Source: Calcarisporiella thermophila CBS 279.70 (lineage: Eukaryota; Fungi; Calcarisporiellomycota). From it: a stretch of DNA of 64,000 bases. Below, in pieces: positions 1 to 64,000 of the stretch; the stretch's first letter is position 1, and every line of letters begins with the position of its first letter. The translations under genes and the position numbers were made by a program. The notes beneath the pieces were generated by a model. The model ran no database searches, was not told where the DNA came from, and saw only the letters and a program-made list of their open reading frames with translations. The stretch is from assembly GCF_041956535.1 (NCBI RefSeq), contig NW_027192214.1:363309-427308 (forward strand), given 5' to 3'.

Positions 1-149
1 GAGTCATTTTCTTTAACCTCCCCATCCCTATTTAAACCCATCTATTTTGTCTTGTTGTCCTCACCAATTCCCTGAATTATAAAGATAAATTCCTTATTTT
101 TATCAAGATCCGGACACCCCTCCACACAAACCTCCTTTCGCCCGTAACA
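1..149. mobile_element. Possible LTR end (…CCCGTAACA) abutting the inverted copy of the tRNA-Arg upstream flank
   Basis: Ends in GTAACA (TGTTAC on the minus strand), a typical LTR terminus, exactly where the 101-bp inverted repeat stops. No coding evidence; cut off by the window edge. Confidence 0.25.
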
Positions 150-250
150 CGAAAGTTACAATAAAATTGGTTTTTGGTACGGGCAAGCCAAAACTCCCAA
201 ACCATTTGACAGTCACAACTCGCTCAGGATCGGGGGGATGGGGAAAAAGC
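150..250 (-). repeat. Inverted copy (101 bp, 1 mismatch) of 1091..1191, the upstream flank of tRNA-Arg
   Basis: Reverse complement of 1091..1191 matches 150..250 without gaps; only difference seen is gggaaaAagc vs gggaaaGagc. Confidence 0.95.
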
Positions 251-850
251 ACACACGGCAGAGTGGTGGGCAGTTGGGCCAGGTGACAAAAACCTCATGG
301 TTGTCCATCAACATACGACGATTCAATTTCTCGATCGCCTCGTCGAGTTTCCTGCCACGTTAAGAGTGATGAAATTGATCGGTCGAGCAACGCTTGGCAT
401 AAGCTCGAAGGTAACCAGCTTTTTGTATATAACTGGAGCCACCAGTTCCTCGAAGTGCTTAGCGAACCTCGCTACCACTTCGTCGAGATCTTGATCAAGC
501 GGTACTTGATCGATTTTGATTGTAAGCGCGGTGTTCGCTATGTCGAACAGAAGGTGTGTAGGGACAATCTTGTCCCCGATCACGAATCCTCCTTCAATGA
601 TGTTGTGGATGTCGTAGTCTTATTTAAATTGGATCGCCATCTCCGCGATGTCGCGTCGGGGGTTCTCATCGACAGCGATGATTGCGTCACCAAATTTGTT
701 GGCGACAGCGACAAAACCGTCTTCGCGATTAGCGATTCCAGTAAAGTTAAAAATGATAGCGTTCTTCACGGAGTACGCCCTTTTGATTGGCGGGTCAAAT
801 GAGGGGCGGTGTTGATGGTTGATTCCACGTTGAAGTGCTCGAGAGTAATT
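251..850 (-). mobile_element. Degenerate non-LTR retrotransposon ORF1 (gag-like) fragment, L1/Tx1-like
   Basis: ORFs 620..886 and 323..583 are in one frame across a single TAA. After a frameshift the protein continues ...HEVFVTWPNCPPLCRVC, the W-x-x-x-P-P-x-CxxC lead-in to the CCHC knuckle typical of L1/Tx1 ORF1. Truncated at the inverted repeat. Confidence 0.65.
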
Positions 851-875
851 CATCCCCCCCCCCCCCCCGATCCTG

Positions 876-1100
876 TTTTTTTTCATTTCCTTTAAGGACG
901 CGGGAACTTGCGTCCTGTGGTTTATTTAATATATATTACAAATGTGAGATGTGCTTTCGGACATGCTTATTAAGTACTAGAAGAACATGGGATATAATTT
1001 AAAGAGTTCCGTGCTTGGAAATGTCGGATTGTTCTTGGCTTCTTCGAAATCGAAGGCTACTTCTTGGATGTCATCGATCCGGATTAGCGAGCTCTTTCCC
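876..1100 (-). mobile_element. Heavily 5'-truncated LINE (family D): ORF tail, 3'UTR and poly(A), flanked by TSD
   Basis: Minus strand reads ...EEAKNNPTFPSTELFKLYPMFF*, then AATAAA, a hairpin (aggacgc/gcgtcct) and A8. Flanked by direct repeats caggatcg(n)atg at 1101..1116 and 851..875, the latter with an expanded G-run. Confidence 0.65.
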
Positions 1101-1197
1101 CATCCCCCCGATCCTGAGCGAGTTGTGACTGTCAAATGGTTTGGGAGTTTTGGCTTGCCCGTACCAAAAACCAATTTTATTGTAACTTTCGATATAA

Positions 1198-1270
1198 GCT
1201 CATGTGGCGCAATGGATAGCGCGTTAGACTTCGGATCTAAAGGTTGCAGGTTCGAGTCCTGCCATGGGCG
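1198..1270 (+). tRNA. tRNA-Arg (TCG)
   Basis: Cloverleaf: acceptor GCTCATG/CATGGGC, anticodon arm TTAGA-CTTCGGA-TCTAA, T arm GCAGG-TTCGAGT-CCTGC; T-runs downstream. Confidence 0.97.
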
Positions 1271-2163
1271 CACAACTTTTGGGTTAATAGAGTTGAATTT
1301 TTTTGGTCGATAAATTTGTATGCTAGTTATTCGAACAATAGTAACAATACAAACTTCCGTCACTATCGAATACGATGGCTAGTAGTATCTGTTTCAATAA
1401 TATTGTTTTGATTTTCTGAGTGGAATTGAAATCAAGCCTCAAGCATTATATTGGCTTTTAGCTTTTCTACGCTGCATTAATTATTAGAGTTAGCACAAAT
1501 TATTAATTTTGATTAAACTTTACAATCTGTCCTCTTATAAACTCTCTATATCAGCCATAGTAATATATTTAGAAATAAAATTTAAATCATCTGAAATTGA
1601 GCTGGCTCAAGTAGATATTAATGGAAAGCTCCAAGTGCTAGTCTAGTAATTCTGCGATTCTTTTTGATGTTAAAACAAATATGTACTTAGACTCTCCAAT
1701 AGTCATTTTTGTGTATTTTCAGTGGGTGTAATTTTATTGGTTTTTTGACACGCGTAATAGACAAACAGTATATGGCTTATTACACGAGTCAAGCGGTAAT
1801 CGATAAATTGATACTATTTTAATTAATACAAAAACTTTGCTTTATGACAACTATTTTATCCTCAATCATATATTATTATTATATAAATAAAATAAAGGAA
1901 TAATATTTATTTTAGTGATTGTTTATAGTGTATTCAGATTTTATAAATAGTATCCATTGTAAAAGCTTTTAAGTGTTTAAGGTGGAATCCATAAAAGGCT
2001 AAATGCAACGAGAAAATAAAACAAGTATAAGAGTCATGTTATTCAATGATATCGGGCAGGTGAAGCATGCTAAAAATACTTTACCATACTAACCGTAACA
2101 CTAAAATCCTATAAATTCGACTCATTCCCATTGTACTTTCATAACACGTTTCTCACTGCGAAA

Positions 2164-2517
2164 ATGAAAAATTTTGTATTTGGTGCACTTATCTTTGTTT
2201 TCCTAGCCATCGTTTTGGCGACGCCTGCTGAAAAGATTAAGCAGGAAAAAGACAACTGCCTTTTTGAGTCACAGGAAAATAAGGGAGTGTATTTGATAGT
2301 GTGGCCAGAGTGCAATTACAAAGGAACACCCCAGAAATTGAGCTTAGTTGGCTGCCATGATGCGACGTCTTTACAAGTTGGCTCATGGAAAGCTCGCAAA
2401 GGATACAAAATAACCTGGTACGACTGGTACACCTGCCCTTCTGATTTAAAAATTCCTCTCTCCAGGAAGTGTAACAAGAAATATCAGCCTGGGTCGGTTA
2501 AAATCAAAAAGCAATAA
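2164..2517 (+). CDS. Small secreted protein (117 aa, 5 Cys) with beta/gamma-crystallin-like Greek-key motifs
   Basis: Signal peptide MKNFVFGALIFVFLAIVLA; motifs VWPECNYKG and VGSWKARKGYKITWY; intronless; TATAAA at ~2110. The fold call is by motif recognition only. Confidence 0.75.
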   Translation: MKNFVFGALIFVFLAIVLATPAEKIKQEKDNCLFESQENKGVYLIVWPECNYKGTPQKLSLVGCHDATSLQVGSWKARKGYKITWYDWYTCPSDLKIPLSRKCNKKYQPGSVKIKKQ

Positions 2518-3236
2518 TCTCTTTTCGATTGATATCTGTTACTTTGAGTCCAATTGTGCATTATTAGCAGTGTTAGCACTATATTAGTATTACTATTGTT
2601 TAATTAAGGTATTTGAGTGCTGAAGTCAGATCCAAACCAAAAAAATTTTTTATGAGTAATGTAATTTAATAAATATTGACATTCGGATACGTTTTAATCA
2701 AACAATATCATGGGTTATTCCTATAACTTCTCTCAAAGATTGACGTTACCTATGCAAAATTTTATATACCTATAATTATAATTATCTTTTGATCTAGAGT
2801 CGACTCTATTAGAGAGAAGCTTTATTGACACATTGCGTCTTCCATATGTGATTGGCGACTCTTCTAGTGAAAATAGAAATCTAAAACTATTTTCTGTCAA
2901 TTCGTTCCCTGTATTTTTTTTCTAAGCCATTCTCATATAAACGTAAAAAACAAAATATCGAATAGTCATAAATAAACTAAAATTTATAGAGGGAAAGAGG
3001 CATTTTACTCTAAACACGGAATCCACGGTAGTTAATAAATTCACTTACTGTACACCATCTCTATGCATCGGTTAATGGAAATATAAACTGCTTCCTCGGA
3101 TTTGCATAAATTTATCTAGGATACGATCTAGTCTATACGATTAGCATTTAATAATAGTAGTCTCTTTTATATCATTAAGTGGCAAAATAATTTAATAGAT
3201 ATTTTGTACAAATAAAAGTCAAAAATTAAAAAACTA

Positions 3237-3321
3237 TCCGGCCACCCGGATTCGAACCAGGGACCTAAAGATTGCTACTTATCACTACAGTCTTCCGCTC
3301 TACCAGCTGAGCTATAGCCGG
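3237..3321 (-). tRNA. tRNA-Tyr (GTA) with 12-nt intron
   Basis: Minus strand: CCGGCTA TA GCTC AGCTGGTA GAGC G GAAGA CTGTAG [tgataagtagca] A TCTTT AGGTC CCTGG TTCGAAT CCGGG TGGCCGG A; canonical 37/38 intron position. Confidence 0.97.
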
Positions 3322-3384
3322 ATTTATTACACTTCAGGTTTTCTTTTTGAAAATATATATTATGATAATTTTAGAATTATTTTT

Positions 3385-3401
3385 AGGCCCCAACCGCTAT
3401 C
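3385..3401 (+). repeat. Target site / TSD copy 1 (aggccccaaccgctatc); copies at 8601..8617 and 9340..9357
   Basis: 8601..8617 matches 16/17; 9340..9357 matches 8601..8618 at 15/18. Both downstream copies directly follow a LINE poly(A). Confidence 0.85.
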
Positions 3402-3403
3402 TC

Positions 3404-3739
3404 TTCCCGCTGGGTAAATGTGTGCTAGCTGGCACAAAGATCAAGAAGTTCCGTACAAAAATCGGGAGTCTCTATAAGACAAGCAAAGGAGAGAATATCA
3501 CTCCGGAATGGAAAGAGACCTCAAGCGATTCCATCAATTGGGAGGTAGCTTGGATGTACTGGAAAAAGCGGCCGAGCGAACCCAAGCATAGGACACTAAG
3601 ATGGAGATTCTTGAAACACAGATTGGTGACAAACATCATCACTAGTAATTGGACAGGAGAACCTAATATTTGCAAGCGATGCACAACCAACGCAGTGGAA
3701 ACCATTAGTCATGCTTACCTGGAATGCCCGGCCATAAAT
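3404..3739 (+). mobile_element. LINE family B ORF2 C-terminal fragment (zf-RVT), fused to family A
   Basis: Near-identical to ~61982..62317 (FPLGKC...CKRC...HAYLECPAIN); similarity stops abruptly at gccataaat. Confidence 0.9.
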
Positions 3740-6700
3740 GAAAACTATTATCAACCCATCACAGACTGGCTTTATCAGAGGGAGGAATATATCTGAAAAC
3801 ACCATGACCATCAACCAGATACTCAACCTCGCAAAAATAGAGGAATTAAACGGGGCGCTCATCCTTCTGGACAACGAAAAAGCGTATGATAGGATAGACC
3901 GAGGATGACTCATGGAATGCCTTAGAGTCTTCGGGTTTGGGGTGAAGTTTACACGTCTAATCGCATCTATATACAAGGAAAACACAGCGGCAGTCATCAT
4001 TAACAATCACATCACTCTACCCTTTCTGGTCAACCAAGGAGTACGTCAGGGCGACCCTTTATCACCCCTGCTCTATAACATTGCCATAGAACCCCTTCTG
4101 ATAAAATTAAGAGCGATCCTTACTGGAATCACTATCCCGAGAGTCACTAACATTGTCACCACAGCCTTCGCGGATGATATTACAGTTGCGGTAGCAAACC
4201 AGCAAGACATAGACACCCTCTCAAAGACACTCGCCGATTTCCAGAGAGCCTCTAACTCCAAAATCAATTACCACAAGTCAGAAGCCGTCCCTCTTTCGTC
4301 GACAGCCAGAGCAACCCTTTCGCCACCATGTGACTTCATCCATGAAGAAGGGACATTCACTCTCCTTGGAATACCATTCAACACCAAAAAGATCTTTCCA
4401 GGCGATGAATATTTTGAAGAACTGCTCACCAGACTGCGGAAAACAGTTAAAACGTGGGGATTAAGAACTCTCTCCTTGAATGGAAAAGCTCTCTTGATTA
4501 ACTCGAAACAGTTATCCAAACTATGGTACACGGCAAAATTGATCCCCCTCCAGCCAAATTCTTGAAACAGCTGGACACAATCATTAGAGACTTCCTATGG
4601 GATAAAAAGCGCCCGCAAATCGCCCTGAGTACAATGCAGCAGCCATCAGGATTTGGATTAGGCCTCATCAACCCCAAACATCAAGTCGACGCAATTTTAG
4701 CCTGGTGGTTCCAACACATTGCCACAACCTCGTTTTGCAGACAACCCTGGGCAAGCCTAGCAATCTACATACTGGAAAAACATTACACTCCCAACGCGCT
4801 GGGAATGGGCATCCTAGCCACCCGTTACACCCAACACAAGCTGATGAGGAAGGACGGTTTATGGCCACACCTCGTAAGAGTGTGGCAGAGTTTAGGTGGA
4901 AAACTGGATTTAACCAAAAGATACAGATTCACCCTAGATGAAGTACTCCCACTCCCCATTGGTAACAATTCCTATTTTACTATAGAAGGAGCACCAGTGA
5001 AAGGGAAGGCAGAAAAATTCGGGCTAGCGAAATTGGAAGATTTCTTCAAACCGCACAGAGACAATATCTACCAACCGATGATCGAACCCGAGGTGCACGC
5101 CCTAGTCGCAAGGAACCCTGACAGATACTCAAGGGAATTCAGAGAACATTATCTCGATATTCACCTACTATGGAGGAGAAAGCTGCTCCGCCTAGACGAA
5201 AGACTCGCCGAGACTCTCACACAACGAATCCCTCCTGTCAGTAACAAACACAATTTTCCTTTAACAAAATGTTCTATTGCAGGGATTGAGACCACCGCTT
5301 ACACCACCAAAGCTGGGAGACTATACAAGCAGGATGCGCCAACCATAATCACCGAGGAATGGAAAGACGTTTCCAATGATGTTGACAGATGGACGAAGGC
5401 ATGGGCTAGGTGGAAAAGTCGTCCGTCAGAACCCAAGCACAGAACCCTTCGCTGGAGACTTATGAAGCATAAAATAGTTACCGGAATCATCACTAGAAAA
5501 TGGACTGGGGATCCTAACACTTGCAAAAGGTGTTCCCTAGGGATACCCGAAACAATCGCACATGCTTTTCTAGACTGCCCAGCTATCGCGCAACTTTGGC
5601 AAAGAGTTGATGAGACAAACTGCCGAATAATTGGAATACCGCCACACGAATCCACGAAAGAAGACAGACTGTCTAGACAAGACAAACAAATAAGTCAACG
5701 CTTCAACGAAGTGGTTGCTATGAGCCACGACATAGCCCTGTGGATAATATACCGCTCGAGACTTGAATTAGTGCTGGACGATGTCCAACCCAATCCGGTA
5801 GCCATAACCAAACAATTTGACCACGAACTACAGCGAGGAATAAAGTCCAAGTGGTGGATGGCAATGAAGCAGAATCGGAAAAGAGACTTCATCGATAAAT
5901 AGTCAAGTGGAAACTGGGTGAACATCATAGATGATTCTGTGATTTTCATCCAGGACACCTCTGAAGATCAAATCCCAGTCCCAACTCCGGCTTGAGAACT
6001 GCACCCAACCCTTCACCGCTGTATATTAATACCATCTCCTTTATCGTTCTTCTCCCTACCTTTCCTTTTTTTTTCTCCTTTCCTCTTCCTTCTTTTACTT
6101 TTTCAATCCTTCCCTTCTCTTCATTATTTCATGTATATAAGCAGCCTATCTTAATACCATTGCACACAACTTTTTATCCCTCCCTCTTACAGTTATTCCT
6201 ATCCCCTTCTTTATTAAGCTAATTTCTGGTTCCATACTTTCCCAGCTCTTTCCTCATCACCTTTTCTTTCTTCCTTTTACACTTAAATCCTTTTCTTTCT
6301 TTCTTGCTTTTTGCAGAATTTGGAGGATAGAAGGAAAAAGCAAGAAAGATGATGAGGCCGTTTTATTGGACAAATGAGCTACTTCCAGAGAATTTGCATA
6401 GAAAATTAAAGAAATTTAAAGAAAAATAAAGAAAAAATCTGAGAATAAATCAAGAGTATAAAAAGCTATCGTTTCCCAAGTGCAACTTCTTGGCCGTTTT
6501 TTGAGCTGGCATACTTCCGTTTGAGAAATGGAGCCCTCGTCCACGCAAGCAACAAATCAGCACGCGAATACTGAAGGATCTCTCTTGGCACTACTCTCTC
6601 CAGTGCCTATCCGCGAGAGACATCAGTGGACGCCAGCGGACGATATAGCGGACGCGATTGGGCTCAAAACACCGTTCGCACCGGAGTCCATCCTCACGTC

Positions 6701-8601
6701 TGAGGAGCGGCAAATAATATGGGACAGCAGTCCCCCCCGATCAGACCTCAAGTATGACGCATCTCTGATGAACCCGGCACAGCAACCACAAGTCACTTCG
6801 TCGAACAGAGCAAAAAACTGGAAAAAGACGGGCGGGGCAAAACAGCCCTCCCCGTCCAATGTTTAGCTTCCGACGCAAGCCCACGACAGGTAGAGCCACG
6901 CGTACCGGTCGGGGGACGTTTGCGAAAATTCAGAAACGCGTGGCGAGGAATCCCCGCCCCTCTATGGATACGCAAGATAATCAGAGAAGGTTACAAAATC
7001 CAATTCTGGAAGGNNNNNNNNNNNNNNNNNNNNNNNNNNNNNNNNNNNNNNNNNNNNNNNNNNNNNNNNNNNNNNNNNNNNNNNNNNNNNNNNNNNNNNN
7101 NNNNNNNNNNNNNNNNNNNNNNNNNNNNNNNNNNNNNNNNNNNNNNNNNNNNNNNNNNNNNNNNNNNNNNNNNNNNNNNNNNNNNNNNNNNNNNNNNNNN
7201 NNNNNNNNNNNNNNNNNNNNNNNNNNNNNNNNNNNNNNNNNNNNNNNNNNNNNNNNNNNNNNNNNNNNNNNNNNNNNNNNNNNNNNNNNNNNNNNNNNNN
7301 NNNNNNNNNNNNNNNNNNNNNNNNNNNNNNNNNNNNNNNNNNNNNNNNNNNNNNNNNNNNNNNNNNNNNNNNNNNNNNNNNNNNNNNNNNNNNNNNNNNN
7401 NNNNNNNNNNNNNNNNNNNNNNNNNNNNNNNNNNNNNNNNNNNNNNNNNNNNNNNNNNNNNNNNNNNNNNNNNNNNNNNNNNNNNNNNNNNNNNNNNNNN
7501 NNNNNNNNNNNNNNNNNNNNNNNNNNNNNNNNNNNNNNNNNNNNNNNNNNNNNNNNNNNNNNNNNNNNNNNNNNNNNNNNNNNNNNNNNNNNNNNNNNNN
7601 NNNNNNNNNNNNNNNNNNNNNNNNNNNNNNNNNNNNNNNNNNNNNNNNNNNNNNNNNNNNNNNNNNNNNNNNNNNNNNNNNNNNNNNNNNNNNNNNNNNN
7701 NNNNNNNNNNNNNNNNNNNNNNNNNNNNNNNNNNNNNNNNNNNNNNNNNNNNNNNNNNNNNNNNNNNNNNNNNNNNNNNNNNNNNNNNNNNNNNNNNNNN
7801 NNNNNNNNNNNNNNNNNNNNNNNNNNNNNNNNNNNNNNNNNNNNNNNNNNNNNNNNNNNNNNNNNNNNNNNNNNNNNNNNNNNNNNNNNNNNNNNNNNNN
7901 NNNNNNTCCACACCCGGGAAATGACTCTCAACCTTCCGCGGAAGAAAGTCAGGGATATATCCAGGGTAGCGCTCAGGCTCTACAAGACCAGAGTAACTAC
8001 CCCTCGGCAGCTCGCTGCATTCCTGGGAACTACGAATGCAGCCTGCCCCGCGGTCATGCCGGGGAGGCTGTTCGCTCGCACACTAATGATGGCGTTATCT
8101 TCAGCTCTGAACGCCAATCCCGACTGGGATACCCCATTCACAATACCGGAGGAAGCGTCCGCTATATCGTCCGCTGGCGTCCACTGATGTCTCTCGCGGA
8201 TAGGCACTAGAGAGAGTAGTGCCAAGAGAGATCCTTCAGTATTCGCGTGCTGATTTGTTGCTTGCGTGGACGAGGGCTCCATTTCTCAAACGGAAGTATG
8301 CCAGCTCAAAAAACGGCCAAGGAGTTGCACTTGGGAAACGACAGCTTTTTATACTCTTGATTTATTCTCAGATTTTTTCTTTATTTTTCTTTAAATTTCT
8401 TTAATTTTCTATGCAAATTCTCTGGAAGTAGCTCATTTGTCCAATAAAACGGCCTCATCATCTTTCTTGCTTTTTCCTTCTATCCTCCAAATTCTGCAAG
8501 GTAGGCCAGGAGCATTACCTGGATGATTTTGACGTAGAAGCTACCCTACCTTTTTAACAGGATAGGATACTTTTCAATAAAGGTCCTTTGTTAAAAAAAA
8601 A
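3740..8601 (+). mobile_element. 5'-truncated L1/Tx1-clade LINE family A (RT, zf-RVT, 3'UTR, poly(A)); inactive; 3'UTR interrupted by a DIRS element
   Basis: RT motifs QTGF, LDNEKAYDR, GVRQGDPLSPLLY, FADD, LLGIP; C-terminal CKRC...HAFLDC. Stops at ~3906 and 5900 and a frameshift near 4550; ORF ends ~5994. Pyrimidine-rich 3'UTR resumes at 8500 and ends with AATAAA and A9 (8593..8601). Confidence 0.93.
6311..8499 (+). mobile_element. DIRS1-like (tyrosine-recombinase class) retroelement derivative with 345-bp inverted arms; YR and most of RNase H absent
   Basis: GGRLRKFRNAW...IIREGYKIQF is a DIRS RT N-terminus and MTLNLPRKK...LAAFLG...AVMPGRLF the post-RT region. The 893-N gap between them is about the size of an RT core. 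Arms 6311..6655 and 8155..8499 are gap-free, with 2 mismatches seen. Confidence 0.8.
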
Positions 8602-8617
8602 GGCCACAACCGCTATC

Positions 8618-9341
8618 ACCCGGTTATGACCCGAAATGTACCCGCTGTAACGCTCCGAGGGATACCATCCGTCACACCTTCTTCGAATGTCCCGAACTCA
8701 CGTCAGTGTGGCATTGGGCGGAGAGGTGTATCAACACCATCTCAGGCCCCCTAAACACTCAGGTGCTGAACCCCAGGAATCTCGTACTTGGCGACCTACC
8801 AGAAGCCCCAAGGATAGTAAGACACGCGGCTCAAATCGTCTTCGATTCGGTGTTATGGCAAATCCATCGGGATCGCATTGCCTTTCATTTTGAAAACACT
8901 CGAGCCTCATCCGAAACCATCATCAATCGGGCCAAGCTGGATATTGAGGAGGCTATAGGAGCCGAACTAACAAGAGCCCGAATAAAGCGACAAATTGAAC
9001 AGTTCCGAAGCAGGTGGTGTAAAATGGGCGCGGTGAAAGGAGCTAATAGAGTGGCTCTAGAACTGGACTGACGCAGTAGCCCCGACTACTAGCCCTTCTC
9101 TTTCTTCATATCTCTCTCTCCATATCACCTATCAAGTCGTTCCCTAATACCCACAGTTCGTTGAGTTTTATTTCTCATCTACCCATTTGAGGAGAAAATT
9201 TGACATGATCAATTTACCCCGAATTGCAATATCGCGTTAATTTCTAGTTTTTATCTCATTTTATTACTTGTAATAATGTAACGATTGTATTTTAGAGTCT
9301 TATTAAACAATAAAGACTCACTTTTGATCAAAAAAAAAAAA
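8618..9341 (+). mobile_element. 5'-truncated LINE family C (zf-RVT tail, 3'UTR, poly(A))
   Basis: Frame reads PKCTRC...HTFFEC...VLWQIHRDRIAFHFE, stop at 9071; AATAAA then A12; homologous to 61447..61706. Confidence 0.88.
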
Positions 9342-9442
9342 GCCTCAGCCGCTATCAATAGCATAGCAACAAGCAAGTAATATCGAGCGTCTCCAAAAAT
9401 AGGTAGCAAAAATATTTTTAGGAGAAATCCAGTCATAAAAAT

Positions 9443-9494
9443 GGGAGGCCAGGGGCAGTACCTGGGTGATTTTGACGTATAAGTTTACCCTTCC
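9443..9494 (+). repeat. Diverged copy of the LINE-A 3'-terminal structured motif
   Basis: gggagg ccagg ggcagta cctgg gtgattttgac gtataagtttac ccttcc aligns to 8500..8550. Confidence 0.75.
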
Positions 9495-10260
9495 ATTCCC
9501 TCCAGAAAAAATATCGAGTGGATGTAAAAAATACATCCCAAGGGAGAAAAAAAAGTGGTTTTTTAATTCTGCTACAGGAAGTACCACAATTCATTTACAA
9601 GATTGCATTGAAGCTATGAAAGCACCTTTTCCAGATATTTCACAGCCTCTTAAAAATGTCATTTTGCGTTGAGCTCATATTGTGGGGGGGGGGGGGAAGC
9701 TTCAGTATGTAGCTACCAATTTTTTTACTCCGAGGAGTATCATTCGGCGTTCTTTTGTTTCCTTTGTCGAGACTTGGCACTTAAAATGACTTTTCTGTAG
9801 TTGTACTGGCGAAGTTTTCTTTATAAGTTAAAGACGCAACCGTAACTCTAATTTAAGCTTCTATGTCGCACTCCTTTCAAAATATCCAATAAATCTTAGT
9901 GATGTACTAATTATGGAGCGCAGGAAGGTTTTTGATTTTTTGACGTATTTTTGAGAGATAATTTATTAGTGAGAGTGGAGGAGAGAAATTGCGGTCGCCC
10001 CAACATACTCAGGTGGGAATAATCTTGAGAAGAGATAAAACGGTTTGTTATGCGGTCTAAGTTTGGAAACCAACTTCACCGTGGAGAGTTTGTACAAGCA
10101 ATGAAGTATATTCGTTGCCTAAGGTGTTGCTTTCTAAAATCCAATTTGATTTGTTCAATATTCAGCTATCAGTTTGAAGTCATTCTGATAAAATATATAT
10201 TGATGGACATGTCAGTGTAAATATATATACATACTACATCGAAATGATAGATATGTTTGG

Positions 10261-13200
10261 CTAAGCGCCAAGTCGACTTGTTTCTGTGCCTTTGGTAGTC
10301 AAAAAAGTGGGCCACATTTGCAGCCCCTCGATCTCGGGATTTAATCGAATGGGGCGCACTTTCCGCAGGATGAGGATGCGGAGCGTGACATAAATAAGTA
10401 AAACAACTCCAAATGCTATCCCAATGAGCCAGAAAAGTGGCAATAGCCGATAAGAGGTTCCGAATGGGATGTTAATGGGAGGCACATATACAATAAGCAT
10501 AGCCAGGATGGTTCCACAAATAATGCCCAGGAAGTTGTATGGATTCGAAAAAATGAATCTCCCGAAGGGTAGGTTGAACCGGGCCTTGCATGCAAAGAGA
10601 TTGAATGCTTGGACAATCATAATCGTTAAATAGACACTCGCTTGTGCTTGCCCTATTGCGTTCTTTTGATCGCTGCCTGAAAGCACGGCTCCGGTCGCAG
10701 TGGTATAAGAAGGACTGTTGTACTCAAATAAGCCTCCTTGGACGGCCATGGCGCGTGCATCGTAAGGCGTAATTCCATTGTAGTTTAGCACCACGAAATA
10801 TGCGAGCATACTCGCTATAGTTTCTATCAAACCAATTTCAATATAAGCCCACGAGAGTACACCCAAGTCCACGAGAGTCTCTTCTCCTGTATTTTCGAAG
10901 AGCTCTTGCCAGTATTGAGCAGAAAACACTCGCCGAAAACTGTGCCAGACAACTTTTACCCGGCTTGCACGAATCAGTTCACCCGTTGTCTCGTCGTAGC
11001 GTGTTGGGGTGCGACGCAGAGTCAGACGCCGGATGCGCTCGATAGATCCTGGTGTAACTGGTTTACGGGGAGGCAGTTTCATAAGACCGGACTCAGATTC
11101 AGGTTTATCCCATGCGAAGGAAAGCGCCATAAACAGTTCAAATCCAAGATCTATAACCAATATTAAAATGGCAGAAAGGGGGAGTGGGATTGGCACAATC
11201 ACGAAAAGTAGCTGCGGAATCACTTCCGGAGTCGAATGGGAGATGGTGTAACGAATCGATTTCTTTAGGTTAGTGAAAATAAGTCGTCCCTCCTCGATAC
11301 CATGCACTGTGGAGGCAAAGTTGTCATCGAGCAAGATCATGGATGCTGCCTCCTTTGATACATCACTGCCGGAGTGATTCATTGATATACCCAAATCAGC
11401 TTTCTTTAGCGCAGGTGAATCATTAACCCCATCGCCGGTTACTCCAACAATATGGCCCATTGCCTGTGCACGCTTAACAATTTCGAGCTTATGCCGGGGT
11501 GAAGTGCGTGCAAAAATGATCTCATCTTTCGCAAATATCTGATCCCACTGTTGAAAATATGGTGTTAAAATATAGCGCCGAAAAGATATATTTGCTAAAG
11601 CACTTCATCACATAAATCTCTTACCTGTTCATCTGTAAGAGCATCAATATGTTCGCCATGAACAACCACCACGTCATATTCATTTTCACCAACATCCTCA
11701 AGCATACGACCTGAGCGCTTTGCTGACATTTCACGCGTGTCTCCAAGTACCAAGTTGATCTTGCGCCCAATTGCCTCCGCCGTTAATGGGTGGTCGCCCG
11801 TCACCATCATGACCTTGATTCCTGCGGATCTACATTTGCCAATTGCTTCACGTACCCCGTGTTTGGGAGGATCCTCAAGTGACGCCAGACCAACAAATGT
11901 AAGATCAGAGGTTGGATAGTTTTGCTTTTCCTTGTCAAATGTGAAGTCAGCGGGGTATTTATCGCGAGGTAGTTCGAGTTGTGCAAAGGCGAGCACTCGA
12001 TGCCCTTTGCCCGCCATTTGCTCATACATTTTTTGAAACTGTGTCTTATGATCCTCCGTAAGAGGAGAGATGGACTGTCCTTCAATAATGGTGCTACAGA
12101 GCCGCAGTACCCTCTCTGGTGCGCCTTTGATATATAGAGTCAAATCTCCGTTAGAATGGGATTTGCGATGTATACTAAGGTGCCACTTATTGTCTGAATT
12201 AAATGGAATCTCGAAAATTTTCGGATAAAGCTCAGGGAGCTGGTTGAAGTTAGAGAGTTTTTCCGCAGCGAACCGTAGCAGGCCCGCTTCTGTCGCATCG
12301 CCAAGGATCTGGCGTTGGTTAATTGGGATATCAACGCGGTCGAATTTTGCACGAGTACAAAGGGCGGAAATGTGCAAAATTTCCGAAATTCCAGGGGCAT
12401 CAAGCGAAACGGTTTCTCCCTCTCCCAAGTTGTTCCCCAGCGCGTAGAAAAACTTTAGACCCGTCCATACGGTGGCAACGGTCATACGGTTGCGAGTTAA
12501 TGTGCCTGTCTTATCGGTAGCTAATAGAGTGATTGCTCCAAGCGTTTCTACTCCCAATAAGTCCTTCACTAGCACATTTCGTGATGCCATCCGTTTAGCC
12601 GCAATGGTTAGCATGATCGTAACAGTGGCTGGTAGACCTTGTGGTACCCAAGCGACCAGAATCCCAATAGCAAAGCTGAGTGTGAGAGAGATATTCCCAT
12701 TGTTCACACGATACCCAATCCCAAAAAAGATTAAAGCAGTTACGACAGCGAGAAGGGAGATGAACTTGACAAAGTTGTCAATTTCTTCGCCTAAAGGTGA
12801 TCGTCGTTTTTCTTCTCCCGCGGTCAAGCCAGCAATCTGACCAAGCACTGTGTTGTCACCGGTGCGCACCACAATTCCATAACCCTCACCATTAACGACA
12901 AGAGTCCCATTGAATGCCAGATTTGCGGCTTCAAGCGGATTCTTATGCGAGTTTTGTGGCGATCGGCTTTGAGGCTCCGACTCTCCAGTTAGCGAAGAGT
13001 TGTCGACCTTCATTTCGTTACAGGAAAAGATCAATATATCTGCTGGTACTTTATCTCCCATGCGCACAAACACGACATCTCCTGGAACTAGATCAGCAGC
13101 AGGCAACTCATTTAATTTGCCTTCGCGAATGCACCGGCACTTTTGAGGGATCATATTCAGGAAAGATTCGAGAATTGCGGCCGATTTTTGTAACTGATAG

Positions 13201-13988
13201 AACTCGATAATTGCATTAATAAAAGCAACTCCTATCAGAATAGCACCCATATATGTCTACAAATGGGAGATTGAGTAGAGATAGTGAATAAAGAGTTGAA
13301 GAGAAAAGTAATGAGAGTTGAAAGAGTTTTACGTTTGGGAAGTTATTGACAGGATCTATTGCCAGGAGGATGTACTCGATAATTCCAGCTATAATCAGTA
13401 GTAAATTGAACAAGGTGGTCAGGCATTCGAAAAATTTGACAATAGGGTGCTTCTTCTTTGGCGGGGAGAGAATATTTGGGCCAACTTCTTTTAGTTGAAT
13501 GGCCGCTGTTTCACCATCCAGCCCCCTAGAGTTTGCGGGCTTTTCAATATTAATTTTTGTGTGATATTTTTCCGCACACTGTTCTGGAGTAAGTAGGTGT
13601 TCAGTCTATTATGAGAATAAATGAAAGACAATCAGTTAAGCAATGGCTATTAGCAAACGACTGGCACGTAAAATGAGCTTACAATGTTTATCTGTTTTTC
13701 CTCTTTTTTCTCTTTTGGGCTCTTCCATCCCCGCATTTTCGCCCTCATTATCGCATGCTCCTCTGGCGTAGACTGCGGCACAACAGAGGGACGCCGCAGA
13801 ACTGATTGGCGCTCCGGACGCAAGGGCTGGTTAAACGTAATTTTGGGGGCGTCCTCCGATGAGGACTGGATTTTTTCTCCATTGGCATCCCGTTCATTGG
13901 GATTCGTGTCAATCTCTTCTGATTGAGGCTGGGTCTTTTCCTCATTAATCTCTTGTTCATTTGGCCCATTATCCTTCTCCTCCGTCAT
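10261..13988 (-). CDS. P-type ATPase, type IIC (Na,K/H,K-ATPase alpha-like); ~4 exons
   Basis: SSLTGESEP, DKTGTLTRNRMTV, EIPFNSDNKWHLSIH, KGAPERVL, VTGDHPLTA, GDGVNDSPALKKAD; ORFs 13650..13988, 13216..13413, 11595..13250 and 10261..11460. Confidence 0.93.
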
Positions 13989-14562
13989 ATTTCAAGAATA
14001 TGTAACGTAGCAAAGATTGATATAGATTCAACCGGAAGAGAAAAAAATTTATGGACCCAGGAATAAAAAAATAACTGTGAAATGGCTGAAATGTTAATTT
14101 TTATAGGGCGAGAGTTGAATTTATAGAAATTTCGATCAAAAGTCCGAGCGGTTTTGATCGCCCTTGTCAAACTTTCAGAACCGAAAAATGTCTTATTGAA
14201 ATGTTTTATGATAGTTATTTGCTCTTACATATGTAATGGGTGCCGAGATAATGTTATTTTTATCACAGCTAGGAGTGATGCGACTCTTGCATGCAAAAAA
14301 TACGCGTGGTATGCATTGTGCTTTGATATATATATTAAAAGAAAGGAAGGTAATGATAGATTAGAGAAATAAAATATCTATGCATAAGCCACACTTCAAC
14401 GAATTGGAGATTCACTAGGTTCATCCTCCTAATCATCCATCCATCCACCCACCCATCCACCAGAGAGAGGGACACGAGTAAAGAGAAGTGAACGAGAAGA
14501 GAGTAGCTGTTGTTGCTGTTGAATAATCAGTTTAAGAAACATATATAAAACAACTCATCACA

Positions 14563-15453
14563 ATGCCTGCAGTCGAGACATCGCACCTCTCACCATCTAC
14601 CCGACCTGAGGTTATCCAACAATTGATCGATGGAGTTGATCGTTATAACCCCGACAATGTCTCAATTCTTGAAGAATATCTAACCACTCAGTGCCAGAAT
14701 GAGGAATATGACCTGATGGCCAATTTGGCGATCTTGAAATTGTGGGCATAACTATTTTCAGTGTTTAGAGGATCAGAATATTTATATGTATATTTTTGTA
14801 GGTATCAGTTTAACCCTCATCTAACCAATGATCAAGTCGTCATCAATATTTTGGTGAAAGCTCTTACCGTCATCCCCGAGCCCGATTTTAACTTGTGTCT
14901 CTTCTTACTTAATGAGACAGTGGTGAATATTGAACAATCAAAGTGCGATCATTATTATGCATTTGACATTTATCAACTTATTCAAATAGGTATCCGAAGA
15001 GGCCATTAGCAAACTCACCGAACTACAACAATTGCTTGAATCGGCACGATATGAAAAGTTTTGGGAAACATATGAGGGCGATGATATTTACAAAGAGCTC
15101 ATTTCCGAGGTGGTAGGATTTGACAAGGCTGTGCGTGAAGTGATCGTAAGAACGGTGCAGATGACATACCAGACAATCTCCTCCCAACTTCTCCGGTCAT
15201 ACCTGAATCTTTCGGCCCAGGACTTTGCTCAGTTTTGCTTAGCTCGCGGGTGGACAGAATCAGATGGCGTAGTTTCACTGCAACTGAACAAGGATAATGA
15301 AGTGAAGACCGTCATTATTCGAGAAAACATCAAATTTGAGCGTAAGTGGCCTATTCATCCATTCTATTCTTTGAGCTCTAAGTTCTAACCTATCTTATAT
15401 CCCAACTTTTTGTAGAGCTGACAAAGATAATTGGTTATTCGAATGAGCTGTAA
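14563..15453 (+). CDS. EIF3K: Eukaryotic translation initiation factor 3 subunit K; 4 exons
   Basis: GVDRYNPDNVSILEEY, YDLMANLAILKL-YQFNP, ILVKALT..P.PDFNLCL, ENIKFE. Confidence 0.92.
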
Positions 15454-15989
15454 TTCTTTTTCTCTTTGATATTTTTGCTTGTGTAAACATGTTTTCTTAA
15501 AACGGCGGAATATAATTTACGTTTTTGCATCCATTATCGACCTGGCAAAGATATACATCGAGAATCCATAGATAATTTATGCTGGCAGCATTTACGCAAA
15601 CGGAAATTAATCTTTCATAGGTACATCTTTTCTAAATGATTATAAGCACTTTCTATGAGTTGTGGAGAGTGCACTTTGGGAATGCATGATAGTTTTCAGT
15701 ATTTTTAGTATATGTTATAAGATCTTTTGATACACCATAGCACCTCACAAAAGGGAAAAGTAATTAGGATAGGATTCACTGAACAATGTTTTAGTTTGCT
15801 CTTCAGCTCACATATATTTTTTGACTATTCATAAGATACGAAATCAAAGCCTTAGCTTCCTCGGTCTTTTATATATGGATCTTATTTTGGAAATGATATG
15901 ATGAATTTTGTGACGTCGACGTTGGAAAGCTTAAAAGAAGATACGAAAGAATGATACCGAGAGCTAGCAAATAAAAAAAGGGATATAAG

Positions 15990-17705
15990 ATGTGGAATTT
16001 ACATCCACTATTACTACTAGCATGTTTTATCACATATGCAATAGCCATGGACAATCCCTCATCGACCTCTATCCCTGAAGATGCCACTTTTCAACCATTA
16101 TATCCTACAATAGGAGCGCCGATTTCAAATACTGTACCCGAGAGTCCTGATGTCGGCAACCTAAAAGGCCCTGGGCCGCGGATGGGTCATTGTTCCATTG
16201 CTTTTAACGATACCATCTACGTGTTTGGTGGTATTGGTCAACCTGGTCATTCCAATTTCAGTCGCCTCTCGTATCCTAGAGATTTCGATGTAACCGCGCC
16301 TCGCTGGCGCGATCTCCCACTTCCAGCCAACATCACTGCAGATCCGCAACCATGCGTAGTCACCGCGCAAAATCTTCTACTGGTGGGTGGATTAGCTCGC
16401 CCCTATGTATACAATTTAACATCCGAAAATTGGCTTCCGCATCCATTACAAACGGAAGGCATTGGGTTCAATGTCACAGAGTCGCTTGGAGCGCGATATG
16501 GATCTAAGGCCATAACCGTAGGCGACTCCGTGTATGTGTGGGGTGGATATGTTGTCAACGCTAGTGGACCTCCCCTCTCTCCCAGCTCCAACACACAAGC
16601 CCAAAATCTTGTAGTGGGAACCTCAAGTCGCTCAACTTCTAGTTTCTCCTCGGTGTCATCTACAGCCTCTACATCCAGCACCTGGTCCTCCTTTTCTTCT
16701 CCAAATCTTGTTCGCCGCTTGCTAAGTCAAGCTGAGGACAAAATTCCATGGACAAACGTGACAAATGATATGTTTATTCTCAACACAAGCACTTGGCAAT
16801 GGCGTGTACTTCCACAACAAAAGCATACTCCCCCTCCAATTAATAATGTAGGCATTGCATCTTGGAGGTCGAATAAGCTATTTTTATTTGGTGGCAGCAA
16901 CAGCACGGTAGGTTAACGTATTTGTACTGCGAAACTAGGGCACGATGTATCATTGAACCGTATTCTGATTGACTTTTTTATTCTTTGCCTATTTTCTCAT
17001 TGTTAGCCCTATTGGGTCCCGCAGAACTACTCAAGTAACATATACTCGCTTGATCTTACCAGTCTTATTTGGCAACAAGAGCCTGTCCGTCTTGACACAC
17101 CTTTGGCTAACATTGAAGCGGTTCCGTTTTATGGATCCAATATACCCCAATTTTTCCTTCTGCCAGGTACAGTGGATGGCGGGATCTCTAACCCTAGTAC
17201 AGCCCATGTCCGCGTTTGGGCATTGAATTCTCGACAAATTGAGATTTTCACAGCAAGCGACGTGGATAAGCCTTCTCCTCGAACGGGCCACAGCATGGTC
17301 GCGCTCCAATCTCAGCCTGAGCTCTTCCTCGTTTACGGGGGCCAAATTGGAGGTTTCAACGGTCCCCTTAGCCAAGATGTGTACGTATACAATATGTCTG
17401 CTCGAGCGTGGAACGCGAGTACACATCTCCCTACCACGACAAAGGACGTGATCACAATGCCCACCCCAAGCCCAGCGGATGTATTCTCGCACGGCGAAGA
17501 TTCATTTGGGAGAATGAGTTATTCTGTCATCATCACGACAGTATTTTGCGTCGTTTTATCGCTGGGTTTCTGTACGGCTATTGCATTTATAGTGAGACAG
17601 CGGATATTGCAACGGAGAAGAGTTAGCCAAAAAACCCCGTCCATGGTCATGCCGACTTTGGAGCCTATCCAGACGGTGGAGTTGGGGGGAAAACCCAAAG
17701 CGTAA
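15990..17705 (+). CDS. Type I membrane protein with signal peptide, Kelch-like repeats and C-terminal TM; 1 intron
   Basis: PRMGHCS..IYVFGG, VYVWGG, LFLFGG, PRTGHSM..LVYGG; TM VIITTVFCVVLSLGFCTAIAFIV. Confidence 0.85.
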
Positions 17706-18710
17706 ACTAACTTGAGTTACCTATATACCGTGAACTAGTTCCTATATATTCTTTATATTTTGAATTATACTTTCTGTGTATTTTTTATCTTAGATCATTT
17801 AGATCCCTTATTTTGTAATTCCTTTCCTCTTCTTTTTTCATATGACCTTTATACATTCTTTTATCTACCATTTCTATGTTCTTTCTCATTACTATTTGCT
17901 TTTGCTTTCATACGCTTATTTGCTGATAAAATTGTTACCACCCCCATTAGTATGTCCTATATCCACATTTTAATGTCTGATTCCATTTTGCCCTACAGGG
18001 GTTAAGTACAGTAGTATATTGGAAAGTTATATCAGAGAGTAGTACCGGAAGTGCATCACTATTTTATTTCTTAATAAGCGATTATGACGACCGGAATTCA
18101 TTATATGCGGTGGCCAAAAAGGATATCATTTCGCAAGTTAGGAACATAACGTTGTTACATAGAGGTGAGTGAATTGAACGGAATAGAATTTAAATACATC
18201 ATATACCTGATGTTACTCTGACACGCATTACGTCAAATGCCAATCTATCCCTTGGCTTTTGTTTTGGTTGGAAAGTTTTTTTTCAGAAGATAATCCAAAG
18301 CTATTCAATATATGGCCATATATAATTGAAGAATACAGTCAATTTCCTCAGTTCACTGAGTACTCAGCAAAAAGCCACCAGAAAATGAGTGTTTGTTCTA
18401 TATTACAGTAGTACCGACTCGAGGCTTGCCCTGTAAATTTTTCCACGGAGCAATTGTCATATGTGGGTAATATCCAAGCACAATTTCTGGTCCGAGGCTT
18501 TGCTTCCAAGAAAGAGCGATTTTTCCATAGAAAAATAGACTAGCGATTCGGAGAGTGTAGCATCTCCACTTTCATGCTGGATTCATCTGCCACAAGAGGC
18601 CTTCTTTAATATCCTTTCTATATTTGATACTTGATAGTTTCCATCTGTTGCAATACCAACTCTGACGCTTTTTTTTTTCCTGCTACGCTCATTAAAATTT
18701 ATATCTTATA

Positions 18711-21700
18711 ATGAAGTCTATACACGAGCCGGCACATGCCTGGCGACCTCCGGGTTATGATGATGACTTTGCTATGTTGTCGCATCAATCTCATGACAAC
18801 TCCTCACAGACCAATATTTCACAGCTAGGGGATGATGACTACACAAGCCTAATCCCAACCAATTTGAAGGAAGGCTCTGCGAGTGGAGCGAAAAATGAAG
18901 GTAGCTGGTATGATGACACGCGTTCAACTACAGTGAAGCGCAGTAATACCCAACTATCGGCCCTCTCCCTTCGTTTTCGCAAACAACCCGAACAATCCAT
19001 TCGTACTATTCATATAAATAATCCCGAATTAAACGCACAGCAGAAATTTTTACATAACAAAGTGTTCATGGCAAAATACAGTTGGTACTCGTTTCTTCCA
19101 AAATTTCTGGGAATGGAGTTTTCAAAAACTGCAAACTTGTTCTTTTTATTCATCTCCTGCATCCAGGTAAACTGAATTATTCAAGTTGATATTCAATATT
19201 ATTATTAACCACGCAAATATTTGTATATCTAATGAATATAGCAAATCCCGGATATTTCACCAACATCTCCTTGGGCGACTATAGTGCCGCTTGTCATTGT
19301 TTTGTTAGCGACAGGAGTGAAGGAATTAATAGAGGATATGGTATTAAGTTGGTTTACTTTAGGTTATTAATAGCTTGTTAATTTGGCGGTAAGATTAGGC
19401 TGTTCATAGGTCTGACGCAGAGGTGAATGCTCGTAAAGTTAAGATCCTAAGCAGTAAAGACCAATTTGTCGAGAAGCAGTGGAAGGATCTTAGAGTTGGT
19501 GATATCGTACGGTTGGAAAGTGGGGAGTTTTTCCCAGCAGATTTGATCCTTCTAAGCAGCAGTGAGCCTCAAGGACTATGTTATATCGAGACATCATCGC
19601 TCGATGGGTCAGTAGCTTTGTATTAAAGAAGAAATTTATTCCAAGTTACTGAATTTATTTAAACAGTGAGGTGAATTTGAAAATTAAACAGGCACTTATG
19701 CAAACAGCGGATCTGACATCACCGGTCCAAATTAGCCAGCTTCGGGGTTTGTTTTTTTTTTTGTTATTTACAAGTTGAATACTTATTGATTTCATTTTCT
19801 ACAATAGGGGTCATTAAGTCGGAGCTCCCAAATAATCGTCTCTATAACTACGAGGGAACATTGTCCATTTACCAACCCGAAACAGGCCAGACTAAGGACT
19901 TTCCTCTCGACCCTACGCAAATATTACTTCGTGGCGCACAGCTGCGGAATACTTCTTGGATATATGGAATCGTGGTGTTCACAGGACACGAAACCAAACT
20001 CATGTTGAATTCGCAGTATGTTTTCTTTATATTGGTTTTCATCATCCTCTAACCTCGCCTTAACCGTGGGTTGCAATAGGAAAAAACCTGTAAAGCAGTC
20101 GAACATCACGAGAATTACGAATCGAAATATAATTTGGCTGTTTATTTTACTGGTCTTAATGAGTGTCCTGGCCTCTGCTGGAAATGTTATAATTTATGTA
20201 AATATGAGCCTTGTATTATACGCTGATAAGATTTCGAACAACTCACGTCTTTTTTCTTTGACCCACTATAGCTTAGAAATAATGAAAAATTGTCGTACCT
20301 TGGTGGGCAGAAAGAAAATCTGTGGGCCACCTTTGGTTTCAATATTTTGACTTTCATCATTCTTTTCAATAGTTTTATTCCAATTAGGTACCGTATTTTT
20401 TTATGCTATTCTTTCTAATTACATGCTGATGACCATTTATAATTCGTTTTTAGCTTGATGGTCACGATGGAAATCGTCAAGTACTGGCAATCCTCCCTCA
20501 TCGACGCTGATCTCGATATGTACTATGACCAGACCCATACTAGTGCTGTGACCCGTTCCAGCTCTCTTGTTGAAGAATTGGGCCAAATAGGATACGTTTT
20601 CTCAGACAAAACAGGCACACTCACGTGCAACATCATGGAGTTTCGAGAGTGTTCTATTGCAGGCATGTGTTATGCAGAGAAGGTGAACGAGAATCGAGCA
20701 GGAGAATGCCATAGCTTTCAAACTCTGAGAGAAAATTTAAAGTCGCACCCCACTGCAAACATAATACACGAGTTCTTGGCCATTATTTCGACTTGTCATA
20801 CCGTTATACCTGAGAGAGGAGAGGGAGAGAATAATATCACATACCAAGCCTCCTCTCCTGATGATGGTGCTCTTGTAAAGGGCGCATCCTTACTTGGCTA
20901 TACTTTTACGGTTCGTATTTTGATTCCCGCTAGTTCTCTGCTATTCACTTTTTTATTTCAGTTCATTATTGACACATTTACTAATAGACGAGAAGACCCA
21001 ATTCCGTAACAGTTGAGGTTAATGGTGCCGCGCAAGAGTACCAGATACTCAACATCTGCGAGTTCAATAGCACACGCAAACGCTTGTCCGTAATTGTGCG
21101 TGGCCCCGACAGCAAGATCAAACTTTATTGCAAGGGAGCAGATACTGTTATCCTAGAACGACTGTGTCCCGATAACCCTTTTGTCGAGACAACACTGACT
21201 CATCTTGAAGTAAATCGAGCTCTTGCACATTTCTAACTAGTCTATTGCTAAACGTTTTTTTTTTCTCTCATTATAAATCATTAGGAGTTTGCTACGGAAG
21301 GTCTTCGAACGCTCTGTATTGCAATGCGCGAGATACCAGAGGATGAATATTCAAAGTGGGCGACCATTTTCGAAAAGGCATCGACAACGCTGACCAATCG
21401 ACAGGAAGAACTCGACAAGGCTGCAGAGCTGATCGAGCGCGACATGTTCCTCCTTGGAGCCACAGCGATCGAAGACAAACTTCAGGATGGCGTTCCAGAT
21501 ACAATACACACATTACACGAGGCCGGGGTCAAGATCTGGGTGCTAACTGGCGACCGCCAAGAAACTGCAATCAATATCGGATACAGCTGCAAACTCCTGA
21601 CCGATGAAATGTCGTTGATTGTGTGTAACGAAGAAACTCATTCGAACGTGCTCTCGTTTCTCGAGAAAAAATATGAAGAGATAAGCACTATCCTAAAGCG

Positions 21701-23041
21701 TGGAGAAGAGATCGAACCGCTCGCACTCGTAATAGATGGCAAGGCGCTTACCTATGCACTTGAGAGGGATGTTGAAAAAACTTTTTTGAACTTGGCGGTG
21801 CTTTGTCGCGCGGTCATCTGCTGTCGAGTGTCTCCCCTGCAAAAAGCGCTTGTCGTCAAACTCGTGAAAAAGTACGTAAAATCGATCCTCCTTGCGATTG
21901 GCGATGGCGCAAACGATGTGTCCATGATCCAGGCTGCCCACGTTGGCGTCGGCATCAGCGGGGTTGAGGGGCTGCAGGCCGCGCGAAGTGCTGATTTTGC
22001 CATTGCCCAGTTTCGCTATTTGAAAAAGTTGCTCTTGGTGCACGGAGCATGGAGCTATCACCGCATGAGCAAGATGATCTTCTTCTACTTTTACAAGAAC
22101 GTGGCCCTCTATCTCACCCAATTCTGGTACGCAATCTTCAATGGGTTCTCCGGGCAGACCCTCTACGAGTCCTGGACCCTGTCCTGCTTTAACGTGCTGT
22201 TCACCATCCTCCCCCCGGTGGTGATCGGGGTGTTTGATCAGTACGTCAATGCACGGATGCTCGACAAATATCCCCAAATGTACACGCTCGGACACTCGAA
22301 CGAGTTCTTCAATCAAAAGCGCTTCTTTGGGTGGTTGGCCAATGCCGTGTTCCACTCCCTTATCCTTTTCTTCTGTGGATACCTCGCTTTCAATGACGAC
22401 CTAGTTCTCCCGGGGGGCTATATAGGTGGCCATTATATCGCGGGAACGATCATCTTCACATCAATCCTGATGACATTGTTGCTGAAGGGGGGGCTTATCA
22501 CCGAGTAAGTAGCACACTAATGCGCTAGGAGTATTGTCCGAATGACTAATAATTTTTTCTCCGGCATTTTCTCTATTGATGTTGCCATGTTTCTTTCCTA
22601 AGCACGTGGAACAAATACGCTGCATTTAGCATCCCCGGCTCCCTGATCGTTTGGTTTATCTTTCTCCCGTTTTTCACGTGGTTCGGGCCCATTGTGCGCC
22701 TCTCAAACGAGTACGACGGCGTCCCCGGATTTATCTTTACCTCTCCCTACTTCTACCTCTATATCATAGTGGTCCCGCTCCTGTGCATTCTGCGCGACTA
22801 CGTTTGGAAATATGTAAAGCGAATGTACCGGCCCCTTTCCTACCACTGTGTGCAAGAGATTCAGAAATACAATATACCCGATTATAGGCCGCGCGCGGAC
22901 CGGTTCCGCCAGGCGGTGTCCAAGGTGCGCCGAATTCAGCGCCTCAAGCGTAATAGAGGATTTGCGTTTGCACAGAGCGAGACAGATCAGACCAAGATCA
23001 TCCGAGCATACGACACCACCATTGCAAAACCGTTGGGCTAG
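18711..23041 (+). CDS. DRS2: P4-ATPase aminophospholipid flippase (Drs2/ATP8A type); multi-exon
   Basis: [56 protein letters not shown]; Drs2-type C-tail [11 protein letters not shown]...RGFAFAQ. Confidence 0.95.
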
Positions 23042-23613
23042 TGGTGGTGGGTTGCCCCGACGGTTTTCCCCCCCTCACCTCCTCCCTCTTTTGTCGAACG
23101 ATTCCATCGCCCTCATTTCCCGTTCATATATACCGTTATATCTCTTTGTACTTTGACATTATTTGCGTAAATTTTTTAACATTATTTCCTGCCTCCATAT
23201 CTATCCTGTTCCAATATTAAAGTTCTGTCGCAGCGTGTTGCCACCTCCTCTATATAAATTTATTTTATTTGATCTTCGTAAAGAATTAAATTGAATTACC
23301 AGCGAAAACAAAACGAAAAAAAAAAAAACTGAAACAGACAATGTCATAAAAAAGTGTTAAAGAAAAATAAATAAAAAAAAAAGATTATTTAAGAAATCGA
23401 AGGCAAAATAGACTGAATAACTTCAGAAATGGAAATTGAAAAAAAAAAAAATACACTGTACATTGCCAATACATAAAAAAAAAGTGGGGGGAGGGGGAGG
23501 GAAACGGTGAGAATGTAAAACAAAATATATATAAAGAAAATTAGTTTAGAAGCAGGATCGCGCCACAAATAAATAAGCCTTCATGGCTCTTGGCTGGCCA
23601 AGAGCTGAACGGG

Positions 23614-26600
23614 TCAGGGACTGAATGCCTCAGGGAGTTGGAAATCATCGCCGGGGTCCAGCTCAAGCGCCTTTTTCGCCTCGGCTTCTTTGGAGCCGGT
23701 AAGCACCCGGAGCACCTTTAGGATCGAGTCCGGATCGGACTCCAGCAGTTCCCCAAGCGTCTCCAACACTCTCGCAAAGCGCCCGACCTTCGCAAGGTAG
23801 AGGGTGGATGCGGCATTCTCGATCCGCGTCACCAAGTTTTCGAAGATGCGGAGCAGCTGCTCATCCTCCGCATCGTCGCGAACATGGAAGGTGAGTAGGC
23901 CGTGCATGTAGTCCTGGCGAGAATTGGGTGGGGTCGGGTTGCCAGAGGCCACGCGCTCCAGGCGTAGGCAGAGGTAGCCGAGCGAGCGGATCAGGTTCGG
24001 GTCAAACATCGGCGAGGAGATATCCACCTCCTCCTGCTCCTCCACCGTCGCTTGCGGGGATATCTCTTCCGGCGGCGCCTTGCTGATTTGCTGTGTTCGC
24101 TCAAAGGATATTCGCGAAGGGGGTAAAGAGACTCTATGTTTATCGATTGGCCCTTGGTCGGCCGCAGCGGCGGGCAAATGTGCAGAGTCCAAGAGTTCCA
24201 CGCGCATTGCTAATGCCTTTGGATAAACCAGCGAGATCTCCTCCGGGGTTTCCAGGCCCTTGAGCTTACGCTCTCCAAGTCTCATCACCCCAAATCCTAG
24301 CCCTTTCAGTGCCAGCACATCCCGTGCCAATTCCTCCGCGAGCAGCTGCCCATCTCGTGTGGCCTCGTCCAGAAGCCCCTCGAGCGCCCGCACCTCGGCC
24401 AACACATCGCGCGAGATGCAAATCTGGCCACCATCCGCCACGCTGCAAATACGCGATGCGCGGTTGACCATCGGCCCAAAGTAGTCCATTCGTTGGGTAA
24501 TTGGGTCGACTTCGCACACAGGCGTGCCCCAATGCACTCCCATACGCACGCTTAGCCCACGATAAATTACCTGGTCCATCGTACCAGGCGCGATGATCTC
24601 GCGGCAGTCCTCCGATTCGAGGATCTCCTGCGGCCAATCTGCCTCGAGCAATTGCAACTGCACGTTGAAGCACCACAAGAGGGCAGAGGTGACCGACGGG
24701 AAGGAGACAATGAAAGCGTCCCCTTCAGTCTTCACCTCATATCCACCGATTGTGCGCATCAGGCGGCGCATGATGGAGTTGTGCGTCTTAATTGCGGAGC
24801 GCATTGCGACATACATGGTTTCCCAGAGGAGAGTAGAATTCTTGATGTCTGTGAAGACGAGCGCAACCTGGCCCACGGGAGGCTCCACCTCACGTCCCAA
24901 TCGAGCAAGCATCTGTATTGAATTGACATCAATAAGGGGAATTGAATAGAGAGATAGAAATAGAAAAAAAAAAGCTTACCGAATCCCCAGGAACCTCGTA
25001 GTTGCCGGGGCGCCCATTGATGCGCCCGGTGGCACCTCCTCCGCGCCCTACTTTGAGTCGACGATCTCTGCGATGGAACATGTCCCCTATCCCGATCACC
25101 ATCACCATCACGTTTTCGTCCGCCCCATAAGTGATCGCAAAGTCCCGCAGTTTTTGCGCGGCAAGCATCAAATCCTCACGTTGACTTCGAGCCACATCGA
25201 CTGCGGTCTGGTAGGTGATACGGTCCCACAGGGCACGACTCGCCATAATGACGAATTCGTCCTGGCCGGAGAGCTCGATGGACTCGATGTAGGGATTGGC
25301 ATTCACGGCTGGGAGAAGATCGTAGTGTCCATAGCTGCGAGACACCTCCAGCTCTCCGTTTAGCAGCCCTTGTGGCGATACATAGCCGCCAGAGTTGCGG
25401 ATTCTGGCCACCTCATTTGGATTCCACGGGATGTGTTTTTGCGAGATCAGGTGGGCAACACCATCCCTGGACACAACGGCGAGCGCATCCCCGACATTGG
25501 CAACGTAGAGCTGTGATCCACTGATATAGACCACCAATGCCGACGCACCCGAATTCTCCGTCGCGCCAACAGGGCCCAGCTCGCGATTGAGGTTGAGGAA
25601 TGTCCGTCGCAAGCCGTTCACCGCGCTGGATTGGTCGTCCACTTTACGCAACTCCGTAATCAGCCGGTACGTAAACCGATCACTCAAGTTTTTCGTGAGA
25701 CGGCAACCGTCGTCACTGGGCATGTGTCCGTCGAAGAGTGCAAACAGGCACTCATCGTCGCGCCCACGGAAGCGTGGCACCACAACATCCCAAGTCGTTA
25801 GATGCTCAAGCCGACCAAGCGTGTCAGCCATTCCATACGAGATGTTGTTCACCTCCGAAGCAGAAGTGCGGATACGCCGGTCCTCAGTTTCATCTGGCAC
25901 CGAGACCATCAGGGTGACATCCATTAAACCAAGGACCCGCATCCGGGTCAAGGCCCCGAACTCGGCGAGATGTTTGTCGCGAGAGTTGCCGTCCGGTTGG
26001 TAATGGTGCTTGATTTCCAAACGCTTGTTGCCCGAGAGATTCAAATATTTTAGCCCAAGGTTCCAATTCCTGTAGAGGTTACGAGAAAAGGCGAGTGGGT
26101 TAGCGTTGATAGGCTTAGCAGCCAAATGAACACAACTATAACTCACCAGTTCCAGTCGTACGGCCAATTTGTAATGTTGTATTTGAGCATGTTGTTTCCA
26201 ACGTCAAGCATCACCAGCTTGCGCAGTTTGCCAAGTTCGGCTGGTAGCGTTTGCAGCTTGTTGCCGTTGAGACATAGCACTCGCAAATAGCTCAGCTTCT
26301 CTATATCATCGACTGGCAACGAGGTGAGGTGATTGCCCGAGAGGTACAGCTCCTGGAGATGTTGGTGGCACAGACTTTCAGGCGGGATCTCAAAGAGCTT
26401 GTTTAAGGACAGGTTTAATACGCGCAACTCCGTGAAGACGGAGAGCGGCACAAACACATCGTCTGTAAAAAGGTTATCGCCAAGGAAGAGGTTGTGAAGC
26501 GAGAAGGCTAGGGGAGGCGGGTGATTGCGGGGCGAGGAGAAGATGGAGGGAGGATTAAATATATCATCGGTGACCTCTTGTTCGGATCCATCGTTTTGAG

Positions 26601-29600
26601 TGTCGGGGAGCGTCAGCGAGTGCCGCGGGGTGGTAACGGTGGATGCTGACAAGACGTTGTCGTTGGTGGTGGTGGTGGTGGTCGGGGGAGCTGGGAAGCT
26701 GTCGAGCAAGTTGGAACTTGCGTTCAGGGTCTCCAGTGACCCGCACAACCACAGTTCTTTGGGCAGCGCCTTCAAGTTATTCTGATGCACCTCGAGCACT
26801 TTCAAATGGGAGAGCGAGCTAAGTTCCGAGGGCAAGCGCGCCAACACATTGTTCTGGCAGCTCAGATACGTGAGCCTGGTCAGTTTGGAGATGGAGCTTG
26901 GGAGAGTGACGAAATGGTTGTTGTCCAACACAAGCCGCTCGATCGTGGCCACATGCTCGAACAGGCTTTCCGGCAAGGAAGTGAGTTTGCTAGAGGCCAA
27001 ATTCAAATAGGTGAGGTTCCAGGAGCCCAGCTCGACGGGCGCCGTCGGCACGAGGTCGAACTGCGTCAAGTGGTTCTTCTTCAACGACAGCTCGCGCAGC
27101 GACAAGAAACCCGTCTGCAGGACGCTAATGTTGTTGTAGTCGCACAAGAGGACCTCGAGCTTGGGCAGCCGCGAGACAATGCCTATATCGGTAATCAGGT
27201 TTTGCCTTAGGTCGAGCTCGCGTAGCTCGACGAGATTCAGCAATGCCTTGGGAAGACTCCCGCTGATTTGGTTTCCAACGAGGAGCAAACGGCGCAGACT
27301 AGCGAGTCGCCCAATTTCCTCCGGGATCTGCGTCAACTTGTTGAAGCTGATGTCGAGCTGTTCGAGCGTCACTATTTTAGTGATGACGAGAGGAAAGGTG
27401 GAGAAGTAGTTGTTCGACAAATTCAAGTAGCACAGCTGTTCAAGGCGCTCGAATCCCGAAGGAATCGTTTCGAGTCGGTTGTTGTAAAGCCACAGGTTGG
27501 TCAGCTCACGCAACGCATCGAGGCGCCCCAGTTCCACATCCCGAAGCCGATTATTGGAGAGGTCAAGGTGGGTGAGGGTCTCAATGTGCTGCAAGCTCGA
27601 CGGGATATGCCGCATGTCATTGTGCGACAGCAACAGCTCCCGCAGGGAAGTGCACATTTGCGCAAAATCCATGGGTATCTCTAGGCCGTAATTCTTCGAC
27701 ATATTCAGGGTGAAGATCTCCTTGGCGTGTTTGTAGAGGAAAATTGGTATGGTGGGCAGATTGCGCGATTGGAGGTCAATGTACTGGAAGCTCTTCAAGT
27801 GGATCTCATCCTCCTAAAATAAATCTAATTAGATCGAGTTTTTCTGGGCGAGAATCCCAGGTCCTAAGTGGGGGGTTACCAGTGGCACTTGGAGGATCGT
27901 AGCCTGTCCAAACGTAAAGCGCAATAAATATGAATTGTCCTCCCTGCCGAGGTCCTCGATATTATCCTGGTCCGTGTAGCCCATGCGTTCAAGCAATCGT
28001 TTTTGGAAAAGGAGGGGTCTCTCATGCGCCTGCAGTGCTCGCTCTGCGGAAAAGGGAGGGTTCAATGTTGGCAAATAGCATTCCCAATCCGATGTGAACT
28101 TACCCAGCGAATGCCGTCTAACATAGAGAGAGTATTTGCTGATATCGTTGACAAAAAATTTTCTGGCTAGCATCTGACACAGCTCAGCTGTGGTGGTATT
28201 AAGTGAGCACGAAACGGTTGCGAACGTGCCATCCGACCGAAATATCCGTATGCAATACTACAGAGGAAATAGAATGAGAACATCCTCCCCTTTATCTTGG
28301 AGTGGAAATGAAATGGAGGGGGACCTACGTTTTTGTTGTTAATGTCATAGTTCCAATCCCGCCCTTCCGCAAGGTTGACATCGTCTTCCTCCTCCTCCTC
28401 TTGCACACCAAGCAGGATATTGGGTGGGGTAGGTAGCTGGACACCCCAGCTTTCTGGAGGGCTCCAAGGCTCGGCAGAAGAAGCCGAGGACTGCATTTGC
28501 GACATCCATGGTGCTATTTCAAGGAGATCATTATTTTTTGGGTCGGATTCGTTAATGTTACTCCGGCCAGAACCCGATTTTTTTCCGAGGTAAAGAGATA
28601 TGGCACTGGGAACGGCATTTTTGTCGATGATGCCCTCCATATCTTCTAAATTAAGAGGCACTAAAAGGGAGGGATAAGCGATGGCGTCAATCATAATCTG
28701 AAAAGACACCCCAACTTACGGCTTATATCTATTATATTCTCAGGCTATTAAGATAATAAACACGAAGCAAATGTGAGTGAAAATGTCTGCTAAAGTAAGC
28801 AATGTTTGTGGTTGAGTTTTTTTTTATTTTTACCTTGTTAAGGCTAGCTCTCCTACGGGTGGACTGACTCCAAGGAGCTAGGCCCGAGTCTATACTACCA
28901 TCTTCTTTTCTAGAATTCGATCGTTCTAGCGACACTTCAGAGGCACCTTCATGTAGAGTGGCAGAAGATATACTGCTTTTGTTTGAACTCCCATATTTGT
29001 CGATGGCCCCCGGACTATTACTGATTGAGTAGCCAGTCTCATTCATCGAAAAGCCAGGTACAAAGGGTGAAGGCATTCGAAGAGTTCCTGGTGAACAGGG
29101 AAGTAAACATGAGCTGTCAAGCAAAGTACTCAGTATCTTAGAAGCCTCACCATCTGGAGATAAATTATCCTTCCCTTTCCGTTTGGTAAATCGCGAGAAG
29201 AGACCTCGCTTCTCTTTCGTAGGCGTACCATGCGACAATGGCAGGTGTAGAGGCGAAGGGGAGGGCGGTTTGATGGGTACATCCTGGCCGATATAACCAA
29301 CACGCGATTGCTCCGCAATGCGTGCGAGATCGCGCTGTAAACTTTCCGTGCCTTCTGAGGATGCAGTTTTTTGGTGCCCGTAGAAAAGCTGCCGTCCGCC
29401 TCGTGCATCATTGGGAGAGAGATGAGATCGCAGGGATCCTGATGGTTTGAGCGAGGGAGATGATGACTTTTCATTACGATGAAAGGAATCTAGCGGGACT
29501 CGAGAAGAACCGTCCCCCTCATAGCCAGGGAAGATGGCGTCCGTTGATGCTCGCCGATGATCCATGCGCAGTGATTTCGTGGAGGAGGACGCTGAAGAGC

Positions 29601-29793
29601 CCTGCTCCAGAGGGACGGAGGAGGAATCGGGCGGAGGACTTGGAGGATTTCCAAGGAGGAAGCGAGGCCGAGTGTGGTCGCTGGTACCTTCTCTAGACCT
29701 CTTTCGGTGGGTTCGATAGAACGTGGATGGAGAGGGATGCTGGCTAAGCGGTGGGGGATTGGGCAAAGGATTATGCGGTCCTCCCCCTTGCAT
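23614..29793 (-). CDS. CYR1: Fungal adenylate cyclase (RA, LRR, PP2C-like and cyclase domains); multi-exon
   Basis: PPESWGV, long LRR array, NWPYDWNW, PP2C-like domain, catalytic VFTDIKNST...YEVKTEGDAF...MDYFGPMVNRASR. Confidence 0.96.
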
Positions 29794-30939
29794 TATCTTT
29801 GTGGAGAAGAAATCTTTTGATCTCTCCCGGTGTCTATCAATCTAGTTCTTTCCAATCGAATTGGAATGCCCCTCTTCAGCTGCGCAGACGGTACGCGACC
29901 GGATTCTGTGTTCTATTGAGGAAAGAGAGGAATTATTAACAATACAAAGTCCGGTTTTTCACTCCTCTCCCAGTTGTGGCTTGAGTTTTGTGTTCAAATT
30001 CTCTTTCTGACGTTCTAACTTTGGAGGGATGGTCTTCTCGTGCAATCGAGCCTTTTTGCCTAAAACCTTTTGGAAACCCAAACGCAGCCTAGTCGAGTTG
30101 CACTCCCGCGCACAGAGCTCGGTGGGCGCGACCATGTAGAGCCCGGAGCTGTAGAGCGCTGCAAAGAGGCCGGAGGAAAGCGCATCGGCCCCATCGCGTA
30201 CCCTTCCCCCGCTCAACCAACAGACCACACGCCTGTTCCAGCCTTGGTGCCGCAGCAGCCCCAAGGGTTGAGAGCGAGAGGTATTCTTGTGCAGGAGTCC
30301 ACCCCGAGGCCGACTGAAACTGAAAATTAACTCTAATGGCTTAGAAACTCTGCAAAAAACGGCCGTTTGGGATTGACCCATTTTTTTCCACCGTTATTAC
30401 CATCCATTCCCCGGTTTTACTGGCCGGCCTCTTCCATCATACCCTATATTAGCGAGGAAGCAAGAAAATCGGGAAGCTCCAAAGACGCGCATATACGGGC
30501 CATTTGCCCCCATTCCCTATTCTTTTCGCTTCCAAGTCCTCTGCATCGAGCTTTCCCCGGAGGCCATGCGATTATGTCTCCCCTAAAGTGCGCACAATGC
30601 AACCACTACGTGTAAGTGATTTAGCTCTTGTGATCATCTCTGCCGGGCTGCCCATTCACACCTGTGTCGGCTATGAAGTTTTGTACTAGATTCCATTTCC
30701 ATTAATAACCAAATCTATCATCCGGCCGTAAGCATGATCCTTCCTTGGGATTCCATAGTAGAATTCTAATCATGGCCATTGTATCTTTTATCAGTGCTTT
30801 ACTTGTCATCTCTGTAAAACGCATCTCACCTCTAACGACTTCATCCTCTATGATCGTAATCCCTATTGCCTTAAGCACGTCCCGATTCGAAAAGCTGAAA
30901 CTCCAAAAATGATTCGAAATCCAGGTTAGCTCGTGATGG

Positions 30940-33900
30940 TTGCTAAGTTGTTGCCCGAAGGCGTTTTTAACTGAAAAAGTAACCTGCATCGTAGGAATAG
31001 TTAATGCACCCAACAGTCGTGCCGATTCCCATTGCCTTAATAACACCTCAACTTCGAGTAATTCTGACGCGAAGCGCTCCTCACAAAATAGTAGTATTGA
31101 TGAGTGGCTTTTGCGTCTTTCACAATGCGATGTCGATGTCAATCTTTCCCATATCAACTCTGCCTCCACCCCCATTCAGACACATGCACCTCACCCTGCT
31201 GCAACCCCCACCCCCTCCGCCAACCCGGCATCCCCACTCCATAGGTCCCCCTCATTAGAACAAGCATCGACTTTGCAGCTACAGAGTGACCTCTCCCTAT
31301 CCTCTCCCTCGCTTGCTGACTCTTCGCCCAACCGTTCACAGCTATTGTCAACGCCAGTGTCCTCGATGGAGAACTTGCCCATCTGGAAACAATACGCTAC
31401 CTCCCCGATTGACAAAGCGGGATTTTACTCGTATAACTTTTCCGGCTCCTCCGCCTCTTGCGAACATCAGCACCCTAGCAAACTAACGATGATGCCCGTG
31501 AGCCCAACCAAATCCGAATATATCCTCCGCCGTCGTGACTCCAGCGACACGCTTTATTCACAAAAATCCAATGTATCGAATTCTGCATTGAGACTGACTT
31601 CCCGGCTCTCCAACATCAAGTCTTCGATAGTGGGGGTAACGCAGTCGATGAAGAATCTAGCTCACCGCGCCTCGGTCCGAAGAGGGACCCCAAGGCGATC
31701 CTCGGAAAAAACCCTCAATTGGACACCAAAGCTTGGAAACTCGCCCCCCTCCACCTCTCCTTCCAGCGGGCAGTTCTCGACTTCACCCGCCAGCTCGCTA
31801 AGGAGCTCCGATGTCGTTCGAAACGAACCTGGCATGGAGGTGCGCCCGTCACCGAGAGAGTGTGTAAAATCGCTCGAAACCTCGACTGAGAGCGGCAAGG
31901 AGAACCTCCCCGAGCCTATCTTCCGTACACGCCTCACCAATTTGACGCGACGAAAGCCGGTCAAACTCTCCATCGATATGACCCTTATTCAGGCCAAGAG
32001 GGACGCGAGCGACAGCCAGGGGAGCGAGGCCGCCAGAGAGGCCTATGACAAGGACCGAACCCCGACCCAATCCAATAAGAGACTCTCGCTGCTCTCCCAG
32101 TCTCCCATGCATACTCCCGTGGACGAGAGGGCAGCCCAGTCTAAAGCGGGCTCTGGTAGAGGCGACGCGCAACTGGCGGAGACGCTTGGGCTAACCGATC
32201 CCTTTGCATTCAATTGCCTCGTGGATGATTCGAAGAAGCGAAAGGTATCGAACTGTGAAACGGATTCTTGCCGCCATTGCTTCAAGGTGTTTGCTAACCC
32301 ATCCTCCCCCTCCTGAATAGACTGCCTTTTTGCAGCCCTCCCCTTCGATCATGCTTGCCAACGTGACGGTGGTCACCCTGGAAAAGTCATTGAGCAAGAA
32401 GTGTGAAGACTTGGCCCACACTCTCCAGCGGCCGTCCACCCAACCCCTGCCATGTATCGAGGATATCCTCGATATCTCAGGCCAGATCCAGAATATCGTT
32501 GCCGCCGGCGAGGGCAACGTCAAAGATCTGTCGCTTGCGCGCACGTACCTTACCGAGTGGGCGAGGCAATTGGCCCCGACCGTCATGCAAAACAAGGACA
32601 ACGAGAGAATCGTGGTGGATGCTGTGAGGGGGGTGGAGAGCACGGCTCGGGAGTGCGTGCTCGATTTCCTAGAGGGGCCTAGAAGATTGGTCGTGCCCAC
32701 CACGAAATACCAGATAGAGGGGAGAAATCGCCGCCAGGGAGGGTACGAGGTGCCGCGCCCTGCCGACCCCGGAAAGCCCGTGGACTATGGGGGCGCTGCC
32801 GTCGATCATATGGACACCGGGTGTGAGTGGTTCCGCTTCTATTTTCTCGGAAAAGAGCACCGAACCTACTGCGGCGAGGTCGAGGGGCTGGGGAAGGTGG
32901 TGATCTCCGCGGTGCGGGAGCCATTGACGAACGTGCTCGCCCCCACTTCCCCCGAGAGCGCGCGGGGGACCCACTATCAGTACCGCCTGATTGTGCGGCG
33001 GAGAGAGCTCCCCGACATCCGGCTCGTGATTCCCGAGTGGGCGGTGGCCCTCCCGCATCCCCGCTCCTTCCTCTCGCTCAGGCGGGATGCGCAGCAGGCC
33101 CAGGCTTCGCTCTGGGATGAGGTGGTGCGCATGTCCCATCCCAAGATCGACCCCGCGCACCTGCACATGCTCCCGGTGGACCCCTTCGAGTCGCGGCTGC
33201 TCAAATTGGACGAGATGCGGTTCTCGCGGCGCTACAAATTCGGGGTCCTGTACATTGCGCCCGGCCAAACGAGCGAGGAGGCGTGGTTTGCGAACCGAGA
33301 GGGCAGCGCGGCGTTCAACCGGTTCTTGGAGGTGCTCGGCCGCAAGGTCCCCCTGAAGGGATTCGACGGCTTCACGGGGGGGCTGGACACTAGAGGGGGG
33401 GAGAGCGGCGAGTGGACGTACTACGATCGAACCTGGCGCGAGTTCGAGGTTGCCTACCACGTTTCCACGCTTCTCCCCTTCCGCGAAGGCGACCGCCACC
33501 AGATCGCACGCAAACGGCACATCGGTAATGGTGAGTAGAGGAGGGGGGGGGGGGAGGGGGTGCCTCCCGGTATTCATTGCTCTTGCTAATTCGCCTTCCT
33601 CCCTTAGATATCGTTTGCCTCGTGTTCCTAGAGGGGGAGCAGGCTTTCGACCCCGCGGCCATCAAGTCCCAGTTCCTGCACATCTTCATCGTGGTGTGTC
33701 CCGAGCCGGGCGACGCATACCGCGTCGAGGTGGTGGTGGACCGCAAGGTGCCCGAGTTTGGACCCCCGCTTCCGGATCCGCCCGTGTTCCGGGATCCCAA
33801 GGAGCTCAAAGCATTTTTGCTGGCAAAAATGATTAACGGGGAGAACGCCGCCTACAAGAGCCCCCGCATCTCGGCGCCGCACCTGCGGGCACGGCAAGGC

Positions 33901-34134
33901 TACCTCGAAGACATGGTGGCCCAATCGACGAAGGGCGACTCCCCCCTTCCCGCGGAGTCTGACCCGGGTCATGGGGCCAGCGCCAAAATTCCCGTGTCCG
34001 CGGAGGCGCTGGGCAAATCCTTGTCCATGCCCACGGATTCGTCCGCGCGGCCCTCCCGACGTGCTACCACGAGCAGGCGCGAGATCAACGCAAAGAATCG
34101 ACGCTCTCGAGAAGTCATGGAAGCCGTGTCCTAG
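30940..34134 (+). CDS. Rap/Ran-GAP domain protein with long Ser-rich N-terminus (true start uncertain)
   Basis: WFRFYFLGKEH, YKFGVLY, GFTGGLD, YHVSTLLP, RKRHIGN-DIV, FLLAKMINGENAAYKS. Confidence 0.88.
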
Positions 34135-34739
34135 GGGGAGGGGAGGAGAGCGATCTCCGACGCGTGCGAAGGCCTGTGTTTTCTATTTTTGTGATCCTAT
34201 CTTTTTTATATCTTTATTGTTTCCTCCCTATATACGTGTGAATGTCCCTCTCTATATCTATCCATCTGTCTGTCTGTCTGCCTATCTAATATTTATATAT
34301 ATATATATATATATATACTTTTCATCTTGCTACTTTATTTGTTTCTTCTTACTTGCATGGTTCATTTTAGTTCATTTCTTCTATTGTAATTTTTTTCCCC
34401 CCACCTTCGATTGTGCTCTTATTCGCCCTTTTTCTGTTCTGTTGTTTCACCCCCAACCTCATTTCCTAGGCCACGCTGGACTGCTTCAGGTTTACCTAAT
34501 TTCTCAGTTAACATGAAATCTGTGTTCATTTGATTAACCATACCGAGGAGGGGAGTTAGGAGAAAACAGTCGCACGATCATGTCATCTTGGGAGAAGTTT
34601 TTCCATATTAAGCGGGCGTTGGATGGATACTTCTGACGAATTTCTAGTGTTTCGCTTTTTTTTTCCACACCTCCCTCCACTTCCTCTCTCGCCTCTTTTT
34701 TTTCCATTCTATGATCTTGAGCTGGTCTTTCCTCTCACC

Positions 34740-35384
34740 ATGAACCATCTTGGATACGCGCTTCTCCTGGCCTTCTTCATGCTGGCCGGCGCGCTCGCAC
34801 AAACCTTCAGCGCGCCCGTGATCACATCCACATCCACGACCCGCGCCGCCTCCTCGGAGAACGGCGAGAGCACCATCGACATCCCGAGCATTCCGACGGG
34901 TAGTCCCATCTGACATGATTGTTTCACCACCGAGTTCCCACCCATTAACCCTCCCCATTGCCCCATGGTAGGCTGCCCGAACTGCCCCAAGAAGAGGCCT
35001 CCCAATTGCTCCAATGTGTTCTGTGCCATGATCCAGCCCCTCTGCCCCACCGACTGTCCGCGCGGCTGCCTGTTGTACAACACGGATCCATGCTGTACCA
35101 ACCTAGGCGTGCCTTACTGCGACAACTCGCCGGTGCCAAGCACCACGCCAGGAACCTCCACTCCAAGTACGGGAGGCACCGGCACCACGCTGCCCGGAAC
35201 AACCACGCCGCCGCCGTCGACGCCGCCGACCGGCAGCCCCTCGGCGCCGTCCACGGGGGGAACAGGAGCCGTGAACACGACGACCCCGCCGCCTACCCTG
35301 TCGCCCAAGAGCGAGGCAGCCACGATGGGAATGGAGACTTGGCTACTGCTCGCGCTCTACGGTGCCTGGTACCTGCTCTTCTAG
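34740..35384 (+). CDS. Secreted, probably GPI-anchored Cys- and Ser/Thr/Pro-rich protein with an in-frame TGA at 34911..34913 (pseudogene or recoding)
   Basis: Signal peptide MNHLGYALLLAFFMLAGALA; ORFs 34623..34913 and 34965..35384 are in the same frame; hydrophobic C-terminus WLLLALYGAWYLLF. Confidence 0.7.
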
Positions 35385-37321
35385 AGATCCCCGGGGTGCA
35401 GGCCAAGACAATGAAGAAGGAGAAGGAAGGAGTCATAAAATAATCAATTCATTTCACACAAAGAAACCATCTTCTCACCCTGCACTCTAGTCCTACTCTA
35501 GTTTATTTTTTTTCTTCTCCCCTCGGGCACCTCAGGTTTCCTAGCTATGTCCCAGTTTATTGGTTTGTAATTATAGTGTTCCCTGTAGTTGTTTTATTGT
35601 TTTTTAAGTAATATAAAAAATGGACGTCCCACCATTATGATTGTATCCAAAGTTCCTTGCCACTTAGGAAAAAGGAACCCCTCTCTATTACGCGAATCCT
35701 CTGACCTCTTTCGACCCCTTTTCGCGTCTTTTGTCAAACGGCCACAACCAAACCATTCAACTCCGCCATCCACGTCTGAAACACGGCTATACCTGTGAGA
35801 AGCACAAAAGCACCAAACTCCTGTTGTAGCTCTGGAAAAGAAAAATGAAAATAAAACCTCGTGAAACCCACACTCCATCAGAGTAGCTTGTTTCTGGGGA
35901 AGGAGGAAGGGAAGAGACGCTCTGACGAAGGGGGGCAGCCGAATCCTCAGGCAATCTTGTCGAGTCTGAAATCAGTCCCCCCCCCCCCAAAGTCAAAGCC
36001 ACCAAGGCTCTCTGCGTTTCCATAGATTATGCATCAGCGGTCTTCTACGGGATTCAGCAAGGATGGCCGCTGCACCTGGACGCATCCTGGAAATGATGCA
36101 GCATCAAAAGTAAGCGACCCTCATGCCTTCCGTGGTGTGGGATTCAGTGCTGCGAAGTAGGAGAGCCAACGGCCAATGCACCCTCTCCAGCCACGCCCCA
36201 TGCATCCTAATTGATTCCGCTTTCGTTCTCTGCACGTGACGGGTGACGACGCACTGGAGAGCCGTTAGGGCGTAGGGTGCGGGAGAGAGAGAGATGCGGC
36301 AAGAAGGGAATAGCTCAGCGGGCCACGGCACCATTAGGGTTTAGCGTGACGGCGAATCGAGCTCGATCCGTGCCAAGGTGGTTGGTGGGCTAAAATTAGG
36401 ACGGGCAAACGGCAAAAATTCCGCGGTTTTCGTGGCAAATAGGAGAGCCGGTAGCGAGTGAGGGGGCAGGCTAACAATAGCCACATCGCGAGATTCGAAT
36501 TGCCCTGGAAAGAAAGGAGGCCTGGATCCGAGCGAGGATCAAGGCCTCGCGCTCTGGCTACCGTGGGCCGAAAATAATAGCCTTGGCACAGCCTCCGCAT
36601 CCACCATCGCCCCTAACACATGTGCTGTAGAGGCAAGGACGGAGTCAGCCCTCATTTAGGGCGGGGGGCTTATCGCGGGAGCTTGGAGGCAGAGGAGGGG
36701 AGTAGAGGAGCAGACCCAACCAAGCTAGAGCAAACAAAAATAGAACGATAGAGTTGATCAGTCAGGAGAAACAGGATTGCATGGATGCGATCCGTCTCCA
36801 AGCCCCTTCTCTGGGACCGCGCGCTGCTAAGCTACTGTTAGAGCCGGCTGCGTCGTGCTGCTGAGCGCCTGGGCGGCGTCGGCCGCGGAGGGTTGGGCGC
36901 GGAACCCACGCGATGGCCTGGAGAGCAGCGGACCCCTACTTTCCGGGCAGCCCACAGGGGAAGGAGGAGCCCGTGGCAGGGTGAGGCATGAGTCCTGCTG
37001 GACCAAAGCCCTTGCAACGGGGCGCGCTGATTGGGCGGGACGCTGGATTTTGAGTTGCTCAAATTTTTTTTAGACGGCTCGAATGGGCACCCACTTTTCT
37101 GTCCCTACTCTTCCCTCTTGATTGTCTTTTGACCCGCGGCTTCCAATCCTTCTCTTTGCTCATCTCCTCTCTCCCCCTACTTGGGCCCGCTTCTTCAGCT
37201 TCTAGCCTTGCATCCTCCCTCTTCTTCGCCAATTGCCCTCATCATTGCATTGAATTCACCGCTTCTGTTAAGCATTCTTCCCGCCTTTCCATTGATTCTG
37301 CATTAGTCCCGAGTGCCCATC

Positions 37322-39233
37322 ATGTGTTGTGGAATGGCAAGGTGGAAACGAGAGGTGGTGGAGGAGCACAAGTTCGACTACGTGGATGTGAATGAATTCT
37401 ATGACCCAAGTTGCTTTACAAAGATCAAATACTTCTTTGTGTTTGTGGTGCGTATCCGTGGATTGTGCATGGCTGAGGATGTGATTTCATTTCTATCCTT
37501 TCATTTAGGTGTTCATCAAATCGTGCCTGGTGTATGCCGCTGATGTCCAGACCGCTGTCTTTCTCCTTCTCCGTGATCGGCTCTTCAGCGGGTTCGATGA
37601 TCTCAATAAAGATAGGGCCAAATTCGACATCTTTAAGTGGGTTTACTTCGGCTGTATCATCTTTTCCTTCCTGCTGCTGACCTACGACGTGTACCGTGCA
37701 CGAGCCATTATTGCATCGCGAGACATTGCCTTCTCATTTACCTCGACCATCACGTATCGCTTTTATGTGCTGCGGAGCTACGCCTACTATTGCTTCTTCT
37801 CCAGGATCCACGAAAGCAAGACTCGAAGCGACGAGGTCGCCTTCTTCGTGTTTTTCACCCTGAAGGGCTGGAAACGGCTGTTCATAGCCGAAGGGCCTCG
37901 TCAGGGTATTGCCTGCTATATTTTGTTCACTCTCTTCAAGAAATACTATGACAATCCGGAAGTTAAAGCTCTATCACCACAGCAGCTTCTCGTTGGTTTT
38001 TGGAATGGATATAATAATAATGGGACTGCAAACGGATTGCAAACGGGTGCGCAGCGATTCTCCGTTATTCTGATGAGCTTCACCCTGATCATCTGGATCT
38101 TTACTTGTGTTCACGTCACCATCGCCCTCGTCATCTATCCCTTCTTGCTTTGCAAAATCCGGGGCAATTTGAAGGAGTACTGCTGCCACAAAATCGACAA
38201 GCGCATCGGCGAGCTTCTAAAGAAGCGTCTCCGCAAACGCATGATCGAAATGGAGAAGATGAGAGAGTATCAAAGCCGCAATGGCGCGCGCTCTCCCCTT
38301 GATGGGCCGATGCCCCAGGCCACTCTTCCGGATATTGAAAAGGTGCTTAACCCAGAGAATCAGTCCTATGCACTCTCTCCCAACGCCCACCTGATGCGCC
38401 AAGGAACCGTTTTGAGCGAGGCCTCGCGGGTGCATATGCAGTCGCCCTTGCCGATGTCGCCCCCGCTTGCGCCCTATGGCGTCAAAGGAAGGTATCCGCA
38501 GCGGCAGAACACGGGCTGGTCGGATGCACAGTCGGTATGGTCGGACGGAGCGAGGTCCTATGCCAGTGAGGCGAGGAAACCGAAGAATATCCGGGACTTG
38601 AATGCGCAACAGGCCATGCTCACGGGGCTGGATGCCAAGTCGAATCTGCCCCCCGCCGCTGATTGGGGCGGCAAGATAGAGCATCCCGCCTATTCTCCGG
38701 AGCCACCACGACATCACTCCCCCTCTCCCCCGCTTGCCCCCTACTCCCCTCCCACCGCCCACTCGCATCCAGACGGCTCTGCAGAGTACCATCGCTCCAT
38801 CGCTCGAAGTGACGGCTCCATCGACTCGCAATCATCCTCGGCCCCCCTCTATTCCCACCACCACCCCCAGCCTATGCCCTCCAATTATCCTCCGCGTGAG
38901 CAGCCGCAGTATCAACCAACCTACTCGCCGCCCGAAGAGAACGGCTCACAGAGCCATCTGGTCTCCCCCACCCTGCGACACGCGGCGGTCACCACTCCCG
39001 AGTATGCACCCCAATATGAAACAGACGAGTTCCAGTGGCAGCAAAGAGATAGGCAGGCCCATGCGCAACCACAGTTTGCACACCCCCAGCAGTATGAGCC
39101 CGAGTATTCCCGAAATCCCCCGCATGAATATGAGCATCCCCCTTCGCAGCGACAGTATTCCCGCGACCCGCAAGGGTACCCGCCCGAGTTTGGGCAAAAT
39201 AGACCCGCCAACTATCGCCAGGGTCACTTTTAG
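37322..39233 (+). CDS. KCH1: Kch1-family fungal potassium transporter; 1 intron
   Basis: MCCG..WKREVVEEHKFDYV, VYAADVQTA, AFFVFFTLKGWKRL..EGPRQ, LKEYCCHKIDKRI. Confidence 0.85.
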
Positions 39234-39980
39234 GTGACCCCCCCCCCGCTCCCCTCTCCCTCTCTTTCTCCCTCCTCTCCTCTTAGAATACCCTGCTGAT
39301 GTCTATATAAATGAATACTAGTAATTCCCCCTTGCTTTGATGCTCTATTCTATTTATGCTCCCTCGATGGCCGGTGTGCTTACTAATGCTACTTTTATCT
39401 ATTTTGTAATGCCCCTTCGCTTTCCTAGCCATGTTCCTTTAGTTCTCTCTCCACACCCTCCCCTTCCTCTCATTACGGATGTTCATCTGCCTCTTCTCTC
39501 TACCCTGCTGTGTTTTGCCTCTGACTGGTTTCATGCGCAAAAATGGACTTTGCTCTTTTCACTAAGTGTACATACTTTAACTCTTTCATCTGAGATCTTT
39601 TTTATTATCTATCTCTATCTATCTATCTATCTATTAAATAGTCTATGTTTCTATTCCCCCTAGAGATGAAAAAGTTGCTGGCAAACTTGCTCATCGATGG
39701 GTGTCATTTCATTTTTTTTCTTTCTCTCTTGTTTTACCACTCAATAAAATTTGATCTTTGAATAATAACTCCCCATCTAAAGAATCCGAGCACTCTTGGA
39801 TGTGGCAAAGTCACCTCAGAAAATAGGTACGGGCCGTGGAGATATTCAACTAAGGAGCTTGGGCCAAGGCCAATCAAATCGGGCGCTGGAGAAAATTGCC
39901 ATTTCCAAGCAAATATCAGGTGGCAAAAACCGATTTTTCTCTTCACACTTTATTCTCCCCCCCCCCTGGTGTGTGGGAAG

Positions 39981-40865
39981 ATGACCCTACTCGTTTATCG
40001 TAGTGAAGAAAATGCGCCCATTCCCATTCCTCAAGGAGCGGTGCCCGTTGTCAATGTGGAGAAGGAAATCATGGATCATTTCCACCGAGGCCCTCCTCCA
40101 TGCTACGTGAGGAATCGGGGTGTGCGGCAAAAGGGGAACGAAATTGAGGTTGACATCGAAGGTAGGCGAGTAGATTAAGAATGGTGGACTATCTCAAGCC
40201 GGCTCATGCGCATTTCTTTTTCACTCTATTTAGTCAACAGCAAAAGAGTCGTGGTCTCCATCGCACAATCGCTCTCGCTGCTTCATAGGCCAGGTATGAC
40301 CGGCGTGGTTGTGTGGGATTCCGCGCTCGCGTTGCTTCTCTTCGCGATGAAGCATCGCCATTGGCTCCAGCTCTCCAGCATGCATGTGCTTGAGCTCGGG
40401 TGCGGCGTTGGCTTGGTGGGGATTGGCCTGGGCTATCTCACACGGGGGTGCATCCTCACCGACCGAGCCAGCGTGGTGGAACTGGCTCGAAAAAATATCC
40501 GCCGAAACCCTGGGATCCAGGAAAAGGTAACGGCAAGAGAGCTGCTGTGGGAGGTCAAGGACGACATTCCTCTTCCCGCCTGGGTCCGGTGTGATCTTCT
40601 CGTGGCTGCGGATTGTGCGTACAACGACGAGGTGATAGAGCCCTTTGTCTCCACGCTCGCCCGCATTTGCAGACAGGGCCGGCGCACCCTGGCCTTGCTC
40701 TCCCAGGAGCTGCGGTCGGCCGAGGTGCACGCTATGTTCCTCGAGAGAATACTTGCCGCGGGTTTTGCCATGTACAGGGTGCCCGACCGTATGCTGGAAG
40801 GGTTGGGGATTGCGGGGGTGGCCATCTATTTAGCGTGGCTACGGGAAATGCAAGTGGAAGAGTGA
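39981..40865 (+). CDS. Seven-beta-strand protein lysine methyltransferase (Methyltransf_16; Rkm5/METTL21-like); 1 intron
   Basis: GMTGVVVWDS, VLELGCGVGLVG, LTD, AADCAYN, QELRSAEVH. Confidence 0.88.
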
Positions 40866-41325
40866 GCGGCAGTGTGCTTCTCTTTCTCGCTGTTGCTTCC
40901 TTCCAAGAACTCTGCTTCCTTTTTATTTTTGGTTTCTTTGTTCCATGCTTCTTTCTGTATTTGGATTCCTCTTGCTTTGTTTTTTGTGTGTACATTGGTT
41001 CGAGCGTTGGAGAACTCTCAATGTGTGTTTTTTTCATTTATTTTTCTTTGTATTTGACCTTGTGAATGACTTGTTTCCTAAACGCTGGCTTTATTCTTTT
41101 GTGCTGCTTAAGTGGATGTTGTAAAAAAGGATCTTGAAATAAAATGCTACTCGTTTCCATCAGGTTGATATGGTTCCTATGTCGGACGATTTCATTTTCC
41201 CAAGATTAAGCTGGGAGAGCAAGGGGGATCTAGTTAACAGAATTCGGACTAGTTTCAGACATCTGTCAGACGAATCGTCATCGCGCTCTTCATAAAAGGG
41301 GGGCGAGCGTTTTTTCTTGCGGTCC

Positions 41326-42043
41326 ATGTCCGATCAAACAGGGATCGAGGGAAATGAAGTGTTCCAAATGACAACCATGAACAAGGATCCAACCAATAAT
41401 GACGAGGAATCGACACGTCAATCGCTAGAGCTCAAGATCAAGGAGCTGATAGAGACCCTGTTTGAGCTAAGCATCATGGTGTATGATTTTCAGCCGGAGA
41501 GCAATGAATTGATATACAAGAAAATGTAATATATCCATCGAAAAGAAATTCAATGTTGCATAGTCCCTATGGGGCTAGGGGAGAGAGGAGACAAATGGAA
41601 TGCTAACGATGGGTGCTCTTGCTGTTTCCATAGTAACGATTTGGTGCAACACTACTCGAGCCTCGATCATATGAAAGATTTACTTGAGCTGCAAATACCA
41701 CAAGAAGTGGTTCGGTAATGCAACCCTCTTTGGCCTCTGCACCGGCACACCCCTCCTTTGCCTGGTATTAACCCAATCTTCTTTCTCCACAGCTATGTCG
41801 AGGAAGGGCGAAATCCCGATCTATGCACTCGTGAATTCGTCCAACAAGCCGCAGTGCAAAACCAAGTGACATGCGGAAAAATCGAGGCCATGAAGGTAGG
41901 TGGATCTCGTATTTTATTTTTGAAACAAACGCTGAGCCTTCTCTCGATCGGTTGGTCCTATTCAGAATTTCCGCAATGTGTTGAGTGAAGAGATGACGAG
42001 AGCATTCCCAGAATTTGCAGATGTCTTAGAGCGGGAGCGGTGA
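41326..42043 (+). CDS. MED10: Mediator subunit 10; 4 exons
   Basis: LIETLFELSIMVYDFQ, IPQEVV, YVEEGRNPDLCTREFV, NQVTCGKIEAMK-NFR. Confidence 0.92.
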
Positions 42044-43039
42044 CTTCTTCAGCTCCTCTTATGATATTCTTTTTGTTGTGTGTGTGTGTTCTTTCTACTT
42101 CATAAGAATCTCTAGATGGCTGTATGTACATCTCTTAATTTCCACGCGTCATTGATTCTCCCCTCTCTCCCCGTATTCCTTTGCTTTGTTATGGCTTGTT
42201 TTTCTATGTCTTTCGTTCCTTTTTTCGGTTAATGCATTCTTCTTCCGCTAGCTGTTCCTCTCCGCCCGAACAATTCTTTCTCTTTTTTTCCTCTGGCCTG
42301 GAAGGGTCAGCGATGGCATTGGCAGAACCTACCCTCGTTCAAATACAATGAAAACGGATGCTATCATTATGAAGCCAATTGTCTATCTCCTCCCTAGGCA
42401 ACTTTGCCAATTCGACTCGAGTAGGCAATGTTGTCTTTTGTTCCATGCATCGGCGATCAAGGAGAGATCCGAGTGAATACTAGCATGAGGTAGCGAAAAA
42501 TGGACCTTAAAGTATATTTTGCTAAAAGAATAAACAAGGTTGCATGAGCGTGTCCCCCTGTGAACTGTATTGCTCGCTGCATTAGATAGCGTATTCTCCT
42601 GAGAGTACAGCTATCCAAATGCGAATCCTTCTGCCCCTGCAAGGCATGGAAGGAGACGCTTTCGACCAAGCCATATGGCCCGTTCGATGCGGCTTCCAAA
42701 TAAAGGAATTTTTCATCAAAACTTCTTTATGTCGGAACTTGAGCCGGTGCGCACTCTATGCAGCACCGTACACATATACAAAAAAGGACACACAGATCAA
42801 TTGAAATATTGGCATAGAGCACAACAATGTATATACGCTTGTTATTTTTTTATATATATCTATATCAAAAAGAAAGAGGTAATAGCAACAGGTGAACAAA
42901 CAAACAAAAAGGCTAACAGAAAAAAATGGAAGGCAACGAGAAACTCATAGGGAAACCAGAAAGCAAACAAACCGCGCGCATCGTCTTGAGGTGCAAAATA
43001 AAGCGCCGCAGGGGACACCGCCCCTGCTCAGGGCGGCTG

Positions 43040-46000
43040 TTAACTCTCACTCTCCTTCGATGGCTCCTTGCCCTCATCATGATCCTCTGACCCTTTTCCG
43101 TTGTATTCCTTCAGCATCCTCTCCACCTCGTCCAGCACATTCTCGTCCAGCTCGCCCACCACCACCTCCTCCTCCTCTGCCTCCTCCTCCGAAAGCCCCG
43201 AGGCCGACTCGGACTCGGATCGCTTCACGCCCAGATACGATGAATTCTGCTTGTCCTCGCCGGCCTCTTCCTCATTGGTGGGCGTCTTTGGAGGGGATTT
43301 GGTGGGCGTCTCCAACTTCGAGCTGCTTGCGCTTGCAACCGATGGGGTGGTGGACTTCCTCCCGCCAGCCGAAGGCGTCCCCACCCCACTGCCCAAGCCG
43401 TTCCCCCCCACCCGGTTGGCAATCTTGGCCCCCTCGTTCCAGAGAGAGTCGAAAATTTCGCGAGCAAGTCCGCGCTGCCGCTCCAGCTGCGGCTCGAGGA
43501 GGACAAAGGAGCGGGCAAAATCCCGATCGAAAAAGCGCTCCAGAACCTCGTCGGCAAGCACCACCATCCGAAACGAGGGGAGCGTCATGCGCAGCTCAAT
43601 GTCAGCCGTTTGGTTGACGGCGCTGACTCGCTGCTGCAGGTCCATGCCCTGGTCCAGGCGAGGGGCCTCGATTTTCGCCGCGGCGGGCGAGGCGTTGGTC
43701 GGGGGGGGCGCTTCCGAATACTCGTAGGCGTTCCGGATGAACGCGGACACGGCATTTAGGTACTGGTCGCTCTCCGCACGCCGAAAAATAAACAGCAGTG
43801 TCTCTGCCATCTGCAGCACATCCTCCCGCGTCAGGACGCCATCGCTGTCCCGATCATGCAGGGCAAAGAAGAGCTCCATTTGCGAGAAGAGATCCCCATG
43901 CAGTATCTCGCCCAGCCCAAGGACGATGTCCTGCAGCGTGAGCTTGCCCGAGTGAGACGTGTCCCACCGCTGGAAGAGCTTGTCGATGAACTTTCGCCCC
44001 ACCAAGCTTCGCGGGGCCTCCTGCGCGTCGGCCTCCCCCGCGTTGTTCGCATTGCTCGTGCTGTTTTTCAACGGCTTTCCACGCATGGCCACGTTTTCCC
44101 TCCGCTGCAGCTCCTCGTCATCGTGCACCGTGTCGGCCCACGGCGCGATGCTCGCCAGGAAGCTGCGGAATGTCCTCAAGTCCATCCGAGAGTCCGTGCG
44201 CTCGCCCTTCTGCAGGGCATAGAACTGGGCCGACTGGAATTTGTCGTAGATAATGGAGATTTCCTCCTTGGTGAACTTGGCCGTGTCCTTGAGGTTGCGG
44301 ATGGCGCTCCGCTTCGTGTACGACTCGATGTTCGCCACCACCGACAATTGATGCTCGCGGCGGAGCTCCCAGATGCGCTCAGCCGTCACCATGGCAAACT
44401 CTCGGGAGGCCACCAGCGTGAGCTCGGAGAAGCGCGTCAAGAGCCGGGCGCGGGGGTTTTTGCTGTTTGGGTACACGCGCTCGTCCAGCGTGGCAAAGTA
44501 GTCCTTCAGCACGTTGATGAAAGCGCCGTCATCGCCCGCCTCCAGGAGCTTATCGCCATTCACCTTGAGCACGGCCAGGCCGACTTGGAAGAGAACCTTG
44601 GGGCCCTCGAGGAAGAACCAGTCCAGGACCCGGAATGCGTAGATGAGGGGCATCGAGTTGATGTAGAGGCTGAGGAACCAGGGTAGACATGCGACCGAGA
44701 GTTGAATGTCCGTCTTCTTGAAATGCTCGTGGAGAACGGGCATGGTGGTCTCAACGAGCTGGGCAAAGATGAGCTGGTCCAGCAGGGCGCCGTACATCGA
44801 AGTGCTATACATCACGCAAGAAAGCACCGGTTCAGAACCGTCGACAAAAGCTTGGGCTTACAAAAAGTGTCACCTACCTATAGTAGCCGGGTAAGAGGCG
44901 ATCGCAGAGGACACTCAGCGTCCAGAACGCTTGCTCTTCGCTCATGTGTCTGTAGGTAGGTCAAATATATACATCATCCACATAGGTAATGCACAGTTCA
45001 ACGCTAGAACTCACATCAAGATAGCAGAAATGACGATGTTCATTGCCTGGCAATAGCCTAACTCTGGGTTCTTCCACGCATAGGTCGTCAGCACACGTCG
45101 CAACACGTCGATACCCTCGGGCGTCTGATAGGCGGGATATTCGGGAAGCGATCTGGCAAGGGGTAGAAAAAACTTGTAAGAACGTTCCGGGCGAAAATCT
45201 CGCCGTATATGATCAACCCACCTGTTCAAATCCTTTTCAATTTCGTCGGTCGAAAGCGATGCCTTCCCGGCATGGCTAGAGTAGATTTTCTCGTAGAGAC
45301 CCTCATTCATGAACCGCAAGTGCATAGCACCGGAGCAGTATTCCCAGATTTCCCCACGCAGTTTATTGGGCAGCCCGACCCGCACAAGCTTGTTGAACGC
45401 CGGGGTCCGAATGGTGGTCAGGTTGCGGCCATGCTCCTCAAAGTATTGCTTCCAGAGTTTGAGCTTGCTTTTATCTCGCAACCTACCGCGTGTGTATAGA
45501 ATAAGAATATGGCATGATCAGATTCAACTCAAATTGTACATACTTCTTCGCATCGCCAAGAAATCCATATTGCAATCCCAGGCCGCCCTTCACCTCATGA
45601 GACTTGTCCAGCAATAGCACCTCCGAATAACATGTGGTCAAAAAAGGCTTCAGCATTTTCATGAACTTGACCTGCGCTCGCAAATTCACCTTCAGCACCT
45701 CGCAGAAGCTTTCGCTCCGTGTCTTGAGTTCATTCAGGTAGAGGTTGAGTTTCATGTGATGCCAGGTGATGATCGAGAGAGCATAGAGGTGCGATTTTGT
45801 TTGGAGACGTTCCACCCGACGGACGGTATAAAGCGGCAGTACAAACGATACAGGTTCGCGCTCGTCAGCTGCAAAAGTGAGGAAGGTCTCGGACAAGAAG
45901 AGCCTTCCGTTTGCAACCTCAACACGCCCGTCTGATAACGGCAGACTAAAAACGGCTTTGGACTCCACCATTAAATGCTCAGTCACTGGAAGATTGAAGC

Positions 46001-47359
46001 GTAGACGGAAGTTGTTGTCGCGTTTCTGTTCCTCAAGTCCCTGCTTGAATGGGCGTGTGAGCTGGACGCGTTCGAGGGTATCTTTCACGTCAGCGAGGCT
46101 ATTGGAATCACCCATGGCTGCCTCGGCGTCTACATCGTGGAGGGATGTGCCAGAAGAGGCCATCTCAAGGGCTGTGTTCTTCAGAAGTCTTTGCATGGAG
46201 AGGCTCGTTAACTCCACTAATGTGTCATAAGTCTAAAAAAGAGGGATATAAAATATTAACTTTCCTTCCCTTATCAAGGTGAAAAACAATGCTACCTCAT
46301 CCCGATGGAACAGGTTCGAGAAACCATGCTACATGAAAGAATTAAAAGAAACTGTAAGTACGCCATTTGAGAAAAACCGTGAATTAGAGAACTCGGTGGA
46401 ATACCTCTGTCTTGTCCTTCATAATTATCCGGAGTGAGTCTGAGAACACCCCACGTTTTGATCGCTCCTTCTTCAAATCCTGAATATCCTTCAATTCCAG
46501 CACCAGTTTGGTCTCCATTCCCAGCACGTAGGAGTAGAAGCAAAGGTAGTTTTCACTGATGTACATCCAGCCTTGATTGAGGAAGTGACGATGATATGAA
46601 CATGAATAAACTAAGCGAATACGAAAGAAAAAGGTTAAGCTTCCATTTCTGTGCCGTAGAAGAGGGCTGACCGGCTACTTACAGCTAACGAGACGTTCAT
46701 TAGCTGGCATGCTAAATGTCTGACGAAATGCTCTCGAAGCAGAGCGCAGCTTCTCATCCGCCGAGAGTTCGTCATCACCAATACCTATACATGAAAATGA
46801 GTGACGATATATGAAAGGCACGGTAGGCAAAGACTGACCTGTCTCTGAAACAATAAAGTTAATTTTGGTTACTATCCAGTTTTCTTTCTCAGCCGGATCC
46901 TCTAGGACATCGAGCTTTTCTAATAAATTAGCTTAGAAAATGACAAAAATAAGCTCACGCTGTTCTCACTCGATTCTTCAGTAAATAACCAAAATTTACT
47001 TTCTATCCAAGTCCAGGCTTGTAATATTTGACTCTCTGACTCGGAAACCGCAATGAGTAAGGAAGGCGCGTTCACATCGCGTCGAAAAAGAATGCGGAAG
47101 GGTGGCTGCTTTATCTCAAATCTAAAAATACCGAGGTATGTTATAGTGGAGAACAATTCCAAAAATGCACTTTGTCCATCACTCACACATTCTGGATGGT
47201 TCCAAGCACGCTCTTGAGCATGCCCGAGCCGCCTTTTGTTCTTTGAAGCAAGAAATGATCGTTTGTGCGTACGGTGTCCCAAAAGGGATTTATAGTAATG
47301 TCTACAGGTGTGGGAAGGGTGAACACTTGCCGAGGCGGTTCACCTGCTAGAGAAGCCAT
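43040..47359 (-). CDS. GYP2: Rab-GAP with GRAM, TBC and EF-hand domains (Gyp2/Mdr1, TBC1D9-like); multi-exon
   Basis: [46 protein letters not shown]-hand [12 protein letters not shown]. Start codon approximate. Confidence 0.92.
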
Positions 47360-47945
47360 TCTTGCGATGGATGCTAATAATGATTATATCACAGTATCTA
47401 ATGAGCGGAACTTTTGAGATGAACAAGGTGGCGAAGTGCACTTTTTTTTTCAAGTCAGAGTGGCTTATGAATTAATGGGTCTCACTTGGTTCTCCAAGGC
47501 TAGGTAAAAAAGCTAGTGCTCCTTGTTGCACTCTAGGAAAAACGAAAACCCATCCACCCCCAAATGATAATTATTACAAAAACGTGCTTAGTTAACAATT
47601 TGAAAGTCCAGTACTGAGGGTAGCGAATTAGAAAAAAATTTTGTACTATATTTGTTGGAAACTTCTTCCTCAACATCAAACTTAATAGTGTGAGCGATTT
47701 TGACTAATCGAGGATATATCAATGCGCACATATACCGATTCGAGAAAAGGTTTGAAGTTGAAAAGATTGAAACTGCAATTCTCGCGGCTCTCGATTAACG
47801 CGTTTTTACGTGTATCGAGTGAACTTTGGGGAGGGTTAACGTCATCTTTAATTTAATTTGTGCTTGAAATTTTTCGAAAACACTTATTGCCCATTGACGA
47901 ACCCAATCCCAACCCATCGATTTTCACCGAAACCACCGCAGTTAT

Positions 47946-50657
47946 ATGACAACAATAGAGCCCCAGCAAGTGGATCCCACTGCTGCTGATGCCGCTACTG
48001 TATTAGACCAACAAGTACGGCGGGTGTTTGGAAATGCGAAGCGAATATGGATGAGCGAACTCCTCAAGCTTGTGGAGCAAGACGAGGCCGAGCAAGGCTT
48101 CTCCGTATTCGACGAGGGGACTAAGAACACAATACGGGAATTCGCACGTCAATATCCAACATTTGATGTCAGCGCTGACGAGCTGATTCCTAACCTTGTC
48201 GCACTCCTACAATCGCAGCAATCCCAAACGCAGGAGCAGCAGCAGCAACAATCAGAAGCAGTCGAAGAAAGGACAAAAGAAAGCACTCCGGAACCAAAAG
48301 AGTACTCAAGTGAGGATCAAGATAGAGAAGAGAAATTGTCGAATGAAAAAGACCAGCCTGCCCTTGCGGAATTTGCAGGAAGAAGGCGTACAACCCCCGT
48401 ACTGAAAATTGCAACCCCGAGTCGAAGATCGCGAAGACGGGCGGGAGGACGATCTGGAAGTGTTTCTAGCGCAGGAGGATACGAATCAGATCGAGCAGGA
48501 GTAAGCTTCACACACGCATTATCTTTCTACTTTTTGAGAACACTTATTCTTTTATTCCTGTTTGTAGAGCCCAGATACTTTGGGAAGATCCACCGATTAC
48601 TTTGCTCGCTCAACAGACTCGCCCACCAGGCAGCAACGCGTGGAAAGCCCATCACTTCCATGGCCGGATCCCTCCCTCAATGGCAACCCAGAGTTTGGGC
48701 CTGATGAGGGGTTAATCACAATGAACGAATTTTTCCATCCAGATGTATGGTGCTACCTATTTCATATGCATTTTACACTCATTAACGTCTTATTTTTGCG
48801 ATTATTTTAGCTTCCCCCTGGAACTACGGTTGAGCAATTGTTAGAAGAAAATAAGGAGCTACATCAAAAGCAGCGTCAGGCAGAGGAGATGGAGAAGCAG
48901 CTCCATCAACGGGAGGAGGAAATCCAAAGACTACGACGTGAGCAGCGAGATTTGAATGGTCAATTTCTGTCTCTCAAACGTGAGAACAACGAGCTCTTGA
49001 ACAGAGAGAAGAAGAGGGCGAGTGAAATATCCCAGGTATATCTTTATTAATATTACCGTTTCATTTCAACAAACCTGACGCAATTATTTTATTTTTCATT
49101 AAGCTTCAAGAGGAACTCTCCAAGGCCGTCAAAACAGCTAACGATAACAAGCGTTCGAGTGAACAGAACATGAGACTGTATGATTCTAAATCAGGTTAGT
49201 TTCATTTACTTATTCCGGGATCATTTTTGAAAAATCAAATATACTTTCTGCAATTTCCAGAGGAGGTTGGTAAACTTCAACAAGTCATGCGCCAGAAAGA
49301 GCAGCACCAACAAGCGCTGCAGAACAGCATCAATGAGCTCGAGGACGAAAAGCGACGTCTCACTATCGAAAAGGACCGGTTCGAGTCTGCAGCGCGTGAT
49401 TTGCGACACGAGCTACTCTCGGTGGAATTGGAACGTGACAACGTCAACAACGATCTACAACGCATGGAAGAAGCCTATCAAGAACTGAAAAAGCGATATG
49501 AAGAAGCTCGATTAGAGAGATCAAGTGCCGGAGTTGTATCGAAACGCCCAGAGGCTGTCAAGGTTAATTTGAATTTGAAAGATATTTTTTAGCTCCTACT
49601 GATATTTTTATTTTCTTGCAGACGCTTCATTCGGAACTACTTGATTTGGGTCTGCGTGAGCCAAATGATCCGCTCAAACGCTCATGGTCTCGCAATTCCC
49701 AGGTACCCAAACGAATTATTTTACTGAAATTTAAGATTGTTTTATAACCTTTTTTTTTTAATAGACGGACCGCGTTAAATCTCTCGAAGAGAAAGTCGAG
49801 TATTACAAGCAAGAAGCAGATAAAGCACGTTCAAAATCACTAAGCGGTATTTACACACATGCTCTTTCTTTTTTCGTGCTCAAGCGTTCCATATTTATTT
49901 TTATTTTTAAATAGTGCAAGAGCAATACCAGACTTACCGGGCTACCATGGAATCCGGCAAACAGCAGCTCCGTGAGCAGATCCAGACTCTCGAGCTAGAG
50001 CTTCATCGCCAAAAGGAGGCCAATCTAGTCCTGTCTTCAGCGACTGGCCCCTCCATGTCTGAGGTGGGCGTTCAACATGTTCCTGTCATGCAAGATCGCG
50101 ATGTTCAAACCCAGACGACCACTCATACTATCTCTGTGCAATGCGAGCCGTTGCTCAGGGCAGAGGCATCTGTCCAATGTGCGCTGGGTGGCAGCAGTCT
50201 TGAAGGTGATAGAGAGATCAGAATAAGACAGCAGGTGCTAGCCTCAGAACTCAGCGTGCAGGCTGCGTTGGTGGAGGGATTACTAAAGACGCACAGAGAA
50301 CGTAGCAAGAAGAAGGCTGAATCCCTTGCCGGCCAACAAGAAGCTGCTCGCAATACCTTGGGCACTTCCCACGCTGCCCCTCTCCCCTCGGCCATCACCA
50401 CTAAACCCCCTCTCGCCTCTGTCCAGAGCTTGCGGAACGATTTCTTCGGCTCGGTCACGGTTATCGCTATTGTGGTTTATTTGCTTGGTGTAATCTCCTC
50501 AAAGTGGATGCAATCTCATCCTGATCCCGACTTCCCCTTGCCGGGGTGGGCAGGCGGTTTCGCATCTGTGCACTCTAGAAGTGGTATGATGGAAATGTTT
50601 GTATATTGGTGGGAAACATTGCTTTGGAGCGGCGACTCGGCAGGTTTACCTACGTAG
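47946..50657 (+). CDS. Coiled-coil tail-anchored protein with a KASH-like C-terminus; multi-exon
   Basis: Long heptad regions, a single TM (VTVIAIVVYLLGVISS) and a short tail ending WWETLLWSGDSAGLPT*. Confidence 0.75.
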
Positions 50658-51222
50658 TTTTTTCTTCACGTTTGTATGCCTATATAAACACTCTACATTA
50701 CTATACTAATTTGACGATTTTTCTTTATTTTTTCATCCGCTTATATTTATAACCCCATTGTTTGTGAACAATAATATCTTATAGTGTCCAGCTGTATATT
50801 TGTAAACCACTCTCCTTTTTAAGCACCATCTCTCTTCCTCCTTTATTTCCACTCTATATCTGCAAATTTTGTTTTCGCTTTCTGCTCTCTACGTAATAAT
50901 ATTTAGCGTTTTTATCAGTGATTTTTTTTTTCAAGGAATATAGCTCAATTCTGAAGGAAATAAACGCAATGCAGAACTGCATTGATATTTTTCGAAGATT
51001 CTATTGTTTCAAGCTTTCACCGGTGGAGTTAGAGAGCTCATATTAGAAACTCATACGAGTTGAGAGAATCCAGGAGAAGATAGCCATTTCTTTGAACTTT
51101 ATTCTGCTGCAACTAAAATAGTATTTGGTAAACATCGATGGAAAGTTAAAAAAAAAGGGGGGGGGGGAGGTAAAGTGTCAATCATCTAAAAGAGAAAACT
51201 ACGGAAAATGTAATGTATCAAA

Positions 51223-52943
51223 TTAAATGATAAATATTTGGTTAGTGTCGATGGGATGTGAGGAAGAGAGCTGTGGTTTTTGCGTGTACTTGGTTAGGAG
51301 AATTTGCCTCATGCTCACAAGAAGCTGTCTATATGAAATAGGCTGTTGCTGAACAGAGTTCATGCTATCGAGGGAAAGTAGGGATAAAAAGTTATATATG
51401 GCCCAACTTCAGGAGGAATCCTAGAAACCTACACTGAAATAAAAGCAAAGCTCATAGCACCAGTATTCATGCCCGCCTCTGTTAGAAATCAAAAAGGAAC
51501 TTAGTCAGAAGACGCCGTGGTTAAACATTGATCCAATATCCTCTACCGGTTGTGTCTGCCGATGTTTGGTTATCCTTGCATCCTCCAAGAGATATCACAT
51601 CCGCTGGACTCCCTCTCGATTGCTTGGCATATTCTCGGCTCTTCTTGCCCCTTGTCAGCATCGTTCCAATCGTACTGACGGTCTTGAAAATACCACCAAT
51701 ATCTCCGCGGAGATAATCTCCACCCATGCTCATCAGAGAGGAGCCCGCGGTAGAAACAATGGTGGTTTCTTTAAGTGTACCTTGTGTGCTGTACATGTAT
51801 GGAAGATCCAGGGCTGACCCGGAATGGCAAGAGTCAAAGATGGCAGTAAGTCGGCATCCTAATACAACCACAACAAAGTCAGTGTACCTAAGGCATAAAA
51901 GAATAAAGGATACTATCAAAAGAGCGGTATACCTGGAGGCAGTGGTCTCACCAGATGATAGTGCATTTCGTCATCGACAATCATTCCGGCTACCGAGTGG
52001 TCCACCGGGTATATTGTTTCATCCATCCCATCTTCTTCGTCTCCGTCAAGATCTCTTGTTTGGCCTCCGTGGCCAGAAAAATGGAAGAAGAAGGAGTCGT
52101 TGGGCTTTGCGTCGCGCACGAGCCACTGGCAGGCCGCCACTATGTTTGCTCGAGTTGGCTGGAACTTGGGATCTTTTTGATCATCCGTCAGTAAAACCAT
52201 ATCGCCTTCACGCCAGCCGCGAGACTGGAGGAAATTTTTCATATTTTTAACATCGTTGATGCAGCCTAATTTATAAATAAGCAGCGATAAGTTGGAGGCA
52301 GAAAGCGAAACGGCAGAGACAGAGAATAACGAGGAAAGAAAAAAAGAGATGCAAAAAAAAAAGCAATCCAAAAATTTGGAATGGAAAATGCCCTACCTCT
52401 CAATTCTCCTTTCTGCCCAAAATAGTTGATTCCAATAAGCACTGCTTTTCTCGCCCCGGTGCAGTTACTTATTTGATAGTTATTTGGAGCAGGACCCGTA
52501 ATTGGGTTCATGTGGCCGATCATTGCATCTCCCGCATTCGGAGTTGTGGGTGGATAATAAGTTGTATTCGGACCATATGGCTGTGGAGGAGGGGGATAAG
52601 GTGATCCATTAGAAGATTGCGGGGGAGGAGGGCCTTGAGGTGGAGGGTAGGCCGCATGTCGATCATTAGCAGGAGGGGGATAGTAAGGCCCATTTGAAGG
52701 AGGGGGCGGTGGATAAGCGGAAGGTGTATAGGGTGGGGGCGGGGGAGGATACGCATTGGAAGGCGGATAGGCATTAGAAGGTGGATAAGCATTTGGGGGC
52801 GGATACGAATTGGGAGGAGGATACGTATTGGAAGGAGGATAAGCGTTGGGAGGTGGTGGATAAGCATTAGAAGGGGGCGGGTAATAGTTTTGAACCGGTG
52901 GTTGCGTTCCGTATTGTGCTCTGTACTGGCTGCCGGGATACAT
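51223..52943 (-). CDS. MCA1: Type I metacaspase with Pro/Tyr/Asn-rich prodomain
   Basis: [41 protein letters not shown]-like motif, [12 protein letters not shown]; repeated NAYPPS units in the N-terminus. Confidence 0.96.
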
Positions 52944-54396
52944 GGTGTGCAGATGGATGTTTTTTCAGATCAGTGGTTGGTTTACTAATGACGATTAAAT
53001 GATCCAGAAAAATGAGATCAGCCTTGAACAGTGTACCTGCCACCCAAGAATTTTTGAGCTAAGATATCCATGAAACCGGTGTGGCTCGAAAAACCTGGAG
53101 CCGCAGCAATTGAATCTGCTCCGTGAAAGTTATCGAGTCAGATTTATGGCGCGGTTTTAAGTGAAAGCGTTTTAAATTAGTCACCTCTAGCATTAATATA
53201 TCTGAAAAAGAGGAGGTCGTCGTAAACCTACTAGCATATATAATAAAAAATGGACACCAATCTATTACAATACGGCTCTCAAGTGCCATTTTCACAACAA
53301 CTATTAGCATCAGAAGTGCACTGGCCCCTTTTTTTTATTAGATGAATCCGGAAACAAAAAAATAATGGGTAAAACTTACCCGTATGTTCTCTTTCTGATA
53401 TGCTTGGATAATTCTAAAGGGAACATAAGCCCTGGAAACCGTGGAAATCAGCTTCCTCTAGATATACGGAGTATTCAATATTTTAATCACCATAGCTAAC
53501 AAACAAACTCGCAGAGAAACCCGAGAAAAGGATCAGCCGGCATCTCATAAAGACTTCGGCACTTAAACTGTACTTTAAATTTGTATCCTCTAGCAATATA
53601 GCTCCATTGATCCTTGAACCATTTATTTAAGTGCGTCCTATCGCAAATACCTCAAAATCTACAGATATAGGATATTGCTCTTGATTCTTTCTTTATCAAG
53701 TGTGAATCTCTATTGTTAAAGAAGATTCATAAAATTGTACAAAAGCTATAATGGAGAAGAATAAATATAAATGTAGGAAAGGTATTGGTTAATGTAATAT
53801 TAGTGTACAGAGCGGTATGAAGGACATGATGATATTTTTCAACACATATAGAAAGAAAAGGAAATGATAATATAAACGGGAGGAAAAAGTTAACTGTTGA
53901 CACCAAATTTCGGCAAGGTTAGTTGAAGGAAAAGGAGAAAATGGACACGATATAGAATATTGCTTATGATCAGCGTAGATACACGTGGAAAAACAAACTT
54001 TTATATCCAGCGCCGCTTGCACCCGCAGCTGTTGATAAACACACGCTGGGTAACATGCGTGTGGGTCAAAAGAATATTTGTGCACAGGAGTGAACGGGTA
54101 TCTTTTAATTCTTTCCTACTACCTTTGCATGCATGCAAATCTGTCCCATATTCTGATCGTTTCGAGAACCATCTCATTTTAGGAATAGCGCGTCTTTAAA
54201 TAAAATCTTGCGGGGATCCAACTGGCGGTTGTAGATAGGTAAGGCAACTCTTAAATGAGAATTCCATTATTTCTAGAAAGGGCACTTATTGGTAGAGACA
54301 TTTCAGTATAGAGTTTAATACTTCAGAAAAGATAAAAGTCACAGAGTGTAAACATGAATCATATTTTAAGGAAAACAAGGAGATGGGAGAGTGTTA

Positions 54397-56652
54397 TCAA
54401 GGCTGGGGTTCGAGGAAGGTCAAGACCCTCTTCGCGAGGCCCACAATTTCGGTTTCATCCGAGACCATATCTTCTCCCTCTGGTTCCTCGGTTGAAACTC
54501 CCGCTTGGGAATTGACCTCAGGCCGGCTTGCAAGACGCGTCACTGCTTCCACAATCGAGCCGGACGATCGAATGCGTTCGGAGAGCCGCCTATCGCCCCC
54601 CTCCAAAAATTGGACGATTGTCCAAATGGCGATGTGCTGGAAGGTGATATCGGGGCTGTCTAGGAATCGCTTTAAATAACCCTGGAGACCCCCCGCGGGC
54701 TGGCTCCACACGTTCACGAATTTCGTGTAGTCCGAAACCTTGGAGGAGAGGTTGCCAATGGCGGCGGCACTGTTTCCTTGCACCTCCAAGCTCTCCGAAG
54801 CCGTCAGGGGAATAAGCACTGCGCAAATATCTAAATCTACTAGCCTGCTCTTTAGCTCCTCGCTCAATGCAAGCACCGCCACGCACGCGGTCATCTCAGA
54901 TTGGGCAGCCAGTGGCACACGCAACACCAAATCTCGGATTCTTCCCACTGCACCCGCATCCACGATTGCCTGCTTATTGCGGCCTGAGCTGGCCGCAAGG
55001 TTTCGCAGCGTGCTCACTGCGTGGCATTGAACTTCTTCATTTTCATCATAGGCTAAGAGGTCGATTAACGGATTGAGAAATCCGGCTTCAATGATGCGAG
55101 ATTCATTCATCGGATGGATGGATATGTTGCGAATGCACGCGACCGATGACAAAATTAATGGGAGGATATTAGATTTAAGTAGTCGAAGCAGAGGCGGTAG
55201 GCCCCGAGATTGAACGATTTCACGTTGATATTTTTCTGTTCATTAAAATAGTCATGTCAATCGCGCGAACAATCCCTCTACAGGTCTACCCATTAGGGTG
55301 CTTTACCATCAGACGCCAAATTTCGCAGCGCCAGTGCAGCCTGACATTGAACCTTCAGCGAACTCGATTCCATGAGCGGAATAAGATATTGTACGAGGCG
55401 GGGTTCGCTTTGTGCCAATTTCTTGCGACTTGAAGCTACATTATTCATCGATATATTAATATATGCGTCTCCTGAAAGGAAAATAAATCCCGTTGAAAGA
55501 AAAAAAAGGATATATATTATTACCATCAACTGCTATATTGCTGAGGGCTGTTGTGCAATAGTACTGAACGTCGGTATCAGGAGCATTTAACAAACTCACC
55601 AACACAGGTATAGCGCCTGAATTAACGAGATGCTGCCGATTTTCCTCTAAAGAGAAATGAGTGAGTTAGAGACATTTCAGTGATTACTCGGCCCTAAAGA
55701 AAGTATATACCTGAGTGGGTCATGTTGAGAAGCGCTCCCGTAGCATTCCGTTGTACACGAAGATCTTTCGATCGAGCAAGTCTGATGAGCGGAAGTAGAG
55801 CACCACTCTTGGCTATTTTTGATTTGTTTTCATCTACACAGGAATAAAAACGTATTAAGGGCCACACAACAACAAACCCCAGTTGACAGAATTTACCGTG
55901 TGTTGCAAGATTTGTTATACATCCGCATGAGTTACATTGAACCTCGACATTAGGGGACATCATTTGCCGTATTAATGGCTCCAGCCCTCCGAGTTTGACA
56001 ATCAGTACCTTATTTTCCGCTGGAATAAGATAGTGCAATATTAGTTTTTCAGTGTGTACATCACACGAATGAAGGTGTACTTACGAGCAACTGCGAGATT
56101 GCCAAGAGCTGCGGATGCGGCGCGCTGCACTTCAACATCATGGGATTGAAGCAAGAACATTATAGGTTCTAAAGTATCACGATCCACTGCACGCACATCT
56201 TAGGAGAGAAAAAGAGTGGATTAGCGGCGGAATTTATTTCCCAGCTCCACTACCAAACTGCTTACCTTTCTCCGTGATCTCCGCAAATGCCAAGGCTGCT
56301 GAGCGCTGCAAATCAACATTGTCGGAGAATGCCAGGGTAGAAAGCGCTCGTAATGGCTCGCCCTCAAAGAAGTTTGTCTGATCGCGGTCTTCGAATTTTG
56401 TGATAATATAATTAATGGTCATATTATGGATCAAAAGTACACTTAATGCTCACTCTCTAGATATTGCAATAAATCAGCAACGGCCTCTCGTTCATTTTCT
56501 TGAAGTAAAGGTTCATAATAGCCCCCACGAGCACGTCCTTGATTATCATTTTAAAAAAAATGTTTAGATAGGCGAATAAATGAAAAATGAGATAAAAATA
56601 GAAAAGGCCTACTTGAGCAACAATCCGTCAAGCAGCTAGAGCATGCACCCAT
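54397..56652 (-). CDS. VAC8: Vacuolar armadillo-repeat protein
   Basis: N-terminal MGACSSC (myristoyl/palmitoyl), [35 protein letters not shown] repeats. Confidence 0.96.
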
Positions 56653-57153
56653 GGTGATGATAATACGCGGAATGCAAGAGTCCTCTTGTGATTAAAATCG
56701 AAAAAAGAAGAGCGTTGAATTTTCAGACAGGTGATCGTTTAACCTCCTGCAGCTATTTATGATTCGCAATATTTATTGGTTGTATCTAATGAGCAATTAT
56801 GGGGGAAAAGAGAGGAGGAAGTGCGTAGGGTAAAATGAACACTTATTTGTCGCGTGAGCGAGATAAAAACTCACACAAGCAAAAGAATGTAAGCCAGTAC
56901 TATTAAGATGTCAAATGGGGTTGTAAGGATAAAAAACCAAGACATCCTCACCTCCAATGTGTGTGACGTGTTTAATATTTTTCTTAGCATGAGATTCAAA
57001 ATTTCAATATAAGAAACATAGAAATACCTCATACAGACAAAAAAAGAATAAGTTAAAACAGTGCCTCCTTAATGGTGATTAAGCGGCCACTATTTATTCG
57101 AATAAATTCACAAGAATATATCCATTCTATTTATAATAAGCGTCAGCAAACGT

Positions 57154-58084
57154 TTAATGCGATAGGCGGATAAAAGTCATGCTATCACTTGGATTGCCTA
57201 AGAGTGCATCAACAACAGAGGGCGTACCTCTTTTACACACATACACCCCCTTGTCTTGCACTCCGTTCTCAAACATACATTCGAGTATTTTAGTAGCACA
57301 GCGAAGTTTACCAGCCTAATGAATATATGCATTAATGTCACCATTAGAAAGTCATAAGTAGAGCAAGTCTGGAAATGCGTTTTACCATCCCCCCTGTCAC
57401 ATCCATCACAGTATTTAACTTATCGCGAGTTTCGGTATTCACCGTTATCTTACTACATCCCTTGTTCACGTCTATTCGAGTTAGAAGTTTAGCCTCCGAG
57501 GACTCAGGGTTCCTATCGTAGACGCCTGCCACATCTGTCACAAAGATGCATCGGTCCACATTGAACACGCGAGCGGCCTCGACCATAAGCGTATCTCCAC
57601 TCACAACTTGACAACCAGTGTCACCGACCAGCGCGAGATCTCCATACATCAGTGGTACAAGCCCCAGCTGAAGCATTCGGCTTGCTTGTGTCATAAGAGT
57701 AGAGAAGTCGCAGGATTCAGTGAGAAGGTTGAAAGTGGGAAGGCTTACGGCTGGGATGTCGTTCTGTATTAGGAGAGATAAAATACGAGTATGAAGAGTG
57801 AGTAGTGCACGACGGGTGTCCGCAATTCCTATAAGCCGCGTGGTCAATACTGCCCCTGATGCGCCATATATACCCTGTTTTAACTCATGTTCATGAACAT
57901 GAGCATGGCCAAAGGATCCTGCTCCGTGAACAAGTAGAAGATGTTCACCGCGATCGCGGAGGAGAAAATAGGCATTTCGAAGTTGGAGGACAAGCGATTC
58001 GAGATCGTTTTCGGGTACAAGCGTTTCTTTGACACGTTTATTTGTGATGGCTGCTCCTCCTAGTTTGACCACTACCACCCTCAT
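57154..58084 (-). CDS. Isopentenyl phosphate kinase-like (amino-acid-kinase family); 1 intron
   Basis: VVKLGGAAITNK, VHGAGSFGH, VVSGD, TDVAGVYDRNP, DVTGGM..K. Confidence 0.82.
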
Positions 58085-58258
58085 TGTTACCTGCCTTCTA
58101 TCGAGGAGAACTTATGCTATTTCAAACTCAAATAAGCCACTCTAAGTAACAAAATTGCTATCTATAACTTTGATTTGGGTTCTTTAAAATCTTTTATTAT
58201 CGATCTATAGTACTAGAGATTACAGAGATCGTGGTGCTACAACAAATATAATGTCTAT

Positions 58259-58940
58259 CTATGAGGAGTGCTCCAATTGATATCTAGCTTTGCATGCTTC
58301 TAAAGCTTCTCGAATAAAAGGTTTTGTTACAAGTTCAATGGCCTCGTGAAGTGGAAACTATTCAAAAAAAAAAATGGTATGCAGGGTTAAAAGAGTATCA
58401 TGCAAAGCTATCCAATTAAAATATATACCCATTTCCGCTGTCTCTGATTCTCTTCAGGCCAGTGGTCTTCTATGTCGACCACTTCTAGCTCATACCAATA
58501 AAAAATCGCTCGGGGCGCACCAGTGGATATCATCTTGGTATGAGGCCAGATTCCAAGATGACAAGATATGCGTCCACGAACGCCAGCTGATATACCAAAA
58601 TAATGCAAATAATATTATGCTCCATTAGACTATAATGGCAACACATTAAATGGAATTGTTGAATAAAACCTTCTTCATAAGTCTCGCGTATCGCAGCACT
58701 CTCGATGCTCTCATCATTTTCCCAGCCTCCTTTTGGCTGATAAAAGCAGAATCATGAATCAGAATCAACTTGAAATAGTAAATTCATCAGATGATTACAT
58801 ACCAGAACCCAGGTGCTGGGCGCTTTACGACTCGATATTAAAAGTACATGACCAGTAATTGGATGGATGGGCACACATCCAGAAACTATCCGAGAGCCGT
58901 TGGAATATACTTGTTTATTGCGGCCCTCTCTAGCTTGCAT
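58259..58940 (-). CDS. DDP1: Nudix diphosphoinositol-polyphosphate phosphohydrolase (Ddp1/Aps1-like); 4 exons
   Basis: AREGRNKQVY, VLLISSRK, WVL-PKGGWENDE...RETYEEAGVRG, WPEENQRQRKW. Confidence 0.9.
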
Positions 58941-59076
58941 TAGAAAAAAGGAAAATAATAATAAGAAATGACAAAAATAAAATTAATAAATTAATTATTG
59001 CCGGTCAAGGAAAACCAGTTTTGAAAAAATATGGATTTATATACTAAGAATTTTGTCGGAAAAAATGTTCACCTAA

Positions 59077-59148
59077 AGCGATGTAGAGCAGTGGAAGCTC
59101 GTCAGGCTCATAACCTGAAGGTCACTGGATCGAAACCAGTCATCGCTA
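59077..59148 (+). tRNA. Initiator tRNA-Met (CAT), copy 1
   Basis: A1:U72, short D-loop AGTGGAA, anticodon loop CTCATAA, T-loop ATCGAAA; followed by T6. Confidence 0.95.
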
Positions 59149-59412
59149 TCTTTTTTATATTCATTCATCTTTAAAATAAAATATCGTATTTTTTCTTCGA
59201 TTTTGCTCTTAAAATATTCGGGTTCGACTTTATACCAAATCGAATTTCATTCTGGTATCGAAGATCAGAGGACTTTAAATCTAGCCAAAATTTTTTTTAA
59301 CACTTGACACTGCTCATCATATGCACTACTGTATATTCGAAACTTGAGCCAAATTCAGTGTAGATTATAGCACCCATTCAACCTCATTTTTTATTTCCAA
59401 ATGTTCAAATTT

Positions 59413-59515
59413 GGCCTAGATATTTCCAATTTATTTTGACGAGGAAAGCTACCCTACCATTTTAACTGTTAAAACTGTTAAACTGTTAAAGATACTTTTC
59501 AATGAGGACTCTTGA
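59413..59515 (+). repeat. Decayed LINE-A 3'-terminal remnant
   Basis: attttgacgaggaaagctaccctaccattttaac...gatacttttcaat resembles 8526..8578; contains a triplicated aactgtta. Confidence 0.6.
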
Positions 59516-60097
59516 CATAAATGAAATAAAACAATGGACTTGTCCTTTTATTGGAGTTTTTTAGAGTAAGCAACAATTCATCCTAATTTTGTATTAAAAC
59601 AGCCTCTAACCATTTTTCCTATACACTAAGATATCATGAAATCGAGACGGATAGCATCGTCTGTTCTAAATCTTACTTCGTCGGGAGATAAATACAAGTT
59701 TTCTAAACTTCTTAACCATTTTTCATTTCTTTTAAAGTAGAATTGAATATTATACAGTAGGGAGTATCCTAATTGCAAGGTCATTTCTCAATTAGAAATG
59801 TAGTAAATTTGACAAATCTATTATATTCATCCAGCTACTAAGTTTCACCTCGTATATCATTGGTTTTTTAAACAAACACACAATAGTGAATAATTAACAT
59901 TTCTCAAATTTTTGCCAAGTAGAGTAAATTTGCAAGCAATCAATGTAACATAATTGGGTATACAAAACGGAAGCAAATAGGAAATTTGAAGACAAGAAAA
60001 ACAAAATCCTCACCAAAAATGAAATGAAAACATTGATCTCCATCAAATATCTCAATATCCCAAAAAATAAAATTACTTCAAAAAGGTTATAAAAGAA

Positions 60098-60169
60098 TAG
60101 CGATGACTGGTTTCGATCCAGTGACCTTCAGGTTATGAGCCTGACGAGCTTCCACTGCTCTACATCGCT
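60098..60169 (-). tRNA. Initiator tRNA-Met (CAT), copy 2, identical to copy 1
   Basis: Exact reverse complement of 59077..59148. Confidence 0.95.
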
Positions 60170-60239
60170 TTGCTCCTTGTTTAAGAGTATCTTAAATTGG
60201 GAATATGGTTGAAATTTCGACGATTTTTTTTTTCCGACG

Positions 60240-60253
60240 CGTTTTTTTAATAA
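60240..60253 (+). repeat. Target site / TSD (cgtttttttaataa); copies at 61921..61934 and 62923..62934
   Basis: 61921..61934 cgtttttataataa matches 13/14; 62923..62934 tttttttaataa matches 12/12. Each sits just after a LINE poly(A) and before the next LINE 5' junction. Confidence 0.75.
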
Positions 60254-61918
60254 CCAACACCGCCGTATCTACTAAATGATATTCTAACCTTCTTCATCAA
60301 TGGAGGAAGGATAGAATGTAGATCACTCCGGCGACAAACCTTTTTGGAGCGGAACATGCCGATACAATCGGAAATGGAGCGTAGATATTCTGCGCAACCC
60401 ACGGAAAGGCTAAAAAGAGCGTGCGAACGTCGCTATAACGATTTTTCCTTAGAATGGGAACACGGATACCTTATCCTGCCCCCCGACCTAGTAGAGAAAA
60501 TCACGAACTGTTCTGCCATACCCCGACAACATCCGCCTCTTCGTTTCCCACTCCATCTTTGTCACCTGGCTGGCGCGCCCGTCCCGGAATACTCCACCCG
60601 ACAGGGAAGGCACTACCAGCGAAATGGCTCTCCGGAACCAGAAACGCTGACGCCCCAATCCTGGTCAGAGGTTGCATCCACGGCAAANNNNNNNNNNNNN
60701 NNNNNNNNNNNNNNNNNNNNNNNNNNNNNNNNNNNNNNNNNNNNNNNNNNNNNNNNNNNNNNNNNNNNNNNNNNNNNNNNNNNNNNNNNNNNNNNNNNNN
60801 NNNNNNNNNNNNNNNNNNNNNNNNNNNNNNNNNNNNNNNNNNNNNNNNNNNNNNNNNNNNNNNNNNNNNNNNNNNNNNNNNNNNNNNNNNNNNNNNNNNN
60901 NNNNNNNNNNNNNNNNNNNNNNNNNNNNNNNNNNNNNNNNNNNNNNNNNNNNNNNNNNNNNNNNNNNNNNNNNNNNNNNNNNNNNNNNNNNNNNNNNNNN
61001 NNNNNNNNNNNNNNNNNNNNNNNNNNNNNNNNNNNNNNNNNNNNNNNNNNNNNNNNNNNNNNNNNNNNNNNNNNNNNNNNNNNNNNNNNNNNNNNNNNNN
61101 NNNNNNNNNNNNNNNNNNNNNNNNNNNNNNNNNNNNNNNNNNNNNNNNNNNNNNNNNNNNNNNNNNNNNNNNNNNNNNNNNNNNNNNNNNNNNNNNNNNN
61201 NNNNNNNNNNNNNNNNNNNNNNNNNNNNNNNNNNNNNNNNNNNNNNNNNNNNNNNNNNNNNNNNNNNNNNNNNNNNNNNNNNNNNNNNNNNNNNNNNNNN
61301 NNNNNNNNNNNNNNNNNNNNNNNNNNNNNNNNNNNNNNNNNNNNNNNNNNNNNNNNNNNNNNNNNNNNNNNNNNNNNNNNNNNNNNNNNNNNNNNNNNNN
61401 NNNNNNNNNNNNNNNNNNNNNNNNNNNNNNNNNNNNNNNNNNNNNACAGTAAGACATGCGGCTCAAATCGTCTTCGATTCGGTGCTATGGCAAATACATC
61501 GGGACCGAATCGCCTACCATTTCGAATGCATTCGAGCATCACCCGAGACAATCATCCTCCGTGCCAAAATGGACATCGAGGAGGCCATCGGAGGTGAACT
61601 GATAAAGGCACAAAAAAGACGAGAGATAGAGTTATTCCGAAGAAGGTGGTACAGTCAGGGAGCGGTAATAGAAAGTTCGGATAGAGCAAGACTAAAACCG
61701 GAGTGACGAAGCAACCCTTCCTCTCTCCCAATCCGCTCTTTCCCTCCTCCCCTCCTCCCCTCCTCCCCTCCTCTTTACTTCATACCTTTCACCAAATACC
61801 CGATCACTATATACATCTAATTTACCCTTTATTCCCCCTTTTCTTATTTCATTGTAATCATTAAACTCTTGTAAGCTATGGAAACTAATAAAAGTCTCCG
61901 TTGATTGATAAAAAAAAA
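60254..61918 (+). mobile_element. 5'-truncated LINE family C (ORF2 C-terminal half, gap 60688..61446, 3'UTR, poly(A))
   Basis: Reading frame opens at 60254, right after the TSD. RFPLHLCHLAG..YSTRQGR is homologous to FPLTKC.IAG..YTTKAGR. The tail is homologous to 8817..9071. AATAAA then A10. Confidence 0.88.
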
Positions 61919-61934
61919 GACGTTTTTATAATAA

Positions 61935-62922
61935 TCCTGGTCCTGCTACAGGGTATACCACAGATTGAAGGACCATGCACGTTCCCGCTGGGTAAATGTG
62001 TGCTAGCTGGCACAAAGATCAAAAACTTCCGCACAAAAATCGGGAGGCTCTCCAAGACAAGCAAAGGAGAGAATATCACTCCGGAATGGAAAGAGACCTC
62101 AAGTGATTCCATCAGTTTGGAGGTAGCTTGGATGTGCTGGAAAAAGCGGCCGAGCGAACCCAAGCATAGGACACTAAGATGGAGACTCTTGAAACACGGA
62201 TTGGTGACTAACATAATCACTAGTAAGTGGACAGGAGAACCTAATATTTGCAAGCGGTGCACAACCAACGCAGTGGAAACCATTAGTCATGCTTACCTGG
62301 AATGCCCGGCCATAAATCAACTATGGCAAAGAGTAGACAATTACGTCTGCCGCATTCTTGGAGTGAGAGCTCACGAATCAACCAAGGAAGACAGACTATT
62401 TGGAACAGACTACAAAACCATGGGCTACCAACGGGAAGTAGTATCAACGGTCCATGATGCAGCAATTTGGACCATCTATCGATCAAGCTTATCGATAATA
62501 ATGGATAACGCCCAACCAAGCGAAATAGCGCTCGCTGAACAACTAGGTCACGAAATGCAAAAAATCGTGAGATCCAAATGGTGGTCAGCGTCCATAAAGG
62601 ATAAGAAAGAAGATTTCCAAGAGCTTTGGTGTAAGGGAAATTGGATACAAGTCCAAGGAGACGAAATATCCTTCAACCAAAACACTTAGCTCCAATACGA
62701 CCTTGCCAAATACCCTACCACCCGCATTCCAATTTTTCCTTTTTTTTTTGTTTGTTTATATTCTTTTTCTCTCTTATATAATACCGTTCTTGAAAAAGAG
62801 GATGGTATTCACACGCTCTACCATTACGCACATGTATTCCTTGTTTCGGAGAACTGCCAAGTCCTTTCACTTAACTTGTATAGGAGACTTTTCAATAAAG
62901 ATCCTTAAATCCCAAAAAAAAA
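61935..62922 (+). mobile_element. 5'-truncated LINE family B (zf-RVT tail, 3'UTR, poly(A))
   Basis: ORF to 62689 with CKRC...HAYLEC; ends gagacttttcaataaagatcct...A9. Confidence 0.92.
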
Positions 62923-62934
62923 TTTTTTTAATAA

Positions 62935-63224
62935 TTCTAAGAGCTTTGGTGTAAGGGAAGCTGGGTACAAGTCCAAGGAGACAAATATCTTTCATCCAAT
63001 CCACTTAGCTCCATTACGACTATACCGAATACCCAACCACCCGTATTCTAATTTCCTTTTTTTTTCTCTTCCCTCACTCGTATACCACTTTCCTTGAAAA
63101 ATAGGAAAGTTAGGCACCTCTCTACCATTTCTTACATGTGTTTCTTGTTTTCTGATGTCTATCAATTTCCTTTATTAAGCACGAAAATGGATACTTTTTA
63201 ATAAAGATCCTCCTAACAAAAAAA
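62935..63224 (+). mobile_element. Short, more diverged 3' copy of LINE family B
   Basis: Aligns to ~62615..62922; ends gatactttttaataaagatcct...A7. Confidence 0.85.
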
Positions 63225-63710
63225 TCTAATCGATCGTCAAGTACCAATTGCTATCTTCATTATGCATCTCATTATCTTTATGCATCAGTTACCTTTTCGT
63301 TATCTTTTTTATGCGACGATCTCTTTACGCAACCATCATATAATATATGCTGGTTGCATAAAGATAGATATTATCTATTCAGATATATTTTTATCTAAAC
63401 CTTTTTCTTGCTATATAAGAACAAAGTACAAAAAAAAATAAAGAAAACGAGGTATTTGGCGACCCCAGCACTATTCTTGTGACGAAAGTAATTTCCGACT
63501 TTCGGACTCTTATATAGAAAAATAATAATAAAATAAAAGAGAAAAATAAGAGGATCAGAAAAAAAATAGCTGAACTATTTAAAGAATTACAAGAAAAACA
63601 ACAAAGGGATATGTCATTTACAAACAAACAAGTAATAAATGGATGCATATAATTAAGTTTCAAATTAAAATCGAAAATTCTTCACATCTTTCAATTTCCA
63701 TGTAATAGTG

Positions 63711-63772
63711 TAAATTGAGAAGAATATGGTTGAAATTTTGACGGTTATTTTCGACGCGTTTTTTGAATATTA
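63711..63772 (+). repeat. Diverged direct copy of the tRNA-iMet upstream flank (60193..60253)
   Basis: The sequence taaattg..gaatatggttgaaattt.gacg.tt.ttt..cgacgcgtttttt is shared. Confidence 0.75.
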
Positions 63773-63852
63773 TACTTTTTTTTTAGTTGGTTTACAACAA
63801 CCTCATTGACACAAAACTAACAGCAAACATACTAGGAAATGAAAATAACAAA

Positions 63853-64000
63853 ATGCAGATTATCAAATTAGCCATCAGCATCATGATTATTTGCGCGGTT
63901 CAGCAGTTGGCCTTGGCTAGTATTATCCCTAGTGTTGAGGTTGAAAAGATACAAGGACCAGCTCTCGAGAAGCGCCAAGATATCATCGGCGGTATCGCTG
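63853..64000 (+). CDS. 5' end of a secreted trypsin-like (S1) serine protease; runs off the window
   Basis: MQIIKLAISIMIICAVQQLALA signal peptide, propeptide ending EKR-QD, then IIGG, the typical mature N-terminus of S1A proteases. Catalytic residues are not in the window. Confidence 0.72.
   Translation, partial: MQIIKLAISIMIICAVQQLALASIIPSVEVEKIQGPALEKRQDIIGGIA

Follow-up and report, generated by a model that had tools for sequence, protein, structure and literature searches.

Fungal retrotransposons that target tRNA genes are, to our knowledge, all LTR elements with an integrase. Among non-LTR elements, the habit of targeting tRNA genes has so far been a speciality of the dictyostelids (social amoebae), the only group for which reviews list such elements, and a literature search did not retrieve any report of them in fungi. 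In the case of the dictyostelid element TRE5-A, whose ORF1 binds TFIIIB, insertions lie 44–54 bp upstream of tRNA genes and are oriented opposite to them (PMC5911963). The sample analysed here consisted of a stretch of 64,000 nucleotides of the Calcarisporiella thermophila genome (the window) and about 240 kb of other loci of the same fungus, chosen via LINE matches, in which many of the element stacks are broken by assembly gaps.

All the LINE DNA of the window was found upstream of tRNA-Arg(+), tRNA-Tyr(−) and tRNA-iMet(−), with every copy, coding pieces included, pointing away from the tRNA, as claimed in the initial annotation, which had placed the LINEs 5' of tRNA genes in head-to-head orientation. 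Coding pieces with zf-RVT or RVT_1 were located at 3347–5992(+), 8619–9068(+), 60254–60682(+), 61446–61694(+) and 61901–62686(+), and a piece of ORF1 at 246–394(−). Between 9567 and 60253 no repeat in common with 31 other loci was detected, in agreement with the earlier observation that the 49-kb gene block holds no LINE. The tRNA genes of the window are as follows.

1198–1271, + strand: tRNA-Arg(TCG), target gene of stack 1 (71 bits in Rfam; also called by ARAGORN)
3237–3321, − strand: tRNA-Tyr(GTA), interrupted by a 12-nt intron, target gene of stack 2 (Rfam, 56.8 bits; ARAGORN -i; anticodon read by hand)
59077–59148, + strand: tRNA-iMet, free of insertions, with an upstream flank common to the promoter of an amino-acid kinase gene
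60098–60169, − strand: tRNA-iMet, target gene of stack 3 (ARAGORN, Rfam)

An Asp identity, assigned by ARAGORN -i to the tRNA at 3237–3321(−), was rejected, since reading by hand showed GTA as the anticodon and, after position 37, an intron of 12 nt; the Tyr identity proposed earlier is thus correct. Target duplications were far more numerous in the window than expected by chance (0–0.06 expected), and their offsets from the three target genes, given below, reproduce those originally claimed. Stack 1, upstream of tRNA-Arg(+), is composed of the following features.

150–246, + strand: second copy, in inverted orientation, of the flank upstream of tRNA-Arg (offsets 7–103), 100% identical
241–850, − strand: head portion of a family C LINE, with the 5' end and ORF1 as far as the CCHC knuckle, truncated on its 3' side
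851–873: second copy of the target duplication, G run expanded
874–1100, − strand: 3' tail of a family F LINE, 5'-truncated, ~226 bp, with poly(A), 85–93% identical to copies in 9 loci
1101–1116: target duplication copy nearest the tRNA, reading CAGGATCGGGGGGATG on the minus strand, 82–97 bp upstream of tRNA-Arg

The sequence CAGGATCGGGGGGATG occurs at 1101(−) and 860(−), with an inverted copy at 225. The assignment of the tail at 874–1100 comes from locus L017, where the same tail follows the end of the family F ORF2, and the head at 241–850 is 83% identical to the ORF1 of locus L028 (tblastn) and 80% identical at nucleotide level, over 608 bp, to locus L031. The inverted flank (150–246) probably belonged to another tRNA-Arg gene, head-to-head with the first and on the minus strand of the same contig (C24:359729–359801), and was displaced from it. 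An LTR-like end (...CGTAACA) lies at 141–149, and positions 28–149 are repeated in loci L009 and L018. Stack 2, upstream of tRNA-Tyr(−), comprises several families and a nested element.

3385–3401: target duplication copy 1, AGGCCCCAACCGCTATC, 64–80 bp upstream of tRNA-Tyr
3402–3795, + strand: piece of a family B LINE from the zf-RVT region, joined to the following family A copy, with the junction at ~3745–3850
3796–6311, + strand: family A LINE, 5'-truncated within the RT, with RVT_1 and zf-RVT, a stop codon at 5902 and the beginning of the 3' UTR
6312–8461, inverted ends read from the sequence: nested element with inverted terminal repeats, DIRS-like, interrupting the family A 3' UTR
8462–8601, + strand: remaining part of the family A 3' UTR, poly(A) included
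8601–8617: target duplication copy 2, one mismatch
8618–9340, + strand: family C LINE, 5'-truncated, with poly(A), 77–78% amino acid identity to L002a and L015a
9341–9356: target duplication copy 3, degenerate

The duplication AGGCCCCAACCGCTATC was found at 3385 and 8601, with the degenerate third copy at 9341. The family A copy (3796–6311) is 94–96% identical to those of loci L017 and L007, which are uninterrupted; the LINE on both sides of the nested element is collinear with these two copies, and they skip 6312–8461 altogether. An assembly gap (7014–7906) lies inside the nested element. The features of stack 3, upstream of tRNA-iMet(−), are given below.

60240–60253: target duplication copy 1, CGTTTTTTTAATAA, 71–84 bp upstream of tRNA-iMet(−)
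60254–61920, + strand: family C-like LINE, 5'-truncated, with poly(A), read as one element across the assembly gap 60688–61445
61921–61934: target duplication copy 2, one mismatch
61935–62922, + strand: family B LINE, 5'-truncated, carrying zf-RVT and a poly(A)
62923–62934: target duplication copy 3, partial
62935–63226, + strand: short piece from the 3' end of a family B LINE, with poly(A), oldest of the layers in this stack

The copies of CGTTTTTTTAATAA start at 60240 and 61921, the partial one at 62923. The flanks of the gap 60688–61445 are collinear with aa 400–542 and 646–728 of a related ORF2, from which a loss of about 309 bp would be expected, compared with 758 N in the assembly.

As regards the nature of the elements, the claim of at least four families agrees with the presence in the window of A, B and C and of a fourth family, F, represented by its tail. 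ORF2 carries an APE endonuclease (PF03372), an RT (PF00078) and a zf-RVT domain (PF13966) according to Pfam, and its N-terminal 609 aa are collinear with residues 7–572 of the human L1 ORF2p (PDB 8sxt; E = 4e-53; RT region alone, E = 3e-20). Upstream of ORF2, a 199-aa open frame with a CX2CX4HX4C motif was found in loci L028 and L031 (Pfam zf-CCHC match below cut-off), and a full-length intact ORF1 was not recovered among the sampled loci. The families end with a poly(A) after an AATAAA signal, are frequently 5'-truncated and are flanked by TSDs of 13–18 bp. In a tree with 46 database matches, the C. thermophila LINE families form one clade (SH-aLRT 98), the closest relatives found being fungal, animal and environmental L1-like LINEs with 25–35% identity. 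Judged from sequence, the elements are L1-like and belong to at least four divergent families of common descent. The label L1/Tx1-like, first given to them, is therefore supported in its L1-like half by the collinearity with the human protein, and only in that half. Insertion of Tx1 type, into one conserved target, was also considered, and the targets are unrelated.

The association with tRNA genes was also observed in the rest of the sample. Among 20 LINE-centred 10-kb loci, picked by LINE protein search, 18 contained a tRNA gene, and both tRNA-less loci have assembly gaps on the 5' side of the LINE. The tRNA background, estimated from ~416 excess B-box matches in 28.2 Mb, is roughly one gene per 68 kb; even granting a generous 20% chance per 10-kb locus, 18 out of 20 corresponds to P ~3e-11 (hand arithmetic). 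An upstream, head-to-head position was found for 44 of the 45 LINE ORF segments meeting a tRNA on their 5' side, the sole exception having an assembly gap between the LINE and the tRNA, and every tRNA facing a visible stack (24/24; 12 amino-acid identities and initiator Met) was head-to-head with it. Insertion events with both poly(A) and TSD numbered 22, at 15 of 30 tRNAs, and 20 of them start 61–72 bp upstream; controls with mismatched flanks gave 1.5 events per permutation, spread over 4–155 bp, and the downstream side of the same tRNAs gave none. Two stacks are off the peak, namely that of the window tRNA-Arg (target at 82–97 bp) and that of locus L032, ~490 bp from tRNA-His, for which we propose a later insertion nearer the tRNA. 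No common motif was recognised among 15 targets, ranging from T-runs to G-rich and mixed sequence, which extends the claim that the targets are unrelated. A distance peak and an orientation bias with respect to tRNA genes had been set beforehand as the test; in the sampled loci the peak is sharp, the bias complete and a target consensus missing. Four 5S rRNA genes were found, with no LINE nearby among the LINE matches listed (a partial list).

The same site is used by a young, tRNA-derived SINE of 338 bp, having its 3' tail in common with family C. Four further SINE copies, outside the sampled loci, start 81–87 nt upstream of listed tRNAs and are head-to-head with them, judging from their coordinates. 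Signs of recent activity are the 94–100% identity among SINE copies and the 95–96% identity among family A copies.

Solo LTRs, overlooked in the initial annotation, lie 7–20 bp upstream of many tRNAs and form their flanks; they look like the Ty3-type counterpart in C. thermophila. LINE and SINE copies insert into these LTRs at the usual distance from the tRNA. In particular, a SINE lies within a solo LTR at offset 61–81 from tRNA-Gly, and a LINE is inserted at the corresponding point within an older copy of the LTR, which a newer LTR later pushed outward. The distance, being the same in unique flanks and inside solo LTRs, is thus independent of the underlying sequence.

We consider it likely that one L1-like clade (A, B, C and F) and the SINE integrate by target-primed reverse transcription (TPRT) at a position measured from the tRNA, by means of an RNP that, by analogy with TRE5-A, would be tethered to the Pol III complex. 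The tRNA-sequence strand is nicked ~62–73 bp upstream of the mature 5' end and the other strand at ~78–88 bp, resulting in the 13–18-bp duplications, and the polarity of the element is constant, with the 5' end toward the tRNA and the poly(A) at the far side. Insertion recurs at one and the same site, so that newer copies stack nearest the tRNA. The RNP (ORF1p and/or ORF2p) would be held by the pre-initiation complex that forms on the tRNA gene for Pol III, the most likely contact being the upstream edge of TFIIIB; going by yeast, this edge would be some 55 bp away from the mature end on its upstream side, placing the endonuclease about one helical turn beyond it with a fixed polarity. The benefit for the element might be a safe haven in a gene-dense 28-Mb genome.

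The alternative that survives best, although we regard it as unlikely, is that chromatin and not TFIIIB sets the position, the RNP recognising a phased nucleosome or a Pol III subunit and nicking at a fixed rotational position on the nucleosome. Targeting via AC40 and nucleosomal DNA is indeed the case of Ty1. The nicks lie 62–88 bp upstream, past the expected end of TFIIIB and farther than the 44–54 bp of TRE5, and offsets vary by ~10 bp with one case at 82 bp, as this explanation would allow. However, Ty1-type targeting produces periodic broad windows, in both orientations, across hundreds of bp (PMC5911963), whereas here a single window ~10 bp wide with strict polarity was observed, and a second peak one nucleosome farther out was not seen at the sampled tRNAs. 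Far less probable is random or weakly biased insertion followed by purifying selection, which in a compact genome would spare only harmless tRNA flanks. The genome is indeed gene-dense and the 49-kb gene block has no copies, but selection could yield neither a 10-bp window, nor a single orientation at 24/24 tRNAs, nor the re-use of identical nucleotides (three TSD copies both at tRNA-Tyr and at tRNA-iMet), and it leaves unexplained why no copy lies downstream of the same tRNAs. We give hardly any credit to a sequence-specific endonuclease of Tx1 or R1 type, with a motif happening to sit upstream of tRNA genes: the exact re-use of one site within a stack would fit, but 15 targets are motif-free and the distance is kept in unique flanks and unrelated solo LTRs alike. 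Equally hard to credit is segmental duplication of tRNA-plus-LINE units or repeat misassembly, since, even if gaps are common in the stacks, the two tRNA-Arg and two tRNA-iMet genes are local duplicates and some flanks are repeated between tRNAs, many tRNA kinds are involved, each locus has its own flanks, truncation points and TSD sequences, and the flanks in common are solo LTRs with their own 4-bp TSDs.

If tethering of the RNP to the Pol III complex is retained as the preferred explanation, we lean towards the view that a fungal L1-like clade evolved Pol III-guided integration independently of the dictyostelid TREs and gave rise to four or more LINE families and a SINE with one nick geometry (~−65 and ~−82), alongside a Ty3-like LTR element near the transcription start, so that each tRNA gene would carry a layered insertion record. 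The LINE/SINE stacks explain why assembly gaps cluster beside tRNA genes in this genome, and the LINE ORFs account for several 'uncharacterized protein' gene models near tRNA genes. The young partner SINE and the culturable, thermophilic host are practical advantages, and such a host would, if this view is true, also provide a naturally site-directed, possibly heat-stable TPRT machine.

Compared with described fungal LINEs, the C. thermophila families share with Candida Zorro3 and with Rhizopus and Mucor LINEs the PF03372, PF00078 and PF13966 domains and probably an ORF1 with zinc-finger motifs, and form a clade of their own that excludes the Rhizopus and Mucor sequences. The Zorro elements have other sites, namely poly(A) tracts as the target of Zorro3 and a subtelomeric location of Zorro1 and Zorro2 (PMC7175516). 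With human and other L1 they have in common the collinear ORF2, AATAAA and poly(A), frequent 5' truncation, 13–18-bp TSDs and SINE mobilisation, but L1 nicks loose TTTT/AA sites across the genome, whereas the sites used here are motif-free and defined by their position relative to the tRNA. Ty3 and Ty1 of Saccharomyces and Tj1 of Schizosaccharomyces japonicus are likewise fungal retrotransposons with Pol III genes as safe havens, Ty3 via TFIIIB; unlike the C. thermophila LINEs, these are LTR elements with an integrase that insert in both orientations, Ty3 at the transcription start site and Ty1 in broad nucleosomal windows. The closest likeness in behaviour is with TRE5-A, -B and -C of Dictyostelium discoideum and NLTR-B of Polysphondylium, non-LTR elements with a separate ORF1 and an ORF2 carrying APE, RT and zinc finger, which occur as several families in compact genomes and whose insertions, with oligo(A) and TSDs, fall within a narrow window on the upstream side of tRNA genes and are transcribed in the direction opposite to these (PMC5911963, PMC5006619). 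Non-LTR machinery, a narrow upstream window at many tRNA kinds, opposite orientation and a sequence-independent target were all found in C. thermophila. The differences from TRE5 are the host, a fungus of the Mucoromycota lineage and not an amoeba, the window (62–88 bp instead of 44–54 bp), the CCHC knuckle in the putative ORF1 and the tRNA-derived partner SINE at the same site. A fungal LINE/SINE community with the dictyostelid habit would show more than one convergence of TPRT elements on the Pol III complex and would offer a second, independent system for how a transcription complex positions an endonuclease-RT RNP, in which several divergent families with one geometry may help to locate the contact surface.

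Four tRNA genes were detected by ARAGORN and Rfam in the window:
1198-1271, plus strand, tRNA-Arg(TCG)
3237-3321, minus strand, intron-bearing tRNA-Tyr(GTA)
59077-59148, plus strand, initiator-like tRNA-Met
60098-60169, minus strand, initiator-like tRNA-Met, identical to the previous one

ARAGORN with the -i option called the gene at 3237-3321 as Asp. This call was overruled by reading the anticodon loop by hand (C-T-G-T-A-G, with a 12-nt intron after position 37), which identifies the gene as tRNA-Tyr(GTA). LINE coding sequence was located as follows:
3347-3796, ORF with zf-RVT or RVT_1 (Pfam)
3912-4565, ORF with zf-RVT or RVT_1 (Pfam)
4523-5902, ORF with zf-RVT or RVT_1 (Pfam)
61901-62689, ORF with zf-RVT or RVT_1 (Pfam)
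8619-9068, further LINE piece (tblastn)
60254-60682, further LINE piece (tblastn)
61446-61694, further LINE piece (tblastn)
246-394, minus strand, ORF1 piece (tblastn)

DNA in common with 31 other loci of the genome was confined to 1-853, 876-1106, 3404-3739, 3862-6348, 8461-9566, 60254-60687 and 61446-63477, and none was found in 9567-60253. The window therefore has LINE DNA only upstream of tRNA-Arg(+), tRNA-Tyr(-) and tRNA-iMet(-), while tRNA-iMet(+) is unoccupied, its flank continuing into the promoter of an amino-acid kinase gene. By family, this DNA is distributed as follows:
3796-8601, family A
3402-3795 and 61935-63226, family B
241-850, 8618-9340 and 60254-61920, family C
874-1100, family F, tail only

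Each of the three occupied flanks carries a recurring target. At tRNA-Tyr, a 17-mer at 3385 (64-80 bp upstream) is found again after the poly(A) at 8601, with a degenerate third copy at 9341 behind the next poly(A); at tRNA-iMet(-), a 14-mer at 60240 (71-84 bp upstream) recurs at 61921 and partially at 62923; at tRNA-Arg, a 16-mer at 1101-1116 (82-97 bp upstream) recurs at 851-873 with an expanded G run. The chance expectation for the recurrence of the three targets is essentially zero, and each stack thus results from repeated insertion at the same nucleotides, the newest copy lying closest to the tRNA. The initial annotation, made from the sequence alone, is borne out in these respects: the identity of tRNA-Tyr agrees with the hand-read anticodon, the 49-kb gene block is free of LINEs, the copies point away from the tRNAs (all LINE 5' ends in the window face the tRNA), the duplicated targets lie exactly at the three proposed distances, and the four or more families proposed to use these sites are represented by A, B, C and the tail of F.

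Two further features were observed. At about 3745-3850 a family B fragment is fused to a 5'-truncated family A LINE within a single target duplication pair, possibly by template switching in reverse transcription or by a later deletion. Moreover, the tRNA-iMet(-) flank at 60201-60252 (32-83 bp upstream) is repeated directly, with 85% identity, at 63722-63769. This copy lies 3.5 kb further out, past the LINE stack and about 490 bp without poly(A), and is not a standard target duplication.

The assembly gap at 7014-7906 falls within a nested element (6312-8461) whose inverted ends measure about 250 bp and which interrupts the family A 3' UTR; ORF fragments on both sides of the gap resemble, by eye, DIRS-type RT regions. 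The surrounding LINE is collinear with uninterrupted copies at loci L017 and L007, in which the positions matching about 6311 and about 8462 adjoin directly. At the second gap (60688-61445), a related ORF2 aligns through aa 400-542 on the left and aa 646-728 on the right, with similar identity. This gap is therefore compatible with the interior of one LINE that may be continuous and in frame across it, in which case about 309 bp would be missing against the nominal 758 N. Elsewhere, gaps often begin 20-100 bp upstream of tRNAs, inside the stacks (L001, L004, L006, L008, L013, L015, L018 and L019), so that copy numbers and stack contents are underestimated in this assembly.

Association with tRNA genes was evaluated across the 28.2-Mb assembly (116 contigs) by a six-frame search with a 459-aa C-terminal ORF2 piece, which gave 101 matches. 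For the association sample, 10 kb was taken around each of the leading 20 hit groups (L001-L020, of which two overlap); the overall sample consisted of about 240 kb of loci picked via LINE hits, plus the window. A tRNA was present according to ARAGORN in 18 of the 20 LINE-centred stretches; in the remaining two (L011 and L016) the 5' side of the LINE meets an assembly gap. Background density was taken from a B-box pattern, which matched 596 times versus 180 for its control. By this count there are roughly 416 tRNA genes, one every 68 kb or so, and a tRNA is expected in less than 20% of 10-kb windows. At 20% chance per window, the observed frequency has P ~3e-11 by our own arithmetic. A nearest-tRNA test from coordinates alone was discarded as unreliable, the true nearest gene being often absent from the 63 listed, as for tRNA-Tyr in the window.

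Considering all loci and the window, 45 of 62 LINE ORF segments have a tRNA on their 5' side, and 44 of these 45 lie upstream of the tRNA in head-to-head orientation, the sole exception having an intervening gap. This result covers 24 different tRNA genes, with 12 amino-acid identities plus initiator Met (sign test, 2^-24, ~6e-8).

The distance was measured at 30 tRNAs by scanning outward for any poly(A) with a 13-mer behind it that matched, with 2 mismatches or fewer, the 170 bp of flank nearest the tRNA. The scan returned 22 events at 15 of the 30 tRNAs, starting 61, 61, 63, 64, 65, 65, 65, 66, 66, 67, 67, 67, 68, 68, 69, 69, 69, 70, 72, 72, 81 and 93 bp upstream, the last being a cross-match between two solo LTR copies. 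When flanks were paired with the wrong tRNA, 1.5 events per permutation were obtained, spread over 4-155, and the same scan on the downstream sides of the 30 tRNAs gave none. Duplications read by eye measure 13-18 bp, start at 62-73, end at 78-88 and show no motif in common. The peak and the orientation bias relative to a null, by which the initial annotation had proposed to check its claim, are thus found in the sampled loci, and its description of the targets as unrelated extends to the duplications at the sampled tRNAs. Among the LINE matches listed, none lay near the four 5S rRNA genes identified. At L007:5965-5995, about 60-85 bp upstream of tRNA-His, an extremely 5'-truncated insertion of 15 nt was also noted, consisting only of a family C/SINE-type 3' tail and an A-run, and bordered by an 11-nt duplication at the usual distance.

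The LINE insertion site is also used, in the same orientation, by a 338-bp SINE whose head is tRNA-like, with A and B boxes and a CCA-like end, and whose 3' tail is that of family C. Examples are L015:1319-1656 and C7:1125515-1125852. Genome-wide the candidate copies number at least 188, the best 40 being 94-100% identical, and none lies in the 64-kb window. Four copies beyond the fetched loci, on contigs C17, C33, C29 and C9, start 86, 83, 81 and 87 nt upstream of tRNAs and all lie, by coordinates only, on the strand opposite to the tRNA. Family A copies are 95-96% identical; with the SINE identities, this makes the LINE/SINE system look recently active.

Flanks of different tRNAs (His, Lys, Gly; Phe, Ala; Gly, His) share 60-100 nt at 90-98% identity, beginning about 9-17 bp upstream and running outward. 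5' transduction was rejected as their source, since TG..CA ends and 4-bp target duplications mark these flanks as solo LTRs. LTR family 1 is about 440 bp long and has TGTTG...CAACA ends. Its 4-bp duplications are perfect in 4 of 6 copies, and it begins 9-10 bp upstream of a tRNA-Lys, a tRNA-His and a tRNA-Gly. Its copies are:
L019:5775-6214
L007:5580-6046
L015:1246-2041
L014:9148-9582
L003:5845-6282
L004:1856-2294

LTR family 2, with the end ...CGTAACA, is found next to eight or more tRNAs, tRNA-Arg of the window among them, at a distance of 7-25 bp. Both look like solo LTRs of Ty3-like elements inserting near the Pol III start site. At L015 a SINE sits within a solo LTR, 61-81 bp from tRNA-Gly, and at L007 a family A LINE occupies that position within the LTR as well, in an older copy displaced about 480 bp outward by a newer LTR. 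The site was thus picked by distance from the tRNA and not by sequence, and off-peak stacks can come from later insertions closer to the tRNA; the stack about 490 bp from tRNA-His at L032 is read likewise as pushed out by a later, nearer insertion.

In the window, the tRNA-Arg upstream flank recurs in inverted form at 150-246 (97 nt, 100% identity), with an LTR-like end ...CGTAACA at 141-149, and a second tRNA of identical score is found on the minus strand at C24:359729-359801, 3.5 kb left of the window, which itself spans C24:363309-427308. The inverted copy is likely the displaced left flank of a tRNA-Arg(-) in a head-to-head pair, pushed out by LTR insertion. Another element type occurs at L002:6080-7738, where 81-bp inverted repeats enclose an ORF with Integrase_H2C2 and rve domains; the end of the ORF lies 30 bp upstream of a weak tRNA-Gly match.

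ORF2 carries an APE-type endonuclease, RVT_1 and zf-RVT, and the N-terminal 609 aa of the L028 copy are collinear with human L1 ORF2p residues 7-572 (E = 4e-53), R2 proteins scoring far lower. The ORF1 in front of it spans at least 199 aa and contains a CX2CX4HX4C knuckle; in the window copy at 241-850(-) this ORF1 continues another 450 bp towards the 5' end; ORF1 similarity between families is not significant (E = 0.09). The 3' ends have AATAAA-type signals and poly(A), with three tail types. No intact full-length copy occurs among the sampled loci and the window. Used as a protein query, a LINE ORF retrieves near-identical C. thermophila NCBI proteins with VTP21DRAFT tags. Protein divergence among the families reaches 70%, and all of them group in a single clade, with SH-aLRT 98, when set against 46 of the top database matches in a quick-search LG+G4 tree where most C. 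thermophila rows fill less than half of the columns. These matches include LINEs of Rhizopus, Mucor, fish, mosquito and Chara, at 25-35% identity. P0010 (L033), a relative outside the clade at an unresolved fork, has only 157 bp upstream of its first ORF, and its 7-kb contig carries no tRNA.

The nick geometry is read directly from the junctions. On the strand bearing the tRNA sequence, the nick is at the edge of the duplication nearer the tRNA (about -65), with priming on the poly(A); the other strand is nicked at the distal edge (about -82), which fixes the polarity of the insertions. In yeast, TFIIIB on tRNA genes reaches about 55 bp upstream of the mature 5' end, which would place the first nick about one helical turn farther out. 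A strict window, a strict polarity and indifference to sequence together point to a protein tether on the transcription complex of the tRNA gene. The main rival is that position is guided instead by a nucleosome or by the polymerase. A sequence-specific nuclease picking the site is contradicted by the data, as are selection alone and artefacts of duplication or misassembly.

For such a tether TRE5-A provides a precedent: it inserts 44-54 bp upstream of tRNA genes and is oriented opposite to them, TBP, Brf1 and Bdp1 are bound by its ORF1, and it needs the B box (PMC5911963). Reviews place tRNA-targeting non-LTR elements in dictyostelids only, namely TRE5, TRE3, NLTR-A and NLTR-B (PMC5911963, PMC5006619), and known fungal LINEs such as Zorro3 target poly(A) tracts (PMC7175516). 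The genome paper for CBS 279.70 contains neither the word 'retrotransposon' nor a discussion of tRNA genes (PMC11393059). The full-text search, most subscription journals being outside its scope, returned no report of a fungal LINE or SINE targeting tRNA genes and no transposon study of C. thermophila.
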